Shown: piece by piece, positions 1-64,000 of the stretch
Layout of the letters: every line of letters starts with the position of its first letter
Position numbering within the stretch: the stretch's first letter is position 1
Source of the DNA: Saccostrea cucullata
Lineage: Eukaryota
Direction of reading: 5' to 3'
Assembly: GCF_032062105.1 (NCBI RefSeq)
Contig: NW_026931074.1
Coordinates: 345,587-409,586, forward strand
DNA: 64,000 nucleotides
The notes under the pieces: generated by a model
The model's input: only the letters and a program-made list of their open reading frames with translations
What the model was told of the DNA's origin: nothing
Database searches by the model: none
Made by a program: the position numbers and the translations under genes

Positions 1-1084
1 AAAAGCTATAATACTAAGAACGTTCATAAGTTTAAAGTTTGAATTATAACTGTATGACAGAACCTAAGCTTGGCTTACCAGTGGAACTTGGAACAACTAT
101 TTTTTTAAACTTTCTAGTTCAATAAATTTAAAAAAAATTATCTCTTGCAACATTGATTCAAATCCTGAAATAAAAATTCAGAAATTAAAAAAGTAATATC
201 GTGTTTTTGGCTTCATTTGACAAAAGCTGAATTTGGAGAAAAACTCCGAAGTAATGAGAACAAATGATCATTTATAATGTATGAGTGTTGTATCCTATGA
301 AATTGCATAAGACTCTCATGTTAAGACACATCTTATATACTCTGTTACAAGTAAAGTCACTCAGTGGATCATGCATTATTGTAAAAATCTTTTCACAATT
401 CTCAATCTTTGTATACTCTAATATATCATTTTTCATGACTTAATTTTTTTTAGCTTTGTTATTTCTGAATTACGGTATAAAGATGCTAAATTGTTGTAAA
501 TTCTGAATATGCTATTAAAATGTCACTCTTGGAATATTAATTTACATATGTCAAGAAATTGACTTCTCTCTTAATATAAAATATAACTTGAAAAGGCCCA
601 GGGTCTATTATTGGATCATTTCATACCGGTAAATATTTTTTTTCACACATGTTATAATTGTTATATAAAAATAAACAAAAAGGTCCACTGTTAAGTGAAA
701 TCAAGCAGTACGTTCTTTAATAAAAGCAGATAACTTCTGTTGGGCTGAAGCTTATTATATTTTACAGGGATTATTATAATCCCCTAAATAGAAATACAAT
801 GGCTACTTCTGTCAAAATGTGGGGGTTTAAAGTACTTGTGGATTATATAAAACCTATAATACCCAGAGACTTCTATCTGAAATGGTTCCACTTCTTAGGG
901 GGCCAAATATGACCTCAATTCTCCATTTTAGTAGTAAAATCAATAAACTATTTGATTTTATGTTAAATACCCTAACAGCATAAATGTCCAGTAATTATTA
1001 CATCCTTTCTATCCATAATCAAATAGTAACAGAAGGTGACAGGTTGTTCTATCTAGATATTTAGTTGTTACACAAGTAGCTGCA

Positions 1085-1216
1085 GAACTGTAGCTCTTCA
1101 GAACAGAGCATACAGACAGACAGACAACCAGAGAAGAGGCAAAGAGGCAAATCTAGTAACAGATTGGTAGTGTGTCTGTCTGTATGTTCTGTTCTAAAGA
1201 ATTGTAGCTCTGTAGC
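1085..1216. repeat. Imperfect inverted repeat (hairpin) on (CAGA)n/(TCTG)n tracts; about 28-bp stem and about 44-nt loop
   Basis: Left arm 1098-1126 (tcagaacagagcatacagacagacagaca) is nearly the reverse complement of right arm 1171-1200 (tgtgtctgtctgtatgttctgttctaaaga). Outer ends share a direct gtagctct motif. Confidence 0.5.
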
Positions 1217-1812
1217 TATTACAGTATAGGTCCAAGATGTAGCATCACAGAATACCTGTTGTTCGAGTCGTCATTGATTCAGACCACATTGATCAAAAAA
1301 CCTTGTTATTGTTTCTTATGATGATTTCATATTTTATCAAGAAACCTCTGAGATACTGCATACAAGTATAAAAAAATTGTATAGCTGTTCCTTTGTTGAT
1401 GAAAGACGTGCTATAATACACGCAACCAGGAGATGTATCAAAGTCTTTGGTTTTTAAATTCTAAACAATTACTCAGTGACCACATTTCTTATGATGGTCA
1501 CTTTGCCTTTAATGGTTTTAAATTAATCCCTGCTCAGATTTACTGTTCTTTTATCGGTAACGCTACAGATTAAGGGCTAGAATATAGCTTTCTGACAATA
1601 GGCAGTAATTTTAGAATTTTTCAATTGGAAACCAGCACTTAGAAAATAGTCAACAATGTTGCCAATGACGTATCATTGAATGGCTTTTGAGTGACAATTT
1701 TTTTCCAACCAATTTGTCTTTGGAAATCATTTACGAGTTGTGGGATTGTAATTGTGGCTTGGCTTTTCTAGTTTTGATGGATTTTAAAAAAGCATGTAAT
1801 TGAGAAATAATT

Positions 1813-2259
1813 ATGGACTACTCAGGGAGATATAAGCGATATTCACGAACTGACTCAAAAGACAGTCGTAGTAAACTAAGTTCTAAAGATAGTGGCAATG
1901 CTTCACTACCTACCAAACCAGGCTCAATGGAAAGTTACAATACAGCATATACTAACGGCAGTCGAACCTCTCGCAAAGAAAGTGGGGAATTTAATGCAAC
2001 TTACAGAGGTAACGATTTAAACAGGAGACAGATAGAGAACAATAATGTGACCGGGCAGCAGAGACGGAGTGGTGAACTTAGTGACAAGCCGAGGGAGGCA
2101 AGAGATGTTTATCCTAACTATAGGCCCAGTAAAGGGGGTGGAGAATATAACAGCAAGCAAAGTGGAGAAAACGGCAGTGGTAAACGAGCAATGAAACCCA
2201 AAAATCAAGGAAAACAAACCAAAGAACCTGAATCAGAGAGGGGTAGGGTAACAGTATAA
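1813..2259 (+). CDS. Candidate coding exon(s): Ser/Arg/Lys/Gly-rich low-complexity polypeptide of unknown function
   Basis: 148-codon open frame is unusually long for this AT-rich context. A possible donor (acagag|gtaacg) lies near 2008. No recognisable domain. Could belong to an upstream part of SPEF1-like gene C or to an unrelated gene. Confidence 0.25.
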   Translation: MDYSGRYKRYSRTDSKDSRSKLSSKDSGNASLPTKPGSMESYNTAYTNGSRTSRKESGEFNATYRGNDLNRRQIENNNVTGQQRRSGELSDKPREARDVYPNYRPSKGGGEYNSKQSGENGSGKRAMKPKNQGKQTKEPESERGRVTV

Positions 2260-5184
2260 TTAAACGAATAAGTCACAAAGCACGAGTCAGAAAGCCTCAA
2301 TCTCAAAGTGGACTTCTTAATTGTACAAACAAATCAAACGTTAGTGGATTTCTGTCAAATAAAATCAGGGTCTTATCTGGCAGTTTGAGAATGTTTAATC
2401 TCATTTGGTTCATATGAATTCTTCCTCTACACCAGAGACCAATAAATGCTCACAATATACAGAAAGTCAAAAATTCAACTTTTTGGGAAATTTTTTGAAA
2501 GGCAGAGGAAAAATGACTATGAATGCTAAACATGGAAGCTCATATAATTATGAATTTTTGATACTTAATGTTGTTCCTCTGTTTGAGGGTTGAGGATATG
2601 GTAATATTCTCAGCAGAACTTATATAAGGACAACTGTCTGTCCTGTAAAACAAAGTGTCAGTCTCTAAAAATAAGAATGTAAAACGAAATCCTGAGTGTC
2701 AGTTGTAATCCATTATTTGTATGATATTGATCTGATGTGTCAGTGTTTAATGTTGTTAACGGTTTTTGCCACACTTATAATGAGACCAAAGGTTTAGCTG
2801 CAGTAACCCCTAGTTTCAGGTGCTGGGATTTGTACGGTAATTGTCTCTCTCCTGTTGGCTCTTCATTGATCGTACAATCCACTGGTATTCACATGTTGCT
2901 AGGTAAATCAGCATTGCCAACACTAGAAATCCTACATCTGTTATACTGTTTCTTTTTTAAGTGAAAAAAACTGAATGACTGTCAATTAAAATGATCTGAT
3001 GACTGTAGGCTATAGAGAAATTTCTTTTTGATAATTGGAAGTTTAAATTTCTCCGCTGAAGGCCATGCACTGATAAAGTGTCTAATATAAAGAAAACACA
3101 GTTTAAATTCCTTGATATTTAAGTCTGCTTAAATAAAGAAATTGACAATTCATTTTCAGAGAGTTACTTAAACAGAGAGTATCTGATTATCTTTATGATT
3201 AAAAAACTTTACCTAAATGTGAAGAGGGTTTGTTAGGCTTTAAATTTCTAAATGCACTTTAAAAGGTTCTAGTTGTGATATTCATAAATGTTGAAGTGAA
3301 AAGAATATGAAAAACTTTTCTTCTTTTGTATAAGAATTGTACAAAGGCTTCCTATAAGTGTTTGTTCATGAAAATGAAACTTTATTTATATAGACCTTAT
3401 ATTAAACAGCTCCTTGCTTAATATTCATTGACAACATAAACCCTTGTAAAATTATTCCTTTCCTTTGACTCTGTTTATTTTTGCTTTTTTTCACTTTGCT
3501 CTATTTCATATACCGGTAATATGAGGCATGTCTAAAAGTCTACATTCATGAAAGCGGCTCATAAGTGCTTAACTGCTTTATTGATTTCAAGTTCCTTGCA
3601 CTGCGCAGAAAACACTGAGCCACTTAACAAACAGTTTAAATTAATTCTGAAACTTTTAATGCATAATTTATCAAGTCTTCATTGAATGTTTTTACTGAAA
3701 ACAAATTGTTCAATAAGGTTATTAAATACAGAGTTAAAGTGCAGATATTTAATTTTAATTTTCCTCTTTCTTGCAGAGGCGTTAGTTCCAGTAAAAACAG
3801 GGAGGTCTTCACCGGGAAAACTGGCATCTCCCCGCAAACTAGGGAAGGGAGAAATCCCCCACAACCATCCAGACAGATCGTAAGTACAGACCCAATAATC
3901 CCAGGGTACAGCAATAAATCAGGGGAGGGGGATATACAATAGTTCAGAAGCTGAAGCAGGTCTATGACGAGTGTTCCCATGGAAGCTACATGACTGAGGT
4001 CAAGGTCAAGTGAATAAATGCGATATTTTCCACCCTAGTCACAGTAACCATTTTTCCTCTCAGTTTCCTTCACGGGAATGTCTGCAACATGAAAACAGTG
4101 TCAAACTTGGCTCTCTTTATGCTTCAGATAATTTCAAAATATCTTTGTTTTTTTTTAAAGAGAAATTAATAATGTAAGGGCCCTGGAACAAAGAATTCAG
4201 GTGCAGTCACAAACTATTTTTTTGTAAGTTAAAGCTTTTGGTCAGCTCTTTATGTTCTCTGAAATGTGTTGTTTTCTTGTGAAAAAAAGTATAAGATCAA
4301 AAGAGCAGAAAACATTATCACCTAATTAAAACATACAGTTTATACATGTGACAGAAAAGTGAACAGACCATTCTTCAAAGTATAAAATCTCAAAGAGAAA
4401 AATTCTAGGTATAAGGAATTTTTACTGGAGTAAATCTTATCTTTTATATATAATTCTCATTCATAATTTCTGAGCTAATTGTTCAAGGGATATAACTCTG
4501 TGTTATGTAAATTACATCAGGAAAAAGAAAGTGGAGCCAATACTTTGGTAAAATTCTGTAGTATTAATACGACACATATAAGATATATTTAGAGTTTTCC
4601 CTTCACAAATGCTTTTTTCTGCACACATTTTTTTTCAATAAAGTTCAATGATGTTAATAAGGATCAATATGTTACTTTTAATTACATTTATATACATGTA
4701 TATTAAAACATTTACTTGATTGCACACTTCTTAATGTTGTAAAGAAATTAATGAAAAAAAATTAAGCTGCTTATCATATGATTTGCTATTTAAAATAAGG
4801 TCTGTAAAAATAACAACTGTAAATTTAGGTAAAAAATAAGTGTTAATTTAAAAATTCTACCCGTGGAATCTTCTGTTTGTTTGATTGGATAATTTTCAGT
4901 TTTGAGTTTGATGCTGATATTTATCAAGAGACAGGTGAAATGCCTGAGGGCTACTTTTTTGTGTCACACTGAAATGGTTTCTGACTTGATCAGTAATTTA
5001 AGTGTCCTACCTAAATAATAGATTCAGTGTCTGTTTTAGCACTAGAACAGTGTGGTACCGGTACATGAAATTTAAATAAGTACTAGTAAATGTAATTACA
5101 AAAATCATTACCTGCGTAACTGGTTCATATTTATTATCAACAAAATAACCAATACGTAATTAAGGCTTTTATTAGCTTACCAGT

Positions 5185-5640
5185 GTGCTGAAAGCTCACT
5201 TGAGCTTTTTGATCAATGGGTGTCTGGCATCTGTCTATCTGTCTGCCAGTCCTCCTCACATTTTCAACTTTTTCCAAAAGAGAGGTCTTGTTTCAAGAAA
5301 TTTATACGAAAGCCCTACCTATTCAAAAGTTATGACCAAGGTTAAAGTTTTTAAAAAGTGGGTCCAACTCTTAGGTCAAGATCAAAAATATTTATAACAG
5401 GAAAGGTCTTTTCAAATGAATACACATGTGAAGTATGAAAGCCCCAGCTCCAACTGTTCAGAAGTTATGGCCAATGTTAAAGTCTCATATTTTTTGTAAA
5501 AGTAAATCAGACCCAAGGTCAAGAGGTTAAAATTGGTGGTACCAAAAGAAAGGTCATTCCCCAAGTAATACACCAGTGAAATATGAAAGCCATAGGAAAC
5601 TCAATACTTATGGGCTAGGTTTTTACAAAGACAGAGAGAC
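5185..5640. repeat. Copy of a dispersed repeat family (gtatgaaagcc..caactgttca.aagttatggccaa.gttaaagt..aaggtcaa..ggtaccaaaagaaaggtca)
   Basis: Related copies at 26800-27100, 27300-27496 and 30501-30650. The LTR retrotransposon at 27497-30500 sits inside one copy. 5419-5440 represents the uninterrupted (empty-site) version of the insertion point. Confidence 0.5.
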
Positions 5641-6238
5641 AAACAGATGAACAACAAACAAACCAGACAGGACAAAAACAATATACTCCCGGGATCTTTC
5701 AATTTCAGGGGCATAAAAATCTTTGAAAATCACAGAATAAGATGAAACTTAGCTAGAAGTTTTCTGAGGTATTGCAGTTTGTGAATTGTTCAGAACATGG
5801 TCCCTGAGGAGTAAGGTGGGGCCACAATAGAGAGGATTTTGTAGGGAAAACTCTTCTCAAGAACAGCATAGTCATGATAAATCATAACAGTTCTAATGGA
5901 AGCATCCTCTGATTATGAAGATTCATTTTTTTTAAATCATGACCAGTTTTAGAAGGTATGTAAGGGTGAGAGGGTGCACAAAAGGCAACCAAAATTTTAA
6001 CATAGGATCACATTTAATTTGGGAAAAAAGATTTGATGCTAAACAGTAGGGCCAAAGTGACTCATGTGGGTGTTGTGGCCCATGGGCCTCTTGTCATTTT
6101 ATAACTTTCTTTTTATTGCTCTATTCTCATCTGGCTCCTTATTTCTTTCCAAATCATTAGAACCAACTTATATGTATATACATGTATTACCACACCTAAC
6201 TATGAGATATACCTCTTTATTTAGGTACAAATTCTCTA

Positions 6239-7290
6239 CGAGGGGTTATCAAAATGTTTGTGGACTGAGCTATAGAATTAGTACTATATAGTCTGTGCTT
6301 TTAAAATTTATATGGAACATAAAACAACAAAAAATAAAGAAATGTTGAAAATTTTAGCCTGATACGTTCATTATTTGCTAAATTATTATAAAATATAAAC
6401 TACATTATATGGTCACCCGGCGCTGTCGTCGTTTTTTTTTATGACGTCCGATAACGTCATTGTTTTTTCAATGTGTTCTTCTACCCCATACACTTTTTTG
6501 ATGAGATTCCCTGGAGCTGAGTAAGGACTTAAACCTGCCTTGTTTATATGACTTTACAATGTCATGAACAGTGGCCTTCAATGAATATAATATTCCAAAT
6601 GGATTAATACATAGGGAGAGATCCGCGCTTGATTGTGCCGGCATATTTTGCTTTTGGGAGTTCAATACCTACAACACATGATCAACGTCATTTTTTGACG
6701 CGATTGATTTTTCACACCTTGACTGCAAATCGAAATAAACGGTGTATCCCTTTTCCATCTGAATCTATTGTGACATTAAAAGACAAGTACTCTGGATGCA
6801 TATTATTTCTCTGTAGCCATTTTCAAAATATTTTAGGTCTATACCATTTTTTTCAGGGGCAAAACTTTATAAAATGTTGGAAACGGAATCCCTCCCCCCT
6901 TTTTGACGTCATTTGTTTGGACATTCCGTGAAAATTTACGATAAAATTTCATAGAACATCCAGAATGAAGTGAAAATTTCATATTTTATTGAACAATTAT
7001 GTCCCTACACATACCTTAATTAACGGGATTTTTGGATGTCAAATGATTATTTCAAAAGAGTTTTTCTCAGTTCCACATAGATCGCAAAAACGTCATGTGC
7101 GAGGTAGCGCCGCCTGGACATACCATTGCTCACAAAAACATGACTAATTTATTAAAAAATAAAATCTATGATTTATGGTTTATTCTTTATAGAAAAGATG
7201 ATGCTAACTAGATATTTTAAAATTCATTGATGTGCCTAAAACGGTTTTAATTTTATGACGCTAGTCCACGAACTTTTTGATAACCCCTCG
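6239..7290. mobile_element. Non-autonomous DNA transposon (Tc1/mariner-like MITE, about 1.05 kb) with 16-bp TIRs and TA target duplication
   Basis: TIR cgaggggttatcaaaa at 6239-6254 is the reverse complement of ttttgataacccctcg at 7275-7290. TA dinucleotides flank both ends (6237-38, 7291-92). Interior is CpG-containing with recurrent tgacg/cgtca motifs, unlike the surrounding CpG-poor DNA. Confidence 0.45.
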
Positions 7291-9614
7291 TATATGTTAC
7301 TGGACTGATTATCACTGACAAAACTTTTGAATATGTGAATAACAATCAGTGATTAGAGTTACATAAACTGTTTCAGAATTACAGCAATAAGACTGAAATC
7401 ATATAGTCCTGGGAGATTTGACATAATGGAGTATCCAAGGTATATTTGTTTGGTGGAAAATGTGGGAGGGGCCGGGATTTAATATAAAAATATGCAGGTG
7501 TCTGGCCATATTGCTGCAGCAGCATCAAAAAGATAAAAACAACTTAATGCAAACATAATTGAAACCAGCACTGCTTTTGACAATAATTGTGCTAAGCAAT
7601 ATGGTGTGATTTTAGGGTAAGGTGAATTTTGAATGTTACCATGGTTACCATGCAGTGATGTAAGTTAATTATTTTGTGTGTTAATTGGCATGAGGGTGAC
7701 TGATGCTTATCAAATAATTGTACAGATTTAACAATCTTCACTCAACTATAAAACATGAAATGCATGGATATAATATATTATGTATATGTATTTGATCAAC
7801 ATAGTGAACATACCATGGGTTTCAATTGTGATGAATATTCTATAGAAATGTTATATAGTCTAGATTTCTTCTTTAGAGATCCTTTTTGTCCTTCAGAGAG
7901 ACCTTTTAATACCGGTAGTGCAAACAAATGGTTTTGAGAAATATGTATCTAAATAGTTCCATTCTTTGCCAGAGTTACTGCCCTTGCTTGATCCTTATAA
8001 ACTGAAAACTGGTCAATTCAAAGATTATTTATTAATAAAATAAAAACAAACCTTTTTTTTCATTTTTTCAGGAAAATAATTTTTGTCACGAAAAAATACC
8101 AAAACTGTTTCTGTATTTATTATTCACAAATTACTTTTCAGTTTTGGATAGCAATCTTTAAGATTTTCTTTAAAAAAAAAAATCAAAAATTAAAGCATTT
8201 ATTTATAAGTTTTATAAAACTATGTGGCTTAGCTTATATTAACCTTACATGCATTTTAAATGTTGTGTTGTGTATTTTAACATTTTTTGTAAAAGGACAT
8301 TTAATAGTTGAAAAAAAGTGAACCAAAATCATAAGTACTTAAGATTAGATTGATTCATCTAAGGCTCCGACATATATATGCTGCAGTTCATGTATACTAA
8401 AATTAAAGTAAGGTTCAGTAGAAGAAAATGATAACATTACTTTTAATTTAAAAATGTGAGTTTTTCTCTGAGATTTTGATATATTTACTCCATATTTTGA
8501 AGTATTGGTGTAAAATCAAAAAGAGGATTGGATGATATAGGGTAAGAAAACACCCGCCACCAATTAGTAGAATCATAGATCACTGTATTTAGTCAGACTG
8601 CAAATCACATCACTGGCTTATCTCCCCTTGATGTTTATATATATATATATAATCAGAATACAACTATAATATTCATTTGTTCAAAAAATATGCTTTGATA
8701 AAATATCAGTTTTTAATAGCAGGTGCTTTTAAGGAATTAGAGTTACTAAGTTACTTTATTTGTAACTGCATGACTGTATACATACTTAGTGACAAGAACT
8801 AATGGATTAGATTATTGCAAAAAAGTGCAATTCATATTTTTAATGCCTGTTTTTTGACAGACTTTATATTTTTTAAGATTTCAGTCTATCAGTCTGTACT
8901 TGTTAGCATTCTTTGGTGTCTGCCAATTCACACTGAGTCAGCTCCATCCACCAAGCCTTCTCAGTTGATGCATCTTGGGATGAAAGTATGTCACAACCTA
9001 AAAGTAGGTCACCATGACCTCATTTCAAAATTTAGTGACTGTGCAAGATCAAATTGTGTTCTTGCACCCTTAGATCTTGGAACGTCAAACTTAGTCAGCT
9101 AAAGCATCTTGGGTATTGTGTGTGATGCAACCCAGAAGAAGGTCACTTGGGGGGGGGAGGGGGCTTTCTTTTTAATGTGCCTTTACATATCAAATAGTGT
9201 CCTGATCATATCTTGCAATTTACTGTGATGCTTAGGACAACCAAACACTGACAGTTGATGCACCTTGTAGGAAAGGTGTAAAGCAATGCAGAAGTAGGTT
9301 ACCTTGGCCTTATTTTGTACATATTACTTAGTAATACATGTAAACCATGTGCAGAGCTTTATCTTACGCGAGGAATTTTATAGCTATAGATAGTCAGATA
9401 GTGTTTGGATGGGGATAACATGTACCTTAAGCTGTGTATTTCATTTTTTATCACAGAATATCTCACATTTTCATTTTTTTTGTTAGAACCCTAAGTTCAT
9501 TAATGGCTACAACAAATAGATATTATGAAATCCTAATTATCTATTTTTTCCAGTAAAAATAAAATGGACATTTTGCTATAGGATGAGTTTAAAATCAGTA
9601 TATATTCTTTTCAG

Positions 9615-9744
9615 TTCTTACCACTTTGAGGGTAAGGGATATTTTGATCCTTCGATCTACATCTACCCCACGTCAGACAATGTGCCCCGCAGTTATCTCG
9701 AGGAGAAGGAGATGGAATGCCTGGCTAAGGATGAAACAATTAGA
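9615..9744 (+). CDS. SPEF1: SPEF1-like gene C, penultimate exon (130 nt, phase 1 to 0); encodes ...NVPRSYLEEKEMECLAKDETIR
   Basis: Acceptor ttttcag at 9608-9614 and donor gtaagt at 9745. Same length and phase as exon 6 of genes A and B. Shares the motif VPR.L.EEK..ECLAKDETI(R/Q) with gene B exon 6. Confidence 0.55.
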
Positions 9745-11078
9745 GTAAGTAACAGATCATCACTGATACCCCAGTGTCTAAAGGCTGGGTAGATGTCGGA
9801 TGTTTGAGACATGTGCATTGTCTCAACAGTCCCGAGTCCACTCATATCTCAGATCTGTCCTATTTTATCAGATTATGCTTTACTCGCATTGGTCAATGAT
9901 TTAATAAGCCATGAAATTCTCGTTCTCTTATACAAACTCTGCCAGAATGGGAGAGGGTATCATACACTGTATGACTGTGGTGTGTATGAGACTTGTAGCT
10001 GATACATGTAATTGTTTAAAATATACTGTAGAAGTACTTTTTTTCCACATGGTAATGGTATTAATCTACGCTATGTATGCAGTCACAAATTTTCCGCAGA
10101 AATTTGTCCAAGCGTTCTTAACAAATGTAAGGCATAAAGTGACACTCTTTCTACCCGCGGATTTAACAAAAATTGAGATTCCGTGGAATTATGACCGGCC
10201 CGTGGAAAAAAGTATGTCTACAGTAATTTGGATCTGGTGTCTATGATGCAGTGTCACAGTAAAATTGCATAATATATTCCATGTCTACTGCAATTGAAAT
10301 GCAAGGTCAAGATTAAGTTGAGTAACTGGTAGGTATTCCTTGTATTACTTGTTAAATGCTGATAGCTAATTATTTTTACAACACTGTCTCATAATAATCA
10401 GCATTTATAGGGACCTACTACTGGTACATGTAGTTTCAAGACACTGGTACGGTAATTCACTAGAATTTATCTTAGATTTCAAACTGACTGCACATGCAAT
10501 AGATCTGTAGAGAATAACTAAATGTGTGTGATAATATTACAGAAGATGGGGTTTGTAGAATTGTTCTGCACTTATTTTGTAGATTTTAAATACTAAAGTG
10601 AAGAGATTAGAACAGCTAAACAGAATTAAAGAGGAAAGAATTACAGACATGAAATTCCAGCTTGTCAATGACTTTAAAATCATGCATTTTACCAACAGAA
10701 GACATTACCTTAAATAATTTAGTCTGATTGCACAACCTTAACCCATAATTATCTCCCTTTGATTTATTTATTTTATCTGCATATTTTTTTTTCTTTTGAT
10801 TTTTTTAATTCCAACTACTAGCAGTGACAATCACTTATATCCTTACTAATATACTGTATCCCAAATGAATGCATGAATTTTTTTTTTTTTTTTAGATTAT
10901 AAAAACAAAAAATTATTGAAGCTTATTTGGATTTTAATGCTCAGACAGATTGCAACAAAGAGAAAAAGAGAATTGCTTATCAACTGCTTCAGATTTCACA
11001 AGAAGGTGGGAGGGGATATATTTTTTTCATTTGAGAACAAAATCATTAATGAACTGAAGAATTTTCCGTTTTTTGTAG

Positions 11079-11213
11079 ATACTGAATTCCAAAATCAGGC
11101 GATTAGAACATCTTATACAGCTTAAAGATACGCGGATTCTTGAGCTCCAAGGACAATACTCTCGCGAGCAAAGACTGTATTATATGGCCGCTAGAAATAA
11201 CATCTTACGATAA
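11079..11213 (+). CDS. SPEF1: SPEF1-like gene C terminal exon, copy a (ILNSKIRRLEHLIQLKDTRILELQGQYSREQRLYYMAARNNILR*)
   Basis: Acceptor ttttgtag at 11071-11078. In phase 0 after the exon at 9615-9744. Coiled-coil motif RLEHLIQLKD.RI..LQ matches the terminal exon of gene B (60492-60608) and of gene A. Stop TAA at 11211-11213. Confidence 0.5.
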   Translation: MLNSKIRRLEHLIQLKDTRILELQGQYSREQRLYYMAARNNILR

Positions 11214-11412
11214 CCCCTCACACATTCCACTCTAACTCCCTCTAATTTCATTAACATCACTGGTTTTTATTTCAGTTTTACATTTTTTCCTCTGTATATC
11301 ATATCTTCTTTGTTTTGTTTAGTTTGTTCATTCTCAGACTTTAAATGCATATTCTGGAATCAGGGAAGCCTATTGCATGTTCACTTTTTTTTTCTCATGT
11401 CATATTTTGTAG

Positions 11413-11547
11413 ATGCTCAATTCAAAAATTCGAAGACTTGAACACCTCTTACAGTTAAAAGATACCAGAATGTCTGATCTACAAGGACAGTTAGCAAGAG
11501 AGCAGGGTTTGTACTACGTGACCAGCAGGAAGCACATTATTAAATAA
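11413..11547 (+). CDS. SPEF1: SPEF1-like gene C terminal exon, copy b (MLNSKIRRLEHLLQLKDTRMSDLQGQLAREQGLYYVTSRKHIIK*)
   Basis: Tandem duplicate of 11079-11213, 334 bp downstream, with its own acceptor (tattttgtag). Same length (135 nt) and same phase. Likely an alternative last exon or a decaying duplicate. Confidence 0.45.
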   Translation: MLNSKIRRLEHLLQLKDTRMSDLQGQLAREQGLYYVTSRKHIIK

Positions 11548-12780
11548 GATACTGCTCACCAGCATGAGCAGCATGATTCAAGCATGTAGTCAGATTGGAT
11601 TCGCAGCATGAAAACAGCATCTTGAAATATTTCATGAGACCATTCTCTCTTGCTTATGTCTTTGTATGTATTGTCTCATCATACATGTACATATTATAAG
11701 TAACCAATCACAAGTCCCCTAACAAATGGTGTGTGGGCGTCTCCTACTAACTTATAGTACAAGCATGATCAGTGGGGAAGGATTGTGCCGAATCGACTGT
11801 GATATTTTTCTGTGATAATTCAGATTATCAGTGTATATATTGCCATCGAGAGTTTGCAGTTGTGCTTATTTATTTTCTGTTTTTGTCATAGAAGTCATGT
11901 ATTAAAAATCATTTTCTTTTTCCCAAGACTATAATCAAGGTAGTCTAATCTTTTTTATGTATATAAAACTATTAGGGCAGGAATTAAGAACTGCCAGAAT
12001 TTTGTAATGATACCCAGCAGTAACCATCAATTTTAAGTCACATAGATTTTATGAGGTAAAAATATTTATTCACTTGATAACTACTGCTTAAGGGTTAAAT
12101 AGATATCCTATTTTCTGGATTTCTGGAAATATCCCCCCTCCCCCTCCTGAAATGTAAGAATTTAACCATATATATTTTTAAAACGAAATATTCCCCTCAT
12201 CCCACCTATTTTCCCCCTTTGACATTTTTGTTTCGTCAGATCCTAGAAGTATACATGCATACTTAACTATAGTATGTTTATATTTAGTTTATTTTTTTCA
12301 TTGGGAGAAGGAGGTAGGAAAGGGAAGATGCTAAAATGATAAGACTTGTGAATAATTTATCCATCTATACCTCAGTATAACAAAAGTTTTAACTAATACC
12401 AAGTAAGTTACGAAGTATTCCATGTTTGCCAAACTTTTGTACATAGAGGAACAGTGCCTAAATCTTATAACAGCTAGCGAATCTCTTTAACTGCCTTTGT
12501 TATATTCTCTAAGTACTAAATTTCCAATACCCAACAAATACTATGTGGACAGGGAATTTCTTTGTAAATATTTAATGTAATCCATTGTAGACAGCCATTT
12601 TGTTTGAACTCTCCAAGATTTGCTCACACCTTGTGTTCTCTCCCTTGTTTTGTCTGGCCTTTTGTTCAAGTTTTGTTTTAGTAGATTTTTTTAGAAATGT
12701 TACCTGCATGTTTTTATTAATTTTTACAGATTTTGTTATTATGCCCCCCTTCGAAGAAGGGAGGGCATATTGCTTTGCTG

Positions 12781-14110
12781 CTGTCTGTCGGTCTGTCGGT
12801 CGGTCTGTCGGTCCACTTAGTTTCCGTTCATTTTCTTCACAACCCTTGCACATACTGAAATGAAATTTGGTATACAGATATATCACATGAATATCTAGGT
12901 CAAGTTTTGTTTTGGGTACAATCACACCTTATTTGACAGAGTTATGCCCCTTGGACTTAGAAAAAATTTCAATTATTTGCAGTTTCCGTTCATTTTCTTC
13001 GCAACCGTTGCACACACTGAAATGAAATTTTGTATACTGATATATCACATGGATATCTAAGTCAAGTTCTGTTTTGGGTACGATAGCACCATTTTTGACA
13101 GAGTTATGCCCCTTGGACTTAGAAAAATTTCAATTATTTGCAGTTTCCGTTCATTTTCTTTGCAACAGTTGCACACATTGACATGAAATTTGGTATACAG
13201 ATTTATCAGATAAGTATCTAGGCCAAGTTCTGTTCTGGGTACGCATCATTTTTGACAGAGTTATGCCCCTTGGACTTAGAAAAATTTCAATTATTTGCAG
13301 TTTCCAGTCATTTTCTTCACAACCATTGCACACACTGAAATGAAATTTTGGATACAGATATATCACATGAATATTTAGGTCAAGTTCTGTTTTGTTTATG
13401 ATCCGCACCATTTTTGACAGAGTTATGCTCCTTGGACTTAGAAAAATTTCAATTACTTGCAGTTTCCATTCATTTTCTTCGCAATCGTTGCACATACTGA
13501 AATGAAATTTAGCGTACAGATTTATCAGAGGTATATCTAGACCAAGTTCTGTTCTGGGTACGATCGCACCATTTTTGACAGAGTTATGCCCCTTGGACTT
13601 AGAAAAATTTCAATTATTTGCAGTTTCCAGTCATTTTCTTCACAACCATTGCACACACTGAAATGAAATTTTGGATACAGATATATCACATGAATATTTA
13701 GGTCAAGTTCTGTTTTGTTTATGATCCGCACCATTTTTGACAGAGTTATGCCCCTTGGACTTAGAAAAATTTCAATTACTTGCAGTTTCCATTCATTTTC
13801 TTCGCAATCGTTGCACATACTGAAATGAAATTTAGCGTACAGATTTATCAGAGGTATATCTAGACCAAGTTCTGTTCTGGGTACGATCGCACCATTTTTG
13901 ACAGAGTTATGCCCCTTGGACTTAGAAAAATTCCAATTATTTGCAGTTTTCCTTCATTTTCTTTGTAGAGGTTGCACATACTGAGATGAAATTTGGTATA
14001 CAGATTTATCAGATAAATATCTAGATCAAGTTCTGTTTTGGGTACAATCGCACCATTTTTGATAGAGTTATGCCCTTTTGGATTTAGAAAAATTCCAATT
14101 TGGGGGGAGG
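12781..14110. repeat. Satellite array of about 8 units of about 160 bp, with a 322-bp higher-order repeat; preceded by a (GTCT/GTCG)n microsatellite at 12781-12815
   Basis: Unit cagtttccgttcattttcttc..ttgcacatactgaaatgaaattt.gtatacagat.tatca...tatctag.caagttctgttttgggtac...caccatttttgacagagttatgccccttggacttagaaaaatttcaattatttg recurs at about 12820, 12980, 13141, 13299, 13460, 13621, 13782 and 13942. 13299-13620 and 13621-13940 are near-identical. The minus-strand ORFs here are repeat artefacts. Confidence 0.85.
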
Positions 14111-14341
14111 GGGGCATAAGTGTTTTACAAACATCTCTCGTCTTTTATTATATGTTTCAAGTCTACTTTGATAAAATGTGTGCTGTTCCTAGAATCCGGG
14201 ATTTTTTCGTACTTGATGTATATTGTGAATTTATGTGGATTAAGGACATGAGGAAACACTTTCATAAAGATGTGAAATTGCACTGAAATTAAATGACATT
14301 TTGATAATTATTTTGATTATAAGATATAGACTGTTAAATTA

Positions 14342-14562
14342 CTGTAAACCAGCTTTTATTTGCGACGACTTTATTTCGCGATTTACCACGGATAAACTAG
14401 TTTGCAACGATTTATTTTCATGATCAAGCCTTTTTGGATCGGTTTTGTTAATAGACACATATACACTTTAAGGACCGGTTCACGGCGAGAAATATTCGTG
14501 ATGACGTGCCTCTCGCGAACTTCGCGAAAATTTCTCGCATGCGAATAAAAGTTGGTTTACAG
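14342..14562. mobile_element. Stowaway/Tc1-mariner-like MITE (221 bp) with about 25-bp TIRs and TA TSD
   Basis: TIR ctgtaaaccagcttttatttgcga (14342-) matches the reverse complement of tcgcatgcgaataaaagttggtttacag (-14562). TA at 14340-41 and 14563-64. Interior is CpG-rich (cgcgaacttcgcgaaaatttctcgc). Confidence 0.55.
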
Positions 14563-15715
14563 TATATGTTATTTGTTTGATTCACGTAAATGAGTTTGGC
14601 ACAACTACCGGTACCGATTCTGTTTATTGTGGAAGTGATGGCATTATAGTAAAATGTCAGAACTCTGTAAAATTCTTCAGACAGCTTCAGACTGTTCTTT
14701 CAATGACTGTTATGGTTTATTCACAGATTTTATAGGTATAAATATTATATATATATATATATATGCATCATATTATGAAATATTAATGTCTGTATTGGAC
14801 AGTTTTTCAGTCCAGGAAGAAAGTCACAGTTTTGCTATATTATAACACTTATAGGTTGTTCTCTAGAATGTAACACTAATTTTTTTTTTAGGGGTGAGAG
14901 TTTCTTTATAGAGAGGAGAGATATTTCTTTATTCTTTATTTGACTGTGATGTATTCATTATCATTATTTATGTAAAGGAGGTATATTTATTTACAAGTTC
15001 AAATAAACACTTTCTACCAGAATGTTTTATTTCTTACTTGAAGCAACTCGTATAGCTTTAACATGATCATTTTATATGCAAACTTACATGCAACAAAGTT
15101 GCAACATCTCTACAGTATCAAATGTCAGCTTAGGAATTTACAAAACATTTAAATCATATGGTGATTAGAAGTGTATGTTCTAGATGCAGCATCTAGCTAC
15201 ACTAGTTTGGTCAAGGTAGACTTCAATACTTGGGCATGCTAGATGGCTCTTAGAATCAAAAGCAAGAAAGATAATCTGTGTCCACCTTTGGGCTTATTAG
15301 GCAAGCTAGAAATTTAAAAAATTTTGAAAATCACTTTCTAGATATAATGGGATTTCTTGAAGAGAAAATAACAGTGATCAACTGCAGCATCTAGGAGCAG
15401 GTCTGCATTTTATATTCTCGAAATGTCTAAAGTTTTCCAGGCTTTTTTTTATTTTTAGTATTTTGATATTTTATGTTTTCCTAACATGTAAAATGTCAAA
15501 ATCGTTTTTTTTTAAAAAAAAAAAAAAAAGCCCCATATACATAAGATATTTCAGACTAATTTTAAAATAAAAATAAATTTCCCACTCTAAGCAATTCACA
15601 TAAATTATTCACATTCTCCCAAATCCTTAAGCCAGGGTCACACCTTTCAAATAAACATTAATGTTTGCTATTTCTCATTCAGAAGCAATCGACAATAGTT
15701 TTTTTCATCCTAACT

Positions 15716-16395
15716 GTATAAAACTAGAGGTACTGTGAGCGATGAGCTCACTAAATGATACCCCCCGCCTCGCATATGGTTATAACTGGTGAAAAAGTCC
15801 AAGTTTTCCTGTGGCCGGGAAACCCAAAATATGTGTCGGATCAAAAAGTAAAATAGGAGGTGCACAATGGCAATATGTAATAAAGATTCTGTGAAAGTTT
15901 CATCAAATTTCATTCAGTGGTATGAGAGGAGTTGCGGATAAGAGATGGGTACCCCAAAGCGTAACAGACGGACGGACGGACGGACCCACGAAATGCAGGT
16001 TATGTGATTGACAAATTTATGTGACTTTTTCCAAATTTATGTGACTTTTTCCAAAAAAATTATGTGGCGCAAAACATGATACATGGGGTAAGGGAGGTAA
16101 ATCTCAAAACCTTTTGACGGACGTCCATATACGGACAATATTGTCCGTATTTTTTTATGTGACACTTCTTTAGAGTGATTTTTAAGTCACATAACACTCA
16201 TTTCTGCTAAAAAAAATCAAATTTGTATGTGACAGTCACATAAAACAAAAGAGTCACATAAATCTTAAATGGGCACAAAAACTGTCACTTAACCATTATT
16301 TCGTGAGAACGGACGGACGGACAGACGGACGGACAGACGGACGGACGGACGGAAATCCCGATCACTATATACCCTCCCGCTTTTCAAGCGGGGGG
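15716..16395 (-). mobile_element. SINE-like element, (GTCC)n-microsatellite family, copy in reverse orientation, interrupted by a nested MITE
   Basis: 15716-15986 carries tail through microsatellite (..cctctagtt tail as aactagagg; gggaggcggggggtatc as gataccccccgcctc; cggacggacgg). 16306-16395 carries the remaining microsatellite plus the hairpin head (cccgcttttcaagcggggggtata). The two halves are separated by the insertion at 15987-16305. Confidence 0.6.
15987..16305. mobile_element. Nested MITE (about 319 bp) inserted into the (CGGA)n tract of the SINE-like copy
   Basis: Terminal inverted repeats cacgaaat..ggttatgtgattgac and gtcacttaaccattatttcgtg. Internal palindromes (gacggacgtccatatacggacaatattgtccgtat) and repeated tatgtgac motifs. 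Its flanks rejoin as a continuous (cgga)n microsatellite. Confidence 0.45.
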
Positions 16396-16737
16396 TATAA
16401 ATATGATGAAATTCTGACAGAACTGAGGAAATTCCAGAAAATGTCCTACTTCTGAACGCAACAACTTCTAGTTGCTTTCATGTAAGCTTTGAATCCAAAT
16501 TAGTGCTGGTTTTAAAGCAAGCACCATTTTAAGTTCTCAACTACAAACTATCATAATTTTACTGCAGTGATCGATCTGATTTTTACATCAATACCGGGCC
16601 AGATTTGGACGTTACCCTGCCTTGTCCTTTCTGACCCGTGTGTAGGTTGGGTTTAGAATGGAGGGACATTGGCTAAACCTTGGCACAAAGCTAGAAAAAG
16701 GTCTAAACATGCGTTATAGGTCCTTGATTTAGGGTCA

Positions 16738-17139
16738 TTATACCCCCCGCCTGAAAAGCGGGAGGGTATATAGTAATCGGTATGTCCGTCCGTCTGTACG
16801 TCCGTCCGTCCGTCCGTCCGTCTGTTACGCTTTTTCTCTTATCCGCAACTCCTCTTATACTACTGAGTGAAATTTAATGAAACTTTCACAGAATCTTTAT
16901 TACATATTGCCATTGTGCACCTCCTATTTTACTTTTTTATTCGACACGTATTTTAGGTTTCCCAGAGCAAAACATGGACATTGCCATTTTTTGTTTACCT
17001 ATGACGTCACATAATAGAAGCTTCTGGATAACATTTCATAGGACGAGTTATTACCCTAAAACTATATAAAGCAACACATCGACATTATGGGAGGCGGGGG
17101 TATCATTTAGTGAGCTCATTGCTCACAGTACCTCTAGTT
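16738..17139 (+). mobile_element. SINE-like element, (GTCC)n-microsatellite family, full copy in forward orientation
   Basis: Head ataccccccgcctgaaaagcgggagggtatatagtaatcg, then (gtcc/gtct)n, then ttacgctttttctcttatccgcaactcct...attgccattgtgcacctcctatttt body, and tail gggaggcgggggtatcatttagtgagctcattgctcacagtacctctagtt. Head-to-head with the copy at 15716-16395, forming an about 1.4-kb palindrome. Confidence 0.6.
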
Positions 17140-17569
17140 GAGATACTTTCTCTTCAGAAAATAAAGAGCACAAGCTTGCCTATCTGAGATTTTTTAATCA
17201 TAAAATGCATCTGATACTAGTTTATACAAGCTAATTCAGAGAATCTGTGTCCCCCGCTTAGGGAATTCGTAAACGCATTTCGGGGGGGAGAGGGGATCGA
17301 GTCGGATCCCCCTGACTGGATTATTATGCCATTATTGTAGAAGTATTAAATGTATACATGTATACTGAAACAAATGAAATATGCCAGTATGGATATAAAG
17401 ATTTGATTGCTTATTCTTTATTATGTGTATAGAAGATCCTTTTTATATGGAATATTTATCACACTGTAATGATGATTTTATGAGTTTGTGCAAGCCAGAC
17501 CTCATAAATTTTTCATTTCATATGCTATCATTTATTAAAAAAAAAAGTATTTCGAAAAAAAAAGAAAAT

Positions 17570-17650
17570 GGTTCGTCCGGGATTTGAATCCGGCACCTCT
17601 CACATGTGAAGCGAGAGACATACCACTAGACCACAGAGCTACTTGCCGCA
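17570..17650 (-). pseudogene. tRNA-like retro-fragment or pseudogene (canonical D-loop through 3' CCA, then a T-run); anticodon loop reads CAC (Val-like)
   Basis: Minus strand reads ...GTAGCTCTGTGGTCTAGTGGTATGTCTCTCGCTTCACATGTGAGAGGTGCCGGATTCAAATCCCGGACGAACCA followed by TTTTCTTTTTTTTT. TGGTCTAGTGG D-loop, 7-bp anticodon stem with TTCACAT loop, and GGATTCAAATCC T-arm are recognisable. The 5' acceptor strand does not pair with the 3' end and CCA is genomically encoded. Confidence 0.4.
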
Positions 17651-17861
17651 CAAGAAAATTAAATGCTAAAAATGAAGTCACATACATGTATATATTCATG
17701 TTCGATATTGTCAAAATTTTACACAATGAATGGTGTCTAATGTAACCTTTATTAAACAGTTCTAATAGATGTAATAAGAATATAAAATCCGCCGAGAACC
17801 TGTTTTATACGCAATAACTCTCCTCATGCCCCTGTACTAAAAATAGCGACATGTAAGAAAT

Positions 17862-18830
17862 CCAGTCAAAGCGTTCCCAATTAAAACCGTCCCGGTCAAA
17901 GCGTTGCCTGATTTTGGTCAAAGCGTACCATGATTTTGGTCAAAATGTCCCCAGATTTTGGTCAAAGCGCCCCCTGACATATTTTATAGAAATATGATAC
18001 TACAAAACCGCCCCCCGATTTTGGTCAAAGCGTCCCTTGATTTTGGTCAAAGCGCCCCCTGACATATTTTGATAGGAAAACATAGTTTCTAAACCGCCCC
18101 CTGATTTTGGTCAAAGCGTCCCTTGATTTTGGTCAAAGCGCCCCCTGACATATTTTATAGAAATATGATACTACGAAACCGCCCCCTGATTTTGGTCAAA
18201 GCGTCCCTTGATTTTGGTCAAAGCGCCCCCTGATTTTGGTCAAAGCGCCCCCTGACATATTTTGATAGGAAAACATAGTTTCTAAACCGCCCCCTGATTT
18301 TGGTCAAAGCGTCCCTTGATTTTGACCAAAGCGCCCCCAGATTTTGGTCAAAGCGCCCCCTGACATATTTTGACATATTTTTATAGGAAAAATAGTTTCT
18401 AAACCGCCCCCTGATTTTGGTCAAAGCGTCCCTTGATTTTGGTCAAAGCGCCCCCTGATTTTGGTCAAAGCGCCCCCTGACATATTTTGATAGTTTCTAA
18501 ACCCCCCCCAACTGATTTTGGTCAAAGCGTCTCTTGATTTTTGGTCAAAGCGCCCCCTGACATATTTTGATAGGAAAACGTAGTTTCTAAACCACCCCCT
18601 GTATGATTTTGGTCAAAGCGCCCCCACTCAAATTTGTTGTGTGAAAAAATGATGTTATTAAATTGTCCACAAAGCGCCCACTCGTTTTGGTCAAAGAGCC
18701 CCAGACATACTTTGTTTGAAAAAAAAAAATTATGTATTCAATCGCCCCCGAAATATTGGTCAAAGCGTCCCGTGATTTCGGTCTAATCGTCCCCTAATTT
18801 CGACCAAACCGTTCCCTAATATACCGGTAA
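17862..18830 (+). repeat. Left terminal satellite array of the foldback-like element (22-bp units, gattttggtcaaagcgcccc.t)
   Basis: About 40 tandem units with periodic tgacatattttataggaaaacatagtttctaaaccgcccc spacers. ORF 18218-18424 is an artefact of this array. Confidence 0.85.
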
Positions 18831-20956
18831 TTTCTAGTTTTAAACATTATGGAATGGAATGTAATATGTTGAAAAAGAATTTGAAATTTGAACTTGACGA
18901 TCGAAGTTTTCTATTAGGGAAATGCGTAAAAAAAACTTCTCCATCGTTGCACACATACATATGTAAGACTGTATATTTGCATAATTTGGATTTCAATTAT
19001 TATTACATACGGCCAAAGGATGTATTCGCTTCGACAAAAGAACTGACCTATAAGAGAGACAAATTTGAATTTCATACCTAAAATTACTTTATTACAACTT
19101 TACAATAAACCTCCAAAGTTGGTTGAAACTCAAATTTGTCCGTTTAAGCGTTGATTTTTGCATGAATTTTGGTCTAGAAGTCCTTCAGGGCAGGCCTGCC
19201 CCTAAATAAAATTGTGATATTTTGATAGGTTATGATGTAAGAAATGATTTAAGATAGGATTTTTTTAGGGGCACCCCTGCCCTAGGGTCGAAATTCACAA
19301 AAAACCTACAAAATCTAAGGAAACCAGATTTTGAAAATCTGATTCAAATTTATACCGATAATTCTTATAGACGGACTACCTCAGTTGATATATGAGTTGG
19401 TTTTACATCGTGAAGTGCTTCTTTTTAAAGTCGCTGGTTTAAAACTAGATATGTCCAAGACCCGAATCATAGACAAGAAAGAAATAACCACGGAAACCAT
19501 CCATGAAGATCATGTAATTTGATTCTTGATACAGATTGTGCAACCATCATAACAATTTCTACAATACTAATCATTTTAACAATTTCTACAATACTTATCT
19601 GAGGAGGAAGAACTGGAAAAAAATTATTTGCAGCTCTGGGGCGTATTGTGTGGTATGTTGTATAAATGTAAATTGACGATCTTTTCAATAGTTTGATAAA
19701 CATGCATTTGTAATAAATTCGGAATTTCCTTTATCCATATTTTCTTAAAATTCATTTATTTAATCAGATATGTAAAAATTTACTAATTCTGATTTTGTGG
19801 CCCTGGTTCATAATATCCCACCTCAGAGTGTGTATAGCGCACGTGCCAATCTTCTCACTTGTCATGTACCTAATTATGTAATACCACATAATATTACGCA
19901 CAGGTATACAGGAAGATCGATCATTAAGTTTCAATGAGATTTGAAGTCTGTGTATACACAGTAAACATGAATTCAGACATTCATATCATTGTAAACAAAT
20001 TTTAACAATAATGAATTTTTATAAAACAATAATATATAGCGAGAATATTTGGAACTTTCGATGGATTATTGCAGCCCGGAGGACCGGGCTGCTCTATACA
20101 TATAAGTTTAAGTGTTGGTGTATGGGGATTGGGATGGGAGTAGTTATTTAGAATTGAAGGTTTTCTCAACATTTAAAAGATTGTTAATCAAAATGTTCTT
20201 TACGTTTAAAAATTACGAGATATATAATATATTTACTTCCATAAAGTGAATCTGTAAAAAAATATATATGTTTTTCATATTTAATATATAAAGTTGCTTA
20301 TCATTTACTATCGAAAAAACGACAGGTCCCTTTTTTTAGAACATCGAATTTTACTTCTCGGATAAAAACGTACTCTGCACAGTTCGTATTTTATATTCTA
20401 AAATTGAAAATTAATACATTTTTAAATATAGGTGATGCGTGTGTTTAACTTCAATTTATATTTTATACAGCCAACATTTACTTGAGGAATTGATCAAGTT
20501 TAAAATGGTATCTTTTTTTTATTTACTTTTATCCGACTACAAGTTTTCAAAATATTCGCGACTATCGTCTCCATCAATTAGACGCATGCCTTTTCACACA
20601 CATCAAAGCGGTTTGATGATCAAGACTCATTTTCATTTTTTACTTTATATATTTCCCGGGCGACAATTGATGGTAACGTCAATGTTTTCTTGTTTTTTCT
20701 TTAAAGTCGCTTAACCCGAAACAGGCACATATCTTACACAATATCAAAAGTACGTCATTACATAGACAATATATAAAAATAAATTATAAGATTGATTTAA
20801 TGGTTTATTACAACTATCCTTACATGAAAAAGCAAATCAAAAACCTTATTGACAAACAGTAGTTCCTGACGGAAGTTAAGATCTGTTGTGAAGTCAATTT
20901 TGAATAAAATAAGTTTATCGGATATATCTAATAATGAAGATAATTCAAACCCGATT

Positions 20957-21315
20957 ATTATACCCCCCGCTTGAAAAGCGGGAGGGTATATAGTAATCGT
21001 TAATTCCGTCCGTCTGTACGTCTGTCCGTCCGTCCGTCTGTCCGTCCGTCCTTCCGTCTGTCCGTCTGTCCGTCTGTTACGCTTTGGGGTACCCATCTCT
21101 TATCCGCAACTCCTCTCATACCACTGAATGAAATTTGATGCAACTTTCACAGAATCTTTATTACATATTGCCATTGTGCACCTCCTATTTTATTTTTTGA
21201 TCTGACAAATATTTTGGGTTTCCTGGCCATCGCAAAACATGGACTTTGCCATTATAATCATATGGGAGGCGGGGGGTATCATTTAGTGAGCTCATTGCTC
21301 ACAGTACCTCTAGTT
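20957..21315 (+). mobile_element. SINE-like element, (GTCC)n-microsatellite family, full copy inside the foldback-element core
   Basis: Head ataccccccgcttgaaaagcgggagggtatatagtaatcg, then (gtcc/gtct)n at 21001-21075, then ttacgctttggggtacccatctcttatccgcaactcc... and tail ...gggaggcggggggtatcatttagtgagctcattgctcacagtacctctagtt followed by a T-run. Confidence 0.65.
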
Positions 21316-23299
21316 TTTTTTTCTCTATTAGTAGAAGCCTTAGTCATAATACATCTTTTCAAAATTAAGAAATTAATTGAATATAATCCAAAGCAATTTT
21401 TTTTATCAATATGCATATTTAAAGAATAAAGGAAAATCAGATATTTTAAATGATTTTTTTAAAGGAGCTAGAATATTGTCCGTGTACAGGTAATATATAT
21501 GCACTTTGTTGTGAAAAAAATGCTCGGGTTTGTTCTTCATGAGATAAACATGTAAGCGATAAATTTAATTTTTCGAAGGTGATTTCACGCTATATCAACA
21601 ATGATCAACAAAGGATTATTTTTTGTGTGACCTAACAAAAATTATTTTTTTAACTTTTGAATTTTGATATCTTTTAAAGGAAAAAGACTTTGGGGATATA
21701 ATTTGACAAAAGTTGAAACAATTTATGGACAATTATTTTTCAAGAAGAAAAACGAATATATATTTTTAGCGATTAGAATCGGACCAAGCGGCTTTAATTG
21801 AAATAAATGAATGAAAAATAGATTATTTTCATCACTTTTCTTAAATCATCGAGTTCTTTGCCTAGACGAAGAAATTGTGAAACGTTGAAATGTTAATTAA
21901 GATGAAAAATAACGTGTTTTATATTTTGAAAATTAGTAACTTTTTAAAAAGTTTATTATTTTCATGACAGCCCAGATCGCTTATACATGTTGCATACATG
22001 GTATAAACACATCATGCTTTCAGTAAATTTTACACTACAGACTATTCTTTGACGTTACTTATCTGAAAAAATGATAAAATAAAAACCCCATACCGAATTA
22101 TTAGGTATGGGTTTCAAGTTTGTTTGTTTGTTTTTTTTTTTCGAGATGTGTGGAACATCAGGTGCATTTATGTGTTATTTGTTTTTTCTTTAGAATTTGA
22201 TTTACCTTATGAACCTTTTCTCTAAATGAATGAATAGGAATGATTTTGAACATACAGGTATAAACGATATTTTGTACACATGTCATGTACATACTGATTT
22301 TCTTACTCATTTCGTTTATTTCCTTCTCTGCTTGATGTATACATGGATGTGTAGGAATAGTTTAATTTATACCATTTCTCTTACCTGTAAAATTTTATAT
22401 TTATTTTTATAACTTTGTTGCATATAATAAGGTAATATAACCTGAAAATCAGAAATAATAATTATTTCATTGATGTTTAAAAAGTTTAACCAGTTTAATT
22501 AACATTGAATATTTCAGATTCTGATTCAAATCAACTACGGAAACCCGTGAATCGCACAGTTTTTACTGCATGTGTGCTCCTGAGTCATTGTAAATTCTAT
22601 AAATAAATACGAAATTAATAATATTTTTATTATAAAAAAGAAAGAAAGAAAAACATGATGTCCATGGTCTTCACACAGCAGTTCCTATTGTCAAGTAAGA
22701 GTTATCTCCTTAAATGCTGTATACTCTTATATCAAACACTAAATGAATAAAATATATATTTAATTTTTTTTTTATTAATTTTTTGTCAAATGTTACCCAA
22801 ATAATTTTGAAAAGTAACATTTCAAATTGTAAAGAGAAATTAGAGAAACAACGCCGCATGCGTTTGATTTTTCGTCAGGCATGCTCCACGCCGTATGCAA
22901 ACTTTAAAACGATTAAAAACTCCATTCTGTGCTTTTAACATTATTTTTGTTTCCTAAAACATTAACTACAGGGTATGAAAAAGTAATATACCTAACAAAA
23001 AACAAATTAATTCCATTAATAACACGGCAGGCGTATACATTTTCTCGGCAGGCGCATTTTCCCCTGGCAGGCGTCGGCAGGCGTATTTTATGTGCTTGAT
23101 TAGAAATTTTTCCTTGATCGTATCCACCGTGTTTATACTTTATAGATCCTTATATTCATACACCTGTTGTATTTAAAAGAAAGTTACAGATTATGAAAAT
23201 GTGTATGTGAGCATCAACATTTATTTTTAAAATTAGCTATCATATTTTGACTCTGGGACGTCAGGAAAAAATATACATATAACAGCAAATTCCGTTTAA

Positions 23300-24390
23300 A
23301 AATCGATTTGGATGCGCTTTGAAAATTTGGGGTGGTATTCAAATATAAATTTTCTGTAAGGAGCGCTATATGTTACCAAACTTCAAACGTTGTTTTTCTA
23401 TTAAAAAATATGTCAGGGGGCGCTTTGACCAATATTTGGGGGCGCTTTGACCAAACTTCAAACGTTGTTTTTCTATTAAAAAATATATATTTTGACTAAT
23501 ATTTGGGGGCGCTTTGACCAAAATTTGGGGACGCATTGATCAATATTTGGGGGCATTTTGGAAACTTCGCTTTCTATAAAAATATGTCAGGGGGCGCTTT
23601 GACCAATATTTGGGGGCGCTTTGACCAAACTTCAAACGTTGTTTTTCTATTAAAAATATGTCAGGGGGCGCTTTGACCAAAATTTGGGGACGCATTGACC
23701 AATATTTGGGGGCATTTTGGAAACTTCGCTTTCTATAAAAATATGTCAGGGGGCGCTTTGACCAAAATTTGGGGGCGCTTTGACCAAAATTTGGGGGCGC
23801 TTTGACCAAACTTCAAACGTTGTTTTTCTATTAAAAATATGTCAGGGGGCGCTTTGACAAAATTTGGGGACGCATTGACCAATATTTGGGGGCATTTTGG
23901 AAACTTCGCTTTCTATAAAAATATGTCAGGGGGCGCTTTGACCAATATTTGGGGGCGCTTTGACCAAAATTTGGGGGCGCTTTAACCAAACCTCAAACGT
24001 TTTCTATTAAAAAATATGTCAGGGGGCGCTTTGACCAAATTTTGGGGACGCATTGACCAATATTTGGGGGCAATTCAGAAACTTCGTTTTCTATAAAAAT
24101 ATGTCAGGGGGCGCTTTGACCAAAATCAGGGGGCGCTTTGACCAATACTTGGGGGCGCTTTGACCAATATTTGGGGGCGCTTTGGAAACTTCGTTTTTCT
24201 ATAAAAATATGTCAGGGGACGCTTTGACCAAAATCAAGGGACGCTTTGACCAAAATCAGGGGGCGGTTTCGTAGTATCATATTTCTATAAAATATGTCAG
24301 GGGGCGCTTTGACCAAAATCAGGGGACATTTTGACCAAAATCATGGTACGCTTTGACCGGGACGGTTTTAATTGGGAACGCTTTGACTGG
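23300..24390 (-). repeat. Right terminal satellite array of the foldback-like element (same 22-bp unit, inverted)
   Basis: (agggggcgctttgaccaaaat)n with atatgtcag spacers, the reverse complement of the 17862-18830 array. ORF 23540-23809 is an artefact. Confidence 0.85.
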
Positions 24391-24522
24391 CTCCCATTTC
24401 ATTCAGTGGTATGAGAGGAGTTGCGGATAAGAGATGGGTACCCCAAAGCGTAACAGACGGACGGACGGAATTAACGATTACTATATACCCTCCCGCTTTT
24501 CAAGCGTGGGGTATAATAAATA
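24391..24522 (-). mobile_element. Truncated SINE-like copy (head-proximal 130 bp) abutting the right end of the foldback-like element
   Basis: catttcattcagtggtatgagaggagttgcggataagagatgggtaccccaaagcgtaacagacggacggacgg...ataccctcccgcttttcaagcgtggggtata. The body is cut exactly at the foldback terminus (gactgg|ctcccatttcattc). Confidence 0.5.
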
Positions 24523-24579
24523 CTAATAAAACAAACGGGGCGGGACACTTTGAGAGGGGTGAGAGAGGTTCTATGGAGT

Positions 24580-25067
24580 TTTGGCATAAAATTACATTGC
24601 AAAAGCTCAAAATCCTCTTGAAATATCGCCGAGAAGGGATAGTGTTATACACAGACAGAATGTATAAATTTACGACCTTGAACTTTGACCTTTTGACCTC
24701 AAAATCAATAGGGGTCTTCCTTAGGCCACAGGAAATTGTTATGTAAAATTTCATTGCAAAAGCTCAAAGGGTTCTCGAGATATCGCGCGGAAACGAAAGT
24801 GTTATAACAGACTGACTTTGCGAATTTATGACCTTGACCTTTGACCTTTTGACCCCAAAATCAATAGGGTTTATCTTTAGTCCATTGGGAGTTGCTATGC
24901 CAAATTTCATTGCGAAAGCTCAAAGGGTTCTCGAGATATCGTGTGGAAACGAAAGCGTTACAGACAGACAGAATGATGGACGGACGGACAGAGGGACAGA
25001 CGGACGGACGGACGGACAGATCCAAATTAATGTCCCCCACTTTTCAAGCGGGGGACAATAATATATA
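24580..25067 (-). mobile_element. Related element sharing the microsatellite and hairpin head (24955-25067) but with a body of 3 tandem units of about 130 bp (24580-24955)
   Basis: Units contain tttcattgc.aaagctcaaagggttctcgagatatcg...gaaacgaaag.gtta.acagac and ..tttatgaccttgacctttgaccttttgacc.caaaatcaatagggt. They end in gttacagacagacag..(ggac)n..cccccacttttcaagcgggggacaata. Confidence 0.45.
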
Positions 25068-25710
25068 AATTTGGTAGATAGGCAAGCTTGTGCTCTTTGT
25101 TTTCAGTACAAAATGTGTAAAATCGATGAAAATTTGTATAAAAATGAGAAAATTCGAAACTTGGCCTATTTTCTAACCTCACTGTGACCTCTGTGTATTC
25201 CAAATCTTAGAACCGATCGATGCTCATTTTGTGGCAAGAATGACGACAGGTTTTTATGGATAAATTATTGCATCATTCTGAAAGACACCCAAAATCAGGG
25301 GGCCAAAAACAGGTCTTAGCCTATCTTGTCCTTTAAATTTCAAATTCCTATGACATTTCACTTATTAATGACCTTGGTTCAAGGCCACTGTAAAAAAAAA
25401 AAAGATTCAATGTAGTTAAATATAGCATATTTGATCAAGGATAAACCTATAGATATTGAAAAAATGAAAACAACTTGATACATCAGGTACTTAAAGTACA
25501 GTGTATAATTTGCTATAAGAGGTTGGGGTGGAAGAGAAGCTACAAAGTACACAAGCTGGTGGCTGTGGTAAATTGATGATCCACACAGTGAAAATGTTAG
25601 ATACCTATATATGGGCATCTTTGGGCTTTCACACTTTTAAATTTATCATGCCTCTTGCATAAAACAACACACAGTTTTGTTAAAAAGAAATGATCGACCT
25701 ATTGTGATAA

Positions 25711-26110
25711 AACTAGAGGTACTGTGAGCAATGAGCTCACTAAATGATACCCCCCGCCTCCCATAATGTCCATGTGTTGCTATATATTGTTTTACGGTAA
25801 TGTGTAAAGAGGAATAACTCGTCCTATCAAATGTTATCCAGAAGCTTCTATACATATGACGTCATAGGTAAAGATATAATGGCAATGTCCATGTTTTTGC
25901 TATGGGAAACCTAAAATACGTGTGGAATAAAAAAGTAAAATAGGAGGTGCACAATGGCAATATATAATAAAGATTCTGTGAAAGTTTCATTAAATTTCAC
26001 TCAGTAGTATAAGAGGAGTTGCGGATAAGAGATAAAGCGTAACAGACGGACGGACGGACGGAAATCCCGATTACTATATACCCCCACTTTTCAAGCGGGG
26101 GGTATAATAA
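25711..26110 (-). mobile_element. SINE-like element, (GTCC)n-microsatellite family, reverse-orientation copy
   Basis: aactagaggtactgtgagcaatgagctcactaaatgataccccccgcctcccata...ggaggtgcacaatggcaatat...ggagttgcggataagagataaagcgtaacagacggacggacggacggaaatcccgattactatatacccccacttttcaagcggggggtataataaa. Small internal deletion relative to other copies. Confidence 0.6.
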
Positions 26111-26239
26111 AGTGATATCTATCGTTATTATCTCAACTTATGTAAATTTGAACTGTCACAAGGAGCTTGTTCTTTTTGTCCCCTGCTTTCACGAAAGTGA
26201 GAAGACATTAATTCTCATTTATGTCTGTCCATCTGTCAG

Positions 26240-26800
26240 TCTGTAGTTCTGTCCATTCATCACAAAAACTTTAACCTTTTGTCATATCTTTTGATTGAGA
26301 CGAGATAGGGCTTTCATATTACACATTCATATTGCCTGTGACAAGATCTTTTTAAATACAGTAAGATTTTTGACACTGTGACCATGATGTTTGACCCTTT
26401 TTTTTCTTAATTAACATTACTTAAAAGTTAAATAATTGGCCATAACTTAATTTTGAATAAGAGATAAGGCTTTCATGTTATACATGTGTATTACCTGTGA
26501 CAAAACCTTTCTAAATACACTATGAGCTTTGACCTCGAGACTATTACCTTGAATTTTGACCTACTTTTCAAAAAATCAAACTTGGTCATGACTTTGAAAA
26601 AGTAGAGATAGGGCTTTCATATTAAACCTGTGCAATGCCTGTAACTAGACCTTTCTAAATACACTATGATTTTAACCTTGTGACCTTGACCGTGAAGTTT
26701 GACCTACTTTTTAAAAATGTTAATTTTCCTTATAACTTTTGATTGAGAAGAGATAGGGCTTTCATATTTGACATGTGCATTACCTGTGACCAGAAATATA
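26240..26800. repeat. Tandem repeat of about 4 units of about 140 bp
   Basis: Recurring unit ...gacctac.ttt..aaaa....a.ttt.c.tataactt.tgattgaga.gagatagggctttcat.tt..ac.tgtgcattacctgtgaca..a.ctttctaaatacactatga..tttgacct.g.gac. Seen at about 26255, 26400, 26540 and 26690. Confidence 0.7.
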
Positions 26801-27496
26801 AAAGTCAAAGCACCAGATATATATAGCATGCAAAAATTAAAAATTTATGACCAAGCTGGTTAAAGCTTTTCAAAATATGGGTTAAACTCCAAGGTCAAAG
26901 GGTCAAATTTAAGGTACTCAGGGGTAGGCCTAATGTAAGAAATGCTAATTTAAGCTCTAGCACCAACTGTGTAAAAGTTGTGGCCAACGTTAAAGTTTTT
27001 TTTCAAAAGAATATAAAATTTCATGGTCAAAAGGTACATTTGTTGTATCCAAAGGAAGGAAAGCCAAGATTAAAGTTGGAATTACCAAGATTAAAGTTGG
27101 AATTACCAACTTTTAAAAAAATATTGCGTGGCACTAATACGCTTCCGTAGTGTAGTGTTTCACAAACACATCTTATTTTAAAATATTTTTGCATGATGTT
27201 TTTTCCCCTTAATTCTGATCTATTTGCAGGACAAACAAGATGTGTTTGTGAAACACTGATGTCCCCATATGGTAACATAGCAAAGATTAAACTTTTTTTA
27301 AATGCAAAGAATTTATTATTTTGGTACCCAAAGAAAGGGATACGTTTTTGAAAGGTCGGTCAAACTCTAGGGTCAAAGACCAGGGACCTATATTAACTTA
27401 CTATATTAGTATACATGGTATATAGGTCCCTGCAAGGACAAAGGGTAAAAGTTGTTGGTTGAGAAAGAAAGGTCTTGTCACAAGGATTATATATAC

Positions 27497-28076
27497 TGTA
27501 ACGTTTTTCTCTCCATGGGGTGTTTGTTTCTACCCGCGTCACAAAATATTGTGGATCCCGTGTATAAATTCAGGAACTCTAGATCTTTATAGATCTAACA
27601 TAAGAACAACGACAAAGTTCGTTTCAACGAGTGTATTAACAATATCCAAGAGTAGTTTTACAAATCAATTCCAAGCTATGTATATCAACTCACTAACTCT
27701 CTCTCCTTATATACCCTGTCTGACACCTAACGTGATTTAGGGCACCTAGTTAGGGCGTTAGGCTCCATCGTTAGGGCACCTGTTAAGGCGTTAGGCTCCA
27801 TCATTAGGGCACCCTGTTAGGGCAATCGGCTCCATCATTAGGGCACCTATTAGGGCAATCGGCTCCAAGTATTAGGGCCTCTGCACCATTGTTAGGTATC
27901 AAGACACTTGATACATTTAGCATCTGATAAGCGCCATATTAATTAGGACACTAATTAGACTTCCAAGATAAGGGCGCTAATCAGTTACCATGGTTAGGGC
28001 TTATCAAATAAACAAAATTCTTATCTCTGTTTTATTTATAACAATAGCATTTTTATATAAAAGCAAAAACATTACA
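27497..28076 (-). repeat. 3' LTR (element orientation) of the gag-only LTR retrotransposon
   Basis: tgtaacgtttttctctccatggggtg....aaaagcaaaaacattaca. Contains about 4 tandem subrepeats of about 27 bp (ttagggcacct.ttagggc.ttaggctccatc) at 27740-27900. Confidence 0.85.
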
Positions 28077-28080
28077 TTGG

Positions 28081-28091
28081 TCCCTCCTTTT
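28081..28091 (-). other. Polypurine tract (minus strand AAAAGGAGGGA) immediately upstream of the 3' LTR
   Basis: Plus tccctcctttt at 28081-28091. Minus-strand aaaaggaggga, then acc aa, then LTR TG. Confidence 0.6.
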
Positions 28092-28383
28092 GAAACATGA
28101 CTTCCATTGTCATTAATATTTAAAACATGAACATGAGTTATACGTAAAACAAAATTACACAAATACGAAACAAAATCAACAGAAAGACAAAAAGTAAAAG
28201 AACAAAATTATATCAAATAAAAATGTAATTAGATTAAATCAAAAGTTTATCACACTAGTAGCTTCACATTTGGATTTCCCTGGCCTTATTTTCAACCTTT
28301 TCTCTTCCCCTTTTCCTGATTTAGGCTTTTCTTCCCTAGGGTTTTTAGGCCATATAAAGTTGACTGATACCTGACCTGCGGCA

Positions 28384-29286
28384 TCAGTCATCTGAGTTAA
28401 TATAATTCCTTACAGTTTTCTTTTCAACACAATTCAGGTCTCGAGAACTGTCACTTGGTTGAAATCTTCCTCCTTCTCTCTGGTACCATGGGTTGTAAGG
28501 GCGTCCCCTCCTCCCTGGTCCTGCATTGGTACATGTACTTGGGGTTCTCACATTTTTAAAGATACTGTTGAATCCGTCACCCGCGCTTGGAGGTTTGGCA
28601 GTATCCGCAGCTGCTATTTCATTATTCCATTCCCCATCTTCAATCTCATACACAGGCCTATAGCCTGGTTTTGTCTCCTTTGGCAATTCTTTTTCTCCAA
28701 TCCGCAAGCACTCTTCTTGCATCGCATTAAGAACTGCTTCTTGAAGTGTCCTGGGTCTGGTCCGTTTCACTGCAAGTCGAAAATCCCCAGATTGTCCACA
28801 CTTATCTAAGAAGGACTGTATAGCATTTTCTTCAACTAAATCTGGATTTCCTGGATAGGCCCTTCGGTACAAATCTTCGATGGCCTGTCCTAAATCTCGC
28901 AGGGACTCACCCGGTAGTCGTCTCCTTAATTTTACATCCGCAATATATTTTTCTTTCATTGCAGAATGTCCAAATCTTTGATTCATTTTATCCTTTAGTT
29001 GCTCATAATCACTCTGTACAGTAAGGGGCATTCCATAGGCATAGCTCTCGGCCTGTCCTCGCAAGGTGCTAAGTAGAACTCTGCGAGAAGGTCCCCATGA
29101 GTTTAATTCTGAGATGTTTTCGAAATATTGTAGAAACTCATCCCAAACATCATTATTGGCCCCTGAGAAGGTCCTCCTTACTGGATATTCATTGGTTCGT
29201 TGACCAGCATTTGGTGTCGTAAGACTGTTTGTAGGTGTCCCGTCAGTAGTAGGAAATTCAAAATTGTACCCAAGTCCCTGAGGAGA
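28384..29286 (-). CDS. Retrotransposon gag-like protein, about 300 codons open with no pol
   Basis: Hand-translating the frame of ORF 28384-29064 upstream to the TAG at 29287-29289 gives ...SPQGLGYNFEFPTTDGTPTNSLTTPNAGQRTNEYPVRRTFSGANNDVWDEFLQYFENISELNSWGPSRRVLLSTLRGQAESYAYGMPLTVQSDYEQLKDKMNQRFGHSAMKEKYIADVKLRRRLPGESLRDLGQAIEDLYRRAYPGNPDLVEENAIQSFLDKCGQSGDFRLAVKRTRPRTLQEAVLNAMQEECLRIG... This fits the retrotransposon_gag pattern (W..F...F.......L.G.A..W; R.F..GL...I; PRTL.EA). It is followed directly by the PPT and LTR. Confidence 0.7.
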   Translation of the reverse strand, partial: SPQGLGYNFEFPTTDGTPTNSLTTPNAGQRTNEYPVRRTFSGANNDVWDEFLQYFENISELNSWGPSRRVLLSTLRGQAESYAYGMPLTVQSDYEQLKDKMNQRFGHSAMKEKYIADVKLRRRLPGESLRDLGQAIEDLYRRAYPGNPDLVEENAIQSFLDKCGQSGDFRLAVKRTRPRTLQEAVLNAMQEECLRIGEKELPKETKPGYRPVYEIEDGEWNNEIAAADTAKPPSAGDGFNSIFKNVRTPSTCTNAGPGRRGRPYNPWYQREGGRFQPSDSSRDLNCVEKKTVRNYINSDD

Positions 29287-29290
29287 CTAA

Positions 29291-29900
29291 TTACCCAAAT
29301 AAGGAGTATCCAGATTGCCCAGAAACTTTAGGTTCCTGACAGGTACCTGTAGGGGCGTTAGGTGCACTACCACCAGTATAGGGTGTATCACTGGATATCA
29401 AAGAAATTTCCCTTTCCTTACTGGCATTCAGCAGACCAGATCCATACTTCCATAACACTCTGATTACCGTAACAAGGAATATCATACTTGTTATCGATAT
29501 TAGAGAAATTACTGCATTTTCTTGAGATTCCTGCACGATCTTGTTTTCTGGAAAATAGATCCAGGTCATCACCATCAGGAAACATATCCTATCAAACCAA
29601 AGAGTATCCAAATACATAGGATTCTCTTTAAGCTTGGCCTTGGATCGTACTTGCTTTTAATAGAAAGACCCTGCGAGTTTTGCCCGAACTCCTGAAAGTT
29701 AGGACTGTCTGGCATTACTCGACTTGTGGGCTGCAAACTTGTTCTACACCCCGTATCGACCTCTATTCCTGAGTCATTCAGATGAGCTGGACTTTCGAAG
29801 TACTGTCCTACCTTTCTAGGCATAACTCTCTTCCTTACGATGGGTGTCTCCATTTCAAACTCTGTGCTGTCTAGTGTTACACGTAAAATAATTTCTTTGG
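29291..29900 (-). pseudogene. Frameshifted N-terminal region of the element's gag polyprotein (ORFs 29575-29940 and 29291-29617 in two other frames)
   Basis: Pro/Thr/Gly-rich tails of ORF 29291-29617 (...TGGSAPNAPTGTCQEPKVSGQSGYSLFG*) and the start of the gag frame (SPQGLGYNFEFPTTDGTPT...) look like one protein broken by a 1-nt indel near 29290. A second shift lies near 29575-29617. Contains a 22-residue hydrophobic segment (AVISLISITSMIFLVTVIRVLW). Confidence 0.4.
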
Positions 29901-29918
29901 ATCCCACCGCTGCCACCA
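29899..29918 (-). other. Primer-binding site (minus strand TGGTGGCAGCGGTGGGATCC), 2 nt after the 5' LTR
   Basis: Plus-strand GGATCCCACCGCTGCCACCA reads as a tRNA 3' end (acceptor/T-stem followed by CCA). On the minus strand the PBS begins with TGG, the classical tRNA-primed PBS configuration. Confidence 0.7.
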
Positions 29919-29920
29919 AT

Positions 29921-30500
29921 TGTAACGTTTTTCTCTCCATGGGGTGTTTGTTTCTACCCGCGTCACAAAATATTGTGGATCCCGTGTATAAATTCAGGAA
30001 CTCTAGATCTTTATAGATCTAACATAAGAACAACGACAAAGTTCGTTTCAACGAGTGTATTAACAATATTCAAGAGTAGTTTTACAAATCAATTCCAAGC
30101 TATGTATATCAACTCACTAACTCTCTCTCCTTATATACCCTGTCTGACACCTAACGTGATTTAGGGCACCTAGTTAGGGCGTTAGGCTCCCTCGTTAGGG
30201 CACCTGTTAGGGCGTTAGGCTCCATCATTAGGGCACCCTGTTAGGGCAATCGGCTCCATCATTAGGGCACCTATTAGGGCAATCGGCTCCAAGTATTAGG
30301 GCCTCTGCACCATTGTTAGGTATCAAGACACTTGATACATTTAGCATCTGATAAGCGCCATATTAATTAGGACACTAATTAGACTTCCAAGATAAGGGCG
30401 CTAATCAGTTACCATGGTTAGGGCTTATCAAATAAACAAAATTCTTATCTCTGTTTTATTTATAACAATAGCATTTTTATATAAAAGCAAAAACATTACA
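29921..30500 (-). repeat. 5' LTR (element orientation) of the gag-only LTR retrotransposon
   Basis: About 99.5% identical to 27497-28076. Differs at about 3 positions (ccatcg/ccctcg, ttaagg/ttaggg, atatcc/atattc). Confidence 0.85.
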
Positions 30501-30699
30501 ATACGAAGTATGAAAGTCATATGAGTAACTGTTCAAAAGTTAAGGCCAAGGTTAAGGTAAAAAAAAAAAATAATAATAAGTGAAACGCCAAGATCAAGGT
30601 AATAGGGTCAAAGTTTTTGGTATCCAATCAAAGGTCATGGGGGTTAACATTTACTATAGGGACACTATCCCTAGTACACTTCAGTACATCATATTACTT

Positions 30700-31900
30700 A
30701 TCTAGCTGATGTGTCTTGCTATTTCACTATCTTATAGGCTATTTTGTCCCCATGTGAGGACGTCAAAATTTATTTGTACAATTTAGCAGAAGACCGCCAA
30801 GGCGGATTAATGCTAGACCATTTGTACGTGCGTGCGTATGAAAGGAATATTACATAAGCAAAGCATGAAATATATATTATATAAAACATGAAAGCGTTTA
30901 AAAATGTTTTTGAAAAAATTAACATAATAAAAGGTTTACTTAAATATTTAAATTCAAAAGTGGATTTCTTTTCAAAACATTCAAAATCTTGAATATTTTA
31001 TATCAATAATTTTATCAGAAAAGATTGATTATTAGAATTTTGGAGTTTACAATTCCAAAACAAGGGGAATAATTCAGTACACTGCAGTAATCAAGTACGA
31101 TGTAGATCGAAGTGTCCAGTCATATTACTCGGGATTTTAGAAGCTTTTATATCAATCCCCTTTTACCACAAAAGATAATGTTTGTTTGTTTTTTTTTTTA
31201 AATATATATTTATATTATTATAAACTTGATTTCAGGTTCTTAAAACACGTGAAACGGTACTTTAGCCAGTCCCTACTCAACCAGTAATCAAGATTTACAT
31301 TTTTCATAGTTTTTTTCCATCCTTTATATTTTCGTTATTTATCCCCTAAACGGGGACATCAAAATTTCTAACAATTAGTTGTTTTAGATACTCAGATGCC
31401 CGCTAAGGCGGTTTATATGCTATCTGTTTTCGTCCGTCGTGAAGCAGCCAATGCACACGTTACCACTGGATTGATTACTGACTGTAAAACATAAAAATAT
31501 TTGAAAATGTTTAAACCAAAAAATGGCATAAAATAAGTATTTTATAAACAAGTTATAAAATAATGAGTATTTATTTTGAATGAAAATTAATATTGTAATT
31601 TTAATTTAGAAAAAAAATAAAAAAACAAATTAATAATTATACTTTTTGGGGTTATAATAGAAAAACAAGGGAAGTAATTCATTGGTAAACAAATACATTA
31701 CAGGTCTTCATTGTAGGTATACAATGAATAGATTTTTAAAAGACAGTAGAGCGACACATTCCATATTCTTTTTGCTTTACTTCTTCCATTTGATTCTTTT
31801 ATGATTGCCAATTCCACATGTTCGTATGCAATCATTGACTGAAATTCAGCCAAATTAAGAACAAGGTATAGTTTCGATCAATACAAATTAAGCCCTGTAT
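30700..31900. repeat. Two diverged tandem copies of an about 600-bp unit
   Basis: 30745-30840 (ggacgtcaaaatttatttgtacaatttagcagaagaccgccaaggcggattaatgctagacc...cgtgcgtgcg) parallels 31340-31440 (ggacatcaaaatttctaacaattagttgttttagatactcagatgcccgctaaggcggtttatatgctatc...cgtccgtcg). Further colinear similarity at 30890/31480 and 31020/31640. Confidence 0.5.
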
Positions 31901-33750
31901 TTTTCAAAAATATGAAAGTGATACAAGAAATTAAAATTTACTCTTTCTGAATCATAGGAATTCCACGCAGTAAGAATACACAAATCGTTTTTCTCATTTG
32001 ACCTCCTAAATGCTAATTATGACATGATATACTTGTGCATTTTCCCGTATTTTCTTAAAAGGTTGCAGAAGACGTACATCAATTTTTAGTGGAATTTTCT
32101 TTCACAAAACATACTCTGCCACCGTCGCCCACAAAGATTTTGAGATATGTGATTTTTCAAAGCATTTTACACAATATATCCAAAAATTGAAGCGGTTGAC
32201 AGTGGCAGACACTATTTTCTAAAGAAAAAAAAGCATAAAAATGAGTCATTCTGAGGCTTTTCTACATTAAACCTAGAAATGTACCAAATTAGTGACGTCA
32301 TATTTCCACAATAGTCCTCCTTCGTGCCATGTTCTTTAATGATTTATCATATTCATCTACTCAACTATTGTTATAGCCAATTTCATAACTTTTTTTAAGA
32401 ACATTAAATTTTTAGGGCACAATACCTTCTTCTTTCACAGCAATGTGGTAAGAAAGACAACTCTCAAAGAGAAAATGACTTATTGCTCACCAATCTTATT
32501 AAAAGTCAGGTCCAATTATAGTTAGATTGAAAGCACATACTTCAAAATTCATTTATCATTCATTAAATAGGTGTCTTTCTCATCAAAGAAGTGATACAAT
32601 ATATCTGTAAAGTGTTTATGCAAAGTTTTGGTACTGCAGATTTTCTTTTCTGGGGAAAATTTTCTGTTGAAAAAAATGTTGAAAACATAGCAATGTATAA
32701 CTCTTTTGTGTTGGTTAAAAGATTTGTTCTGGGACAGTGAACACAGTTAATGTAGACTACAAAATTGTAATGTCTAATGTGTGCTGTAATCTTTAACTGT
32801 TTTAAGTGTTCAGCCAATATCAATTGGCATGTACTTCATTGTTTATATTTATCTTATGGCAAAATTTAAGTGCAGAAATATATTTTGGCTATTAATTCGA
32901 TATAAAATTATGAAGATGAAAAAAAAAACAACTGACATTGAATTTCATACATATTCATTTTATTTATTCAAGATGAATGACATAAAAAGGAAGAATTGCT
33001 CTTTCATATAAACAACAAATTATAGGTTCTTCTACAGAAATACGTACCGATCTACCCCCTGGTACATTATTAGATACAATGAACTTAATTAACTGTATAA
33101 TGGGCAAATTTATTAGAACTTTTTTTAAAGATTTTGAGTTATCATCATCAAATGACAGTTTTGAAATTGAGAAACATGCATAAATGTAAATTCAAATGTA
33201 AGTTCAAAAAATTGTTTCTCTCTCTCTCTCTTTTAAACATAAATCAATATGCATGATGAATCAAAACTCAGTGGTTGATACAATTTAATATGTATTAATT
33301 TTTATTTGGATACAAGTTGATAATTTTAATAAACATGTTTACATGGTTTACAAGTACAGTATAATTAAGATCTACACCATAAGCAGTGACAACAAAGACA
33401 AAACACATAGAGTCTTTGGTTTCATTACATGTTTAGAATACAATATTATTCAGTTTAAAAAAAAGCATTTTTAGAAAAATCTTCATGCTGAGAAAATTTT
33501 GACAGGAATTTAACTTGCTGAATTGAGTTAATTTATAACAGAATGTTGAATATGTCTGTTCAGAGACTGAATCTTTGCTGAACTCTTGCATATTAACATA
33601 AATTGCACATTTCCAAATCCCTTCATTTTTCTAAAGATATACAGTTTGGATTTATAAGCTACCAATACAAGATCACATTTTAGGGTAAGCATACAGAGAT
33701 TCTAGACATAAATATTCTGTATGGTACTTTTTTTTACAGAGATTTTAGGT

Positions 33751-33870
33751 TCATCGCCGTACAATGCTTCCTGTTGGTCGCATGGTCTCTACTCGGTTCT
33801 GAAGGTCATCAATTCGGACATCCTTCAGGTGTATCAAATGTTCCATTCTTTTTATCTTTGCTTGTAAGAT
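33751..33870 (-). CDS. SPEF1: SPEF1-like gene A exon 8 (terminal): ILQAKIKRMEHLIHLKDVRIDDLQNRVETMRPTGSIVRR*
   Basis: Acceptor ttttag (plus 33871-33876 rc). Phase 0. Stop TGA at 33753-33751. 27/39 identical to the gene B terminal exon. Confidence 0.65.
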   Translation of the reverse strand: MLQAKIKRMEHLIHLKDVRIDDLQNRVETMRPTGSIVRR

Positions 33871-34146
33871 CTAAAATGTTAAGATTTCATTTAAATGACA
33901 GCATTCAATATAATCCCAAGATTCTTATATCAGCCAAAGAGCCAAAATTAGTTTAGGGGATTGGATTTTGTCAACTGTTGAAATGCAGTAAAAGTTTTAA
34001 GCTTTAAAATTATATTTCTTACTAAAAATTTACATGGAAAATGAATATCAGTTGTGTATGATGTCAAACATTTAATAAACTTCAGGATCTGTCAGTGCAA
34101 TTAGCAGAGACATTCAAACAAAACAACAATTAATATATTATCATTC

Positions 34147-34315
34147 ACAAGAGGCCCATGGGCCACATTGCTCACCTGAGCAAATCTGCTAGGAAAAACC
34201 ACAAATCAGCTCAGTATTGAAAACTTTACCAGGGTGGGGGTTTGAATTTTATACTACTTGAGGATGCCTCTGTATTAATATAGCATATAACTTTACTTTT
34301 CTTGAGCCTTTGGCT
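34147..34315. mobile_element. Short MITE-like member (about 170 bp) of the gctcacctgagc-terminus family, in the last intron of gene A
   Basis: caagaggcccatgggccacattgctcacctgagc.....gagcctttggctcaggtgagc. Inverted termini. The ggcccatgggcc palindrome is shared with 52205 and 6070. Confidence 0.5.
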
Positions 34316-34372
34316 CAGGTGAGCTAAAAAACAAAGAGATTTCAAAACATGTTTGATTTGATTAGAACTGAC

Positions 34373-34502
34373 CTGAATGGTTTCTTCTTTGGTCAAACTT
34401 TCCTGAACTTTTTCCTCAAATAGTATCCTGGGGACATTATCTCCCTCTAGTTTGTTAGATCCGAGGGTTTTCTGTCGAGGGGGGTCAGGATAATAATCAG
34501 GC
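34373..34502 (-). CDS. SPEF1: SPEF1-like gene A exon 7 (130 nt): (R)PDYYPDPPRQKTLGSNKLEGDNVPRILFEEKVQESLTKEETIQ
   Basis: Acceptor cattacag, donor gtcagt. Phase 1 to 0. Identical length to gene B exon 59914-60043 and gene C exon 9615-9744. Motif VPR.LFE.KVQE.L.K.ETIQ is shared. Confidence 0.6.
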
Positions 34503-35779
34503 CTGTAATGAAACCCAAATATCTATAATGTAAACCTCAGATTAGAGGGGGATAAGAAATTAAATGAAACCTTTAATAATATATTAATTATCTATACATG
34601 TAATTTCAATTGATTCTTGCTTGCATGTTCACTTGTATATTTCCCTCTTGACTTATTATTCAATGGTTATAAAAAAGGTTTATCAGATATATATATATAA
34701 AGTGATATAAAATATTAAGGATACTCCGACACACAACAAATTGACAAATTAAATTAATAAAGAATATTCAGACACATAACTATAAAAAGACAAATTAATA
34801 TACAATATAAAGGTTAGTTATTTATTGTTAGGAGATGTACACTTTATATTGCACAATGCTTTCACCCATCCTCCATTGTATCCTGATTTATATACACATG
34901 TATTAAAACAGGGTTCATTTTGCCTTATCAAATTTGCAAACAAGTCCACCCTTCATCATGTATTAAAAGAACAATACATGCAACTCTTTCTGTACAGTTT
35001 TAGCCCCCCCCCATCACGAAACTGATGACTAGGGTGAAATTGGCAAAAAATGAAAAGGGGGCAAAATTTCCTTGTTTTTATTTTGATTGAATGAACAATA
35101 CTTGTTATTGTTATAGAAACCCAAGGCTCTGATAAATCACAACAATTTAAAATCCAGATGCCATGACACCCGACACCAATGTCAGTGTTGAAGCAGTTTG
35201 CAATGATTTAGAAAAAGACTTCAAAACCAGACTTACAACTTTATTTACACATAAATTTTTAAGCTATTAAAATTTAATTTTGCTGGTTTTCTTATGTGAT
35301 CATGAAATGATCGAGCTCAATGTTCAAAAGGGAGCATCATTCAATATCCATGTGTGTGTGATAATAAAGATAAATGAAATTAAAATAGTTTTGTACCTAC
35401 ACGTATCAAGGTTTCTATTATGGTGAAATGGTTAAAAATTGGTAAATATTGTTTTCTTATGTCATGCCTGTTTAGAAATGTATTTTAAAATAGAATCACT
35501 GAATTGGGAATTTAACAGTTACCGTTAATTTACTCTGTTTTTACATCACACTTCATCTCATTAGAGAAATTTAAATTCAAAGATTAAATCTGTATTCCAT
35601 TAAAAAATTTCAAACACAAAGAATACTTCTTTTCTATATATGACAGCAGGGAAATTAAAAAATATATATATAAATAAAACAATACAGGAAGTTGTTGCAG
35701 ATTATAGGATAGGTGAAAAAAGAGTTCAAAACAGACACTGTAGATGAATGAAGATAAAGTGGTTCTCCCTGTCTGATAC

Positions 35780-35836
35780 CTGGCCAATGATTCTAATGTT
35801 ATCACTTCCTTGCTTTCAGCATGCAGCATTACATTT
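35780..35836 (-). CDS. SPEF1: SPEF1-like gene A exon 6 (57 nt): (G)NVMLHAESKEVITLESLA(R)
   Basis: Acceptor gattttcag, donor gtatcag. Same length and phase as gene B exon 59192-59248 (YIKRRADSKEVVTLDKLL). Confidence 0.55.
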
Positions 35837-36843
35837 CTGAAAATCACCAAACTCTATCAAAATTGTTGCCTTTTTAGTTTACAGAGATAATTTGTATACT
35901 AATGTCTGTTGTTATACCTAGACAAGTTATAGAATGTCTAATACATGTACTATGCTTTGTAAGAAGTGCATGCATGTGAAATACTAATGAAGAAATGTTC
36001 AAGAACAATGTATAACATAGTTTTGATGAACTTGATTAAATGTATCAATGACCTCCAATATTTTTTACACTGTGATTTAAATATATTCTTTAAAGACTGA
36101 CTGTAAAATATGGAAATTCTGATGAAAGTATTGTAAAACTGACAAGCAGATGATGACTTTTATTATTTCTAAGCTTTCCATGTTTCTTCCATGCACACAG
36201 CATATAAACATTTTAATACACAAAGCCATTGAATTAGATTTTTACTTTCAGTTAAATACTTTCAGTTGATCATTAGTAGACATGCTCTTTACTTAACATG
36301 ATCGCAGTGCATAAGACCACTGAGTGTACTGGGAGGTTTCATACAGTCCATTGTCATAATAGGACATCGTATTAAACCTAATAAAATAACAAACAATGTC
36401 AGTTATTCTGCATTTGCTTTACTAACTTGAAAACAAGAGGCCAATTGGCCATACAATTACAAATGGAAATAAACTATTCTCATTGTCTTATTAAAATCTC
36501 TCACATGCACTAATAATTTTTCCATGAAACTTCTATTTATGGTGTCAAATAAAGTTATTAGTAAAAAACATTTTAGATCTATAAATTTTTGTTTTTGTAC
36601 TTTGAGAATATTTAAGGAATGAAGCTAATTTCAACTTATATTATACGATATAACATAACTTGGGGCAGTTTACGATTTATAAACCACGTAAGGTCACAGA
36701 GCTACTTGAAGGAACATTTTCCTCAAAAGAGTTTTTAAATTTAACACAGTGTTTAAAGCAACAAACATAAACTGAACACATACCGGTATATATATTGAGT
36801 TAAAGTGAACACATAAACAATATTTGTCAAAAAATGTACCTAC

Positions 36844-36898
36844 CCTCCTCCTTTTGTGGGGTTCTGAGATTTCTTCTCTACTCCCCGACCAGGAACAG
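36844..36898 (-). CDS. SPEF1: SPEF1-like gene A exon 5 (55 nt): (A)VPGRGVEKKSQNPTKGG(G), low-complexity linker
   Basis: Acceptor tttatag, donor gtaggtac. Counterpart of gene B exon 58187-58238 (SPGRSRKGVSPTRGGGG). Phases chain correctly to the exons on both sides. Confidence 0.5.
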
Positions 36899-37069
36899 CT
36901 ATAAAGAAACAATTCTGTATGTAATTAAAGGTTAGTGAAAGATTAGAGATTTTACTATTGATAAACAACTGAAATATCTAAAGCAAAGAGCCTTAAGAGG
37001 CCCCTTAAAATTTTATTCATCAAACCTATTCTTTGTAAACATGCAGTAAAGAATTTCTAAGACACTGAC

Positions 37070-37287
37070 CCATATACTGATCAGCCTCGGGTTTGTCACT
37101 CTCGGGCCGACGTCCACCTTTGGCTCGGTGTGTCGACTGTAGAGGTTGCTTGGTCAGTTCCCATTCGGCTCGCTCGAGCTTGCGTCTGAGCATCATCAGG
37201 AACTTCTCAATCACGCCAGGTTTGGCCATGATAATATCTCCTATGACATCATCACCCAGGGTAAAATTTAGTTTGCTCAAAACTTTT
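37070..37287 (-). CDS. SPEF1: SPEF1-like gene A exon 4 (218 nt): (R)KVLSKLNFTLGDDVIGDIIMAKPGVIEKFLMMLRRKLERAEWELTKQPLQSTHRAKGGRRPESDKPEADQYM(G); C-terminal half of the CH-like domain
   Basis: Acceptor ttttatccag, donor gtcagtg. Matches SPEF1 family ..RKVLSKLNF.V.DDV...I..C.PGV.E.VL..LR..L.E... as remembered. ORF track 37026-37280(-) covers most of it. Confidence 0.65.
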
Positions 37288-39300
37288 CTGGATAAAATTT
37301 TAAAAATGAAACTTTTAATTAGAAAATATTAAACTGTATTCAAAATGTTTTCTGATATATCATAATCCTGAAGAAATAGTTCTAATATATAAAATTTAAG
37401 CACCATTTGCTCAAATGTATCGATCTCTTTTAAAACCCTTTTCATTGCAATATACTCACTGGAATTCAGTAACATTTATACTGCCTAGAGCTTAAACATA
37501 TATAAATAGTCATAGTCCTACACTATTTACAGTTCACATACACGACATACAGTGTACATTTATATTGAGAGGAGGGTGTCTAAATACATGTAAATGTAGC
37601 TAACTAAATATTTGTTATTACAGTAAAAGAAAGGACAACTTGATTATGAACTATACATATTTAATTTAGGACTATGCTAAGTATCATATGCCCATAAGAA
37701 ATATTTATGGTTTTGGTTAAAACCAAAGTAAAGATCAGAAAGCTTTGGATAAGATGAAAATTGGACTATCATTTAGGACATTTTATCAGAACAAAGTTAC
37801 TATGTTTTATTTTATATGGTTTTGTAAAATTTAATACACTCTCTATCTCTTTAATAAATGAGCTGACTGCTCAAGCAAACAAAAAGGGGGAAGGGTGTTG
37901 AAAGTTCAAGGTCACTTCTAAAATAGTTGGATTGCTCTCAAGAATCTGTATCCAGTCCAGTTCAAATCAGATCCTTAGTTGATTTAATAAGTAAGAACAA
38001 TTTCTAAAACGAGGTAAATTTATACAAACAAGTTGAAGAAACAAGAATATCAGCAGTCTTGTTTTAAGACATCACTTCATAAGTTCTATGGTTGATACAA
38101 TGACCTTGTCAGCAAATACAATATATCATTGAGTCAAATGCTGACTGATGTTTTTCATACTAATTGTTTGTCCATTATTTACACACTGAATTGACAACAA
38201 TTTTTTCTGTTATTTCTCGATCATGACTGGTCAGCAGGGGATGCTCACTCCTCAATGGCACCAGGTTCCACCTCTGATGTTTCAGAGGTCTGTGTTTGCT
38301 CTGCTCCTATTTTTTATTGTTTAATGGACTTTTGAGCTTGAATACTGTTTGTTATCTCCATATATTTCATCCTTGAAACTACTCACATAGATTGCTTCAC
38401 CTTATGTAGCAAAGCTCAGACAGGTCTTAACTTATAAATCTAATAGTAATATGATTATCTTAGTAATACTGTCAATGAGTTAAACCCATACTCTGTCACT
38501 GAAAGCTTAATTCATATCACTCATGCATTTTAATGTGATTGTAGAAAATTGATATGTGATTTGAAAATATTGTTTTAAAAAAATCAGTGCATATAAGTAA
38601 AAAGAAAGTGATATAGTCTGTACATTCAATTCATAAAGGCAAGATAGGAAAATCAGAAAGAACAATTCTAGACTTTTTATCAATTAAAAAAAAAAATTGT
38701 AACATTTAAGCTAATCAAGCAGCATGCATGCTCTTGTACAGTTCAGAGTTAGAGTAACGAGGAGAACACTGGGGGAGGGAATGCCGCCAGGTATGTAGCA
38801 CTATTTATAGATCAGAGCTGTGTAGGAGGCAAGAAAAGCACTACTTTTTATATAGTTGGGATCCCGAGGTTTCATTCCTTAAAACTATTGCCTGTATCTT
38901 TTTATCTTCAGTATTCTGTGCCATTTACCTATACAGTATAACTTGGTTATAAAGAACTTGCTTATATGGAAATCTCATTGAAATGGAAACTTTTATGAAT
39001 CCTTATTTAATTTTACTCATATGAGCTTCATTTAAATAGTTTTGGTTAAATAAGAAATTAAAATTTGAAGTGCCTGTGATATTATCTATTCAGTGCATTC
39101 TATTCAATTTAGAAATGATGTGACTTTTATTAAATGCCCGAACTTATTTCATAGAATACCAGTATATTTGGGTGATCTAACACAAAACTGGTTGTTAGAT
39201 GGACAATCACAAGAATATAAAATATTAAATAATTGGCACCCAATTAGGGTATTTTATAAAATCTGACAGATTATATGGGACCAGACACCAGTACAGTTAC

Positions 39301-39412
39301 CTGTTGAGAACTTTCCAGTTGAGCAATTTTTTGTCTGTAGAATTGGCAGTGGAGTAGTTGTGTAGGTCCACCAGAGTAGGAAACTTATTGTGAATAATCT
39401 CGGCTACCAAGA
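39301..39412 (-). CDS. SPEF1: SPEF1-like gene A exon 3, variant b (112 nt): (V)LVAEIIHNKFPTLVDLHNYSTANSTDKKLLNWKVLN(R)
   Basis: Acceptor gttttcag, donor gtaactg. Same length and phase as variant a. Closest to gene B variant b (HKFPHLVQKHNYSTANSTSKKMENW). Confidence 0.6.
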
Positions 39413-39898
39413 CTGAAAACAACCAAATATTACAGACTAATTCCAGAGCTTTAGAGAGAAAGAAAAGATTATAGAAGAGTACAGAGATGCTCAAATATTT
39501 ATACCACCTGATCATTGCTTTCAAATTATAAGTTGATAAATTCAGGAATCTATCTCTGGATTTGAACATCTCTGTAGAGAAACTCACTAGCACAGCAGAC
39601 ACACACAAGAACTGTACTGTACACTGCATTGTTCCATACATTCATCATCTGGATCAATCACATCCTATCATTTGTATCACTTTTTGGAATTAATTATTTA
39701 CAGATGAGTTATATACGTAGAAAGTTAAAGATTGATTATTTCTTGTTTGGAAAATCCAATGAAAGAAAGCCTATAATATTTATTAATATTATAAGTACAA
39801 GTAGTCAAGGAATTGGATTATGTCAAGATGATGAATGCCTGAATGAGACGTTGATATGAGTCACATCAATGTAGTTTGTGGAGACATGTGCCCTGTAC

Positions 39899-40010
39899 CT
39901 GCTGAGGACCTTCCAGTTATCCCTCTTAATACCTAGCGCACTCCCAGGAGAGTAGTTGTGCATTTGTATCAACTGTGGTTTAAAATGGCGGATAATCTCA
40001 GCTACCAACA
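39899..40010 (-). CDS. SPEF1: SPEF1-like gene A exon 3, variant a (112 nt): (V)LVAEIIRHFKPQLIQMHNYSPGSALGIKRDNWKVLS(R)
   Basis: Acceptor actactgtag, donor gtacaggg. Core of the CH-like domain (VLVAE...FP.LV..HNY.PANS...KL.NW..LNR in SPEF1). Closest to gene B variant a (VQNFFPQLVQMHNYTP). Confidence 0.6.
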
Positions 40011-40198
40011 CTACAGTAGTAACATCAACCATTCACATCTCACATTTACCATTCATATTTCAACCATCAGTAAGCATGGTAATCAAACAATATTTCAATT
40101 CAACCAAAACACTAAACATGGAAAAGCATTAGACTACTGTAAGTCGTTTTAATTCTACGGTGTTAAAATATCACGATATCTCAAAAAGTACCAATTGC

Positions 40199-40345
40199 TA
40201 TGGCTTTAATTTCACGCTGCCAGAAATTAATTCAACATTTCGTTTAAGTATTTAAATGATTTAAAAACAAATAATAACATTAACGAAGGGGTTAATTTCG
40301 CGGAAAAATTATAAATCGCGAACAGAGCGAAATTAAAACCATCGT
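40199..40345. mobile_element. Possible small MITE (about 145 bp), CpG-containing, related to the 14342-14562 family
   Basis: ggctttaatttcacgctg...cagagcgaaattaaaacc form imperfect inverted termini. The interior tttcgcggaaaaattataaatcgcgaac resembles ctcgcgaacttcgcgaaaatttctcgc in the 14.4-kb MITE. Confidence 0.25.
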
Positions 40346-41482
40346 GAATATTTGCCAATTTACAGTATCTAATGCATCACTGCTTTGTTTTCATGATCAA
40401 ATTGTAATAAATTCAAAATTAATGTCTTCTTTCAATTATGATTAAACAACAACCAATGAGATTACATGTTACATTTTATATTACTAAGTTAGTGCTGCTG
40501 TGCTGTTATATATGAAATATTCATGGGGTCGAATATTCTGAATCCATGTTCTTGGTCTTTAAACTACATGACTACATTGATAGTATGATAGAATGACTTG
40601 AGCAAGTGATTCCATAATATATCAATTAATGCTTTTTCCAGCAAGGTAGTGGATATTATCTGAGTGAAGCTAGTGTTCCATGGATGAGTTTGCAAAATAG
40701 CTGTCATTTAAGCCATGATTGTCATGCTTTCTGCATGAAAAACACTTTATAAAATACTGTCATAATTGGTTATTATCCAAGATTAAATATTTTGGTTTTG
40801 GAATGATTTTCTACCTATACAGGTCAAAACTGTCCCCTGGTGTAAAAGAACATTGAATCTGACCAGAATTATGAGGAAGACCAGTAAATTGATCTCTGGA
40901 CAGTGTTATGTATGTTCTCTATCAAACCAAATTAATACAGTCTATCCAATGGCTTTCAAAAAGCCTAAAGAATATTTTTTGATTGGATACAAAGACAAAT
41001 AAGATGTGTAAAATGGAGGTTTGAAGGGAAATTGCAATAGCAGTATGATAAGCTTTGCTAAACTCCGTGCTTAATTATTGCCATAATGTCAGTTCATTAC
41101 AAAAAAAGTCAGTTTTAATAGTAGTGAATTATTGTATGTACATTTCTATTAGGCACACCAAAAATCATTGACCAAACAAGGTTAACTAGAACAGGGCTTA
41201 CAGTCCAAATAAAATAAATATACTGTGAGCCTGTAGATTTATAATGACATCACATTTTGCAAACTCATTATGTCCCTCTTGACTGATATTCTGATATTTT
41301 GGTTTTACAACGAATTTAATGAAAAAAAAAATGGATCAGTAAATTTCTTGCCATGAAAAACTAGAAGGCAAGCATTTATGACAAACAAACTCTATATATA
41401 CCTATCTAAACTGGCAGGCAGTTAATCTATAATGCTGTCAAATCCTGACACTCTAAGATTAAATGTTTCTTTATTGATATTC

Positions 41483-42111
41483 ATGGCACGCCAAATTCAC
41501 AAAAATGAGATAAACCTAGTTTCACAATTGATAAACTAGGTTTATCGACTGTAAACTATAGTTTACAAAACGTAAACTATACTTAACGATTTGTTAAGTA
41601 TAGTTTTCATCTGTAAAACTATATTTAACGGTTGTTAACTATAGTTTACGAATGCTAATCTAAGTTTATCTGTCTGTAATAAGCGTTAACAACAGATTTT
41701 GTTGATAAACATAGATTCACATTTGTAAACTATAGTTTACAATCGAAAACAATCGTAAACTATAGTTATAGTTAAGAGTTGTTAATATAGTTTCACAAAT
41801 CGTGAAACTATATTTATCAGATCGTTAACTATAGTTAACGGTTTGTATAAACTATAGTTTACAAATCGTGAAGCTGTATTTATCAGATAATCTATGTTTT
41901 GCAATTGAAAATGATTGTTTTCGGTGTTAAGTATAGTTTACGGTTGTGAAACATAGATTATTATTATGGTTTACAGATGTAAAATATAGATTAACGTTGT
42001 TAACTATAGTTTACAGTCTGTAAACTATAGTTTACAACCGATAAACGGTTAAACCTAGTTTATCGACTGTGAAACTATGTTTAGCTCATTTTCGTGAATT
42101 TGGCGTGCCAT
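41483..42111. mobile_element. MITE (about 630 bp) with about 28-bp TIRs and an interior made of palindromic gtaaactatagtttac-type units
   Basis: TIR atggcacgccaaattcacaaaaatgag (41483-) matches the reverse complement of ctcattttcgtgaatttggcgtgccat (-42111). Possible TSD gatattc on both sides. Interior has more than 15 copies of (c)gtaaactatagtttac(aa) and gttaactatagtt variants, each itself a palindrome. Lies in intron 1 of gene A. Confidence 0.6.
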
Positions 42112-42787
42112 AGATATTCTCCACATCACTCAACAGATTTGGTCCAAACTTTTCAGAGGCCTTAATCATTATGAATTTAATTCACATAAAAATATAAAAA
42201 ATATTTACGGACTTTATTGAGGCATGAGCAATTCCAAGAATAACTTATAAGTAGTAACATCCATTTTAGATTTCTAGTTCTACATTTATAAATATAAGTA
42301 TACATGTAGCAGATATCTTACTGCATGCTTTTGGACAGCTAAATGGCATTATCATGTATGTAACAATGTTTATATACTTATGTAGGGGATTAACATCAAT
42401 AAAGAAAGTATACCAAGAAGTTGAAATGGATTCTTTTTTATGAAATGTAGAAGAGTAATAAAAATCCTTACTTGGAAGCACCAGGAGTCAAAATTCAAAA
42501 ACTATTTTTATGACTATAACTATTTAGCATATTATCATCAAGTTTGATGGAACGCTGTATTATGTAGATGTAGATGTATTTGTGAATGTATTTCAGTGCA
42601 AAAACATGACTGACAAGTATGAACTTATTCTGTTCAGCAATATGATGAATATTTACAGATAAAATAAAACTGCCACAACCAGTAGTTAGCAGAAGCAGTA
42701 CCAGATTTCAACATTAAATTTGCCATTTAATTGAAGTCTCCTTGTTTTCTTTGGGCTATCTTTAATTTGTCATTTGAAGGATCTTAC

Positions 42788-42887
42788 CTCCATCAGAGAA
42801 GTCCCTAGATATGTTTTTCTTTGGCCTGCTGAGTGGTATACTGTCGACCCAAGCATAAAGCTCCTCCAACTCCGCGTCGTCAGCCAT
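42788..42887 (-). CDS. SPEF1: SPEF1-like gene A exon 1: MADDAELEELYAWVDSIPLSRPKKNISRDFSDG
   Basis: ATG at 42887-42885 (minus). Donor gtaagat after 42788. Matches the SPEF1 N-terminal signature LY.W.D.IPLSRPK.N..RDFSDG as remembered. Confidence 0.7.
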
Positions 42888-42896
42888 GATAACCGG

Positions 42897-43120
42897 CCTG
42901 CCTAATTGAAGACCTACAGGTAATTGAAGACCTAGAGAAGACCTACGGAAGACCTACAAAAATGGGGGATATATACAGCAAAACTGATATGATATTCTGA
43001 TTAAGCATGTCCTAAATATGTAAAATACACAAAAAAGTTTTATAAAAAGAAGTTTAAATGTGTATTTTTTAAGCTCGGTAAGGGGAACTATAGACGATAC
43101 GGAAAGAACGATAACTCTGG
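42897..43120 (+). repeat. Left arm of an about 225-bp inverted repeat containing (GAAGACCTAC)x4 direct repeats, immediately upstream of the gene A start codon
   Basis: ctgcctaattgaagacctacaggtaattgaagacctagagaagacctacggaagacctacaaaaatgggggatatatacagcaaaactgatatgatattctgattaagcatgtcc... is about 90% identical to the reverse complement of 44600-44869. Confidence 0.8.
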
Positions 43121-44599
43121 CTGACTTGTCTTGTAAACACCAACACGCTCATTTATGTGAAGTTTATAGGAAGAATTATATATGTATATGACATAATAAA
43201 AAAAATGCAAATGATTTTGTTGAGTTTTTTAATTATGAATTATGATAAAGAAATCAGCTGAATGATGAATTTTGATGAAGGTAAAAATATCAATAATTAT
43301 CATTATTTCATTTATCAAATTAATATTCTACTTGAAATCTATAGTTAATATTTAATAAATATTGTAATTCTTTTAATATGTTTTATGGGATAAATATTAA
43401 GTATTCAAGTTCAAATTATTGATATGTATGCTGTGGATTTGTCTCAATTAACCAATATTACTCTGTACTAAGGGCTTCGATCTTCACTAATTTGTTGTAT
43501 TATACACAGACACCCTGAGGATATATCCGTGTTTTGATTGCAATTATCAACACATCCCACTTGCTCTGATGAATGTTAATTTGCAGTCAACAGAGCAAAG
43601 ATATAAAAAAAATATTTATTTTATATCTTAAAAATGCTAGCAAGAATAAACAAATAAAATTATTGTGCATTTATTCAGAATATAACTTTATACTAAAATG
43701 AATTACGTTTTGAATTTTTTTTTTAATATTCAAAATGGTCATCTTTTTTCAATATAACACATTTATATGACATTCACGAGGAATATTTAATAACTTAATT
43801 AAATGTATATTTCCAGATAACATGCTGTATGCCAAGAAATAGGCACTATAATATGAAACATAAGGATTTATTTCTTTTACATTTTGAGCCAAAATATACA
43901 TGTACATTATATCAAATCTTGAAGATACCAGGTATACCATTCAATAATTAAATTAAAAGAAAATACACACTTTTTAAAATTGAATAAAATAATAAACACG
44001 CATGTTATCACACATAAGAAATGCATGCATATTTTAAAAAAAAATAATGATGCTTTGACTCGGGGGAAATAAGATTTTGAAAGTGATTATGTCTATGTTC
44101 TTGAAAAATTACTTCAAATTCTTTTAACTGCAATTTTAAAATTTTCATTCTCTACATAAATGCAAATCTTATAAAAATTTCCAGATGTTATAAATGACAT
44201 TACTAGGTATTATTAATAACAAGAACACAAATCATTTATGAATTTTTATTAATGATCAACAATTCAAACCTGAACTAAATATTATACTGATCTATTTATA
44301 AACACATATAGAATACTAAATATAACGTACATGTATATACAAGTGTATGTATTTATAATGATTTTATGATTGACATAATATATTATGGTATTATAAATTA
44401 TGTACAGTGTTTACAATTTTACTGATTTTAATAAATAATTTTTTTTAACAAAAAAGAATTGTTTCTGACTGAATATTTCATTTTATTAATATTTTTTTTT
44501 TTATCTTTGATGTATATATAAAGTATCTCCAATGATTTTTTTTAACATTATTTTTTATTTACATTTTTCTGATAATTACATTTTCTTGATGTTTTGGTG

Positions 44600-44869
44600 A
44601 ACAGCTGATTTGTTATTTACGCGAGTTATCGTTCTTGCTGTAGGTCTTCTGAGAGAAGAAATAGTTCCCCTTACCGAGCTTAAAAAATACTCTTTAAAAC
44701 TTCTTTTTATAAAACTTTTTTGTGTATTTTATATATTTAAGACATGCTTAATCAGAATATTATATCAGTTTTGCTGTATATATCCCCCATTTTTGTAGGT
44801 CTTCCGTAGGTCTTCTGTAGGTCTTCAATTACCTGTAGGTCTTCAATTAGGCATGACCATGATAACTGT
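44600..44869 (-). repeat. Right arm of the inverted repeat, about 600 bp upstream of the gene B start codon
   Basis: ...ggggatatatacagcaaaactgatataatattctgattaagcatgtcttaaat...tttgtaggtcttccgtaggtcttctgtaggtcttcaattacctgtaggtcttcaattaggcatg. Flanks an extremely AT-rich 1.5-kb core (43120-44600). Confidence 0.8.
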
Positions 44870-45471
44870 ATCAATTGGTGTTATTCTGTCCAAATAAAAT
44901 CTATTTTAAGAAAATCTGAAGGTTCCCCGGCGTCATTATTTGATTAGTCAATAACATGTGTAAGATAGCAAAGGTATATATGAAAAATTAAGTTTACTTA
45001 CACTGTATATAAGAAAGGAGGACAAGATTATCACTAAATACACAAAATCATAATAAAGCGTCCGTCGCAACGAAACTCCCACAATTCCCATATACGGGAA
45101 ATACAGGATAGCTCGTTCATCAACTCGGAAAAATAACAAAACCATGCCAGCATATTGCAGATGAAATATTTACAACAATAGATAAAATATGAATTTTTAC
45201 TATGAATAACTTGACTTACTGTTATTTTAGGATAAACTATGCGTTTTTTGAAGTGTAATACCTAATTCGACTTTTTTACGGACTACTTATCAACGTAGAC
45301 AATTTTCGGAATTTATGATGCATGACGGGAAATTCGTTGACAACAAAACAGTCATGGACGCTTTCTACGATCTTCTGTGTATTTAGCGATAAAAGACGTC
45401 ATTTATTTCTGTAAAATCTATACAGTATGTCATGATTGTAACATTTTCATAGAACTAAGTGTAAAAGAACA

Positions 45472-45613
45472 ATGTCTGTAGATAAAATCCACCCAGTTGA
45501 ATCCGGCCTGGATTATTTCGACGATGCAGAGTTGGAGAATCTTTACACATGGATTGACAGCATCCCTCTTTCCAGACCGAAGAAAAACATAGCAAGAGAT
45601 TTTGCTGATGGAG
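45472..45613 (+). CDS. SPEF1: SPEF1-like gene B exon 1: MSVDKIHPVESGLDYFDDAELENLYTWIDSIPLSRPKKNIARDFADG
   Basis: ATG at 45472. Donor gtatat at 45614. Same SPEF1 N-terminal signature as gene A exon 1. Confidence 0.7.
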
Positions 45614-46096
45614 GTATATTTGATAATTAAAGTGCTAAAAGCGATCTTTTATAAAGTGTCAACTATTCTCAGTTGAATTCTGTTTCAGGTCAGACAGGTG
45701 CTCCTATCATAAATGAATTAAAAAATTATACAGTAAGGCCATCTTAACAATAATGTTTGTTTGCCTTCTCCCAACTCAGATCAGGCTAAAAGAACTGGGT
45801 CGGTAGATAGGTAAAAAAAATCAGAAAAAATCAACATTCTTGTTGATTAAGAAAATTAAATGTGAACAAAATTATTGTTTCTTCCAGCACATCTATTACT
45901 CATATGCCGACCCAAATGACTTATACTGGTTTTTCTATTTTGACATTTTGAAATGAATAAATCTTGGAGAACTTTGGCATATTTTTTAAAAACATAAATG
46001 ATGGCTCTTCATATGGGTAGCCTCCACATGGCAAGAGGTGGGCAACATTATTTAAACAGATACGTTCTAAGTATTTAAATTTTGTAAACATATCTA

Positions 46097-48918
46097 TTTA
46101 ACATAGGTCGCGGGTTTGCTGACATCATTAAAACTGGGTACGCAATTTATATGATTTGGGCGACTTTATTGTGCACATCTGATTATGACGTCACGGTGAG
46201 AAAGGGAAAAATTCAGTGCATTATTTAGCTATAACTTTTGTAAAAATGGGTAGTTTAGTGTAACAATATTCATAGAACAGGCTGAAGTTATAAAAAAATA
46301 ATGAAGGCTTATTTTGATTCGGCCATCCTTAAAAAATTGTTTTTTTGCGGTAACGCGACCGACTCACCAAAATCCACCCTACTGGATTTTTTTTATCGGT
46401 TCAAAGAATTTTTTTTTTTTTTTACGTATCCATTTTCTATTTTTATCCAATTGACATTTTTTTACGTCTCCATTGCACCTACGCTGTTTTTAAAAAAAGA
46501 ACTGATGTGTTCTGATATTTGAACAATAAAAGATTGGATTCATTAAGAATGCCTTAATTTTCTTGTTTGATTAGTAACTTAAAGTGAAATCTAAGACATA
46601 GTTAATACCTCTATATAATCGAAATTTATTTCTGACATTTTGTCTCCAAAAAAAAAAAAAATAAGCCTACCTACCTACCCACACCTAAAATGATGAGGCG
46701 CGTTACCGCAAAAAAAAATTTTTTTAAGGATGGCCTTCCAATGACCAACACTGAAAGTGTTAGAAAGCGTTTCATTATGTGTTATTAATTGCATCTTCTC
46801 GGGTCTATTCTGAGAGCACATGTACTTGTTTCGAAATAAATTTTAACCCTTGTATCATGTATAATTTATAAATATTAAATACATGTATTAAATGTGTATA
46901 ATTATAAAACAGGTTATCTAACTCCGAATTACACTCGATACCCCCTCCTCAGAAAAGCACTCATTTTAGTCACAGGCACCTGACGTTACTTATTTTTCTT
47001 TCACACACAAAAAAAAAAATATACACATACCTAATAATAAACGAGTATTATTAGGTATGTGTGTTTTTTTTCATATTAAAAGAAAAATAAAAGTCATTTT
47101 GTGATTTTAGTGTACACTTTCAGTGGAAATGCACTAACAAACTGTTTATTACCATTGTCTTCTACAATAATTTATCTACACAACCATTTATGGAATGCAT
47201 GTCTTTGTTTTCATTTATCTCCGTAAACAGCGTCAAAACTTTGCTCACCGATGGAAAGTCGAACTCAATATTTATGAAACGGTATGTGCTAATCTCGGAC
47301 GAATCTATATACAGGTTGACCACAAATTAAAAACTGCTAAGGCACTACCGGGGTAATACTACTGAAATATACATTTTTGAACGGCATTGACCTCTTGTAA
47401 ATAACCACAGACAAGTAGGATATGACCCCCTCCCTTCTTTCCATTTCTTACTTCCTAACGCGGGGGGGGGGGGGGGAATAAACGTTTTCCATTTTTTAAA
47501 ATTTCAACTCCACCCTATATGTGCATGTTGATTTAATCGAAATATTTACTAATCGGAGGCACATAAAGAATTATATAAATGGAAATCTGAAAAGGAAGAA
47601 GAGGGTTTTTCAAATTTATCAATGCCTGCATATTCCATGATTATCTACGTATTAGATAGTGATCATGCAAGTGAAGATAAAGTGAGGCATGGAGATTTTT
47701 AAGAACAAATTGCAAGCTGTCTCTTCTTATGTATCAGTCGAAAACGAAAAACATGTATTTAAAAACAGCGTAAAGAGATAAAAGGGTTACATTATTAATC
47801 ACATGCAATAGGTATTAAAAATCTAAAATAGGAAAACCCCCAGAAAAAACAGAAAGGGGGGGGGGGTCGATACTCAATTGCCTGTATAACTAACGGCATG
47901 CGTTGTTTTTAGTTACATGTACATATTTTATTTGCTGCATTGCTTTCCATATTCATTCAGTACAATTAATGTTATATGTATAAATTGAAAGTCTAAGAAC
48001 AAAATAAAATCTGCCTGTTGATTGCGCCAAACAAAGCGTAAAAACATATTTCGGGGTTGGGGTTGGGGGTGGTAGTAGTCCTTGACTTTTCAAACAAACT
48101 TAGATCACAGATCTGCGATTTCAACGGGGATGGGAAGTCTGCCTTTTCCAGAGGGGAATACAAGGTCACTTTTATTTTACAAATTCTGGCGTGAAAATCC
48201 GCGCATGAATAAAAAAAACGGAAACGGTAAGAAATAAACACATAAAGAAAATATATATATAAAAAAAAACTAAAGGACTGATTGTTGGTTTACGCCTTTT
48301 ATGTGAATTTTCACTAATATTAGAGGAAATAAGCTGAAAGGGAAAAATGTCTAATAGTTATTTTATTGAATTATTATGATACTGGTCACTTGAAAGCAGA
48401 TATACGTGAATTTCCCTTTTCTTAAAATCCGTACTTTTTTTTTTTTTTTTTTTGTGCTCTTTTTAGTTTTATTTCAACGCCAAGCATGACGTCACGATAT
48501 TTTATGACGTTGTTTTTAAAAATGCTACATTTGTCAATATCAAAGCAATTATCTACAATTAAATTACGAAAAAATGAACCCGAACACATATTAATTTTTT
48601 TACATAGATTTATTTCAAATCAATTCTATTTTTAAATACCAAAGGATAAACAAATTCATCTGCACGATTTAAAAGTTAATGATATTTTTTAAATCAAAAT
48701 GAAAACAAGCCAAAAACGACGTTTTTCCTATATAATTCAATAGAATACCATTGAAAATGTAACTACAACAATGACATCTTTGGAATTCAATTACACAAAA
48801 ACGGTGCAGACGAATTTTATAAAATTTTCAGAGAATGGAAATCAAAGGTAGAGAAATTATATAGGTAATTTTCATGGTATGTTTTCGAACACTTTTAAAA
48901 GCCCTGTAAACCCGCGAC
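46097..48918. mobile_element. Putative non-autonomous DNA transposon (about 2.8 kb) defined by 23-bp terminal inverted repeats, in intron 1 of gene B
   Basis: tttaacataggtcgcgggtttgc (46097-46119) versus gtaaacccgcgacctacgttaaa (48896-48918), 21/23 complementary. Interior has no ORF. It carries a nested MITE (46321-46737), long G homopolymers (47461 about 15 G, 47851 about 11 G) and CpG/TGACG clusters (48470-48520). Confidence 0.35.
46321..46737. mobile_element. MITE-like element (about 417 bp) with about 37-bp TIRs
   Basis: ggccatccttaaaaaattgtttttttgcggtaacgcg (46321-46357) versus cgcgttaccgcaaaaaaaaatttttttaaggatggcc (46701-46737). AT-rich interior with T-runs. Confidence 0.55.
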
Positions 48919-49060
48919 CTACGTTAAATAATGGCTTTGTAACAACCATTTTCTCTTTTATTGAATATTTTGCATATACTTTATAGCTATTGAATTATAA
49001 ATTAGGGTATCTCTGAATGCATTTGGGTTCATTTGGGTAAATCATAATCTTGACGAGATT

Positions 49061-49890
49061 CGTAGGGAATAAAATTTTGGTCTGGTGTCCTTAAGAATCT
49101 CGGAGCAATTTCATACTATGTGATTCGGGCTTTTTTGCCCCTAATTCAACCGCTCGTTTCAATCACTACCTGCTGTAATGAATTAGCTGCCCACTTCAAC
49201 TTATTCCCTTGGACATCCTTTTAAGTCTCTATCACTATAAAACAATCGTTTCTTATCTTGAAAAGGTTTAAATCCAGCAAAATATAGAGTTTATTTTTCA
49301 TGGCTGTTTGCTTTTCATTTAAACCTTGAACACTGAAGAGTTCGGCAATAGTCTGCTTCGAATAATTAATTCTGCAACTATTTCTTATAGGAGTGATCTA
49401 TTAAATAGTACTTTAGATCATGCAGAACTCTTCATCGTCGGAGTCGGAGAGTTAGGACGATTTTCCCCTTAGTTTGGACTTTCAGTAGGGCGTGGCATTC
49501 TCGGCGCTACGTAATGGCGAATACTAGTAGATTCTCATTGGTTAATAAATTAATAACATAGGTTATTTAAATTGTTGTTTACAACGATGAGACGACTTGT
49601 GCCCCACCTCTGTGCCGTGAGAGAACTTTTAATTGGCTATTTACTACACCAGTTGACATTCATCCGCATTTCTATCATATGTATATTTCAACAGTGAAGG
49701 GAAGCTGTGTAAATTTCAGAATTTACTTAGGTAACGTCGAGAATGCCACGCCTTACTGAAAGTCCACACGAAGCTTGTAATAGTCATAAATGAAAAGTAA
49801 ACAGCCATGAAAAATCCTGAATCACGTAGTATGGGATTGCTCTGAGAGTCATAGGGACACCAGACCAAAATTTTAGTCCTTAGGAATCTC
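49061..49890. repeat. Long imperfect nested palindrome (foldback structure) about 330 bp upstream of gene B exon 2a
   Basis: Three concentric arm pairs: 49061-49140 with 49811-49890 (gaatcac.tagtatg..attgctc.gaga.tc.ta.ggacaccagaccaaaatttta); 49290-49320 with 49790-49816 (tttttcatggctgtttgcttttca); 49470-49500 with 49735-49770 (ggactttcagtagggcgtggcattctcggcg). ORF 49716-50000(-) lies within it and is probably not coding. Confidence 0.6.
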
Positions 49891-50222
49891 GCCGAGTTTA
49901 GGTAAATCGATGCACCTATTTCCTCAGCTAAAAATTGAGTTGGGTCATTTTTAGTACATAGTATGTTTTTATTTGGATCTTTTACAGTACAATTTTTCAT
50001 ATGACATTACTAATTTACTATTATATTTCAGTATGTTGTAATTATGGTTGACAAAATCAAATGTTTATATATGTATAAGAAACTATTCTGGAATATGTTT
50101 TTGGTATACACTAAAATCAATGTATTCAGTTTATTGTGAAATCTGAAACCAAAGTATTTCATCCTTTGTCACACAAAAATTAAAAAAATCATTGATGGTT
50201 GTCACTGATGATTGTCCTGTAG

Positions 50223-50334
50223 TTTTGGTGGCCGAGATAGTCCAGAATTTCTTTCCTCAGCTGGTGCAAATGCACAACTACACCCCGGCGAGTTCAACCA
50301 GTCAAAAGAGGGAGAACTGGCTCCTCCTCAACAG
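50223..50334 (+). CDS. SPEF1: SPEF1-like gene B exon 2, variant a (112 nt): (V)LVAEIVQNFFPQLVQMHNYTPASSTSQKRENWLLLN(R)
   Basis: Acceptor tcctgtag, donor gtacagg. Phase 1 in, phase 2 out. Joins exon 1 (..DG|V) and exon 3 (R|KVFKKLNF). Confidence 0.6.
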
Positions 50335-51122
50335 GTACAGGAAGGTCATGCTCTGCTGCCTTTGTGGTTTTTGGTGCTGTAGTTCACTTAACATCACCTG
50401 GAAATCTCAGTGACATGTCACATACTTAAGTTCTAGTATTTGGGACTAACACTCTTGTCTATAATTATGATTATAGATATACAGCTTTTAATTTTATTTT
50501 ATATATATCTTTGAGGTTACTTTTAATTTGTAAATTTTAACCATCTTGTTTATTTTCATGCTGTTTGCCCTATGCTGAATTAATTCCTATAGTAACTGAT
50601 ATCCAGGTGATTCCCTTTGTAGCAGCTGATAGCGTCTGTATCAATGTCTTATAAATATGTCTAGGATTAATGTAGTTTATATCTATACTGTATGTTGTCC
50701 CTCAGTTCTAATGTAGTACTGAGTAGTCACCCTTTACTGTACAATTAAGACATGCTAGATCTCTCATTTTGTCATATCTGTCATATTAATCAGGGCTTTC
50801 AGAATCTGCTGAGATATGGTACTTTTACCTGAATCAAATCATGATTGTTAATTATCAGCCAAAATATTTGTTGGAGAAAATTTGATAAAATTGCTTCCAT
50901 AAGGTTCCCCTATTTTTGTCAAAGTACCATGTTTCACATCTTTTTGAAAGCACTGATTAAACTTACCTCAGTTGATATATATATATTTTTTTTACTGATT
51001 TTATTTTTTTTCTTAAAAACTAATGTAAATAATTTGATACTGTTAGTAAGCTAGGTTTTGTGTGTGTGTATTCCTGTGTTAGAACTTTGTTAGAAATGTG
51101 CTTTTCCAAAAATTCATTTATT

Positions 51123-51127
<5 letters not shown>

Positions 51128-51169
<42 letters not shown>

Positions 51170-51215
51170 CATTTTGTCCGTCGTCCGTCCGTCTGTCCGT
51201 CTGTAAACTTTTCAC

Positions 51216-51252
<37 letters not shown>

Positions 51253-52188
51253 TGACCAAACTTGGTACAAAGCATCCTTGGGTAAAGGGGAATTTAAATT
51301 GTTAAAATGAAGGGACATATCCCCTCGCAAGGGGAGATAATCAAGAAAAGACAAAAATAGGGTGGGGTCATTAAAAAATCTTCTTCTCAAGAACCACTGG
51401 GCCAGAAAAGCTGAAACTTATGTGGAAGCATCCTGGGGTAGTGTAGATTCTAAATTGTTCAAATCATGACCCCCGGGGGAAGGGCGGGGCCACAATGGGG
51501 AATCAAAGTTTTACATAGAAATATATAGGAAAAATCTTTGAAAATCTTCTTCTCAAGAACCACTGGGCCAGAAAAGCTGAAACTTATGTGGAAGCATCCT
51601 GGTATAATGTAGATTCTAAATTGTTCAAATAATGACCCCCGGGGGATGGGTGGGGCCACAATGGGGAATCAAAGTTTCATATAGAAATATATAGGAAATA
51701 TCTTTGTCAAGAACCACTGCTGAAACTTATGTGGAAGCATCCTGGTATAATGTAGATTCTAAATTGTTCAAAAAATGACACCCGGGGGGAGGGCGGGGCC
51801 ACAATGGGGAATCAAAGTTTTATATAGAAATATATAGGAAAAATCTTTGAAAATTTTCTTCTCAAGAACCACTGGGCCAGAAAAAGTGAAGCTTATGTGG
51901 AAGCATTCTTGGGTAGTGTTAATTCTAAATTGTAGGAATCATGACCCCCGGGGGAAGGGCGGGGCCATTATAGGGAATCAAAGTTTTACATAGAAATATA
52001 TAGGAAAAATCTTTGAAAATCTTCTTCTCAGGAACCACTGGGCCAAAAAAGCTGAAACATATGTGCCCATGGAAGGATCATGGGGTAGTGTAGATTTCAA
52101 AATGTCTAAATTATGATCAGTGGGGTAGGGTGGGGATGCATTATGTATAACAAGGGTGAAATCTGGTAAAGAACAGAATGGTCAAAGC

Positions 52189-52225
<37 letters not shown>
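51128..52225. mobile_element. Repetitive element (about 1.1 kb) with agctcacctgagc / gctcaggtgagc inverted termini, a (GTCC)n tract and an internal about 140-bp tandem array
   Basis: Starts tttagctcacctgagccgaaggctcaagtgagc, then gtccgtcgtccgtccgtctgtccgtctg. About 6 tandem units (cttcttctcaagaaccactgggccagaaaagctgaaacttatgtggaagcatcctgg...gacccccggggga.gg.ggggccacaatggggaatcaaagtt) span 51230-52090. Ends ...gcttctcaggtgagcgatgtggcccatgggcctcttg. The same terminus occurs at 34147-34315 and 6062-6095. Confidence 0.5.
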
Positions 52226-52229
<4 letters not shown>

Positions 52230-53065
52230 TTTTTCTCTTTTTTTTTGAAAGTATTAAAGATAAAATATTTTGATGTAGACATAGGTCATTATTTCCACAC
52301 AGTACAGTGTATGAGAAAAGGGTGGGGCGGCCCCATACTAGCCAAGTGTAGTAAAGTAAATGGATGTCAAGTACTACCACCTGAGTGTAAACTATAGCTA
52401 GCTGTTATATAGCATGTATAACTCCTAGCTTTTCCAGTTATAGCATGTAATCCATGTATAGCTCTTAGCTCTTCCAGTAAAATATCAAGTAATCCGAGTG
52501 TAAAAAAAGTCATTTAGCTCAGCATTTTGGTCATTAGATATCGAAACAATTCAGTTGTCAGGATGACAGTGGTATATAAATTCTGTGTCAGGAGTATGAT
52601 TTAATGTCATGAAGCTATACTGTAAAACAGAAAATGCCAGCGTTCTTCAGAGTTCAAGTGTATATCCAGTATAGGACTTTTGTCTGTAGCTATAACTGTT
52701 AAAGACGTTTATCTGTATGTAACTGTTGAAGACTTGTCTGTATGTAAGTGTTAAAGCATACAATATTTCACTGGCCATTACTTAAATTTAACAGAAAGAG
52801 ATTTAAATTACACTTTATGTTTCAGGTCAAGGTCAAATGTCAGTACAGATTAAGGCCACTCAGACATTGAAGGGATTATTGCTTCCAATAGATCATGTTT
52901 TATTCATATATCATTTTGAACAATTTTGATTTCAGGTCAATCAAGTGGAATTTAGGTGTATGTGTGGCAGACTCACTATGATAGCGTCATATCTGACCAG
53001 ACATACATAACATATGTATCATTTACTGGCAATATATGCTTTACATTCTGCTTAATTACTTTCAG

Positions 53066-53177
53066 TACTGGTTTCTGAGATTATGTATCATAAATTCCCC
53101 CACCTGGTGCAGAAACACAACTATAGCACGGCAAACTCCACCTCAAAAAAGATGGAGAATTGGTTTTATATGAACAG
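53066..53177 (+). CDS. SPEF1: SPEF1-like gene B exon 2, variant b (112 nt): (V)LVSEIMYHKFPHLVQKHNYSTANSTSKKMENWFYMN(R)
   Basis: Acceptor tactttcag, donor gtaacaag. Identical length and phases to variant a. Not listed as an ORF in the track because it is short, but it reads open in the exon frame. Confidence 0.55.
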
Positions 53178-54469
53178 GTAACAAGTGGAGACCCTTGTAC
53201 AGATTTAACCTGGTTTGTTTGGTTCCCTATTAAATCAGAACCTCTCCCCTCCTTATGACATATAGCTAGAACACCCCCCTATACAAACACTTCTCCGAAC
53301 CCCACTTCTTTATATCTAATTTAATTTGTCAAAGACTGATAAATTGCAAATTGTTTTGACATTCAAAATTAAACTTGAATTTAAATTTAAACATATACAT
53401 GCTTATGTAAACAGAAAACATCGTTAGAATACTCAGTAGTACATTTATCTTCTTATTAAAAGCATGCTTTACCATAAGAAAAGGAATAGTTTACAAAATT
53501 TCCAAACTCTTTTTGACATTGACAAACCACTCCCATCACTTTAAGTTTATAAATTTCAAAGCTTGTCTGAGATTAATGTTATGGAGTCCTAAAATCCAAA
53601 AGTATGAGTACTATGATCATTACATGAAGTTGTACAAGTAACTTAATTTTTTCTTAAAATGGAACATTTTGGTCTTAGACTTTCTTACTGAACATGAGTT
53701 GTTATATATTGAAAATGACACATTTGTTAGAAAAACAGAAAACAGTACCTTTTCAGCCCCACCCCCCACCCTCGCCCCTTCCTTTCAGACTCAGATGCAT
53801 GTAAATAATTTTGCATGTAAATAATTTTGTCATTAAAGAAATGTTCATCATGTAATTCACCATTTTATAAAGAAAGCTCTGAAGGTTCAATTTTAAACAT
53901 TATAGTTTTACCATATTTCATGAAATCATGTTGAAATTGAATTCACTATTTTTCCAATGCAGTGTTTTTGAAACCCAAAGCCAACACCTGGAAGATTTGT
54001 TCATTAATTTCTCTTGAATTTTAACTAAAATACTTACACTCAGTGCCACGATCATAAGCCTATCTCTGTATCAATGATCTAGTGACTGAAATGAGGAGAA
54101 TTGTTAAACACATGATACAGTATATAGGAGTTCATTACTGAGTCCTTGCAGATAAACTTAGGATATGATAAATATATGTATATCACAGATGGGTCAGTGA
54201 AGAAGTGGATATATTCTCATATACATTGTATTGTGAATTTCTTTGTGCCTTCCATATTGATATTTGTTCTTTTAGGGCAGTTACCTTTTATATGGAGTTC
54301 ATTGTTAAATACACAACACACATAATTAAAACAAAGATATTTATTTTCAGTAAAAGTATAGGTAATGATTCTCTTATAAAATTAATATCTAAATAGCTGT
54401 ATCTCACTTCCATTCTCAATGACCATGTTGTGTAGGATTGCTCCATGAAAATTAAAATTTTTATCCAGT

Positions 54470-55590
54470 CTTTGCTGGCTTAAGGCTGTGAGATTTGTAT
54501 TTAGGAGGCTTTTATTGAGTTGGTTAGATATAGGTAGGAGTCTTAAATTGAGTCATCTCAAACTAGGCTGTGAGATATTTTAGCCTTAATTTGTTTAAGA
54601 TCTCTCTGAATAGGCTGTGAGATATTTTTATATAAGAGCCTTTGTTTGAGTTATCTCAGACCAGACAGTGAGATACCCAGGAATTTATAAGCCTTAATTT
54701 GTTGAAGTCCTCTCAAACTAAGTTTGTGGGATATATTTATATATTAGCCTTTGTTGAATGTTTATAGTCCTCTCTGACTAAGGCTAAGCTGTGAGATATA
54801 TTTATTTGAGGCCTTGGTTTGAGTCATCTTTGACTAGACAGTGTGATTTATTTATAAAGGAGTCTTTGTTTAAGTTCTCTCAGATCAGGCAGTGAGATAA
54901 ATAGGATTCTGTTTGAGTTCTTTCAGACAAGACTGTGAGATATACAATTTTGTTTGAGTCCTCTCAGATCAGGCTGTGGGATATATAGGATTCTGTTTGA
55001 GTCCTCTCAGACCAGGCTGTGAGATAAACAATCCTGTTTGAGTCCTCTCAGACTAGTCTGTGAGATATATAGGATTCTTTTTGAGTCCTCTCAGACCAGG
55101 CTGTGAGATATATAGGATTCTGTTTGAGTCCTCTCAGACCAGGCTGTGAGATAAACAATTCTGTTTGAGTCCTCTCAGACCAGGCTGTGAGATATATAGG
55201 ATTCTGTTTGAGTCCTCTCAGACCAGGCTGTGAGATAAACAATTCTGTTTGAGTCCTCTCAGACTAGGCTGTGAGATATATAGGATTCTCTTTGAGTCCT
55301 CTCAGACCAGGCTGTGAGATATACAATTCTGTTTGAGTTGTCTCAGACTAGGCTGTGAGATATATAGGATTCTGTTTGAGTTCTCTCAGACTAGGCTGTG
55401 AGATATATAGGATTCTGTTTGAGTCCTCTCAGACCAGGCTGTGAGATATGTAAGATTCTGTTTGAGTCCCCTCAGACCAGGCTGTGAGATATATAGGATT
55501 CTGTTTGAGTCCTCTCAGACCAGGCTGTGAGATATATAGGATTCTGTTTGAGTCCTCTCAGACTAGGCTGTGAGATATAGGGAGTCTCTG
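54470..55590. repeat. Minisatellite of about 25 units of 41-43 bp in the gene B intron between exon 2b and exon 3
   Basis: Unit gagtcctctcagaccaggctgtgagatatataggattctgttt with variant ...gagataaacaattctgttt. Copies are degenerate at the 5' side (54470-54900) and homogenised at the 3' side. ORF 55048-55242(-) is an artefact. Confidence 0.85.
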
Positions 55591-56120
55591 TGTCATCTAA
55601 GACTAAACAGTGAGGTATAAGACATAAATAGAAAACCTGTTATTATGGACTAGGCTAGAATATAAAGCAGGACTGAGTGTTGTGTACCCAAAAACAAATC
55701 TTTTAGCTGGCTTATCCCATTCAACTTCTCTATTAAAACTAATTCATATAAATATATATTTCCCCCTTTCTAATAATTTCAGTGCTGCGTGTTATATTGT
55801 TTATTCTTTCTTTTCTGTAATTTGCAATTGTTTATGTTTCTTCTGCTTTTTTGGTGGCTATGTAATGTTTATTTAGAATAATATCATGGTACATGTATAT
55901 TACATTCTATGAATTAATGTATTCACTGACAGTTGAACTATTTTTAAACATTTGAGGAAAAGTGAGAAAAGTAAATGTGTTTCAAAAGATTTTTTCAAGA
56001 AAATATGTATTAAGAATGCTTGAACTTAAAAAATTAAGATTTATAAATTTCAAACTATTATAAATATCCATATTTTTTCCACATATGAATATTTTATAAA
56101 ATCATTCTTCGTTGCTACAG

Positions 56121-56329
56121 AAAAGTGTTTAAGAAACTGAACTTTGAACTTTCGGATGCCCTGATTCGGGATTTAGTGAATGCCAAGCCAGGAACCATTG
56201 AGTTACTTTTACGAATGCTGAAACGGAAAATAGAAATGGCAGAGTGGGAAATGAAAAGAAATCCGCCCCAACGGCAGGGAGGAGGTAGGAGAAATGAGAG
56301 TGATCAGCCGGAGGCCGACCAGAATATAG
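56121..56329 (+). CDS. SPEF1: SPEF1-like gene B exon 3 (209 nt): (R)KVFKKLNFELSDALIRDLVNAKPGTIELLLRMLKRKIEMAEWEMKRNPPQRQGGGRRNESDQPEADQNI(G)
   Basis: Acceptor gttgctacag, donor gtaggtat. ORF track 56125-56373(+). Paralogous to gene A exon 37070-37287. Confidence 0.65.
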
Positions 56330-58186
56330 GTAGGTATATAACGGGGCCACTTAACGGTAATATAGGCTTATAGAAATATTAACATAGTATGAACATATAT
56401 TATATTTGCAACAGTGAAATACTGTAATGTTTTTATTGATTAAAAATGCTATTAAGTCACAGTGTGAAAAGATATCAAAATGTGTGACAAATATCGTAAA
56501 ACTCAAGATTTTCATTACTAAAAGGAATAGTGTTCGACATGTAAATGAAAAATACTTTAAATTTGACTGCATATATAATAGAGAGTAAATACCCCATTCA
56601 GACATGAGAGACTTAATTGACTATCAATTCTGAATTTTTAATGCTTTGATTTGTCAAATTATGAATTATTAAAAAGAATGGTGAGTTTCGTGATCAAATA
56701 CAATAATTTTTGTATTATTTTTAAAAACTTAAGATATCTCCATGATCTCGTACAAAATGCAAAACACATCATTAATGAATAAAAATTATGCTATATTTTT
56801 TCAAGGTCTAGCCTCAAAGAAACACTACTTTCTCAAAAGTAAAACCTGAATGCTTTTAAGCACAGTGCTTTGGATAATGCACACATTACTGAGTGCAGTG
56901 TATCTTAGGTTAAAGGTCAAACTCAGCTTTGGCATGCATTACAAGTTTGAATTGTTTGTGGTATTTAGCTATAAGTCTGTTCTTTAGTCAATCCACTGAA
57001 ATTCCAAAATTATATCTCAAGTGAAATTCATGTACATGTATTAAAAATGTATAGAAATGATTAAATTATCATAAATTCATAATCAATAGGCATGGGCACG
57101 ATTACTGTAAAATGTAATCGATTAATAATTGATTACTTTGGCGAATGTTATGTAATCGATTAATGATCGATTATAGTCAGTTTTGTCCTGTAATCGATTA
57201 CTTTAGGCAATGTAACAGTAATTATTTGATTCTTAATATTAAGTTGGATAAAGCGGTACATGTAAAAATTTGTTTCATCTAATATTGAATTCAAGGCAAT
57301 AAACTTATAATTGCCCATTTCATTTATTTACAGATCAATATTTTCATATGTGTTGGTGATACTGTTCAAAGGAAATTATTTGTACGTCGATCGGCAAACA
57401 TATCTTGTAATAAACAGTAAGTTCTCTTGTCTTGCTAATTTCTTTTACACAAAATTTCAAGAGCTGCTCTCTCTTTGTTTTTTGCTTTAATTGTTTACCT
57501 GTCAAAGGTCATTAAAAGTATGTAAAGAAAGGACAAATCAAGCTTTTGATATACTGCATTTAGATAAAATGTGCAGCTAATATAGTAATTTTGAAATTAA
57601 ATACATTGGATATATTTTGATATACAGTGTTTATTGTACTAGGTACATGTTTACAATTCAGAAATTGTAGATATATAATATGTTATTATACCATTGTATA
57701 ATGGTGATAGCATAGGTTAAATATTGTTTTGTAAAAGAAAACTATATTGCACACATATCGATTACATTGTATATTTGATATTTAAAATAGTTGTGATAAT
57801 GGCATATATTCTATAAATTGATAAACAGTAAGTTCTCTTGTGTTGCTAATTTCTGATATCAAAGTTGACAGAAGGAAAGAGAGAAATAGACACCAACTTC
57901 TCAGGCATGCACACATAATACATGGTATATTTGATATTTAAAAATATTTGTGATGTTGGCATATATTCTATAAATTGACTATTTCAAAGTCTAGATATCA
58001 AAGCTGACATCAGAAAATAGGAAGGCATGTATAATAGTTATATATAAATAGGTAATCATCAAAAGTATTGATATTTGGTGTCATATTCTACAGTCTTATA
58101 CTGTAGATTGTTAAGTGCAAGCTGTTATAGTTTATCATGACATAAATTGCTGTATCTGATTGGATGATTTTCTCTATGAATTGTAG

Positions 58187-58238
58187 GATCCCCCGGGCGG
58201 AGTAGAAAAGGAGTAAGTCCTACTCGAGGAGGAGGAGG
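58187..58238 (+). CDS. SPEF1: SPEF1-like gene B exon 4 (52 nt): (G)SPGRSRKGVSPTRGGG(G)
   Basis: Acceptor gaattgtag, donor gtaagtg. Phases 2 in and 2 out chain exon 3 to exon 5. Followed by a 3x about 57-bp tandem repeat (58262-58440) in the intron. Confidence 0.5.
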
Positions 58239-58261
58239 GTAAGTGATTGTACACAGTATAC

Positions 58262-58440
58262 ATTTTTACATTAATGATCACCCCCCCCCCCAGTAATTTA
58301 CCTCACTCAAAACCTCTCCACATTTCTATATTAATGACCCCCCAATAATTTACCTCTCCCAAAACCTCTCCATGTTTCTAATTAATGACCCTCCCCCTCT
58401 CCATTAATTTACTTTACTCAAAACCTCTCTATTCTCACCA
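58262..58440. repeat. 3 tandem units of about 57 bp with poly-C tracts
   Basis: attaatgatcacccccccccccagtaatttacctcactcaaaacctctccacatttctat / attaatgaccccccaataatttacctctcccaaaacctctccatgtttct / aattaatgaccctccccctctccattaatttactttactcaaaacctctc. Confidence 0.7.
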
Positions 58441-59191
58441 TTTTCTGCCTTTTGACACTGCAGATTTAATTAATCTAGTTGTTTGTGTATTACCAAAGTT
58501 AAATGCCAATGTAAAATGTAGAATACATGTATTACTTGCAAAATATAAAAAAGCTTTTGCCATTAAGATTTCGAGTTATGTTAATGTTTCTTTTCAGGGT
58601 CATATAAAACAAAACGATAACGTTAATGAATGTTAAACAGGATTAGTAATAGTGTAGAATTTTTGTGGGGGTTTAATTTTCCTTGTTTTTGATGTATGGA
58701 GAAACCCATGAATTTCGTTATTACCTCCACAAAATGTAAAATTTTATATGCGTTACTAATAAACATTTCCACCCATGAAATCATATGCCCACAAACCAAA
58801 ATTTGTCCCCACGAAAACTTGTGATTTTATAGTATTCCTTATAGACTGACTATAGCTGAAACAGGTGTATGAAAAACTGTCTATTTTAATCACTTTTCAT
58901 TTCGTTTTAATGGACACATTTTATATATTTCAAGATACTTATTTGATGATCATCAAGAATATTGGTGAGAATTTCACAAAAATCGTAACTTGTAACCTAC
59001 TTTCTCTAGGACTCGGAAAGTGGCTCATATTAATCATGTTGGATTAGATGAACTGATGGGGTATAGGTTTCATGTTTGTTGTCAATGCATGCTCTATAAG
59101 TAACACTAAAAAAAATAACTAAGCATGAAATTAACTTTATAGAAAATTGATCTGATTATGTGCTTTGATAACATAGTGTGGTGATTTACAG

Positions 59192-59248
59192 GTATATTAA
59201 ACGACGTGCAGATAGCAAGGAAGTTGTAACACTTGATAAGTTATTAAG
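59192..59248 (+). CDS. SPEF1: SPEF1-like gene B exon 5 (57 nt): (G)YIKRRADSKEVVTLDKLL(R)
   Basis: Acceptor gatttacag, donor gtatcag. Same length and splice phases as gene A exon 35780-35836. Confidence 0.55.
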
Positions 59249-59913
59249 GTATCAGACAGGGAGATATTCTGTGTCCTATTGTCTTTCTTACAAAATGATG
59301 CAGTGTTTCTTGCACACAGCCTTGGTGTTATATGTGTATCTTGTTTGTAATATTTATAATTGTCTACATTTCTTTTTATGCAAATGTCTTTTTACTTCTG
59401 CTAAGCAGTATATACTCTCTTTATAACAATATCTATTTAGAATCTATTATATCTTTATGCTTTATCAATAATGGACCCAAAAGAAAATTTGCTGCTAAAG
59501 TATCTTTATATTAATCAGAGATTAATTTTTTGTGTTTATAAAAAACATCTATGTAGTACATAGACTCTGTAGCAGTAAATGCCTTAAAGCACATATTTGC
59601 ATACATACAAGTACTTATTTTACTGGATTTAGGAAAAATATACAATGCATGCATATATCGAATACACGTTGTATAATTAGGATCGAGGCAATTCGTAACT
59701 GCATGGTTAAGGTTTTTGTGTTTTTCAAAAGTAAATACATTATTTTGTTGGTGTGAAGGATTGGGTTTTACCTTAAAACATTTGCTTTATTGTATACTGA
59801 GTGTAAATGGATAACTTTCATGCTGTAATTGACCTCTTGAAAACCTTTGCTGAAGACATGGCTCACTGTTAACTGTTTTGTTCTTGATAGATTCGAATTG
59901 TTAATAATTTCAG

Positions 59914-60043
59914 GCCTAGCAACTTTACAGAGAAACCCAAACAAAGAAGGATCCCCCCACATCTAACTGAGGCAAACTCTGTACCAAGACTGCTGTTTGA
60001 GGATAAGGTCCAGGAATGTCTGGCCAAAGATGAAACCATACAG
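59914..60043 (+). CDS. SPEF1: SPEF1-like gene B exon 6 (130 nt): (R)PSNFTEKPKQRRIPPHLTEANSVPRLLFEDKVQECLAKDETIQ
   Basis: Acceptor aatttcag, donor gtaggca. Start of the C-terminal coiled-coil region. Confidence 0.6.
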
Positions 60044-60491
60044 GTAGGCAATCATTTATTAATTGTTCTTTAATGTTCTCAGCTCTCAAGGTAGCCAAAG
60101 ATGTTCCAAGCTCTCTAGGTTACAGTCAAAAGCAAAATGTAAAAAAAAAGGGTTAAATATGTAGACCATGGAAGAAGAGGGATAAGCATTTATTTTGACA
60201 ATATAAAATATTGTCAAGAGAACATTAAAGATTTAACAGTCATTCACTTATTTGCAAAGAATAAGGATAAATGAGATACATCAAGGGAAAGTGGCAGCTA
60301 TTAGCTCTACATTTAATGAAGAGCAGACTATAAGGTTAATACAGGTAATAGGTGGAATAAACAGAGAGAGATAAAACATACATTAAGATGGGAGATGTGA
60401 TATATACATGCATAGTATAATAGTGATTATATTATCTGTCAATTTAATTACTATAAATCAAAATAATGTATAACCTACATGCATTCAACAG

Positions 60492-60608
60492 ATTTTGAAA
60501 GCAAAGGTCCATCGTCTGGAACATCTCATTCAATTGAAGGATGTACGCATCGATGATCTCCAGAATCGAGTGGAGTCCATGCGACCCACAGGGAACCTGC
60601 GGCGGTGA
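60492..60608 (+). CDS. SPEF1: SPEF1-like gene B exon 7 (terminal): ILKAKVHRLEHLIQLKDVRIDDLQNRVESMRPTGNLRR*
   Basis: Acceptor ttcaacag. Stop TGA at 60606-60608. Resembles the SPEF1 C-terminal coiled coil (..KVRRLEHLLQLKNVRIEDL..) as remembered. Confidence 0.65.
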   Translation: MLKAKVHRLEHLIQLKDVRIDDLQNRVESMRPTGNLRR

Positions 60609-63600
60609 AATAGACACTGACCAGTAACTGTGTACCTGACAGAACAGGACTATAGTACTCTACCATTGTCTACGTAAAACTGTGGTGAATGGACTTTGGA
60701 CAGAACAAAAGGATTTTTTTTACTCAGATGATTTGACTAACCTTTTAACAAGGGAGTTAATTTGTACCTTAATCAAAATCACTACTAAATTTATTTATTT
60801 TTTTGTTAAATTACTGGTAAGTCATTTTAGCTATAAATGGTTTTTATTTTGAAGACTGAATTTTTTTTAATTCTAAGTTATGATTCCTCTTGCTGTTTGC
60901 TACGATTCACGATTTTAAGATTTTGTTAAGAACCGGATTGTCAGTTTAATAGCATACACTTTTTTTATTCTGGTAGACATTATAAAGAGCTTAGTAGTTT
61001 TCCAATTTTACCATACATAGTAAGCTGGAATATTTAAGGGAACAGTAGTTGAAGAAGTGTTTTTTTATGTATTGTTGTTCACTGAAATGTACTGTATTTC
61101 CTTTGTTTGTATTCCATTACAAATCGGGGATAAATATATCAACTTCTAATAGCTGGTTATTTTGTTACAAATTCAGCAATATTTGCACAAACTTTGCCAT
61201 TATTAAATGACCTGTCCCCCCCCCCCCCCCCTTTCAAAAAAAATGTTCAAATTATTTATTTTATTTAATAAAATGAATTACCTAGGGTAAATACTTGAAA
61301 CCATGTCACTTATGAAAACACTTCATAAAATTGGCAAAATTAATTTTAAGTAAACTTGATTAACATCTCTAATATGTCAAAATTGTATAATTTGTGAAAT
61401 TTCCAGTCATATGGTATCAGTACATTGTAGATACACATCATTAAACATACTGCATGCTTACATACCAAAGAAATTACTGTTGTCCATTAAACTGTACAGA
61501 CCATGTTTGGTATCCGTCCTCTAATATATCATTGTTGCCGTCCTTAAGTTATATTGTATCTGACTGTTTTGTTTCACTGCATGCACAAAGATGTATAATG
61601 TAACTAATCAGAATTATATTGATGAATAAATATTTATTAAACTGATGTACATTGTATAACATTTTTTTTAATAAATGATGTTATTCCAACAAGTGGCATA
61701 GGGTTGCAAATTGGAAGGTGTGTCAGATAAATTTTGCTTTCCTGCATGAAGATTAAAAAAAAATAAGATGTTTGTACTCTAAAAGATGTATAATAATACT
61801 ATTAACCTTGTGACTTAATTTGGTAGGATCCTACCACATGTATAATTAATCCTTCGCCATTAATTTCTTTCAGCTATTTTTCTGCAAGGACATTTCCGAA
61901 TTCTGTATTGAAATACAGTGTACAAAGTATGCATTGTGCACTCTACCAACATTGTGAAATTCATAATCTTTTATAGATTATATAGTGAAAATGTATACAT
62001 TCTAATAAAAAATCTTTTCCCATGCACATTAAGCAGACAAACTAAGAGCATGATTATGACGAGTAAAGGTACCTCTTCCAAAGAACCTTATTTGGTAATA
62101 ACCAATATTTGCCCCCCCAAATCAAACTTTGATGGAGATACATATAATTAAGTTCTTAAACGGGAGTATATGCTGACTTCAAAGCACTAAACATTTTCAT
62201 AAGTAATGACGCCATATGTACGTAATGACCTCACAAACATGACGTAAATTTCAGTTTTTTATGAATTTTACAGAAAAATGTACCTATTTCGTCAATATTT
62301 TGAGTAAAAGTCACCGAGCGCATGTGTGTTCAGGATCAATATTTTGATATAATGTGTAGAATGATAATATCAATGAAATATGTCAATATTGTTCCTGAAC
62401 AAACTTGCGCTCTATAAATTTTAAAGCTAAAATTGTTTAAATTTTGTCCATTTTGCCCTCTTTCTGAAAAAGGATATAAAATCGGACTAGTTTGTGACGT
62501 CATAAAAACAACAATTGTGAATACACTGCTTTGACACTATAATATTTTCTGTTAATTTATATTTCTCATACAATTTATTTAATTCAGCACATTTCAGTAA
62601 GTTTTCAAAATTTGACTTTTGTGGGGGCAAATATATGCAATATACCGCATATAGTTCTTTGTGAACTATTCGGCCTCATAGTTAGAGGTTCTGGTGTTAA
62701 AGATGGGCTCAACTGATCAAATACAGTGACTGTGCATTCACTAATAATAAGCCATCAAACTAAGTGATTGGTTATGAAGACGAAAAGTGCCTCTACCTAA
62801 ATTTTGAAATTCAAGACCGTAGTGTTAGGGGCTGTGTTCTAGGATAGGACTCGAATTGTCATATGAAAATTCCTTTACTAAATCAAAGGAGTGCAATGAT
62901 GCCTCTACCCAATTATGTGTGAAATTCTCGGCCTCGATGTCAGAGGTTCTGGTGTTACTGTAGACAGGGTTCCATTGATTTTGTACAAAAATTTTACTCT
63001 CTTTTGAGAGAAGTTATGCCCCTTGATTATACACCTATAAATCAGGTTACCATTAAGGTCTATCGGCCTCCTTTTCGTTTTGTACGGAAGCCCATTGAGA
63101 CCAATTCAAAGAAACACATTATTCTGTTAAACACAGTTTTGCGTTTATAACGCAATAGTCATTGCGAATTTCGTTTTTGTATTTTTTTTTGCGTGTTTGT
63201 GTGTGAAATGTCATCATGGAATTTTCATCCGAAATATTCCTTTTCCGTATCCAGTAAAAGAATCTATCTTAACCCACCACTATAAAATGGGAACAGGCGG
63301 GGTTTGTTTATAAATTTTTTGTTCAAAACAAAGTCAAGTCAGAACCTGCAAATCTTTATAACTGATAAAATGATTTTATCAAATTGATTTTTGAGTTGTT
63401 GTTGACAGAGAGGGGAATTAACCCGCTGACCTTAATGTATCGCCAGTGACCCCTGATTAAGAAAGTTGTTTTATCAACCAAGGACACCTGACCACTGTAA
63501 ATAGGGACACATTTTCCATGTGAGTCTGTAATTAATTAACCTGTATTTTGTTATTAAGCGTTTTTTGCACTTGAATTAAAACATGAATTCCGAGGAGGAA

Positions 63601-64000
63601 GACACGCTCTTTTTACCTGCCATTACCAAGGTAATTAGAATTTAGAATTTTGTATAATTGTCACCAACGCGAAATTTTGATTAACAAGTGAACAAAGTTC
63701 GCACGGCGAAAAAAAAAGGGGGGGGGGTATCATAACGTACGTAAGCAAAGCTGTCCAAGAATTAATGTTATGGGGGAAACATGACGCAGGATTTATTCAA
63801 AAACTTCTACAAAAGAAGAGAAAAACACTTGCTGTTGCCCTCATTTCGACATTTAGATATATCGACGACAGTTTTAAAATTAATTTTCATATGTCGACTC
63901 GATTCTCGACTCGATTTCTGAAACCTCTTTTTTCATGTTTTGATGTTTTACTAACTATATAGACGATAAATGTCAATAAAAATTAAATTGTATTAAAATT

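Follow-up and report, generated by a model that had tools for sequence, protein, structure and literature searches.

Three alternative C-terminal tails encoded by a triplicated last coding segment in a SPEF1-like gene of Saccostrea cucullata

A third SPEF1-like gene and its upstream exons

The window, that is, the whole stretch of 64,000 nucleotides of Saccostrea cucullata DNA that was analyzed, is AT-rich (~33% G+C). Next to two SPEF1-like genes (genes A and B), it carries the 3' part of another gene (gene C), which is assigned by homology as a third SPEF1/CLAMP paralogue. The RefSeq protein "sperm flagellar protein 1-like" of S. cucullata matches every in-window exon of gene C with 100% amino acid identity, both in a protein search and by tblastn. 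The full-length protein has 323 aa in RefSeq isoforms X1 to X3, all of which contain the PF06294 CH_2 domain (117 bits against a cutoff of 27), and the earlier note's proposal of a third SPEF1-like gene is thereby borne out. The exons up to the penultimate coding one are the following.

1813..2242, + strand: coding part of a putative alternative first exon, MDYSGRYKRYSRTDSKDSRSK..., low complexity; an ORF with a predicted donor, G/GTAGGG, after 2242
3776..3878, + strand: constitutive internal exon, (E/Q)ALVPVKTGRSSPGKLASPRKLGKGEIPHNHPDRS; 100% match to the RefSeq isoforms and to Logan protein P0058
7377..7439, + strand: 63-nt cassette exon, ITAIRLKSYSPGRFDIMEYP(S); 100% tblastn match to P0016 and P0022, with AG/GT boundaries
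8503..8541, + strand: 39-nt cassette exon, IGVKSKRGLDDI(G); matches P0016, P0021, and P0022, with boundaries read from the sequence
9615..9744, + strand: constitutive penultimate coding exon ("exon 6"), 130 nt, with a ttttcag acceptor and a GTAAGT donor, ending in phase 0

A transcript contig from public run SRR26159594 (L009), which shows 98-99% nucleotide identity to the window, joins 3775-3879, 9615-9744, and 11413-11956 in a single contig. The 9.6-kb and 11-kb segments accordingly belong to one transcription unit, as the earlier note had presupposed. Positions 413-517 of this contig correspond to window positions 3775-3879 at 99% identity, and the exon at 3776-3878 also stands out as an island of 83% conservation in L003, which is a genomic contig from a related oyster. 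Together with the RefSeq and P0058 matches, this establishes as an upstream exon a segment that had been offered only as a candidate. A reading of the same exon in the frame ...RNPPQPSRQI was rejected, since the RefSeq and transcript proteins show another frame. The 63-nt cassette exon is missing from isoform X6 (P0021) and from P0058, and the 39-nt cassette exon, a conserved block in L003 and L004, is skipped in X5 (P0122). A further candidate exon at 7616-7659 was rejected because the RefSeq and transcript proteins give these two cassettes instead.

The product of the ORF at 1813-2242 shares 57% identity with the N-terminal part of "uncharacterized protein LOC128182515" from Crassostrea angulata. 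Similar first-exon models occur in Ostrea edulis, Magallana gigas, and C. virginica, and all of them run on into a 3776-type exon; orthologues of this type are annotated as CH-less "uncharacterized protein LOC..." in C. angulata, M. gigas, C. virginica, and O. edulis. A check of the window sequence found that the reading frame works through the donor G/GTAGGG. The earlier note had listed this ORF (as 1813-2259) as a possible upstream exon, and its orthology to an alternative first exon of other oysters supports that part; its use in S. cucullata is predicted from the same comparison and would give rise to isoforms without the CH domain.

The CH domain occupies residues 1-135 and is joined directly to the in-window exons in the RefSeq S. 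cucullata isoforms and in P0058, which derives from L009. No CH-domain exon turned up in window positions 1-9.6 kb when a human SPEF1 sequence, the individual exons of genes A and B, and the RefSeq protein itself were used as tblastn queries, and residues 1-166 (the CH domain plus one further exon) have no plus-strand tblastn match 5' of the exon at 3776-3878. The 5' exons of gene C therefore lie upstream of position 1, in agreement with the earlier note, which had failed to locate them in this interval and had allowed that they might be outside the window. It had also raised the possibility of a 3' fragment; gene C would then be a truncated gene lacking the CH domain and expressed only from an internal promoter at ~1.8 kb. 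The lack of a CH-domain exon in 1-9.6 kb and the intact ORF at 1813-2242, with its CH-less orthologue annotations, would fit such a fragment, but the RefSeq isoforms and the same-species transcript protein join the CH domain to the in-window exons, which makes it extremely improbable. The locus is partial solely through truncation by the window, and the gene is complete in the genome.

The triplicated last coding segment

Exon 6, translated from 9616 as SYHFEGKGYFDPSIYIYPTSDNVPRSYLEEKEMECLAKDETIR, codes for the acidic N-terminal half of the Spef1 coiled coil (...SYLEEKEMECLAKDETIR), and its tail aligns to the Spef1 coiled-coil structure in PDB entry 9ijx. It corresponds to L009 518-647 at 97.7% identity, and L009 confirms its exact boundaries as well as the junction from 9744 to 11413. 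The counterpart exons of gene A (34502-34373) and gene B (59914-60043) are also 130 nt long, as the earlier note had stated. Downstream of exon 6, that note had described two last-exon copies, each with its own acceptor and stop codon. Both hold up, but a further copy at 10583-10717 had been overlooked, and the segment is triplicated rather than duplicated.

10583..10717, + strand: terminal segment c0 with the proximal acceptor, ILNTKVKRLEQLNRIKEERITDMKFQLVNDFKIMHFTNRRHYLK followed by a stop, 135 nt; RefSeq isoform X3 (XP_062569246.1)
11079..11213, + strand: terminal segment c1 with the middle acceptor, ILNSKIRRLEHLIQLKDTRILELQGQYSREQRLYYMAARNNILR followed by a stop; RefSeq isoform X2 (XP_062569245.1)
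11413..11547, + strand: terminal segment c2 with the distal acceptor, MLNSKIRRLEHLLQLKDTRMSDLQGQLAREQGLYYVTSRKHIIK followed by a stop; RefSeq isoforms X1 (XP_062569244.1), X5, X6, and X7
11548..11956, + strand: common 3'UTR, minimum extent, from the correspondence of L009 648-1192 to 11413-11956; ATTAAA at 11901

The three copies are alike in having 135 nt (44 codons plus a stop), a phase 0 start, and the acceptor ttttgtag/AT. In tblastn comparisons, c1 matches c2 with an E value of 3e-17 and c0 matches c2 with an E value of 7e-9, and the last exons of genes A and B are matched by every copy with E values between 1e-3 and 1e-7, close to 1e-7 for c1 and c2. The greatest divergence is that of c0, which is 32-36% identical to c1 and c2. 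A direct-repeat scan independently recovered the copies as a three-member family (D1) with spacings of 496 and 334 nt, and DNA and protein profiles identified exactly three copies in gene C and one each in genes A and B. A decayed fourth copy at ~10888-10902, suggested by direct-repeat family D13, was supported by neither profile and was rejected.

The RefSeq isoforms X1, X2, and X3 are identical except for their last 44 residues, which are those of c2, c1, and c0, respectively, and transcript contigs assembled de novo and independently from public sequencing runs also use the different copies. The junction of exon 6 with c2 is present in Logan transcript contigs from the same species (L009) and from a related species (L001). 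The junction with c1 is found in a Crassostrea transcript contig (L008), and the c1 orthologue also appears in Logan proteins P0028 to P0031; the orthologous junction with c0 is found in three Crassostrea transcript contigs (L005, L006, and L007). For S. cucullata itself, c2 is documented by a transcript contig and RefSeq, and c0 and c1 are documented by RefSeq models. Protein endings of the c0, c1, and c2 types occur in Saccostrea and Crassostrea/Magallana, and those of the c1 and c2 types occur in Ostrea. The alternative C-termini that the earlier note had considered are thus real: one gene yields three alternative protein tails by splice-site choice, and these tails originated by exon duplication. 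The distal c2 acceptor, which has the longest pyrimidine run of the three (12-13 nt), apparently produces the major form, as the Logan contigs for the common 289-aa architecture number 46 for c2, 7 for c1, and 3 for c0, counts that give a crude sign of usage.

Each copy is intact at 45 codons, and the copies stand in the same order, in three sequence sets that differ by ~12-24% in nucleotides, namely, the window and two Crassostrea-like sets, the genomic contig L003 and a transcript of another oyster, L005. Between orthologues, dN/dS ranges from 0.13 to 0.35 for c0, from 0.02 to 0.17 for c1, and from 0 to 0.16 for c2, estimates that are noisy at 44 codons per copy; they place every copy under purifying selection. 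The comparison of terminal copies within the gene, a Ka/Ks check that the earlier note had recommended for two of them, gives pS values of 0.81-0.90, and the duplications are therefore old because the synonymous sites between paralogues are saturated. The last coding segment, along with its ttttgtag acceptor, was probably duplicated twice in tandem before the split of Saccostrea, Crassostrea/Magallana, and Ostrea. A contig from a more distant relative (L002) has just two copies, the first c2-like (80% amino acid identity) and the second matching no type clearly, which indicates that the array is not fixed across all relatives and has changed in some lineages.

These data bear directly on whether one or two of the copies are nonfunctional, either as the young decaying duplicate that the earlier note had envisaged or as splicing noise in the RefSeq models, so that only c2 matters. 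The dominance of c2 among the Logan contigs and the divergence of c0 might be read in this way. However, neither a frameshift nor an internal stop interrupts the 45 codons in the window, L003, or L005, the dN/dS values of c0 and c1 are well below 1, the saturation of synonymous sites indicates an old duplication, and proteins with these endings recur in several oyster genera, with all three types in Saccostrea and Crassostrea/Magallana and the c1 and c2 types in Ostrea. A nonfunctional status of any copy is therefore very unlikely, and the notion of a young, decaying duplicate does not survive.

Choice among three acceptors

The arrangement of the copies is most likely that of three nested alternative 3' splice sites within one terminal region that has a common 3' end. 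This reading is based on the colinear read-through of two spliced transcript contigs and on the position of the canonical poly(A) signals. Past the junction of exon 6 with c0, L005 is colinear with positions 3791-5023 of the genomic contig L003, running through c0, a spacer, c1, a second spacer, c2, and the UTR, and L008 is colinear with L003 4234-5022 from c1 onward; both are short-read de Bruijn contigs from Crassostrea species, a type of contig that pre-mRNA coverage could lengthen. The ATTAAA at 11901 is the first canonical poly(A) signal 3' of any of the three stops in the window, and the spacers between the copies contain neither AATAAA nor ATTAAA in the window, in L003, or in L005, in all of which such signals occur only after c2. 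Exon 9615-9744 is spliced to one of the acceptors at 10583, 11079, and 11413; only the first copy 3' of the chosen acceptor is translated, and the later copies would become 3'UTR. Because each copy ends in a stop codon, the tails are mutually exclusive in the protein without any special exclusion mechanism, and such transcripts would have no exon junction 3' of the stop.

The same isoforms could also arise if the copies were classical alternative last exons with a separate cleavage and polyadenylation site for every copy, so that proximal polyadenylation competed with distal splicing. This is the usual manner in which terminal exons alternate (PMC5740500), and two observations would suit it. 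The c0 contigs L006 and L007 end 25-36 nt past the c0 stop codon, which leaves room for a weak proximal cleavage site, and the variant hexamers AATATA and TATAAA occur between c0 and c1 in the window, at 10848-10898. Classical alternative last exons are defined by a cleavage and polyadenylation signal after each terminal exon, however, and the window, L003, and L005 have canonical signals only after the last copy, while the spliced contigs L005 and L008 extend unbroken across the copies that follow and on into the common 3'UTR. Separate last exons are thus an unlikely account. We assign a probability of roughly 80% to the explanation that the window contains the 3' part of a SPEF1-like gene with an old triplicated last coding segment, nested acceptors, a common 3' end, and an exchanged half of its coiled coil.

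Tandem exon duplication with substitution of homologous segments is a recognized class (PMC9741552), and tandemly duplicated, mutually exclusive terminal exons are known from Drosophila pip and from the 3' variable regions of PGRP-LC (PMC9013439). Gene C resembles both in having homologous tandem terminal units, only one of which enters each protein (PMC9013439). It differs in that the units of pip and PGRP-LC are independent terminal exons, whereas those of gene C seem to have one common 3' end. In PGRP-LC, competing RNA structures serve as the mechanism (PMC9013439), whereas ungapped inverted-repeat scans of the window, L003, and L002, covering few species, found no common long-range pair at the acceptors of gene C; the sole conserved pair links the c2 coding sequence with the 3'UTR. 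The internal mutually exclusive versions of exon 2 in genes A and B are similar to the gene C copies in their tandem-duplication origin, their conserved length and phase, and an isoform difference confined to a homologous segment. Such internal exons need a block against double inclusion, whereas the gene C copies are made exclusive automatically by their own stop codons.

The exchanged half of the coiled coil and its significance

The tail of exon 6 together with the terminal segment aligns to the coiled coil of "Sperm flagellar protein 1" in PDB entry 9ijx (phmmer, E=1.1e-9), with query residues 8-52 matching chain residues 19-63 across the junction of exon 6 with the terminal exon. By this alignment, the exchanged segment is the C-terminal half of the parallel dimeric coiled coil of Spef1. 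Combining the alignment with the published residue numbers, position p of the terminal segment corresponds to mouse residue 199+p. The alternative segment thus supplies the equivalents of the core residues 201, V205, L208, L212, I219, L222, and L226 and also of the basic patch K204, R207, K215, and R218. Among 17 aligned tails, K204, R207, and K215 are invariant (17/17), R218 is nearly so, and the core residues L201 and L208 vary little or not at all. Two other core positions are specific to the copy in the cross-species alignment: all c0 tails carry Asn at position 13, where all c1 tails have Ile and all c2 tails have Leu, and Tyr at position 27 is confined to c1.

The mouse, human, and Tetrahymena proteins are known to bind the microtubule seam and to dimerize or to bundle microtubules (bioRxiv 10.1101/2025.07.31.667833; PMC11642885). 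Seam binding is a function of the CH domain, and homodimerization is a function of the C-terminal helix (PMC11642885). In mouse Spef1, the coiled coil forms a parallel dimer whose core residues run from I184 to L226, and it is essential for dimerization, for phase separation, and for the formation of the central pair. The L208A/L212A double mutant stays monomeric, is nonfunctional, and fails to support central-pair formation, and phase separation is tuned by the pattern of charges on the surface of the dimer (bioRxiv 10.1101/2025.07.31.667833). Gene C is similar to mammalian Spef1/CLAMP in its PF06294 CH_2 domain and its C-terminal coiled coil (9ijx) and differs in its cassette exons and its predicted CH-less alternative start. 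Vertebrate SPEF1 is not known to have more than a single C-terminus, whereas gene C has the C-terminal half of the coiled coil in three exchangeable versions. Past approximately position 24, the gene C tails replace the canonical ...RVESMRPTG.. ending, which is kept in genes A and B and in other molluscs.

In coiled coils, an Asn buried in the core favors like-with-like pairing. In view of this general property and of the copy-specific core residues, the three tails may tune dimer stability or the choice of partner. A more far-reaching version, which is tentative and on balance doubtful, is a dimerization code in which Asn, Ile, or Leu at position 13 and the Tyr at position 27 of c1 would cause isoforms to pair preferentially like with like. 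One gene could then make separate, nonmixing microtubule cross-linkers for distinct ciliary structures, and CH-less isoforms would cap or titrate the dimers. If such a code operates, it would provide cross-linkers with differing condensate or bundling properties for the types of gill cilia, the larval velum, and sperm.

The isoforms with the three tails are already in RefSeq, and a literature search for SPEF1 isoforms in oysters found no paper describing them among those listed; they are a neat but unexceptional example of alternative splicing that arose by duplication of an exon, and the finding opens no new class of mechanism. Its main value lies in annotation and quality control, in that gene C is recognized as a complete, expressed gene, an extra copy is added, and the pseudo-exon reading is removed. 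What is distinctive is the use of nested acceptors with a common 3' end, as the likeliest arrangement, and the nature of the exchanged piece, which is half of a functionally essential dimerization coiled coil. In the two neighboring paralogues, genes A and B, it is a part of the CH domain that alternates. For the Spef1 family, the locus amounts to a natural experiment on the coiled coil, as oysters keep three selected versions of its C-terminal half that differ at core positions, and these offer ready-made variants for learning how dimer specificity and microtubule bundling depend on the sequence of the coiled coil.

Terminal copies of gene C in related species

Gene C, a sperm flagellar protein 1-like gene, ends in three alternative terminal coding copies (c0, c1, and c2), any one of which can be spliced to exon 6, and the number and kind of terminal copies differ in a more distant relative (L002, ENA ERZ25084491 contig), where only two follow exon 6:

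6866-7000 (L002), terminal copy after exon 6
7323-7457 (L002), terminal copy after exon 6

One of the two copies is c2-like, with 80% amino-acid identity, and the other is divergent, and no c0-like copy was found in L002, which indicates that the terminal array varies among lineages. The c2 coding sequence also forms an inverted repeat with the 3'UTR, both in the window and in a genomic contig of a related species that carries all three copies (L003):

11493-11508 and 11639-11654 (window), c2 arm and 3'UTR arm
4671-4685 and 4814-4828 (L003), c2 arm and 3'UTR arm

The c2 arm, AGCAAGAGAGCAGGG, is followed about 130 nt further downstream by the 3'UTR arm, and the repeat has a perfect core of 10 bp. 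Its spacing is identical in L003, and no covariation was seen. Well downstream of gene C, a short block (window 14969-15025) shows 90% identity with L003 6376-6433. It could be an exon belonging to a neighboring gene, or it could lie within a long 3'UTR.

Surroundings of the cassette exon

A conserved block at 7601-7665, approximately 160 nt downstream of the 63-nt cassette exon (7377-7439), shows 88% identity with positions 1283-1345 of another related-species contig (L004). The block is absent from every retrieved protein, contains two motifs resembling 5' splice sites, GGTAAG and GATGTAAGT, and would bring a stop codon if spliced in. The block could be a poison exon, or it could serve as an element that regulates splicing. 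The S. cucullata assembly also holds, on a 27.1-kb contig, a second "sperm flagellar protein 1-like" model (P0120, XP_062609594.1), truncated at 243 aa, which is nearly identical to gene C as far as the cassette exon and continues into nonhomologous sequence. The probable source of this model is a haplotig left uncollapsed, or else a fragment of the assembly.

Paired exons and a putative alternative start

The SPEF1-like neighbors of gene C, genes A and B, are arranged head to head with about 2.6 kb between them, and both have a tandem duplication of exon 2, whose sequence codes for a portion of the N-terminal CH domain:

40026-39898 and 39413-39300, minus strand, gene A exon 2 pair, proper AG/GT boundaries
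50222-50335 and 53065-53178, plus strand, gene B exon 2 pair, proper AG/GT boundaries

RefSeq isoforms of gene B take either copy, the first in protein P0106 and the second in P0103, and the pairs of both genes look like classic mutually exclusive exons. In gene C, the low-complexity ORF at 1813-2242 is intact. Its orthologs in Crassostrea and Ostrea form the first exon of models that lack the CH domain and are annotated as "uncharacterized protein LOC..."; no S. cucullata transcript of the ORF was seen. This orthology implies a putative internal promoter, from which gene C would give proteins composed of the linker and coiled coil only.

Follow-up and report, generated by a model that had tools for sequence, protein, structure and literature searches.

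Sequence anatomy very probably (about 90%) identifies the focal repeat family as a non-autonomous Helentron (HINE/DINE-1-like), a type that also includes the bivalve elements pearl, Cg_HINE, DTC84 and MgE. The host itself is a mytilid-like bivalve. Directly evident are the anatomy of the element, the sequence at its flanks, the lack of SINE hallmarks, the relatives outside the window (the whole 64-kb stretch of DNA that was analysed) and the sibling families within it, and the HINE assignment is made because each structural item of the published DINE-1 definition (PMC2374699) is present. The original prediction had described a SINE-like family; an interspersed mobile-element family it is, but the SINE label does not hold.

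Copies of the focal family

A blastn self-search, MAFFT alignment and nhmmer recovered all of the copies that had been listed for this family, and place five copies or fragments of one ~360-405-bp family within 15.7-26.1 kb of the window:

15721-16402, minus strand: copy A, short-body subfamily; core 15724..16398 (ATACC...CTAG)
16735-17140, plus strand: copy B, long-body subfamily, complete; core 16740..17137
20955-21316, plus strand: copy C, short-body subfamily, complete; core 20960..21313
25710-26110, minus strand: copy D, long-body subfamily, complete; core 25713..26105
24396-24519, minus strand: copy E, 5' fragment of ~120 bp

E-values in the self-search reached down to 1e-134, and nhmmer scored heads at 56-64 bits and tails at 66-71 bits, with no comparable score elsewhere in the 64 kb. 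The sixth member of the original count, a "head-only variant" at about 24952-25062 on the minus strand, proved to be the 5' module of another family (V, described below) running into repeats of ~156 bp. Complete copies measure 354-398 bp from ATACC to CTAG. Of copy E there remain the head, 16 bp of microsatellite and 59 bp from the start of the body; over this body segment it is identical to A and C, and it stops at a GGGAG filler adjoining another repeat. Within the subfamilies, identity is 94% for A versus C (short body) and 95% for B versus D (long body), and A and B are 91% identical with 21 gap columns. Compared by module, tails are 94-100% identical between copies and bodies are 89-95% identical across subfamilies.

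All six frames of the complete copies are full of stops, and no open reading frame (ORF) of at least 110 aa lies inside copies A-D; the sole ORF of that length touching the family, at 24411-24746, spans fragment E and the sibling element V. When a microsatellite-bearing ORF was used to query a set of 5.8 billion proteins, it found only generic "...GRTDGRTD...VYPP.F..GGI" ORFs, which are 5' modules of other HINE families, and nothing in the same set matched the focal-element ORF query that lacks the microsatellite. Exact-pattern scans of JGI metagenome contigs, IMG/VR and GTDB genomes for the focal 3' tail and 5' head returned zero matches, as expected of a eukaryotic transposon. Two Mytilus loci that had been obtained via gag homologues (L001 from M. 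coruscus and L002 from M. galloprovincialis, 42 kb) contained neither a focal copy nor any (GTCY)n reaching 4 units.

Anatomy of the element

The copies bear out the module order given in the original prediction, namely hairpin head, then (GTCC/GTCT)n, then body, then GGGAGGCGGGGGGTAT...GTGAGCTCATTGCTCAC...CTCTAGTT, and head and tail do share a short inverted match (TATACCCCCCGC / GCGGGGGGTAT). The parts are laid out in copy B as follows:

16739..16750, plus strand: 5' subterminal inverted repeat (subTIR) TATACCCCCCGC
16758..16770, plus strand: internal inverted repeat GCGGGAGGGTATA, the partner of the 5' subTIR in the hairpin
16784..16823, plus strand: (GTCC/GTCT)n microsatellite
17094..17103, plus strand: 3' subTIR GCGGGGGTAT (GCGGGGGGTAT in A, C and D)
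17110..17126, plus strand: 3' stem-loop GTGAGC-TCATT-GCTCAC, with a 6-bp stem

Every complete copy has the 5' subTIR, 0-3 nt from the 5' junction, and the 3' subTIR, ending ~36-40 nt before the 3' terminus. A 7-nt loop separates the 5' subTIR from the internal repeat, and the resulting hairpin has a DNA fold of -13.3 kcal/mol (z = -6.5), as good as none of 200 shuffles. The microsatellite is present in all five focal copies, in tracts of 16-72 bp, of which the longest (72 bp) is in C. It is followed by a single-copy body of 190-280 bp that defines the two subfamilies, and a search for central tandem repeats with TRF detected no array within the focal copies except the microsatellite. The idea that the body might be a diverged ~160-bp monomer was also rejected, as it shares only a short GAAATGAAATTTG-like motif with such repeats (best z of ~3.7 against mononucleotide shuffles), and Rfam matches to PsrR1 in the body are due to chance (25 bits, E of ~0.45, against a gathering threshold of 42).

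At the other end, all four tails carry the 3' stem-loop, located 6 nt past the 3' subTIR and 11-13 nt ahead of the terminal CTAG(TT); it is the same in B, C and D, and A differs in the loop only. The tail finishes with ...GCTCACAGTACCTCTAG, so that the terminus is CTCTAG. Thermodynamically the focal 3' stem-loop is modest (-6.1 kcal/mol, z = -2.2), and 3' stem-loops of the focal and related elements are short and individually non-significant against shuffles (z of -2.2 to +0.4); the case for them is therefore made by their position and by their recurrence in the sibling families (i) and (ii) and in the outside locus L004. Under the HINE definition, subTIRs are 12-15 bp long (11-15 bp as applied here), the 5' one lies 2-4 nt (here 0-4 nt) from the 5' end, and the 3' subTIR and the palindrome lie 38-60 bp and 8-35 bp, respectively, from the 3' end (PMC4067079). 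The positions in the focal element fit this definition.

The anatomy also bears on whether the family could be a SINE, that is, a Pol III-transcribed retroposon with a structured head and a microsatellite, the RNA of which is copied by a LINE enzyme. The elements are indeed short, noncoding and interspersed in both orientations, and they combine a structured 5' end with an internal simple repeat. However, no copy shows similarity to tRNA, 5S or 7SL (ARAGORN; Rfam, E up to 1), and a search for the Pol III boxes found no A or B box at up to one mismatch and none at a position common to the copies. Furthermore, the 3' end is CTCTAG following a stem-loop and not an A-rich or simple-repeat tail, target-site duplications (TSDs) of variable length are absent from the window copies, the flanks of which share TT only, and head and tail have in common an inverted repeat that a SINE does not need. 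Given that the anatomy as a whole is that of DINE-1/HINE, we consider an origin by retroposition exceedingly improbable.

Junctions and flanking sequence

TT precedes all five heads, and all four tails end in CTCTAG followed by TT; the flanks are otherwise unrelated. In copy A this dinucleotide is found at 16399-16400 and 15722-15723, and in copy B at 16738-16739 and 17138-17139. No direct repeat longer than TT was detected at the focal flanks (4-5 flanks compared). A TATCAC hexamer near both flanks of copy D was rejected as a candidate TSD, being neither adjacent to the ends nor matched in other copies.

The TT on either side could equally be a 2-bp TSD or a junction between A and T. The first possibility corresponds to an older reading of pearl, DTC84 and DINE-1, according to which these are cut-and-paste MITEs whose inverted repeats are bound by a DDE transposase and whose insertion duplicates TT. 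In keeping with that reading, TT flanks each copy at either end, there are 11-12-bp inverted repeats near both termini, and an AA/TT TSD was proposed in the older literature for the same kind of element. Yet the 3' repeat is ~40 nt internal whereas the 5' repeat is terminal or nearly so, the ends are asymmetric (ATACC... versus ...CTCTAG), and a stem-loop follows the 3' repeat. In addition, elements of this architecture have Helentrons as their autonomous partners, and their published empty sites are without a TSD (PMC4067079, PMC2374699). Movement by a DDE transposase is accordingly very unlikely.

The second possibility stems from the fact that a reading as A/T(T)TATACC suits all five 5' junctions and CTAG/T all four 3' junctions, where the slash marks the insertion point. 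All nine junctions thus fit an element with TT...CTAG ends placed between A and T, and they fit the ordinary reading between two T residues equally well, since single-base placement is ambiguous at T-rich junctions. On these grounds the family might belong to a different type of rolling-circle element, either one with 5'-TT...CTAG-3' ends inserted between A and T, or one served by a Helitron2-type Rep/helicase partner lacking an endonuclease. CTAG agrees with the CTRR end of Helitrons, the Phytophthora element Proto-Helentron-Pi, which goes in between A and T, has TT as its 5' end and CTAG as its 3' end (PMC4067079), and Helitron2 likewise has asymmetric inverted repeats and palindromes at both ends. 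Several features argue against such an assignment, which we judge quite improbable: besides the ambiguity of placement, HINEs associated with Helentrons are marked out by the combination of subTIRs, an internal repeat next to them and a GTCY microsatellite, the sibling families (i) and (ii) end in T-runs without CTAG, and bivalve elements of such a build have been classified as Helentron-derived. A related proposal, unlikely in our estimation, is that the true ends are 5'-TT...CTAG-3' inserted between A and T, with the Helentron-type subTIRs and GTCY block retained. Were it correct, the family would represent a metazoan structural intermediate between Helitron and Helentron, as well as a branch of the HINEs that had never gained central tandem repeats.

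Sibling families and outside relatives

The assignment to non-autonomous Helentrons draws further on three more elements in the window, which have the same architecture but other sequences, and contain central tandem repeats of ~160 bp (156-166 bp):

24560..25062, minus strand: sibling HINE family V, adjoining copy E
12737..14146, plus strand: sibling HINE family (i), complete
51122..52226, plus strand: sibling HINE family (ii), complete

In family V, the hairpin head is TTGTCCCCCGC..GTGGGGGACA, and the element further comprises (GTCC)n and ~156-bp units repeated 2.5 times in tandem (24588-24975); no 3' module was recognised in it, and its repeats and head match an element in L004. Family (i) has the head TATGCCCCCCTTC..GAAGGGAGGGCATA, (GTCT/GTCG)n and 8 repeats of 162 bp; on its 3' side, the subTIR GGGGGGCATAA and a short palindrome are followed by a T-rich end. 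The head of family (ii) is AGCTCACCTGAGCC..GGCTCAAGTGAGCT, followed by (GTCC/GTCT)n and ~166-bp repeats like Cg170/BIV160, the monomer of which resembles the C. gigas CL1 monomers (supplement of PMC7492417); the 3' side consists of the subTIR CTCAGGTGAGC, the palindrome GGCCCATGGGCC and the end TCTTGTTTT. The 5' hairpin is kept among the families despite differing sequence (TATACCC/GGGTATA, TATGCCC/GGGCATA, TGTCCCC/GGGGACA and AGCTCAC/GTGAGCT), with folds at z of -3.3 to -6.5; this conservation refers to individual folds, as the MAFFT head alignment is out of structural register.

Two outside contigs carry related elements with the same termini. In L004 (ENA ERZ26168041), the head ATTATACCCCCCGC is 80% identical over 90 bp to the head and microsatellite of copy B. 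The same element contains central repeats and a GTCY tract, and its 3' side shows the subTIR GGGGGGGGTAT, a small stem-loop and the terminal sequence GATCTAGTTT. The second contig, L003, has a head similar to the focal head.

The window holds eight (GTCY)n tracts with 4 or more units, each of them within the 5' module of an element of this kind. The suggestion that the focal family is a major source of (GTCC)n microsatellites is thereby broadened: such 5' modules account for every tract of that length, but the tracts at 12776-12815 and 51175-51205, which had been offered as examples, belong to two further families. Among window ORFs of at least 110 aa we found a gag-like ORF and noise only, and no autonomous Helentron. 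An exact look-up of the gag ORF found no identical protein on record.

The head-to-head pair and the insert in copy A

Copies A and B, with the insert in A, had been interpreted as a 1.4-kb palindrome with a nested MITE. The two copies do oppose each other head to head, ~332-336 bp apart, and the region contains two further features:

16403..16734, no strand assigned: unique spacer of ~332 bp between the 5' ends of A and B, with no repeat match
15986..16305, no strand assigned: foreign insert of ~320 bp in the (GTCY)n of copy A

What the pair forms is a patchy inverted repeat, with arms of 44, 88 and 129 nt at 90-98% identity and with indels and the insert between them. The arrangement is the outcome of two independent insertions, of different subfamilies, into the same repeat-rich neighbourhood, and clustering is a reported property of HINE and Helitron insertions. 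As for the nested element, an insert of about the predicted size with imperfect inverted ends (CACGAAAT...ATTTCGTG) is present; TTATGTGAC motifs recur many times inside it, and a palindrome of 22 nt lies at its centre. Its designation as a MITE is unproven, since there is no second copy within the window and its TSD is unreadable owing to its location inside a microsatellite.

Proposed mechanism and significance

For a non-autonomous Helentron, the terminal modules would be recognised by a Rep/helicase(-endonuclease) that a Helentron elsewhere in the genome encodes and supplies in trans. This protein would nick the 5' end and displace a single strand, with displacement presumably terminating at the 3' subTIR and stem-loop, and the copy would then be pasted into a T-rich (TT) site without target-site duplication, in a rolling-circle form of copy-and-paste. 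The microsatellite travels along in the 5' module and varies in length through slippage, which turns the focal family and its siblings into seeders of (GTCC)n loci.

In practical terms, the choice between a rolling-circle HINE and a SINE affects how the family is annotated in repeat libraries and has little importance beyond annotation. Spread of HINEs explains the common flanks of bivalve (GTCC)n microsatellite loci, and hence why these are troublesome as markers. The window further illustrates the "cassette" model of bivalve HINEs, in which terminal modules of a single type are joined to a variety of centres, here a single-copy body in the focal family versus satellite-like ~160-bp arrays in the siblings. 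This kind of element, its microsatellite, its preference for TT and its clustering have all been published previously, and because the same element type carries (GTCC/GTCT)n in flies, moths and bivalves, we regard the family as an ordinary feature of a bivalve genome.

Comparison with known systems

The founding HINE is Drosophila DINE-1/INE-1 (DNAREP1), the subTIR of which begins (T)ATACCC, as in the focal family (Yang & Barbash 2008, PMC2374699; Thomas et al. 2014, PMC4067079). Both have a partial inverted repeat beside the 5' subTIR, a GTCY-rich microsatellite in the 5' block, a variable centre, no ORF and a stem-loop immediately 3' of the 3' subTIR, and both are flanked by TT, inserted in both orientations and found in clusters. 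In contrast, the focal subTIR is unrelated to that of DINE-1 past the first 7 nt, and the focal family resides in a bivalve, has a single-copy body in place of central repeats, and ends in CTCTAG at its 3' side.

Closer to the host are Cg_HINE_1-13 of Crassostrea gigas, equivalent to Repbase Helitron-N*_CGi, several of which carry GTCY/GTCC microsatellites and which prefer TT and make no TSD (PMC7492417). Other bivalve HINEs include pearl (CvA/CvE/CvG) of C. virginica, DTC84 of Donax trunculus (PMC3879986) and MgE of Mytilus galloprovincialis, and pearl and DTC84 are without Pol III boxes. By their descriptions, the bivalve elements resemble the focal family in their substructures: a 5' subTIR of 11-12 bp, an internal repeat that is complementary to it and lies 1-12 bp from it, a microsatellite with a 4-nt unit (GTCY/GTCC; ACGG when read from the opposite strand), a palindrome and a 3' subTIR. 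The absence of Pol III boxes is likewise common to both, as is, probably, insertion at T-rich or TT sites without a TSD. They also form families with common flanking modules and different centres. They differ in that ~160-bp tandem repeats in the centre are what defined them; such repeats are absent from the focal family but present in its three siblings in the window.

In Lepidoptera, MINE-2 was introduced as "MITEs with hitch-hiking (GTCY)n microsatellites" (Coates et al. 2011) and later assigned to the HINEs, as related in PMC4067079 and PMC3879986. Going by the description in those accounts, it is likewise a small noncoding element that spreads the same (GTCY)n and so gives rise to loci with similar flanks, the difference being its insect host. 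Finally, the focal family shares with canonical Helitrons a 3' hairpin ~11-13 nt before a CTRR-type end (CTAG), the probable lack of a TSD, presumed rolling-circle transposition and clustered insertions. Canonical Helitrons, however, have no inverted repeats, start with TC and insert between A and T, whereas the focal 5' end is (T)TATACC and subTIRs are present, with insertion between A and T a possible reading of its junctions.

Copies and termini of the focal family

Judging from their sequence, the ~360-405-bp focal repeats at 15.7-26.1 kb very probably (about 0.9) represent a DINE-1-like HINE, that is, a non-autonomous Helentron, in a bivalve genome. We found the copies by blastn self-comparison seeded with 16700-17200, and a full self-comparison, a MAFFT alignment including flanks and nhmmer profiles of head and tail gave a concordant set. 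Every repeat copy of the original prediction was recovered, with E-values down to 1e-134, far beyond chance. The five heads score 56-64 bits and the four tails 66-71 bits, with no comparable match to either nhmmer profile elsewhere in the 64 kb, which is AT-rich (GC ~0.29-0.40) and dense in repeats.

Focal copies
A, 15721-16402, minus strand, short body
B, 16735-17140, plus strand, long body
C, 20955-21316, plus strand, short body
D, 25710-26110, minus strand, long body
E, 24396-24519, minus strand, 5' fragment, short-body subfamily

By their bodies, the copies fall into a short subfamily (A, C and E; ~190 bp, with a GGGGTACCCA block) and a long one (B and D; 265-281 bp, with an additional ~90-bp segment). 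Identity between copies is 94-100% in tails and 89-95% in bodies. The long-body-specific segment (16965-17030; 25800-25880) contains a perfect CRE-like palindrome, TGACGTCA, with CTATGACGTCA in both B and D, that may be captured or chance sequence.

Anatomy of a focal copy, 5' to 3'
5' junction and head: TT, then ATACCCCCCGC
Hairpin loop: TTGAAAA, after ATACCCCCCGC
Internal repeat: GCGGGAGGGTATA, then ~12 nt
Microsatellite: (GTCC/GTCT)n, 16-72 bp
Body: begins GTTACGCTTT, after the microsatellite
3' subterminal inverted repeat (subTIR): GGGAGGCGGGGGGTAT, then CATTTA
3' stem-loop: GTGAGC-TCATT-GCTCAC
3' end: AGTACCTCTAG, then TT

This anatomy bears out the originally proposed order of hairpin head, (GTCC/GTCT)n, body and tail, and the inverted match between head and tail is likewise real. 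The initial 12 nt, TATACCCCCCGC, recur inverted twice per copy, once directly downstream, giving a hairpin (-13.3 kcal/mol as DNA, z = -6.5), and once as GCGGGGGGTAT, ~40 nt from the 3' end. TT precedes five of five heads, and all four tails read CTCTAG followed by TT; in the MAFFT alignment and flank comparison the flanks are otherwise unrelated, with no direct repeat beyond TT found. Given these unrelated flanks, the sharp loss of similarity at both borders and the presence of both orientations, the copies arose by transposition and not by local duplication. The exact junction may be T/T, a TT target-site duplication (TSD), or A/TT...CTAG/T as in proto-Helentrons (slashes mark the borders).

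All five members are confined to 10.4 kb of the 64-kb window, for which uniform placement gives p ~0.003, a rough, post-hoc estimate; the region around the cluster is repeat-rich in general. Clustering is known for both HINE and Helitron insertions (PMC4067079).

The family had been called SINE-like, a reading that the copies contradict: they have no tRNA-derived head, A or B boxes, A-rich or simple-repeat 3' tail, or TSD of variable length. ARAGORN places no tRNA inside any copy, Rfam at E up to 1 gives nothing credible inside them, and Pol III A-box and B-box consensus matches with at most one mismatch are absent, with no position common to copies. ARAGORN makes a single call in the window, a weak tRNA-Val(CAC)-like sequence at 17569-17639 (minus strand), to which Rfam gives 23 bits against a gathering score of 29. 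Lying downstream of copy B at a distance of 430 bp, it overlaps none of the HINE copies and may represent a decayed tRNA gene or the tRNA-derived head of a genuine SINE.

A head-to-head pair and a nested insert

Copies A (minus) and B (plus) are indeed arranged head to head, with ~332 bp of unique sequence between them, but they do not make the true 1.4-kb palindrome originally described; the inverted arms (44, 88 and 129 nt, 90-98% identity) are broken by indels and a 320-bp insert. Identity is 94% between A and C, 95% between B and D, and 91% between A and B with 21 gap columns. Since A and B belong to different subfamilies and each is closer to C or D than to the other, we rejected an inverted duplication: the pair consists of two independent insertions.

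In the alignment, the insert (15986-16305) divides the microsatellite of A into 49 bp next to the head and 20 bp next to the body. Its inverted ends (CACGAAAT.. / ..ATTTCGTG) are imperfect, subterminal motifs resembling TTATGTGAC are numerous, and a 22-nt palindrome occupies the centre; its TSD is unreadable inside the microsatellite, and no second copy was found in the window. It is an inserted TIR-type element, for which the predicted class of MITE is plausible.

Sibling elements and outside relatives

Three further elements in the window have the same architecture and different sequences.

Sibling elements
(i), 12737-14146, plus strand: head TATGCCCCCCTTC/GAAGGGAGGGCATA; (GTCT/GTCG)n; eight 162-bp repeats; 3' subTIR GGGGGGCATAA, small palindrome, T-rich end
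(ii), 51122-52226, plus strand: head AGCTCACCTGAGCC/GGCTCAAGTGAGCT; (GTCC/GTCT)n; ~166-bp repeats; 3' subTIR CTCAGGTGAGC, palindrome GGCCCATGGGCC, end TCTTGTTTT
V, ~25062-24560, minus strand: head TTGTCCCCCGC/GTGGGGGACA; (GTCC)n; ~156-bp repeats x2.5

The ~166-bp repeats of (ii) resemble C. gigas Cg170/CL1 monomers and are Cg170/BIV160-like. Element V had been taken for a head-only variant; its head is indeed related, but it continues into the ~156-bp repeats. All 5' hairpins are strong (z -3.3 to -6.5) despite sequences that differ between families, which argues that structure rather than sequence is conserved. Taken one by one, the short 3' stem-loops are not significant (z -2.2 to +0.4), their support being positional. 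All eight (GTCY)n tracts (GTCC/GTCT) of at least four units in the window lie inside 5' modules of such elements, in agreement with the proposal that these elements seed (GTCC)n microsatellites, a published phenomenon. A 29-nt motif, AAAGAGCACAAGCTTGCCTATCT, occurs at 17157-17185, 17 nt downstream of the 3' end of B, and inverted at 25076-25104, 9 nt upstream of the 5' end of V (96.6% identity), and may represent part of another repeat or mark a preferred neighbourhood.

Exact DNA pattern scans of JGI metagenome contigs, IMG/VR and GTDB genomes gave no further focal copy, nor did two Mytilus loci (L001, M. coruscus; L002, M. galloprovincialis; 42 kb). A family-specific spurious-ORF search of the protein collection found no match, and a less specific one returned ~35 small "proteins" with the pattern ...GRTDGRTD...VYPP.F..GGI (P0071-P0105). 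These are spurious gene calls, reverse-strand translations of the microsatellite and hairpin of HINE 5' modules; they are 50-86 aa long, of the form ...GRTDGRTDGRTD...VYPP.F..GGI, encoded on Mb-scale ENA contigs, and many are in the public protein collection. Two contigs bearing such ORFs were examined.

Elements on outside contigs
L004 (ENA ERZ26168041), 4157-3278, minus strand: head ATTATACCCCCCGC
L003 (ERZ25073285), ~4130-2980, minus strand: head CATACCCCCGCTTTGAAAAAGTGGGGGGTATAC, then microsatellite and tandem repeats

The L004 head is 80% identical over 90 bp to the head and microsatellite of B, and is followed by a GTCY tract and by central repeats that share homology with the element V repeats; the 3' module has subTIR GGGGGGGGTAT, a small stem-loop and end GATCTAGTTT. 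The L004 element sits among gene calls matching API5 (PF05918). Together, the two elements indicate that the focal termini belong to a wider bivalve-type HINE set with common ends and different centres.

Other repeats in the window

Another repeat-bearing element is present in two inverted copies, 17862-18840 (plus) and 24390-23375 (minus), in which tandem units of GGTCAAAGCGYCCCCTGATTTT are nested at 22, 85 and ~110-180 bp. Each begins CCAGTCAAAGCGTTCCCAATTAAAACCG, and their initial 43 nt are 100% identical. The plus copy ends ...TAATATACCGGTAATTTCTAGTTTT, the palindrome TACCGGTA followed by CTAGTTTT, closely resembling the focal 3' end, but subTIRs were not observed. The minus copy is joined to truncated copy E by a filler of 5 nt, GGGAG. 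The element may be a further non-autonomous one of Helitron type.

A 3-kb LTR retrotransposon derivative occupies 27497-30500, with 580-bp LTRs (27497-28076, 29921-30500; 99.5% identity, TG...CA), what appears to be a 4-bp TSD, ATAC, and a 33-bp minisatellite in each LTR (27737-27867, 30161-30291). Its only coding content is a gag-like ORF (28384-29064, minus) with no identical protein on record, whose named homologues are from Mytilus coruscus, M. galloprovincialis and M. edulis only (48-81% identity over the aligned part). It is a young, non-autonomous insertion. The gag homologues, taken with the Cg170/BIV160-like repeats, point to a mytilid-like bivalve as host. At 54867-55579 lies a 43-bp tandem repeat, TGTTTGAGTCCTCTCAGACCAGGCTGTGAGATATATAGGATTC (16.8 copies, 88% matches), that also shows higher-order periodicity at 84 and 127 bp and has no relation to the HINE arrays.

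Proposed transposition and comparison with known HINEs

For the focal family the data establish the terminal architecture, the TT flanks, the absence of coding capacity, and a division into two subfamilies whose ends are better conserved. By analogy with established Helitron/Helentron biology, an autonomous Helentron elsewhere in the genome would supply Rep/helicase(-endonuclease), which would recognise the 5' subTIR hairpin, nick, and unwind one strand. Termination would occur at the 3' subTIR and stem-loop, and the single strand would be integrated at a TT site without duplication, carrying along the microsatellite, whose length would vary through slippage. The autonomous partner may be a Helentron or Helitron2.

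DINE-1 has 13-bp subTIRs, starting (T)ATACCC in 12 Drosophila species, a block A with a GTCY-rich microsatellite that varies in length, and a variable central region; it contains no ORFs and inserts at TT (PMC2374699). Thomas et al. showed that HINEs are non-autonomous partners of Helentrons, with subTIRs of 12-15 bp at 2-4 nt from the 5' terminus and 38-60 bp from the 3' terminus, a palindrome 8-35 bp from the 3' end, a T-rich/TT preference, T runs at boundaries and clustered insertions; lepidopteran "(GTCY)n hitch-hiking MITEs" have been reclassified as HINEs too (PMC4067079). Pearl, DTC84 (PMC3879986) and MgE have the same build and no pol III boxes, their ACGG microsatellite being the other strand of CCGT/GTCC. 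In oyster Cg_HINEs, the left flank comprises 5' subTIR, internal repeat and microsatellite, and the right flank 3' subTIR and palindrome; several have GTCY/GTCC/GTCK microsatellites, and TT is preferred, without TSD (Vojvoda Zeljko et al., PMC7492417). The "cassette" pattern of same ends and different centres was already described for Cg_HINE group 2 (PMC7492417). Of the structural items of DINE-1 and HINEs, the focal family lacks only central tandem repeats, a frequent but optional feature of HINEs, and it is one more member of a kind already well described.

Follow-up and report, generated by a model that had tools for sequence, protein, structure and literature searches.

Most foldbacks are classed in the Mutator/Phantom or P superfamilies. 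The Foldback (FB) element of Drosophila melanogaster, reportedly described by Truett in 1981 and Potter in 1982, is said to have long inverted arms of short tandem subrepeats that are unequal in length, termini of degenerate repeats, and a variable or non-coding middle. The sea urchin Strongylocentrotus purpuratus carries the TU elements, reportedly characterized by Liebermann in 1983 and Hoffman-Liebermann in 1985, which are said to have an outer terminal inverted repeat (TIR) domain of ~15-bp tandem repeats and a variable middle. Structurally, foldbacks are defined by long inverted arms that are built of tandem subrepeats and differ in length, by termini that are conserved, and by a middle without coding capacity; their domain scheme takes in middle domains that do not code and a small number of structurally complete copies, and sea urchin foldbacks are listed in the same source (PMC4079207). 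Tetris, a non-autonomous foldback of Drosophila virilis, has TIRs of up to 1.7 kb with outer flanking, tandem-repeat, and inner domains, the tandem repeat being derived from part of the terminal domain, and only three structurally complete copies and no transposase have been found (PMC4079207). Galileo, a foldback-like member of the P-superfamily, has long TIRs in which internal tandem repeats provide additional transposase (THAP) binding sites, as quoted in the same source (PMC4079207).

In bivalves, the mobile elements documented as connected with dispersed satellite-like arrays are almost entirely of the Helentron type (PMC7492417, PMC11136912). The Helentron-associated pearl/DTC84/Cg_HINE elements are known carriers of dispersed short tandem arrays in bivalve genomes, and pearl/HINE elements are defined by an L flank, tandem core repeats, a tetranucleotide microsatellite, and an R flank with subterminal inverted repeats (PMC3879986). 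Searchable literature joining foldback elements with bivalves, oysters, or molluscs consists only of citations of the Drosophila Tetris. Here, we describe a 6.5-kb intergenic unit (17862-24390) in a 64-kb stretch of DNA, the whole of which was analyzed and is referred to as the window. The unit is found ~9 kb past a SPEF1-like gene's 3' end, and we consider it, with a probability of roughly 0.55, to be one foldback-type DNA element that is non-autonomous, or what remains of such an element. In structure, it is of a known kind, a foldback-type long-TIR element of the non-autonomous sort.

Inverted arms of ~0.96 kb (left) and ~1.08 kb (right), which account for ~30% of the unit, flank a ~4.5-kb middle segment (Table 1). 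Motif search, TRF, and a unit map confirmed the architecture recognized in the initial annotation, in which inverted arms of 22-bp repeats, ~1 kb each, bound the unit. The base period is 22 bp in the arms (TRF), and the core of the repeat unit, GGTCAAAGCG, lies on the plus strand throughout the left arm and on the minus strand throughout the right arm. Searches for GGTCAAAGCGYCCC with at most one mismatch returned 43 matches, including 19 on the plus strand (17916-18771) and 24 on the minus strand (23417-24358), with none outside the two arms in the 64-kb window and a chance expectation of 0 (100 shuffles). Matches to TTGGTCAAAGCG were likewise strand-polarised and confined to the arms (42 versus 0.24 expected). 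Higher-order periods were 85, 107, 117, and 171 bp in the left arm (TRF, unit map) and 85, 107, 180, and 193 bp in the right arm (TRF); the higher-order periodicity of ~115 bp reported earlier describes part of the left arm but not the rest of the arms. The linkers also differ, TGATTT being typical of the left arm and AAATWT occurring mostly in the right arm (unit map), and a GGTCAATGCGTCCCC variant of the unit is present in the right arm.

Table 1. Features of the 6.5-kb unit and its right junction (positions are those of the window).
Feature	Position	Strand	Description and evidence
Left terminal inverted repeat	17862-17903	+	42 bp; exact reverse complement of 24349-24390
Left arm	17862-18820	+	~25 units of the 22-mer; unit map, TRF, motif search
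Middle segment	18821-23314	.	~4.5 kb; ORF and Pfam searches, self-BLAST, composition
Nested pearl/HINE-type element	20954-21317	-	Full-length; BLAST and modular structure (PMC3879986)
Right arm	23315-24390	-	~29 units of the 22-mer; unit map, TRF, motif search
Right terminal inverted repeat	24349-24390	-	42 bp
Right junction: filler CTCCC, then 5'-truncated pearl/HINE-type copy	24391-24520	+	Alignment with four other copies, BLAST

Over their outer 200 bp, the arms are collinear and 97.8% identical apart from one 22-bp indel. Inward of this domain, the higher-order repeats are specific to each arm, the inner end of the left arm consists of decayed units, and both arms fade out inward (unit map); a global arm-to-arm alignment gave 88% identity with 230 gapped columns. 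When the outer 450 nt of each arm were folded as one construct, 369 inter-arm pairs were predicted at -402 kcal/mol, compared with ~-92 kcal/mol for shuffled and -87 kcal/mol for direct-orientation controls. Classical satellite DNA consists of long arrays of one orientation at many or large loci; the window shows two arrays of ~1 kb that are oppositely oriented. The 9-mers GTCAAAGCG and CGCTTTGAC are absent from the C. gigas satellitome supplements.

The two ends of the unit share the terminus CCAGTCAAAGCGTTCCCAATTAAAACCGTCCCGGTCAAAGCG as a perfect inverted repeat, and their complementarity halts exactly at both outer boundaries. The initial annotation had noted exact inverted ends but put their length at 40 bp instead of 42 bp, the sequence written there also being 42 bases long. 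When scored against dimers of the 22-bp unit, the left terminus proved to be a diverged form of such a dimer (CCAGTCAAAGCGTTCCC AATT AAAACCGTCCC...). A special inner terminus, with a copy of the terminal sequence closing each arm on its inner side as in an IR-DR layout, was rejected, as the terminal 34-mer scores no higher there than against ordinary unit dimers. The terminal bases CCAGTC... do not fit the signatures of hAT, Tc1 (TA-CAGT), piggyBac, CACTA, or Kolobok elements. A search for target-site duplications (k = 2-12, boundaries moved by up to 6 bp) found no exact direct repeat of at least 4 bp and none of at least 7 bp with one mismatch; the target-site duplication of Galileo is 7 bp, and no such duplication is present here. 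Given neither a target-site duplication nor a fitting terminal signature, the element is assigned to no superfamily.

The middle segment is AT-rich (30.5% GC) and, its nested pearl/HINE-type element aside, has no second copy in the window (self-BLAST); in CpG and GC character it is indistinguishable from the surrounding intergenic DNA. It contains no ORF longer than 99 aa and no Pfam domain in six frames (E<=1), bearing out the earlier remark that the core has no convincing ORF; the search of the core for transposase remnants suggested at that time also yielded no Pfam match, and the window's stop-to-stop ORFs (72 aa or longer) contain no transposase domain. A search of 5.8 billion clusters for proteins sharing words with an 89-aa ORF that runs through the array was negative, 11 ORFs of the window that were looked up exactly returned no record, and Rfam produced no matches in the window at the gathering threshold. 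In addition, a gag-like ORF in the window matches Mytilus proteins. CpG observed/expected ratios are 0.5-1.3 across the intergenic 14-32 kb (~0.8-1.3 for 14-26 kb), and CpG retention was rejected as a mark of the element's youth because the whole block has such values.

No second copy of the motif or the termini occurs in the rest of the 64-kb window. Collinearity of the Saccostrea echinata locus, reached via the SPEF1-like gene, with the window begins at 55.6 kb and ends at ~31.3 kb, ~7 kb short of the element, and the motif is absent from 30 kb of this syntenic locus. DNA-pattern scans of metagenome, prokaryotic-genome, and viral contigs found no copy, the sole match being a chance one in a GC-rich bacterial contig. 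The exons of the SPEF1-like gene are 95-100% identical at the nucleotide level to a Logan transcript, and the closest annotated protein to its product is from S. echinata (84% overall), with 63% for Mytilus. A mytilid host, to which the match of the gag-like ORF had pointed at first, was therefore rejected in favour of a Saccostrea-like oyster.

Pearl/HINE elements and tandem arrays are densely packed in the neighbourhood, with at least seven pearl/HINE-type copies around the unit and one within it. The nested element includes a microsatellite, (ACGG)n at 21005-21074, and, close to its 3' end, a GC-rich hairpin. In BLAST pieces, it shows 77-100% identity to the copies at 15720-15985, 16737-17139, and 25709-26111; the repeats in the core and right flank, formerly called SINE-like, are of this pearl/HINE type instead. 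The right-flank copy (24396-24520) lacks ~183 bp of its 5' part and is 100% identical to the copy at 15907-15980 (BLAST). Its truncation exactly at 24390/24391 had been put forward as an argument for insertion, which fails: homology begins only at 24396, after the 5-bp filler, and the missing part was sought at the left flank and is absent there. Two inverted HINE stretches (21061-21134 and 24396-24469, 98.6% identical over 74 bp) bracket the right arm. Neither a microsatellite nor the L and R modules of pearl/HINE elements occur in the arms themselves, and the inner arm ends decay gradually.

Several observations argue for the foldback reading, including the strict strand polarity and confinement to the arms of all 43 motif matches, the sharp outer stop of the perfect termini, the collinear outer domain with arm-specific higher-order repeats inside it, and the non-coding middle. 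The terminus is also built from the 22-bp unit of the array, with which an arbitrary duplication breakpoint is not expected to coincide. The predicted snap-back potential of the arms is consistent with this reading, and the layout fits the foldback domain scheme (PMC4079207). The host is a Saccostrea-like oyster, in whose unmethylated intergenic DNA the element lies. A shorter ancestral TIR may have formed first, after which the arms may have grown independently via slippage or unequal exchange, so that they would agree at the tips and differ inside. The 22-bp unit may represent a reiterated putative binding site for a transposase encoded elsewhere, by analogy with the TIR repeats of Galileo, and single-stranded arms would snap back into a long stem. 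The pearl/HINE element may have landed in the middle segment later, and the right junction may have been remodelled by a deletion or a HINE-associated event, which would have erased any target-site duplication. The element is probably a dead relic. The initial proposal of a foldback transposon is supported with respect to architecture but not with respect to insertion and mobility, for which no target-site duplication, no transposase in the window, and no further copy was found and the boundary argument was lost. The single visible copy and the small share of the unit taken up by the arms likewise count against the foldback reading, and given the local density of pearl/HINE elements and arrays, rearrangement alone could build odd structures.

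As a rival explanation, a local rearrangement instead of transposition would have produced an inverted minisatellite pair: either a 22-bp array, derived from a TE or arisen de novo, gave rise to an inverted duplicate, or one of two direct arrays was flipped, for example by recombination of the HINE copies at 21061-21134 and 24396-24469. This origin, close to the pair of inverted satellite blocks that the initial annotation had offered as its own alternative, is possible, although on the unlikely side. Because those copies are inverted and nearly identical, an inversion of 21135-24395 is mechanically possible, and reversing it would yield two direct arrays, with one HINE still intact and the other still truncated. 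The lack of a target-site duplication and of any other locus (in the 64-kb window and 30 kb of S. echinata) also accords with rearrangement, and oyster genomes contain complex loci formed by insertion, deletion, tandemisation, and recombination of arrays and Helitron parts (PMC11136912). However, on each side the inverted repeat stops exactly with the outermost unit and takes in no unique flanking DNA, and if a duplicate had simply decayed, the reverse of its perfect tips and diverged interiors would be predicted. The right-flank HINE, moreover, is no nearer to the core copy than to that at 15907-15980, with which it is identical, and therefore offers nothing specific to recombination with the core copy.

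An improbable alternative is that two independent insertions of a one-ended, array-bearing element took place 4.5 kb apart in opposite orientation, the "core" being ordinary host intergenic DNA. A middle that is unique, non-coding, and similar in CpG and GC to its surroundings accords with this scenario, as do the different variants in the inner arrays of the two arms and the status of the region as a hotspot for array-carrying mobile elements. However, the inner arm ends fade via decayed units instead of sharing a second terminus, and the arms lack the modules of known bivalve array carriers, namely the L/R flanks and the tetranucleotide microsatellite (PMC3879986). The scenario also requires the coincidence that two outward-facing insertions of an otherwise unseen family occurred within 5 kb. 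Assemblies are prone to errors at inverted repeats and tandem arrays, and a chimeric or mis-joined inverted duplication from long-read assembly would be a further explanation, but a highly improbable one: the arms are not mutual copies, as seen in their global alignment and differing higher-order repeats, a 4.5-kb asymmetric unique segment separates them, and the left and right outer flanks are unrelated (BLAST).

If the foldback reading holds and a genuine oyster foldback family exists, tandem arrays would have a second source in it, and it would also give rise to hairpin-forming, rearrangement-prone DNA. A broader interpretation, which we regard as unlikely, is that the element is the first recognised member of a mollusc foldback family, with arms that are phased 22-bp (about two helical turns) arrays of putative transposase-binding sites, that this family is still or was recently mobile in rock oysters, and that it represents a second route, besides Helentron/HINE elements, seeding short satellite arrays and inversions in bivalves. 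The practical value of the single copy lies in its 42-bp terminus and 22-mer, which can serve as queries for a whole-genome survey.

The element differs from the pearl/DTC84/Cg_HINE elements, which have one array of 150-170-bp monomers in fixed orientation, whereas two inverted 22-mer arrays are present here. FB has 9-bp target-site duplications, many copies, and arms that usually make up most of the element, in contrast to the single visible copy with ~30% arms described here; no sequence similarity to FB is expected, but, likened by architecture, the two share arms of short tandem subrepeats, repeat-derived termini, and unequal arms. TU elements belong to another phylum, have another repeat, and form a multi-copy family with documented insertions, but they resemble the element in their marine-invertebrate host and short-tandem-repeat outer TIR. 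Tetris, with repeats of ~220 bp instead of 22 bp, has 8-10-bp target-site duplications and related kb-scale satellite arrays, whereas the element here is without a detectable duplication; like the element here, Tetris is non-autonomous and has an array related to its terminal sequence. Galileo has autonomous copies with a P-like transposase, of which none was seen in the window, but its TIR arrangement is the model for the mechanism proposed above. Like foldbacks as structurally defined, the element combines matching termini with tandem-subrepeat arms of unequal copy number (~25 versus ~29) and a predicted potential to snap back.

The element spans 17862-24390, and for 42 bp its ends (17862-17903 and 24349-24390) are perfectly reverse-complementary, where the initial annotation had given 40 bp; inverted complementarity breaks off at the outermost base on both sides. 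A single 22-bp unit with the core GGTCAAAGCG is arrayed in both arms. A search for GGTCAAAGCGYCCC (≤1 mismatch) returned 43 matches in the window, 19 on the plus strand (17916-18771) and 24 on the minus strand (23417-24358), and none outside the two arms in the rest of the 64 kb, with shuffled sequences predicting none; a second pattern reproduced this arm-restricted distribution. Unit-by-unit mapping resolved ~25 units in the left arm (17862 to ~18820) and 29 in the right arm (~23315 to 24390), so that the proposed tandem-repeat composition of the arms is borne out. The outermost 32 bp of the element are a diverged dimer of the unit. Over their outer 200 bp the arms share 97.8% identity when one additional 22-bp unit of the left arm is set aside, and overall identity is only 88%, with many indels. 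The left interior contains a TGATTT linker and higher-order repeats of 85/107/117 bp, the right interior an AAATWT linker, higher-order repeats of 85/180 bp and the variant GGTCAATGCGTCCCC, and decayed units fill the innermost ~200 bp of each arm. When the outer 450 nt of both arms were artificially joined, folding gave -402 kcal/mol with 369 inter-arm base pairs, compared with approximately -92 kcal/mol for shuffled sequences and -87 for the direct orientation.

The middle segment (4.5 kb, GC 30.5%) contains no ORF >99 aa, and a six-frame Pfam search at E≤1 gave zero matches, to transposase remnants or otherwise, in agreement with the initial view that the core lacks a convincing ORF. It is unique within the window except for one nested insertion, which is not a SINE, as had been supposed, but a member of a pearl/HINE-type family with at least seven copies clustered densely at 12500-26111. 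Its members have an (ACGG)n microsatellite and, near the 3' end, a GC-rich hairpin, with tandem core repeats of 156-162 bp in two cases, which is the modular build described for bivalve pearl/DTC84/HINE elements (PMC3879986; PMC7492417). Elsewhere in the window, an (ACGG)n-like stretch (~51175-51204) adjoins a 166/309-bp tandem duplication (51375-52065; two copies, 89-94% matches) in an intron of gene B, one of two SPEF1-like genes. In addition, positions 14340-14569 match 20488-20714 of the syntenic Saccostrea echinata locus (L002) over 230 bp at 84% identity, non-syntenically and in opposite relative orientation, presumably as a shared interspersed repeat.

Coordinates of pearl/HINE-type copies and SPEF1-like genes in the window
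Feature	Position	Strand	Details
Pearl/HINE-type tandem core repeats	12819-14100		162 bp x 8
Pearl/HINE-type copy	15720-15985		
Pearl/HINE-type copy	16306-16400		
Pearl/HINE-type copy	16737-17139	-	
Pearl/HINE-type copy	20954-21317	-	nested in element middle
Pearl/HINE-type copy	24396-24520		right flank of element
Pearl/HINE-type tandem core repeats	24588-24975		156 bp x 2.5
Pearl/HINE-type copy	24952-25062		
Pearl/HINE-type copy	25709-26111		
SPEF1-like gene A	33754-42887	-	3' end 33754; exon 2 versions 39458-39300 and 40026-39898
SPEF1-like gene B	45520-60605	+	exon 2 versions 50222-50335 and 53062-53178

Insertion had been argued from the right terminus, thought to cut a repeat copy exactly at 24390/24391; alignment with four other copies places the start of homology at 24396, beyond 5 bp of unrelated sequence (CTCCC), and the ~183 bp absent from this copy are not present at the left flank, which has no match elsewhere in the window. 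No flanking direct repeats of 2-12 bp were found, even with boundaries moved by up to 6 bp. Because of the 5-bp offset, the lost part of the repeat and the absence of a target-site duplication (TSD), the element has no insertion footprint. Lying 222 bp to its left, a tRNA-Val(CAC)-like sequence predicted by ARAGORN (17569-17639, minus strand), which Rfam did not report at the gathering threshold, could represent either a decayed tRNA gene or the head of a SINE; its surroundings have no second copy within the window.

Further copies, for which the initial annotation proposed a search, were found neither in the 64 kb, nor in the 30 kb of L002, which stops ~7 kb before the orthologous position is reached, nor in metagenome, prokaryotic-genome and viral contigs, where a lone pattern match in a GC-rich bacterial contig was rejected as chance. 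None of 5.8 billion protein clusters had words in common with an ORF read across the array, exact look-up of 11 window ORFs found none on record, and no window stop-to-stop ORF ≥72 aa encodes a transposase domain. Neither of the 9-mers GTCAAAGCG and CGCTTTGAC is present in the supplementary files to the C. gigas satellitome paper, and literature searches with the motif sequences gave unrelated matches only.

The anatomy of the element fits the foldback class, whose members combine a non-coding, variable middle with long TIRs divided into terminal and tandem-repeat domains and often have very few structurally complete copies and no self-encoded transposase (PMC4079207). The foldback transposon of the initial annotation is thus upheld in its architecture (inverted arms, subrepeats, non-coding middle), whereas the TSD is absent and the insertion argument fails. 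A discrete element is favored over an arbitrary inverted duplication because both ends stop at the identical unit base, carry no unique DNA, and combine perfect tips with diverged interiors, a contrast that suggests either that the ends are under constraint or that the inner arrays expanded independently. Local rearrangement without transposition is unlikely; one form of it, inversion between the opposed pearl/HINE-type copies 21061-21134 and 24396-24469, is mechanically possible but has no specific support. That a one-ended element inserted twice, in separate events, is quite improbable, and misassembly can hardly account for arms with only 88% overall identity and numerous indels.

We therefore propose a foldback-type element, with a probability of roughly 55% for this reading including its mechanism. 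The tandem repeats of Galileo TIRs are reiterated transposase-binding sites, according to a statement quoted in PMC4079207, and by analogy the 22-bp unit is predicted to be such a site. Each arm would have lengthened on its own, by slippage or unequal exchange, a pearl/HINE-type copy would have inserted into the middle afterwards, and the right junction may have been remodelled, erasing any TSD. The element is probably a relic.

The element lies ~9 kb past the 3' end of gene A. Genes A and B are head-to-head paralogs (sperm flagellar protein 1, CH_2 domain), and the two exon 2 versions in each of them resemble mutually exclusive exons. Exon by exon, the nucleotide identity of gene A to a Logan transcript (L003) is 95-100%, and the nearest annotated relative of this gene is "sperm flagellar protein 1-like" from Saccostrea echinata, at 84% overall against 63% for Mytilus. 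The annotation of L002 has the identical head-to-head arrangement, and between 55.6 and ~31.3 kb of the window this locus is collinear with it (aligned blocks 66-90% identical). A 43-bp minisatellite in a gene B intron (54867-55579; ~17 copies, 88% matches) has a homologous array of ~70% identity at the orthologous S. echinata site (L002 20-450) and is therefore older than the split of the two species. The gag-like frame 28387-29286 (minus strand, 300 codons stop to stop) matches mostly Mytilus proteins, with 56-85% identity to proteins that are either unannotated or Mytilus entries named "retrotransposon gag domain"; Pfam assigned no family to it or to its 226-aa ORF (28384-29064). A mussel host, to which these matches at first pointed, was rejected on the evidence of the SPEF1-like genes and the L002 collinearity, which place the host among the rock oysters, near S. 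echinata but distinct from it.

In 2-kb bins, CpG observed/expected is 0.03-0.5 in gene bodies (1-14, 32-40 and 50-56 kb) and ~0.5-1.3 in intergenic and divergent-promoter DNA (14-32 and 44-50 kb), a sharp mosaic that fits gene-body methylation. Around the element, ratios of ~0.8-1.3 at 14-26 kb and 0.5-0.8 at 26-32 kb fit unmethylated intergenic DNA; CpG retention in the motif is therefore uninformative on the age of the element. CpG depletion suggests another gene at 1-14 kb, one candidate being the 148-aa S/K/R-rich ORF (1813-2259).

The element is clearly neither pearl/HINE nor a MITE, and it lacks the TSD used as a criterion for foldback elements; its assignment as foldback-type is by structure only and does not extend to any superfamily. 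In the searchable literature, which does not cover curated repeat libraries, no description of a foldback-type element in a mollusc was found, and papers combining foldback with bivalves, molluscs, Mytilus or oysters merely cite Tetris. With an architecture like those of FB, Tetris, Galileo and the sea-urchin TU elements, it represents, on structural grounds, a new example of a known foldback-type design.

Follow-up and report, generated by a model that had tools for sequence, protein, structure and literature searches.

A recently inserted 3-kb LTR retrotransposon copy with a decayed gag and apparent descent, by internal deletion, from a Ty3/gypsy element

The stretch of DNA analysed here, 64,000 nucleotides from Saccostrea cucullata (the window), contains a copy of an LTR retrotransposon on its minus strand. 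Its features are given below by window position, with 5′ and 3′ LTR named in the sense of the element.

27493-27496, no strand: target site duplication (TSD) ATAC, left copy, read from the sequence and from a gapless empty-site paralogue at 5401-5483
27497-30500, minus strand: the whole LTR retrotransposon copy, 3,004 bp
27497-28076, minus strand: 3′ LTR, 580 bp, TG...CA, 577/580 identical to the other LTR
27705-27715, minus strand: TATA-like box GGTATATAAGG (sense) of the 3′ LTR, read from the sequence, function putative
27737-27867, minus strand: 33-bp tandem repeat (3.9 copies) in U3 of the 3′ LTR, TTAGGG-rich, directly upstream (sense) of the TATA box
28077-28080, minus strand: 4-nt spacer CCAA between PPT and 3′ LTR, read from the sequence
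28081-28091, minus strand: PPT AAAAGGAGGGA, read from the sequence
28092-28238, minus strand: AT-rich non-coding tail, a 3′ UTR remnant, 3′ of the internal deletion; only its last ~40 nt align to relatives L004/L006
28239-28391, minus strand: remnant of the 5′ end of pol, reading MTDAAGQVSVNFIWPKNPREEKPKSGKGE..., homologous to pol residues 1-29 of relative L008
28347-28402, minus strand: decayed gag-pol -1 frameshift cassette, from comparison with relatives
28384-29286, minus strand: open 300-codon part of gag (linker, CA domain, Arg/Gly-rich C-terminus), from the ORF, homologues and a structure model
29287-29289, minus strand: premature TAG (CAG in L006) between the capsid frame of gag and the part encoding its N-terminus
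29291-29617, minus strand: frame-B segment of gag, encoding the second hydrophobic helix of an N-terminal hairpin, from comparison with the family
29575-29853, minus strand: frame-A segment of gag encoding its N-terminus, from METPIVRKRV (ATG at 29851-29853), cut by a +2 frameshift inside the first hydrophobic helix
29899-29918, minus strand: PBS TGGTGGCAGCGGTGGGATCC (reverse complement), its first 18 nt complementary to the 3′ end of tRNA-Leu(AAG)
29919-29920, minus strand: spacer AT between PBS and 5′ LTR, read from the sequence
29921-30500, minus strand: 5′ LTR, 580 bp, TG...CA, 577/580 identical to the other LTR
30129-30139, minus strand: 5′ LTR copy of the TATA-like box, read from the sequence, function putative
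30161-30291, minus strand: the same 33-bp tandem repeat array in the 5′ LTR, from sequence comparison
30501-30504, no strand: TSD ATAC, right copy, read from the sequence and from the empty-site paralogue

Aligned with each other, the LTRs show exactly three mismatches (99.5% identity), and a 30-mer from the LTR occurs at two sites only, one in each LTR, where 0 are expected by chance. An earlier, sequence-only reading of this DNA had described two TG...CA LTRs of about 580 bp with some three differences, a recent insertion, a 4-bp ATAC duplication and a 1.84-kb interior on the minus strand (1,844 bp), and all of this holds. It had also placed the PPT directly against the 3′ LTR, which is not the case, as CCAA intervenes; L006 has an identical arrangement of PPT, CCAA and TGTA, with the same spacing. 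When the empty site is reconstructed from the left flank, one ATAC and the right flank, it aligns without gaps over the junction to the repeat at 5401-5483 (76% identity over 84 bp, E 1e-10, within the 64-kb window). Because this paralogous target is uninterrupted, the element boundaries are independently supported. TG...CA LTRs, PBS, PPT, TSD and an uninterrupted target, the structural definition of an LTR retrotransposon, are thus all present, and the locus holds a real, recently inserted 3-kb copy.

The PBS had been said to be tRNA-complementary and to lie 2 nt from the 5′ LTR, as is confirmed by the AT spacer. The primer could be named by comparing the PBS with tRNAs: the 18 nt are identical with 3′ probe and tRF sequences that have been published for human tRNA-Leu(AAG). 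The PBS is common to relatives from Mytilus genomes and from sequencing-run contigs, and in all retrieved relatives that cover the LTR/PBS junction (L001-L005) it begins 1-2 nt after the LTR.

The open frame of about 300 codons, noted before and found at 28384-29286, is predicted to encode a gag protein with a two-lobed capsid fold of the retroviral/Arc type, in agreement with its earlier identification as gag. An AF2 model of this ORF has pLDDT values of 82-93 over residues 1-170, and its top Foldseek matches in the PDB are PNMA2 (E 2.2e-4), Arc, dArc1/2 and MLV capsids; the model of a homologue gives the same capsid matches. The protein collection contains 151 gag homologues, and among those with a name, Mytilus entries called ‘Retrotransposon gag domain-containing protein’ rank highest; the best match is 83% identical, and no protein in the collection is at least 90% identical. 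A profile search of PDB sequences with gag found nothing, and a CCHC knuckle is absent from the Arg/Gly-rich C-terminus. The sequence-only reading had made the assignment depend on a match to Pfam Retrotrans_gag (PF03732). The element stays below the gathering threshold of that model, with only a sub-threshold match to DUF1759, and PF03732 matches just 1 of 33 family members (E 1.5e-5). The test was too narrow, as the modelled fold identifies the protein as gag. An assignment to BEL/Pao was rejected: DUF1759 reaches 16 bits where the cutoff is 25.4, and the pol of the relatives matches the gypsy-type models RT_RNaseH_2 and Integrase_H2C2, not Pao models.

Gag carries at least five lesions. The reading enters frame B through a +2 insertion (within 29584-29587) and leaves it again at a -5 deletion (junction 29308/29309); these are followed by the TAG nonsense codon, by a 6-bp in-frame deletion that removes the conserved residues EK (~29088/29089) and by loss of the gag stop codon. 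The N-terminal third, previously described as lying in three frames, is indeed split into three segments, but these occupy two frames (A-B-A) because of the +2 insertion and the -5 deletion, followed by the in-frame TAG. No ATG precedes the capsid domain within the open 300-codon frame. Indels of +2, -5 and -6 are not of the homopolymer-error type, although some could still be assembly errors. As read from these lesions, the gag of the element is a pseudogene, and the present copy would make no functional protein.

Nevertheless, the capsid core retains the signature of a functional gene. Against L006, dN is 0.084 and dS 0.95; against L008, the values are 0.063 and 1.6. On the element's own branch omega is ~0.06, and the element-specific changes are distributed 6/3/28 over the three codon positions. 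These values suggest strong purifying selection on the capsid domain for most of the element's line of descent, which would make the disabling lesions comparatively recent.

The TM-like stretch noticed earlier in the N-terminal third of gag is genuine and is a conserved trait of the family. In the element it reads ENAVISLISITSMIFLVTVIRVLWK, with a Kyte-Doolittle peak of 2.28, and in every full-length Gag homologue the N-terminus contains a hairpin of two hydrophobic helices, of which no description was found in the literature. The sORF2/FAST-like proteins of the Drosophila MDG1 group are similar in that a Ty3/gypsy element encodes a membrane-spanning segment at its 5′ end, adjoining the capsid gene. 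sORF2 is a separate ORF of 60-210 aa upstream of gag, and its product has a single TM helix and a motif for N-myristoylation (bioRxiv 10.1101/2025.03.14.642691). In the element, by contrast, there are two hydrophobic helices, joined in frame to Gag, which starts with METP and not with MGxxxS/T. As there is neither a separate short single-TM ORF nor a myristoylation-type N-terminus, identity with such a membrane protein was rejected, and any functional resemblance is speculation by analogy.

Downstream of gag, the pol remnant covers the first ~30-45 codons; protease and everything after it are missing. The remnant was recognised by its match to L008 (52% identity over 29 aa, E 2.7e-5 in a three-sequence database). 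It overlaps a decayed -1 frameshift cassette, in which the slippery site TTTAAAC has mutated to TATTAAC (28396-28402). The stimulatory hairpin of 11 bp, formed by 28380-28390 and 28361-28371, is still intact and may be accompanied by pseudoknot arms at 28373-28377 and 28347-28351. Across six sequences the hairpin is 92% paired, with four pairs changed on both sides, while the slippery heptamer and stop are invariant in five relatives and carry ~5 changes in the element. With the pol proteins of the relatives, tblastn found no pol-like coding sequence in the whole 64-kb window. The element had been said to lack protease, RT, RNase H and integrase, which is borne out and excludes transposition on its own. 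It had also been said to encode gag only; the gag is there, but so are the start of pol and the remains of the frameshift cassette.

The layout from which these remains derive is seen in the pol-bearing relatives (L001, L002, L003, L005, L007 and L008). It consists of PBS, gag, TTTAAAC with a stop and a hairpin, PR-RT-RNaseH-IN (Pfam order gag-asp_proteas, RVT_1, RT_RNaseH_2, Integrase_H2C2, rve) and sometimes an extra 3′ ORF; in L003 and L008 the protease directly follows gag. Element and relatives show colinear homology from PBS to PPT. Mytilus Ty3/gypsy elements, such as L001 of M. coruscus, share the PBS TGGTGGCAGCGGTGGGAT, a Gag (45-83% identity) composed of a disordered N-terminus, hydrophobic hairpin and capsid, and the TTTAAAC-stop-hairpin junction; they differ in carrying PR-RT-RH-IN and, in some, the 3′ extra ORF, which the window copy has lost. 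These Mytilus relatives are annotated merely as ‘Retrotransposon gag domain-containing protein’. The nearest relative at the DNA level is a pol-less sister, L004/L006, which comes from two sequencing runs and is 78% identical in nucleotides. Its gag is also broken, and its breakpoints are different, the pol remnant extending to about residue 65 and the 3′ ORF being kept. No second copy with the LTR of the element or with its deletion junction, at ~28230-28260, was found in scans of the protein collection, metagenomes, genomes and viruses.

The sequence-only reading had proposed a distinct class of the TR-GAG or LARD type. TR-GAGs are non-autonomous LTR retrotransposons of plants that retain the GAG ORF and lack the enzymes, and LARDs exceed 4 kb and have a non-coding internal domain (PMC13570524). 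Of 15 papers that mention TR-GAG along with LTR retrotransposons and non-autonomous elements, the 14 listed all deal with plants. The element resembles TR-GAGs in its size (3,004 bp, below 4 kb) and in its LTR-PBS-gag-PPT structure without PR, RT, RH and IN. It differs in that its gag is not intact, the retained GAG ORF being contradicted by frameshifts, TAG, EK deletion and lost stop, in that the start of pol and the frameshift cassette remain, and in that it is known here from a single copy. A LARD was rejected for an element of 3.0 kb with a mostly gag-derived interior and coding remnants. With a pseudogene for gag, a retained cassette and pol start, and a size below that of LARDs, the proposed class does not stand. 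The element reads as derived, by internal deletion, from a Ty3/gypsy family with gag and pol because the decayed cassette and the first pol codons have been kept. It would thus be an internally deleted, non-autonomous Ty3/gypsy (Metaviridae-type) copy, an ordinary broken copy and no new class, an assignment that rests on relatives ~70-78% identical in gag and not on pol within the element. Truncated copies have been grouped with their active master family in the mosquito Culex (PMC3286476). Like internally deleted Ty3/gypsy copies in general, the element keeps LTRs, PBS, PPT and TSD, has an interior shortened by loss of pol, contains remnants of the parental ORFs and has pol-bearing relatives; it differs in that a parent family with an LTR at least 90% identical was not recovered among the relatives found, of which the closest with pol reach 70-75% identity in gag.

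How such a copy came to be inserted may be explained in several ways. On balance, we favour a recent integration of an already internally deleted Ty3/gypsy copy, made from a defective template with Gag and Pol supplied in trans. The ancestor was a gag-pol element from which a deletion removed everything from the protease up to and including the 3′ ORF. A template RNA transcribed from a defective source copy would already have carried most of the lesions and, probably, the loss of pol. With the Gag and Pol of an autonomous relative, this RNA would have been packaged, copied into DNA from a tRNA-Leu primer and inserted. The cis elements for this cycle have all been kept, namely the LTRs with their tandem-repeat/TATA promoter region, the PBS, the PPT and the integrase-type TG...CA ends. 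The small indels are too many for the ~0.26% divergence per LTR since insertion, so most lesions should predate it, on the assumption of a typical indel:substitution ratio and no gene conversion between the LTRs. The element was thus probably copied in trans while already defective; trans-mobilisation is something that we infer and did not observe.

It is possible, with rather low probability, that a full-length autonomous element was inserted instead and that the pol deletion and the gag lesions arose later at the locus, with no trans-mobilisation. Descent from a gag-pol element is clear from the pol remnant and the cassette, the codon-position bias of the capsid suggests a gag that was functional until recently, and the scans returned no other copy with the same junction. 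The different breakpoints of L004/L006 also mean that deletions arise independently in the clade. Such decay is harder to reconcile with the LTRs: from their 3/580 differences, ~5 mutations and <1 small indel would be expected to have arisen in the 1,844 bp of the interior after insertion. In fact, the interior has four small indels (+2, -5, -6, -1) and a nonsense codon, the TTTAAAC-stop motif has changed at several positions, and a deletion has taken out several kb. Bad luck, or homogenisation of the LTRs by gene conversion, would be needed.

A true semi-autonomous family of the TR-GAG type, with a long-lived functional gag, a borrowed Pol and lesions that are post-insertion or sequencing errors, is improbable. 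The frame is open for 300 codons from the capsid to the C-terminus, and the ~5 changes in heptamer and stop look as if the expression of pol had ceased to matter a while ago. Yet in the cassette and pol-start region the element-specific changes amount to 0.118 per site, a rate that cannot be told apart from the one in L006, and the low omega of the capsid core on the element's branch is equally expected from autonomous ancestors. The nearest relative likewise lacks pol, but its gag is also broken and its breakpoints are different. In the element itself, at least five disabling or damaging lesions and the lack of an ATG before the capsid domain speak against a working gag, and this single copy does not demonstrate a multi-copy family. 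Finally, a reading without any insertion, in which the direct repeats are paired by chance or result from faulty assembly, has nothing in its favour beyond the general possibility of collapsed repeats in assemblies and is hardly credible for a 580-bp repeat at 99.5% identity with TG...CA ends, an 18-nt tRNA match at the canonical PBS position, a PPT, a 4-bp TSD, an uninterrupted paralogous target, and a gag with a capsid fold and PBS-to-PPT colinearity with relatives.

The element itself matters little. It is a well-preserved defective LTR retrotransposon, useful for repeat annotation of the host, and it marks recent retrotransposition because some autonomous relative must have been active at insertion. 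The wider, mildly interesting value lies in the Gag family. Tentatively, and with less confidence than in the origin proposed above, the element may be a dead copy from a bivalve Ty3/gypsy clade that seems not to have been described before. Its Gag would be anchored by a two-helix TM hairpin in place of the retroviral matrix domain, its pol would be expressed by -1 frameshifting at UUUAAAC-stop-hairpin/pseudoknot, and it would have repeatedly spawned pol-less, gag-bearing parasites (the element and L004/L006). If so, the hairpin would be an unusual tie of capsid assembly to membranes, and the pol-less derivatives of autonomous members would be an animal counterpart of the plant TR-GAGs. The conserved TTTAAAC-stop-hairpin cassette is a clean, experimentally testable candidate for -1 frameshifting in a mollusc retroelement. 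The Steamer-like MchSLE1 of Mytilus chilensis is also a Ty3/gypsy-type LTR retrotransposon in a bivalve (mytilid) genome. Its gag and pol form one ORF, its LTRs measure 185 bp, its PBS is of the tRNA-Asn type, and its Gag can be recognised by the zinc fingers only (PMC11046912); it belongs to a different lineage from the window element.

The element, the minus-strand LTR retrotransposon copy at 27497-30500, is an internal-deletion derivative of a gag-pol element and does not constitute a separate class, since it keeps both a remnant of the gag-pol frameshift cassette and the start of pol. The distinct gag-only class proposed in the sequence-only reading was thus not upheld. This conclusion draws on eight fetched loci that carry homologous gag. 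In four of them (L001, from a Mytilus coruscus assembly, L002, L005 and L007), pol adjoins gag, and in L003 and L008 gag leads straight into an aspartic protease. L003 holds the closest full Gag (70% amino acid identity), while L008 shows 75% nucleotide identity. The Pfam order in the pol proteins of these relatives is gag-asp_proteas, RVT_1, RT_RNaseH_2, Integrase_H2C2 and rve, which corresponds by domain prediction to the Ty3/gypsy architecture. The element itself would belong to Ty3/gypsy by way of these relatives only, which are 70-78% identical to it. A BEL/Pao lead, taken from a weak DUF1759 match, was ruled out by the same Pfam results on the relatives' pol proteins. Steamer-like elements were considered as an identity for the element and rejected, as was Troyka, whose ends are CG..CG and whose TSD is 3 bp long.

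Features at and beyond the gag-pol junction of the relatives (locus coordinates)
L001:11610-11684, L003:1657-1731, L005:2144-2218, L006:1602-1676, L008:1030-1104: frameshift cassette
L001:16388-16936, L002:4360-5055: extra ORF after the integrase in autonomous relatives
L006:1852-2148: fragment of this extra ORF

All five relatives that span the gag-pol junction (L001, L003, L005, L006 and L008) end gag with ...TTTAAAC TA(A/G). By its sequence, TTTAAAC corresponds to the canonical slippery heptamer U UUA AAC and is a predicted -1 frameshift site, and the heptamer accounts for the conserved Leu-Asn C-terminus of Gag. An 11-bp hairpin lies 3′ of the heptamer and stop; it is 92% paired across six sequences, against 18-36% in slid controls, with four pairs altered on both sides, and a potential 5-bp pseudoknot (AGGCC/GGCCU) is fully pairable. 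In the element, the hairpin is intact, the heptamer has become TATTAAC and the stop is gone. The pol start MTDAAGQVSVNFIWPKNPREEKPKSGKGE follows directly after the cassette; the pol remnant shows 52% identity to residues 1-29 of the L008 pol and also matches the equivalent L003 and L005 sequences. Homology to pol ends before the protease and is followed by about 150 nt of AT-rich tail and then the PPT. The extra ORF after the integrase encodes 182 aa with zero Pfam matches in L001; its L002 counterpart encodes 231 aa and matches C2H2 zinc fingers weakly.

Gag and junction features of the element (window coordinates)
28384-29286, minus: open 300-codon frame
28347-28402, minus: remnant of the frameshift cassette
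within 29584-29587, minus: 2-bp insertion in gag
junction 29308/29309, minus: 5-bp deletion in gag
29287-29289, minus: nonsense codon in gag, CAG to TAG
about 29088/29089, minus: 6-bp in-frame deletion in gag, with loss of the conserved capsid residues EK

The open frame had been read as containing the gag domain. This stands at the level of the fold, although the Pfam test proposed for it failed: Pfam found no Retrotrans_gag (PF03732) in the element ORFs, and its only match there, to DUF1759, fell below threshold at 16 bits (cutoff 25.4). A large protein collection contains 151 homologues of the ORF, 200-520 aa long and up to 83% identical, and the named ones, from M. coruscus, M. edulis and M. 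galloprovincialis, are annotated as 'Retrotransposon gag domain-containing protein'; on this basis the host genome was taken to be of mussel type. When PDB sequences were searched with a profile of the Gag alignment, there were 0 matches, so a fold search was needed. The window's own ORF, modelled with AlphaFold (pLDDT 82-93 over residues 1-170), best matches the PNMA2 capsid (E 2.2e-4), the Arc CTD, the dArc1/2 capsids and MLV CA in the PDB, and a full-length homologue recovers the same matches. Consequently, the modelled structure identifies the ORF as a gag capsid domain. The C-terminus of the element's Gag is rich in Arg and Gly and lacks the CCHC knuckle that is present in more distant family members. 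Three homologues (P0080, P0102 and P0058) are filed under Candidatus Thiodiazotropha symbiont bins and 'invertebrate metagenome'; these are most simply explained as contaminating host bivalve retrotransposon DNA.

Alignment to L006 and L003 reveals the lesions of gag. The 2-bp insertion combined with the 5-bp deletion makes the reading frames run A-B-A, so that the N-terminal part is spread over two frames and not three. The 300-codon open frame had been correctly noted. In addition, the normal stop codon is lost, and the capsid domain has no preceding ATG in the open frame. Judged from its sequence, the element's gag is a pseudogene.

Boundary features of the element (window coordinates)
27497-28076 and 29921-30500, minus-strand element: LTR pair, 580-bp direct repeats that begin TG and end CA
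27493-27496 and 30501-30504: ATAC repeats flanking the element on both sides
28077-28091, minus: PPT AAAAGGAGGGA and a 4-nt spacer, CCAA, before the 3′ LTR
reverse complement of 29899-29918, minus: PBS TGGTGGCAGCGGTGGGATCC, separated from the 5′ LTR by AT

Most of the structural claims of the sequence-only reading held. The two TG..CA LTRs, said to differ at about three positions, have exactly 3 mismatches (3/580) and enclose an interior of 1,844 bp; a 30-mer derived from them has no further occurrence within the window (chance expectation 0). The ATAC duplication is found on both flanks, and the boundaries receive independent backing from the empty site, reconstructed by joining the left flank, a single ATAC and the right flank and aligning the product within the window. 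It matches a paralogous dispersed repeat at 5401-5483 (76% over 84 bp, E 1e-10), and because this paralogue crosses the junction without a gap, the structural observation is confirmed. The PPT is present as described, but the CCAA spacer keeps it from directly abutting the 3′ LTR. Each LTR also carries nine copies of TTAGGG on the plus strand (CCCTAA in the element sense; 27737-27994 and 30161-30418), most of them within the 33-bp tandem repeat of U3, which lies immediately upstream of the TATA box. Together, the two LTRs account for 18 of the 44 copies of this hexamer across the window; it is the unit of the telomeric repeat of vertebrate type, which has been reported for bivalves as well.

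The tRNA-complementary PBS was likewise recovered 2 nt from the 5′ LTR. Its first 18 nt are identical to a published probe for the 3′ end of human tRNA-Leu(AAG) (TGGTGGCAGCGGTGGGAT...; PMC6103689) and are the exact complement of tRF-Leu-AAG (ATCCCACCGCTGCCACCA; PMC9161985), the primer being named from published human sequences and not from the host's own tRNA set. An identical PBS lies 1-2 nt past the LTR end in L001-L005, that is, in all fetched relatives that cover the LTR/PBS junction; no tRNA genes occur in the fetched relative loci. The sole ARAGORN tRNA call in the window is a tRNA-Val(CAC) at 17569-17639 (minus strand). Rfam at gathering threshold returned zero RNA families anywhere in the window, this call included. 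The call could be false or could mark a tRNA-like or SINE-related sequence.

With regard to its history, the element's Gag was probably functional for most of the time and acquired its lesions late, as dN/dS in the capsid core is low (0.04-0.09 pairwise; ~0.06 on the element's own branch) and element-specific changes favour the third codon position (6/3/28 at positions 1/2/3). The LTR divergence of 0.52% translates into roughly 0.3-3 Myr at an assumed 1e-8 to 1e-9 per site per year, and indicates only that insertion was recent. If there is roughly one indel per 8-10 substitutions, the 3/580 LTR difference predicts that, since integration, the interior should have gained about five mutations and less than one small indel. 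Observed there are four small indels, a nonsense codon, several invariant-motif changes and a multi-kb deletion, a load that seems too great for this interval. A defective source copy is favoured because the lesions exceed the LTR-predicted count. In the more likely history, this source copy, already defective, would have been transcribed, and its transcript reverse-transcribed and integrated using proteins supplied in trans. The element would thus behave like any defective LTR retrotransposon copy depending on an autonomous relative, a situation documented in invertebrates such as Culex (PMC3286476). In-situ decay, in which the same lesions would have accumulated after integration with the aid of LTR gene conversion, is a serious rival to trans-mobilisation. 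Least probable of all is a TR-GAG family that is truly functional: plant TR-GAG resembles the element in layout, but the intact GAG ORF that defines TR-GAG is absent here (PMC13570524). The element was also ruled not to be a LARD.

Its nearest DNA relative is L004/L006, which is 78% identical from the LTR end through gag and is also pol-less. The two copies, from different sequencing runs, are 99.7% identical, and consist of a degenerate gag, ~65 codons of pol and a 3′ ORF fragment, retained in L006, that matches the 182-aa ORF of L001. They share with the element the PPT+CCAA+TGTA junction. Nevertheless, the pol remnants stop at different points, so a common pol-less ancestor is not demonstrable, and the comparison leans towards two pol deletions that were independent or nested. 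In the frameshift-cassette and pol-start region, the element and L006 are not set apart by their lineage-specific rates of substitution. No closer copies emerged from metagenome contigs searched with the element protein, and the Gag alignment found only two distant loci there (L009 and L010). The LTR-end/PBS pattern had 0 matches in genome and viral contigs, and a 5.8-billion-cluster collection held no protein at least 90% identical to the element ORF.

The TM-like stretch noticed in the N-terminal part of gag turned out to be one of a pair. Two hydrophobic segments of at least 19 aa (Kyte-Doolittle >1.6) are present in 15/15 homologues long enough to cover the region (for instance, P0003, P0004, P0038 and P0046), in the close RG-tail group and the distant CCHC group alike. 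In most homologues, including the closest relatives, the loop between them reads W(I/V)YFPxNxVVQKSQEYV. AlphaFold predicts a helical hairpin (P0004 residues 90-161, pLDDT 75-88) with a disordered linker and the capsid downstream, and in L002 hairpin and capsid share a single uninterrupted 515-codon ORF. In the element, a +2 frameshift cuts the first helix, and the second is intact (window 29291-29617, minus strand). We hypothesise that the hairpin inserts into membranes. A full-text literature search found no description of a Gag with such an N-terminal membrane hairpin. The nearest analogue found, the sORF2/FAST-like protein of the Drosophila MDG1 group (bioRxiv 10.1101/2025.03.14.642691), is separate and single-pass, and the hairpin lacks the defining features of such proteins.

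Other repeats are found across the window. Units of ~85 bp (GGGGGCGCTTTGACCAAAAT...) form tandem arrays at 17931-18560 and 23505-24354, in opposite orientation and about 5 kb apart; the arrays may represent the two termini of some larger repeat or element. Satellite-like arrays occur at 12819-14100 (162 bp x8), 51375-52065 (166 bp, two or more units), 54867-55579 (43 bp x16.8) and, just upstream of the insertion site, 26459-26794 (144 bp x2.3); the element therefore sits in repeat-rich DNA. A perfect 21-bp tandem duplication at 27064-27105 is adjoined by a 25-nt inverted repeat at 27154-27257, 96% complementary and with a 54-nt spacer.

Follow-up and report, generated by a model that had tools for sequence, protein, structure and literature searches.

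Two divergent SPEF1/CLAMP paralogs with mutually exclusive CH-domain exons in Saccostrea cucullata

Two SPEF1/CLAMP-like coding regions lie head-to-head in Saccostrea cucullata, gene A on the minus strand and gene B on the plus strand, within a 64,000-nucleotide stretch of genomic DNA (here, the window), which raises the question of whether both are intact genes, how the mirrored arrangement arose and which proteins the pair can produce. SPEF1 is a microtubule protein of cilia and sperm tails. The CH domain of human SPEF1 binds the microtubule seam, and the C-terminal helix of mouse SPEF1 dimerises the protein. We consider it very likely that genes A and B are two intact SPEF1 paralogs derived from an inverted whole-gene duplication that predates the oyster genera, that they belong to a three-gene cluster and share a divergent core, and that each of them produces multiple isoforms.

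A preliminary description of this DNA had assembled exon chains by hand on both strands. Recomputed from the sequence, these chains gave open frames whose introns all have GT..AG ends, and the exon lengths and the in-frame stops at 33751 and 60608 were as claimed (Table 1). Gene A exons join into a 792-nt ORF encoding 263 amino acids, with AG/GT at all internal boundaries, and gene B exons (142/112/209/52/57/130/117 nt) join into an 819-nt ORF encoding 272 amino acids, again with AG/GT boundaries throughout. Each gene was modelled with either version of exon 2 (2a or 2b). Three of the four resulting models are identical, residue for residue, to S. cucullata RefSeq isoforms, themselves computational models, that are named "sperm flagellar protein 1-like": A(2b) to XP_062569267.1, B(2a) to XP_062569258.1 and B(2b) to XP_062569257.1. 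No exact S. cucullata database sequence was found for the full-length A(2a) model. The blocks of an independent cDNA contig (L003, run SRR26159588) end on gene A at the predicted exon boundaries, and this, together with the identity to RefSeq isoforms, indicates that the gene models are not chance ORFs. The pair is real, was read correctly and had been annotated before; it is an ordinary lineage-specific duplication with interesting splicing details.

Table 1. Positions of SPEF1-like genes, promoter modules and the transposon in the window
Feature	Position	Strand	Basis or remark
Gene C	1813..11547	+	Convergent with gene A; only 3' part in window
Gene C alternative first coding exon	ATG 1813 to ~2243	+	
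Gene C exon	~3777-3880	+	
Gene C exon-6 homologue, 130 nt	9615-9744	+	
Gene C alternative terminal exons (n=3)	10583-10717, 11079-11213, 11413-11547	+	
Gene A exon 7, coiled-coil end and stop	33751..33870	-	3' UTR to at least 33599; L003 covers 33875-33599
Gene A exon 6, 130 nt	34373..34502	-	AG/GT boundaries, cDNA
Gene A exon 5a, 57 nt, cassette	35780..35836	-	Absent from cDNA L003 / P0040 (skipped)
Gene A alternative exon 5, 60 nt, FNTMSYYDNGLYETSQYTQW	36318..36377	-	AG/GT boundaries
Gene A exon 4, 55 nt	36844..36898	-	ORF model, cDNA
Gene A exon 3, 218 nt, CH_2 end and linker	37070..37287	-	ORF model, CH_2 match, cDNA
Gene A exon 2b, 112 nt	39301..39412	-	RefSeq isoform X3, cDNA L003
Gene A exon 2a, 112 nt, intact	39899..40010	-	Mutually exclusive with 2b
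Gene A ATG exon, proximal part	42788..42893	-	CDS 42887-42788; left GTTATCATGG copy 42893-42884
Non-autonomous DNA transposon, 1963 bp	42894..44856	.	In gene A 5' UTR, adjoins ATG
Transposon terminal inverted repeats	42899-43091, 44661-44853		
Gene A ATG exon, distal 5' UTR part	44857..44885	-	Right GTTATCATGG copy 44866-44857; transposon between it and ATG
Gene A 5' UTR intron, 116 nt, GTAAGT...ACAG	44886..45001	-	cDNA versus genome
Gene A non-coding first exon	45002..45043	-	cDNA 5' end 45043, within conserved block 1
Promoter module 1, faces gene A	45013..45088	-	88% identical to M. gigas over 76 bp
Module 1 cores	GGGAGTTTCGTTG 45080-45068; TGTATTTAGTGATAA 45042-45028	-	Conserved with M. 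gigas
Promoter module 2, faces gene B	45327..45395	+	Mirror image of module 1; conserved in M. gigas
Module 2 cores	GGGAAATTCGTTG 45327-45339; TGTATTTAGCGATAA 45378-45392	+	
Gene B exon 1, ATG, 142 nt	45472..45613	+	ORF model
Gene B exon 2a, 112 nt	50223..50334	+	RefSeq isoform X2
Gene B exon 2b, 112 nt	53066..53177	+	RefSeq isoforms X1, X3, X4, X5
Gene B exon 3, 209 nt	56121..56329	+	ORF model
Gene B exon 4, 52 nt	58187..58238	+	ORF model
Gene B alternative exon 5c, 30 nt	58935..58964	+	Isoform X4
Gene B alternative exon 5b, 51 nt	59010..59060	+	Isoform X3
Gene B exon 5a, 57 nt	59192..59248	+	Isoforms X1, X2; skipped in X5
Gene B exon 6, 130 nt	59914..60043	+	ORF model
Gene B exon 7, 117 nt including stop codon	60492..60608	+	ORF model

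The encoded proteins belong to the SPEF1/CLAMP family, as had been proposed. A CH_2/SPEF1 search of the spliced translations, suggested at the time as a check, matched all four isoform models to Pfam CH_2 (PF06294) with 107-121 bits (E 1e-31 to 1e-35; profile cut-off 27 bits), and profile positions 1-95 of 96 were covered. The CH domain of human SPEF1 (PDB 2ee7) aligned without gaps at E 1e-36, and residues 218-263 of gene B matched the SPEF1 C-terminal coil fragment (PDB 9ijx, E 9e-11) and also aligned with the C-terminal stretch of Tetrahymena SPEF1A. The protein layout is an N-terminal CH_2 domain followed by a variable linker and a C-terminal coil. Every relative in the database carries the name sperm flagellar protein 1, with or without "-like". 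SPATA4 and Chlamydomonas FAP178 have the CH_2 fold in common with the oyster proteins, but whereas SPEF1 chains matched at E 1e-33 to 1e-36, the matches were much weaker for SPATA4 (1e-9 to 7e-9, with 1e-9 for the gene B exon-2a model) and FAP178 (3e-11 for the 2a model, 7e-8 for the 2b model), and no match to the oyster proteins was found for the C-terminal regions of either. Genes A and B would be expected to act in cilia and sperm flagella.

The divergent orientation had been attributed to an inverted duplication, in agreement with what is found in Magallana gigas, in which the same divergent pair (called genes 524 bp apart) is accompanied by a convergent third CH_2 gene. To call it unusual was an overstatement, as this is an old and stable duplication of the oyster lineage that existing genome annotation captures. 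The SPEF1 cluster of S. cucullata likewise consists of three genes, the third being a diverged SPEF1-like gene (gene C) that ends at 11.5 kb and was missed in the preliminary description. Gene C has its CH_2 exons outside the window, to the left. The sister relationship of genes A and B is weakly supported (54% bootstrap). Before the oyster genera diverged, a whole SPEF1 gene, promoter included, would have been duplicated in inverted orientation.

Both genes carry exons 2a and 2b, each of 112 nt and in the same phase; within a gene, the two versions share 18-21 of their 36 in-frame codons. The either/or use of exon 2 had been recognised correctly for gene A but for that gene alone, although gene B has the same pair. 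One version is present per transcript: 2a in isoform X2 of gene B, 2b in its isoforms X1, X3, X4 and X5, and A-2b in the cDNA L003. Transcripts with the orthologous A-2a and B-2a exons were also found (P0030, P0008, P0032). Exon A-2a itself is used by no S. cucullata database protein; Crassostrea (P0030) and O. edulis (P0032) express its orthologs. Inclusion of both exons or of neither shifts the frame and brings in a stop (codons 37-89) that lies over 50 nt ahead of the last junction, and therefore only transcripts with one of the two are productive; double inclusion and double skipping would be removed by nonsense-mediated decay. Conserved intronic flanks are present between 2a and 2b. The swap also occurs inside single genes of other oysters and of Mytilus, Ruditapes, Mercenaria, Dreissena and Mya. 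In these bivalve pairs exon 2 is identical at 19-24 of 38 positions, while no pair differs in the following 60 residues and only one does so in the N-terminal segment. No description of mutually exclusive exons in the SPEF1 CH domain was found in the literature searched.

The choice between the two exon-2 versions replaces 38 residues of the CH domain. Exon 2 corresponds to residues 38-75 of Tetrahymena SPEF1A, for which tubulin contacts have been reported at R25, K28, R32, H55, S62, Y68, T72, R76 and K80 (PMC11642885); four of these nine (H55, S62, Y68, T72) fall inside the exon. By comparison with PDB 9nw3, both genes retain R25, K28, R32, H55 and K80 and have Lys in place of R76; S62 is likewise retained except in exon A-2a, which has Ala. 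Positions 68 and 72 are variable, and human SPEF1 also differs there (Ser, His). The exon-2 swap may alter microtubule binding. Separately from exon 2, alternative exon-5 cassettes, whose lengths are multiples of 3 nt, vary the linker. The alternative exon 5 of gene A (FNTMSYYDNGLYETSQYTQW) is kept in M. gigas isoform X1 and O. edulis isoform X3.

The preliminary description placed a 2.6-kb region between the two starts. The distance from ATG to ATG is indeed 2584 bp, but it is really made up of about 0.6 kb plus a 1.96-kb transposon. From the 5' end of the gene A cDNA (45043, minus strand) to the gene B ATG (45472) there are 429 bp, so that divergent starts less than 1 kb apart are supported by the gene A cDNA and by the gene B ATG, the gene B start itself being predicted, near 45377, on the model of gene A. 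Of the transcript evidence that had been called for, the cDNA supplies the junctions and the 5' UTR of gene A, while the start of gene B is a prediction only. Non-coding conservation is restricted to two blocks, modules in mirror image, and does not extend beyond the short spacer. The module core occurs exactly twice per locus against an expectation of at most 0.01, with a spacing of 246 versus 239 bp, a count that uses patterns derived from the same sequences. Genes A and B would be transcribed away from this compact ancestral core, one module facing each. A spef1 gene of M. gigas (LOC105339310) reportedly marks ciliated cells of the blastula (PMC12551290), and this, together with the mirrored modules, makes co-regulation of the two genes, perhaps ciliary, plausible. 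The promoter core contains neither a consensus RFX X-box nor a FOXJ1 consensus site, and a ciliary co-regulation therefore lacks motif support.

The transposon in the 5' UTR of gene A is bounded by terminal inverted repeats of 193 nt (96% complementary) and flanked by two identical copies of a 10-bp target-site duplication, GTTATCATGG. We take the 10-bp duplication and the long terminal repeats to suggest a Mutator-like element. It has no ORF of more than 65 amino acids and no second copy within the window. Its terminal repeats contain CAG|GTAAT and TAG| sites through which it could be spliced out. The gene A cDNA, a spliced Saccostrea transcript, represents the empty site, as it has a single GTTATCATGG copy and canonical splice sites are absent at any offset, so that it derives from a transposon-free allele. 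Since the element parts the gene A ATG from its promoter and 5' UTR, expression of the allele in the window may be weak or may begin at a different start.

When an oyster genome is highly heterozygous, errors in its assembly can yield inverted duplicates, and on this general ground the pair might be a single SPEF1 gene that was assembled twice, for instance through a mis-joined haplotig or as a false palindrome. Such an artefact is effectively refuted by the strong divergence of the two genes (proteins ~60% identical, introns of unequal size, genomic spans of 9 and 15 kb), by their separate orthologue clades across the oyster species sampled, each with 100% bootstrap and each holding Saccostrea, Crassostrea/Magallana and Ostrea, and by the same arrangement in the independent M. 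gigas chromosome assembly. A genuine pair could still consist of one working gene and a decaying or disabled duplicate, with one copy, most plausibly gene A in this haplotype, non-functional or silenced. The 1963-bp insertion beside the ATG speaks for this, as do the short upstream ORF (MVMPN*) and the many ATGs that it puts between the ancestral start site and the gene A CDS, and so does exon A-2a, the least constrained exon-2 copy and one unrepresented among S. cucullata database proteins. We nevertheless regard the loss of a copy as unlikely, since gene A has an intact ORF and no damaged splice site, the spliced cDNA exists (from the transposon-free allele), RefSeq models gene A as isoform X3, and other oysters have conserved, expressed orthologues of it. 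The identical target-site copies fit a recent insertion, and any loss of gene A would therefore be specific to this allele and not a property of the gene.

With two intact genes as the preferred reading, the age of the exon-2 pair can be judged in the same way. The copies might have arisen independently after the gene duplication, or one might be a non-functional relic, and there would then be no ancient regulated pair; S. cucullata identities are indeed not cleanly split (A2b-B2a 71/108 nt versus A2b-B2b 66/108), and the deep nodes of the exon-2 segment tree have 32% bootstrap or less. We find this still less probable than the loss of gene A, because the segments in that tree nevertheless group by type and not by gene, the order 2a then 2b is the same in both genes and in both species (S. 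cucullata and M. gigas), and each type is used by annotated isoforms or transcripts. All four copies have dN/dS below 0.35 (A-2b 0.13 against M. gigas, A-2a 0.33, B-2a 0.08, B-2b 0.15). That mussels and heterodont clams make the same swap inside one gene argues that the exon-2 pair is older than the oyster gene duplication.

Compared with vertebrate SPEF1/CLAMP (human and mouse; PDB 2ee7, 9ntm, 9ijx), the oyster genes encode the same N-terminal CH_2 domain and C-terminal coiled coil and keep seven of the nine reported tubulin-contact positions, counting R76 as Lys, but they differ by the three-gene cluster, the mutually exclusive CH-domain exons and the linker built from cassette exons. We know of no comparable SPEF1 cluster in vertebrates. 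As in known mutually exclusive exons that are controlled by frame and nonsense-mediated decay, 2a and 2b are adjacent, homologous and equal in length and phase, their 112 nt are not a multiple of 3, and annotated isoforms carry one or the other. The pair resembles bidirectional promoters of paralogous genes in its head-to-head arrangement, its 429-bp distance and its conserved elements within a short spacer, whereas it consists of one ancestral promoter present in two inverted copies and not of a single shared CpG-type element. Tetrahymena SPEF1A and SPEF1B (PDB 9nw3) are also SPEF1 paralogues, and 121 residues align with gene B without gaps; the Tetrahymena CH domain attaches to central-pair microtubules at their seam, and dimerisation through the C-terminal helix has been predicted (PMC11642885). 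The oyster genes are neighbours that point away from each other and have mirrored promoter modules, and the Tetrahymena duplication was presumably independent of the oyster one.

All four isoform models of the divergent genes A and B, namely A(2a), A(2b), B(2a) and B(2b), each with one version of exon 2, matched Pfam CH_2 (PF06294) over the whole profile with E values of 5e-31 to 3e-35. The top solved-structure match was the human SPEF1 CH domain (2ee7, E 1e-36), in keeping with the family proposed in the preliminary description, and microtubule-bound SPEF1 (9ntm and 9nw3) was among the best structure matches. The coiled coil at the C-terminus, also ascribed to this family, matched the SPEF1 C-terminal coil 9ijx (E 9e-11). 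Solved SPEF1 structures aligned to the oyster models without gaps, and SPATA4 and FAP178 were far weaker matches than SPEF1.

The exon chain proposed for gene A on the minus strand forms a 792-nt open frame that encodes 263 amino acids with either exon 2, is bounded by AG/GT at all internal boundaries and ends, as described, with a stop at 33751. Gene B was located on the plus strand by tblastn with the gene A protein. Its chain of 819 nt (272 amino acids) has AG/GT at all boundaries, its exon lengths of 142, 112, 209, 52, 57, 130 and 117 nt are exactly those claimed, and the distance between the two ATGs is 2584 bp, agreeing with the 2.6 kb first reported. The alternative exon 2 noted for gene A is present there, but it is not restricted to that gene, as gene B likewise includes two 112-nt versions.

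Coordinates of exons and regulatory features of the three SPEF1-like genes
Feature	Position in the window	Strand	Remark
Gene B exons	45472-45613, 50223-50334 or 53066-53177, 56121-56329, 58187-58238, 59192-59248, 59914-60043, 60492-60608	+	exact boundary work
Gene C alternative first coding exon	ATG 1813 to ~2243	+	mapping of protein P0133
Gene C exon after the alternative first coding exon	~3777-3880	+	mapping of protein P0133
Gene C exon 6 homologue	9615-9744	+	130 nt
Gene C three tandem alternative terminal exons	10583-10717, 11079-11213, 11413-11547	+	each with a pyrimidine-rich TAG acceptor and its own stop
Gene A exon-5 cassette of 60 nt	36318-36377	-	
Gene B exon-5 cassette of 51 nt	59010-59060	+	
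Gene B exon-5 cassette of 30 nt	58935-58964	+	
Conserved intronic stretch upstream of A-2b	39413-39498		86 nt
Conserved intronic stretch downstream of B-2a	50335-50406		72 nt
Promoter block 1	45013-45088		faces gene A; 88% over 76 bp
Promoter block 2	45327-45395		faces gene B
Transposon	42894-44856		1963 bp
Transposon terminal inverted repeats	42899-43091, 44661-44853		193 nt, 96% complementary

B(2a), B(2b) and A(2b) are identical to XP_062569258.1 ("sperm flagellar protein 1-like isoform X2"), XP_062569257.1 (X1) and XP_062569267.1 (X3), respectively, while A(2a) had no exact-sequence match in the protein collection searched. The Logan transcript contig L003 (SRR26159588, 1011 nt, encoding protein P0040) aligns to gene A in blocks that end at the claimed exon boundaries; it includes exon 2b and skips exon 5. 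Genes A and B are real, are modelled correctly and have been annotated already. The gene pair and most of its isoforms are known from RefSeq entries under the right name, and because the genes and isoforms stand in that database the finding itself is rated as already known. Intronic tandem arrays account in part for the greater size of gene B (15 kb, against 9 kb for gene A). One, with a unit of ~166 bp, lies between 2a and 2b (51375-52135), and another, of ~17 copies of a 43-bp unit, lies between 2b and exon 3 (54867-55579).

In both genes the two versions of exon 2 are adjacent, homologous, 112 nt long and equal in phase. Inclusion or skipping of both shifts the frame and brings in a stop at codons 37-89, well before the last junction, so that only the inclusion of one of the two is productive; the remaining products would presumably be degraded by nonsense-mediated decay. 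Both versions are used among the annotated isoforms and transcript assemblies. Comparison of the four copies between S. cucullata and M. gigas gave a dN/dS of 0.08-0.33, a rough figure from 36 codons each. The intron between 2a and 2b includes a stretch conserved in M. gigas in each gene, upstream of A-2b and downstream of B-2a, and these stretches are candidates for elements that control which exon is spliced in. Steric hindrance is an unlikely cause of the mutual exclusivity because the 2a-2b introns are 486 nt and 2731 nt long, and U2/U12 incompatibility is unlikely because every site is GT-AG. Exon 5 is a linker cassette that is also alternative in both genes, always in multiples of 3 nt: it measures 57 or 60 nt in gene A and 57, 51 or 30 nt in gene B, where it can also be skipped.

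Isoform pairs of single genes that swap exon 2 were found in O. edulis, C. virginica, Mytilus, Ruditapes, Mercenaria, Dreissena and Mya. Within these pairs 19-24 of the 38 residues of the exon-2 segment are identical, the following 60 residues are identical in all pairs, and the N-terminal segment is identical in all but one (O. edulis gene A, 41 of 45). Of the evidence that the exon 2 pair would be old, these sequence comparisons are the strongest. When a tree is built from the 38-residue segment, clustering is by type and not by gene, with weak support, and raw exon 2 identities do not separate the types cleanly. Among the non-bivalve matches seen, each species had one exon 2 version, a sample too thin to infer absence outside bivalves.

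Gene B aligned to Tetrahymena SPEF1A (9nw3) without gaps at an offset of 10, and exon 2 therefore corresponds to SPEF1A residues 38-75. Recognition of the microtubule seam by SPEF1 was recently shown (PMC11642885): the SPEF1A CH domain is reported to bind the seam where alpha-tubulin (protofilament 1) adjoins beta-tubulin (protofilament 13) (Legal et al., PMC11642885), its residues R25, K28, R32 and S62 contacting beta-tubulin and H55, Y68, T72, R76 and K80 contacting alpha-tubulin (PMC11642885). Four of these nine contacts (H55, S62, Y68 and T72) lie inside exon 2. H55 is H in all four oyster copies and S62 is S in all except A-2a, which has A. In A-2a, A-2b, B-2a and B-2b, respectively, Y68 is replaced by D, L, E and E, and T72 by V, V, L and Y. 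Judged from these residues, the exon 2 swap might tune seam or lattice binding. Bivalves appear to provide natural pairs of isoforms whose sole difference is the segment with these four contact residues, a ready-made comparison for which residues set seam affinity that could interest cilia and microtubule biologists.

SPEF1-like C-terminal exons were also found on the plus strand at 9.6-11.5 kb and belong to a third gene, gene C. An exhaustive profile search with the gene C peptide retrieved two proteins: P0134 (292 aa), a full-length protein in which a diverged CH_2 domain is followed by the gene C exons, and P0133 (260 aa), which is without a CH domain and has an S/K-rich N-terminus. Searching positions 1-9600 by tblastn at a permissive E-value with gene A, gene B, human SPEF1 and P0134 revealed no CH_2 exons of gene C, which therefore extends past the left edge of the window. 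Gene C (1813-11547, +) and gene A are convergent, and between them, at 12819-14100, lies a satellite array of ~8 copies with a ~161-bp period (85-91% identity). The first coding exon that starts at ATG 1813 would give a gene C isoform without a CH domain, consisting, like P0133, of an S/K-rich N-terminus and the coiled coil; such a product could pair with full-length SPEF1 proteins without CH-mediated microtubule binding.

Synteny was compared directly with Magallana gigas only (OY970752.1, locus L001), where the cluster is laid out as in the window. There the gene A orthologue lies 524 bp from a CH_2 gene in divergent orientation, the gene B orthologue, and a third CH_2 gene lies downstream in convergent orientation. 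Both divergent genes include exon 2a and then 2b, and the three terminal exons of gene C are kept in order with 67-93% amino-acid identity. In heterodont clams (Ruditapes P0057/P0058, Mercenaria P0063/P0075, Mya P0077/P0076), the isoforms made by one SPEF1 gene are not uniform at the C-terminus, where 40 of the last 45 residues are identical, and this divergence suggests alternative terminal exons resembling those of oyster gene C. For Ruditapes at least 46 isoforms are annotated.

Duplication of ciliary genes within single lineages is a common event. In a neighbour-joining tree of 28 proteins (one isoform per gene, exon-2 columns removed), the oyster A and oyster B clades each received 100% bootstrap support. 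Each includes Saccostrea, Crassostrea/Magallana and Ostrea, which dates the duplication to before these oyster genera diverged. The two clades were grouped as sisters at only 54% bootstrap, with Mytilus outside, and A and B share one chromosome-scale contig in every oyster listed.

Only two non-coding blocks of the inter-start region are conserved with M. gigas, one being the inverted copy of the other. Within the 64-kb window the core GGGARWTTCGTTG has exactly two occurrences, at 45080-45068 (-) and 45327-45339 (+), with 0.01 expected, and the 26-kb M. gigas locus likewise has exactly two (spacing 246 and 239 bp, respectively); TGTATTTARYGATAA follows the same pattern within the window, both patterns having been derived from the same sequences in which they were counted. 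A core of ~0.6 kb carries two GGGAnnTTCGTTG modules. The 5' start of L003 lies within block 1 at 45043, and a transcription start of gene B is predicted near 45377, mirroring it.

Downstream of this start L003 is spliced across a 116-nt 5' UTR intron (45001-44886, GTAAGT...ACAG), after which 44885-44857 is joined directly to 42883 onward with a single copy of the 10-mer GTTATCATGG. The genome has two copies of this 10-mer with 1963 bp between them, an element with terminal inverted repeats and sub-terminal GAAGACCTAC repeats, in which no ORF >65 aa was found and of which the window holds no further copy. Splicing of the element out of the cDNA was rejected, as no GT-AG, GC-AG or AT-AC boundary exists at any offset in the 10-bp repeat; L003 therefore comes from an allele or lineage without the element. 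The 2.6 kb reported as the inter-start region thus holds as a distance but not as an ancestral spacer, as it consists of the ~0.6-kb core (523 bp in M. gigas) and a recent non-autonomous DNA transposon, whose target-site duplication includes the ATG of gene A. On the gene A strand its terminal repeats include donor-like CAG/GTAAT near one end and, near the opposite end, acceptor-like TAG/ sites, and its removal by splicing might therefore be possible.

No RFX X-box (strict, loose or degenerate RTHNYYN0-3RRNRAC) or FOXJ1 site (TGTTTRY) was found in the ancestral core of S. cucullata or M. gigas, FOXJ1-like matches being confined to the transposon, and the ciliary co-regulation suggested earlier is therefore without motif support. 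An M. gigas spef1 gene (LOC105339310, one of the three) is reported as a marker of ciliated blastula cells (PMC12551290). Together, the mirrored promoter halves and the polymorphic transposon at the gene A ATG offer a natural test, on a small scale, of how well a bidirectional promoter withstands damage to one of its arms.

The locus is best explained by an inverted whole-gene duplication that produced two functional SPEF1 paralogues. On this view each is transcribed outward from one of the two mirrored halves of a compact promoter, and the isoforms of each result from the mutually exclusive choice of exon 2 and the choice of linker cassette. That the inverted pair is an artefact of assembly is excluded by the sequence divergence of A and B, their separate orthologue clades and the synteny in M. 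gigas. Loss of function of gene A is possible for the transposon-bearing allele only, and not for the gene as such. Independent origins of the exon 2 pairs are unlikely because the 2a-2b order is shared and the swap takes place within single genes of other bivalves.

In the literature, judged partly by titles and occurrence counts, we found no description of the oyster SPEF1 cluster or of mutually exclusive SPEF1 exons. The most novel interpretation is that the exon 2 swap might yield seam-binders of different specificity. A fuller scenario, which we hold only tentatively and consider rather doubtful as a whole, is that an ancient mutually exclusive exon pair of bivalve SPEF1, older than the split of oysters and mussels together from heterodont clams, swaps a 38-residue CH segment facing the tubulins across the seam. 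One gene would thereby supply seam-binders that differ in their preference for lattice or tubulin isotype, for example in sperm flagella and in gill or larval cilia. In oysters the gene would then have been duplicated together with its promoter, giving a co-regulated pair in divergent orientation, and the two products could form heterodimers via the conserved C-terminal coil.

Rfam found no structured RNAs in the window. The region 15718-26111 is rich in repeats, with dispersed and inverted copies (e.g. 15720-15985 and 21317-21056, 16737-17139 and 26108-25711). Degenerate tandem arrays occupy 17.9-18.8 kb and 23.4-24.4 kb of it. At 17569-17639 (-) ARAGORN identified a sequence resembling tRNA-Val(CAC), which could be either a genuine tRNA gene or a tRNA-derived repeat. 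A minus-strand ORF of 226 aa (28384-29064) with no Pfam match lies between two direct repeats of 580 bp (27497-28076 and 29921-30500; 99.5% identical), and 27497-30500 looks like a short, recently inserted LTR-type element.
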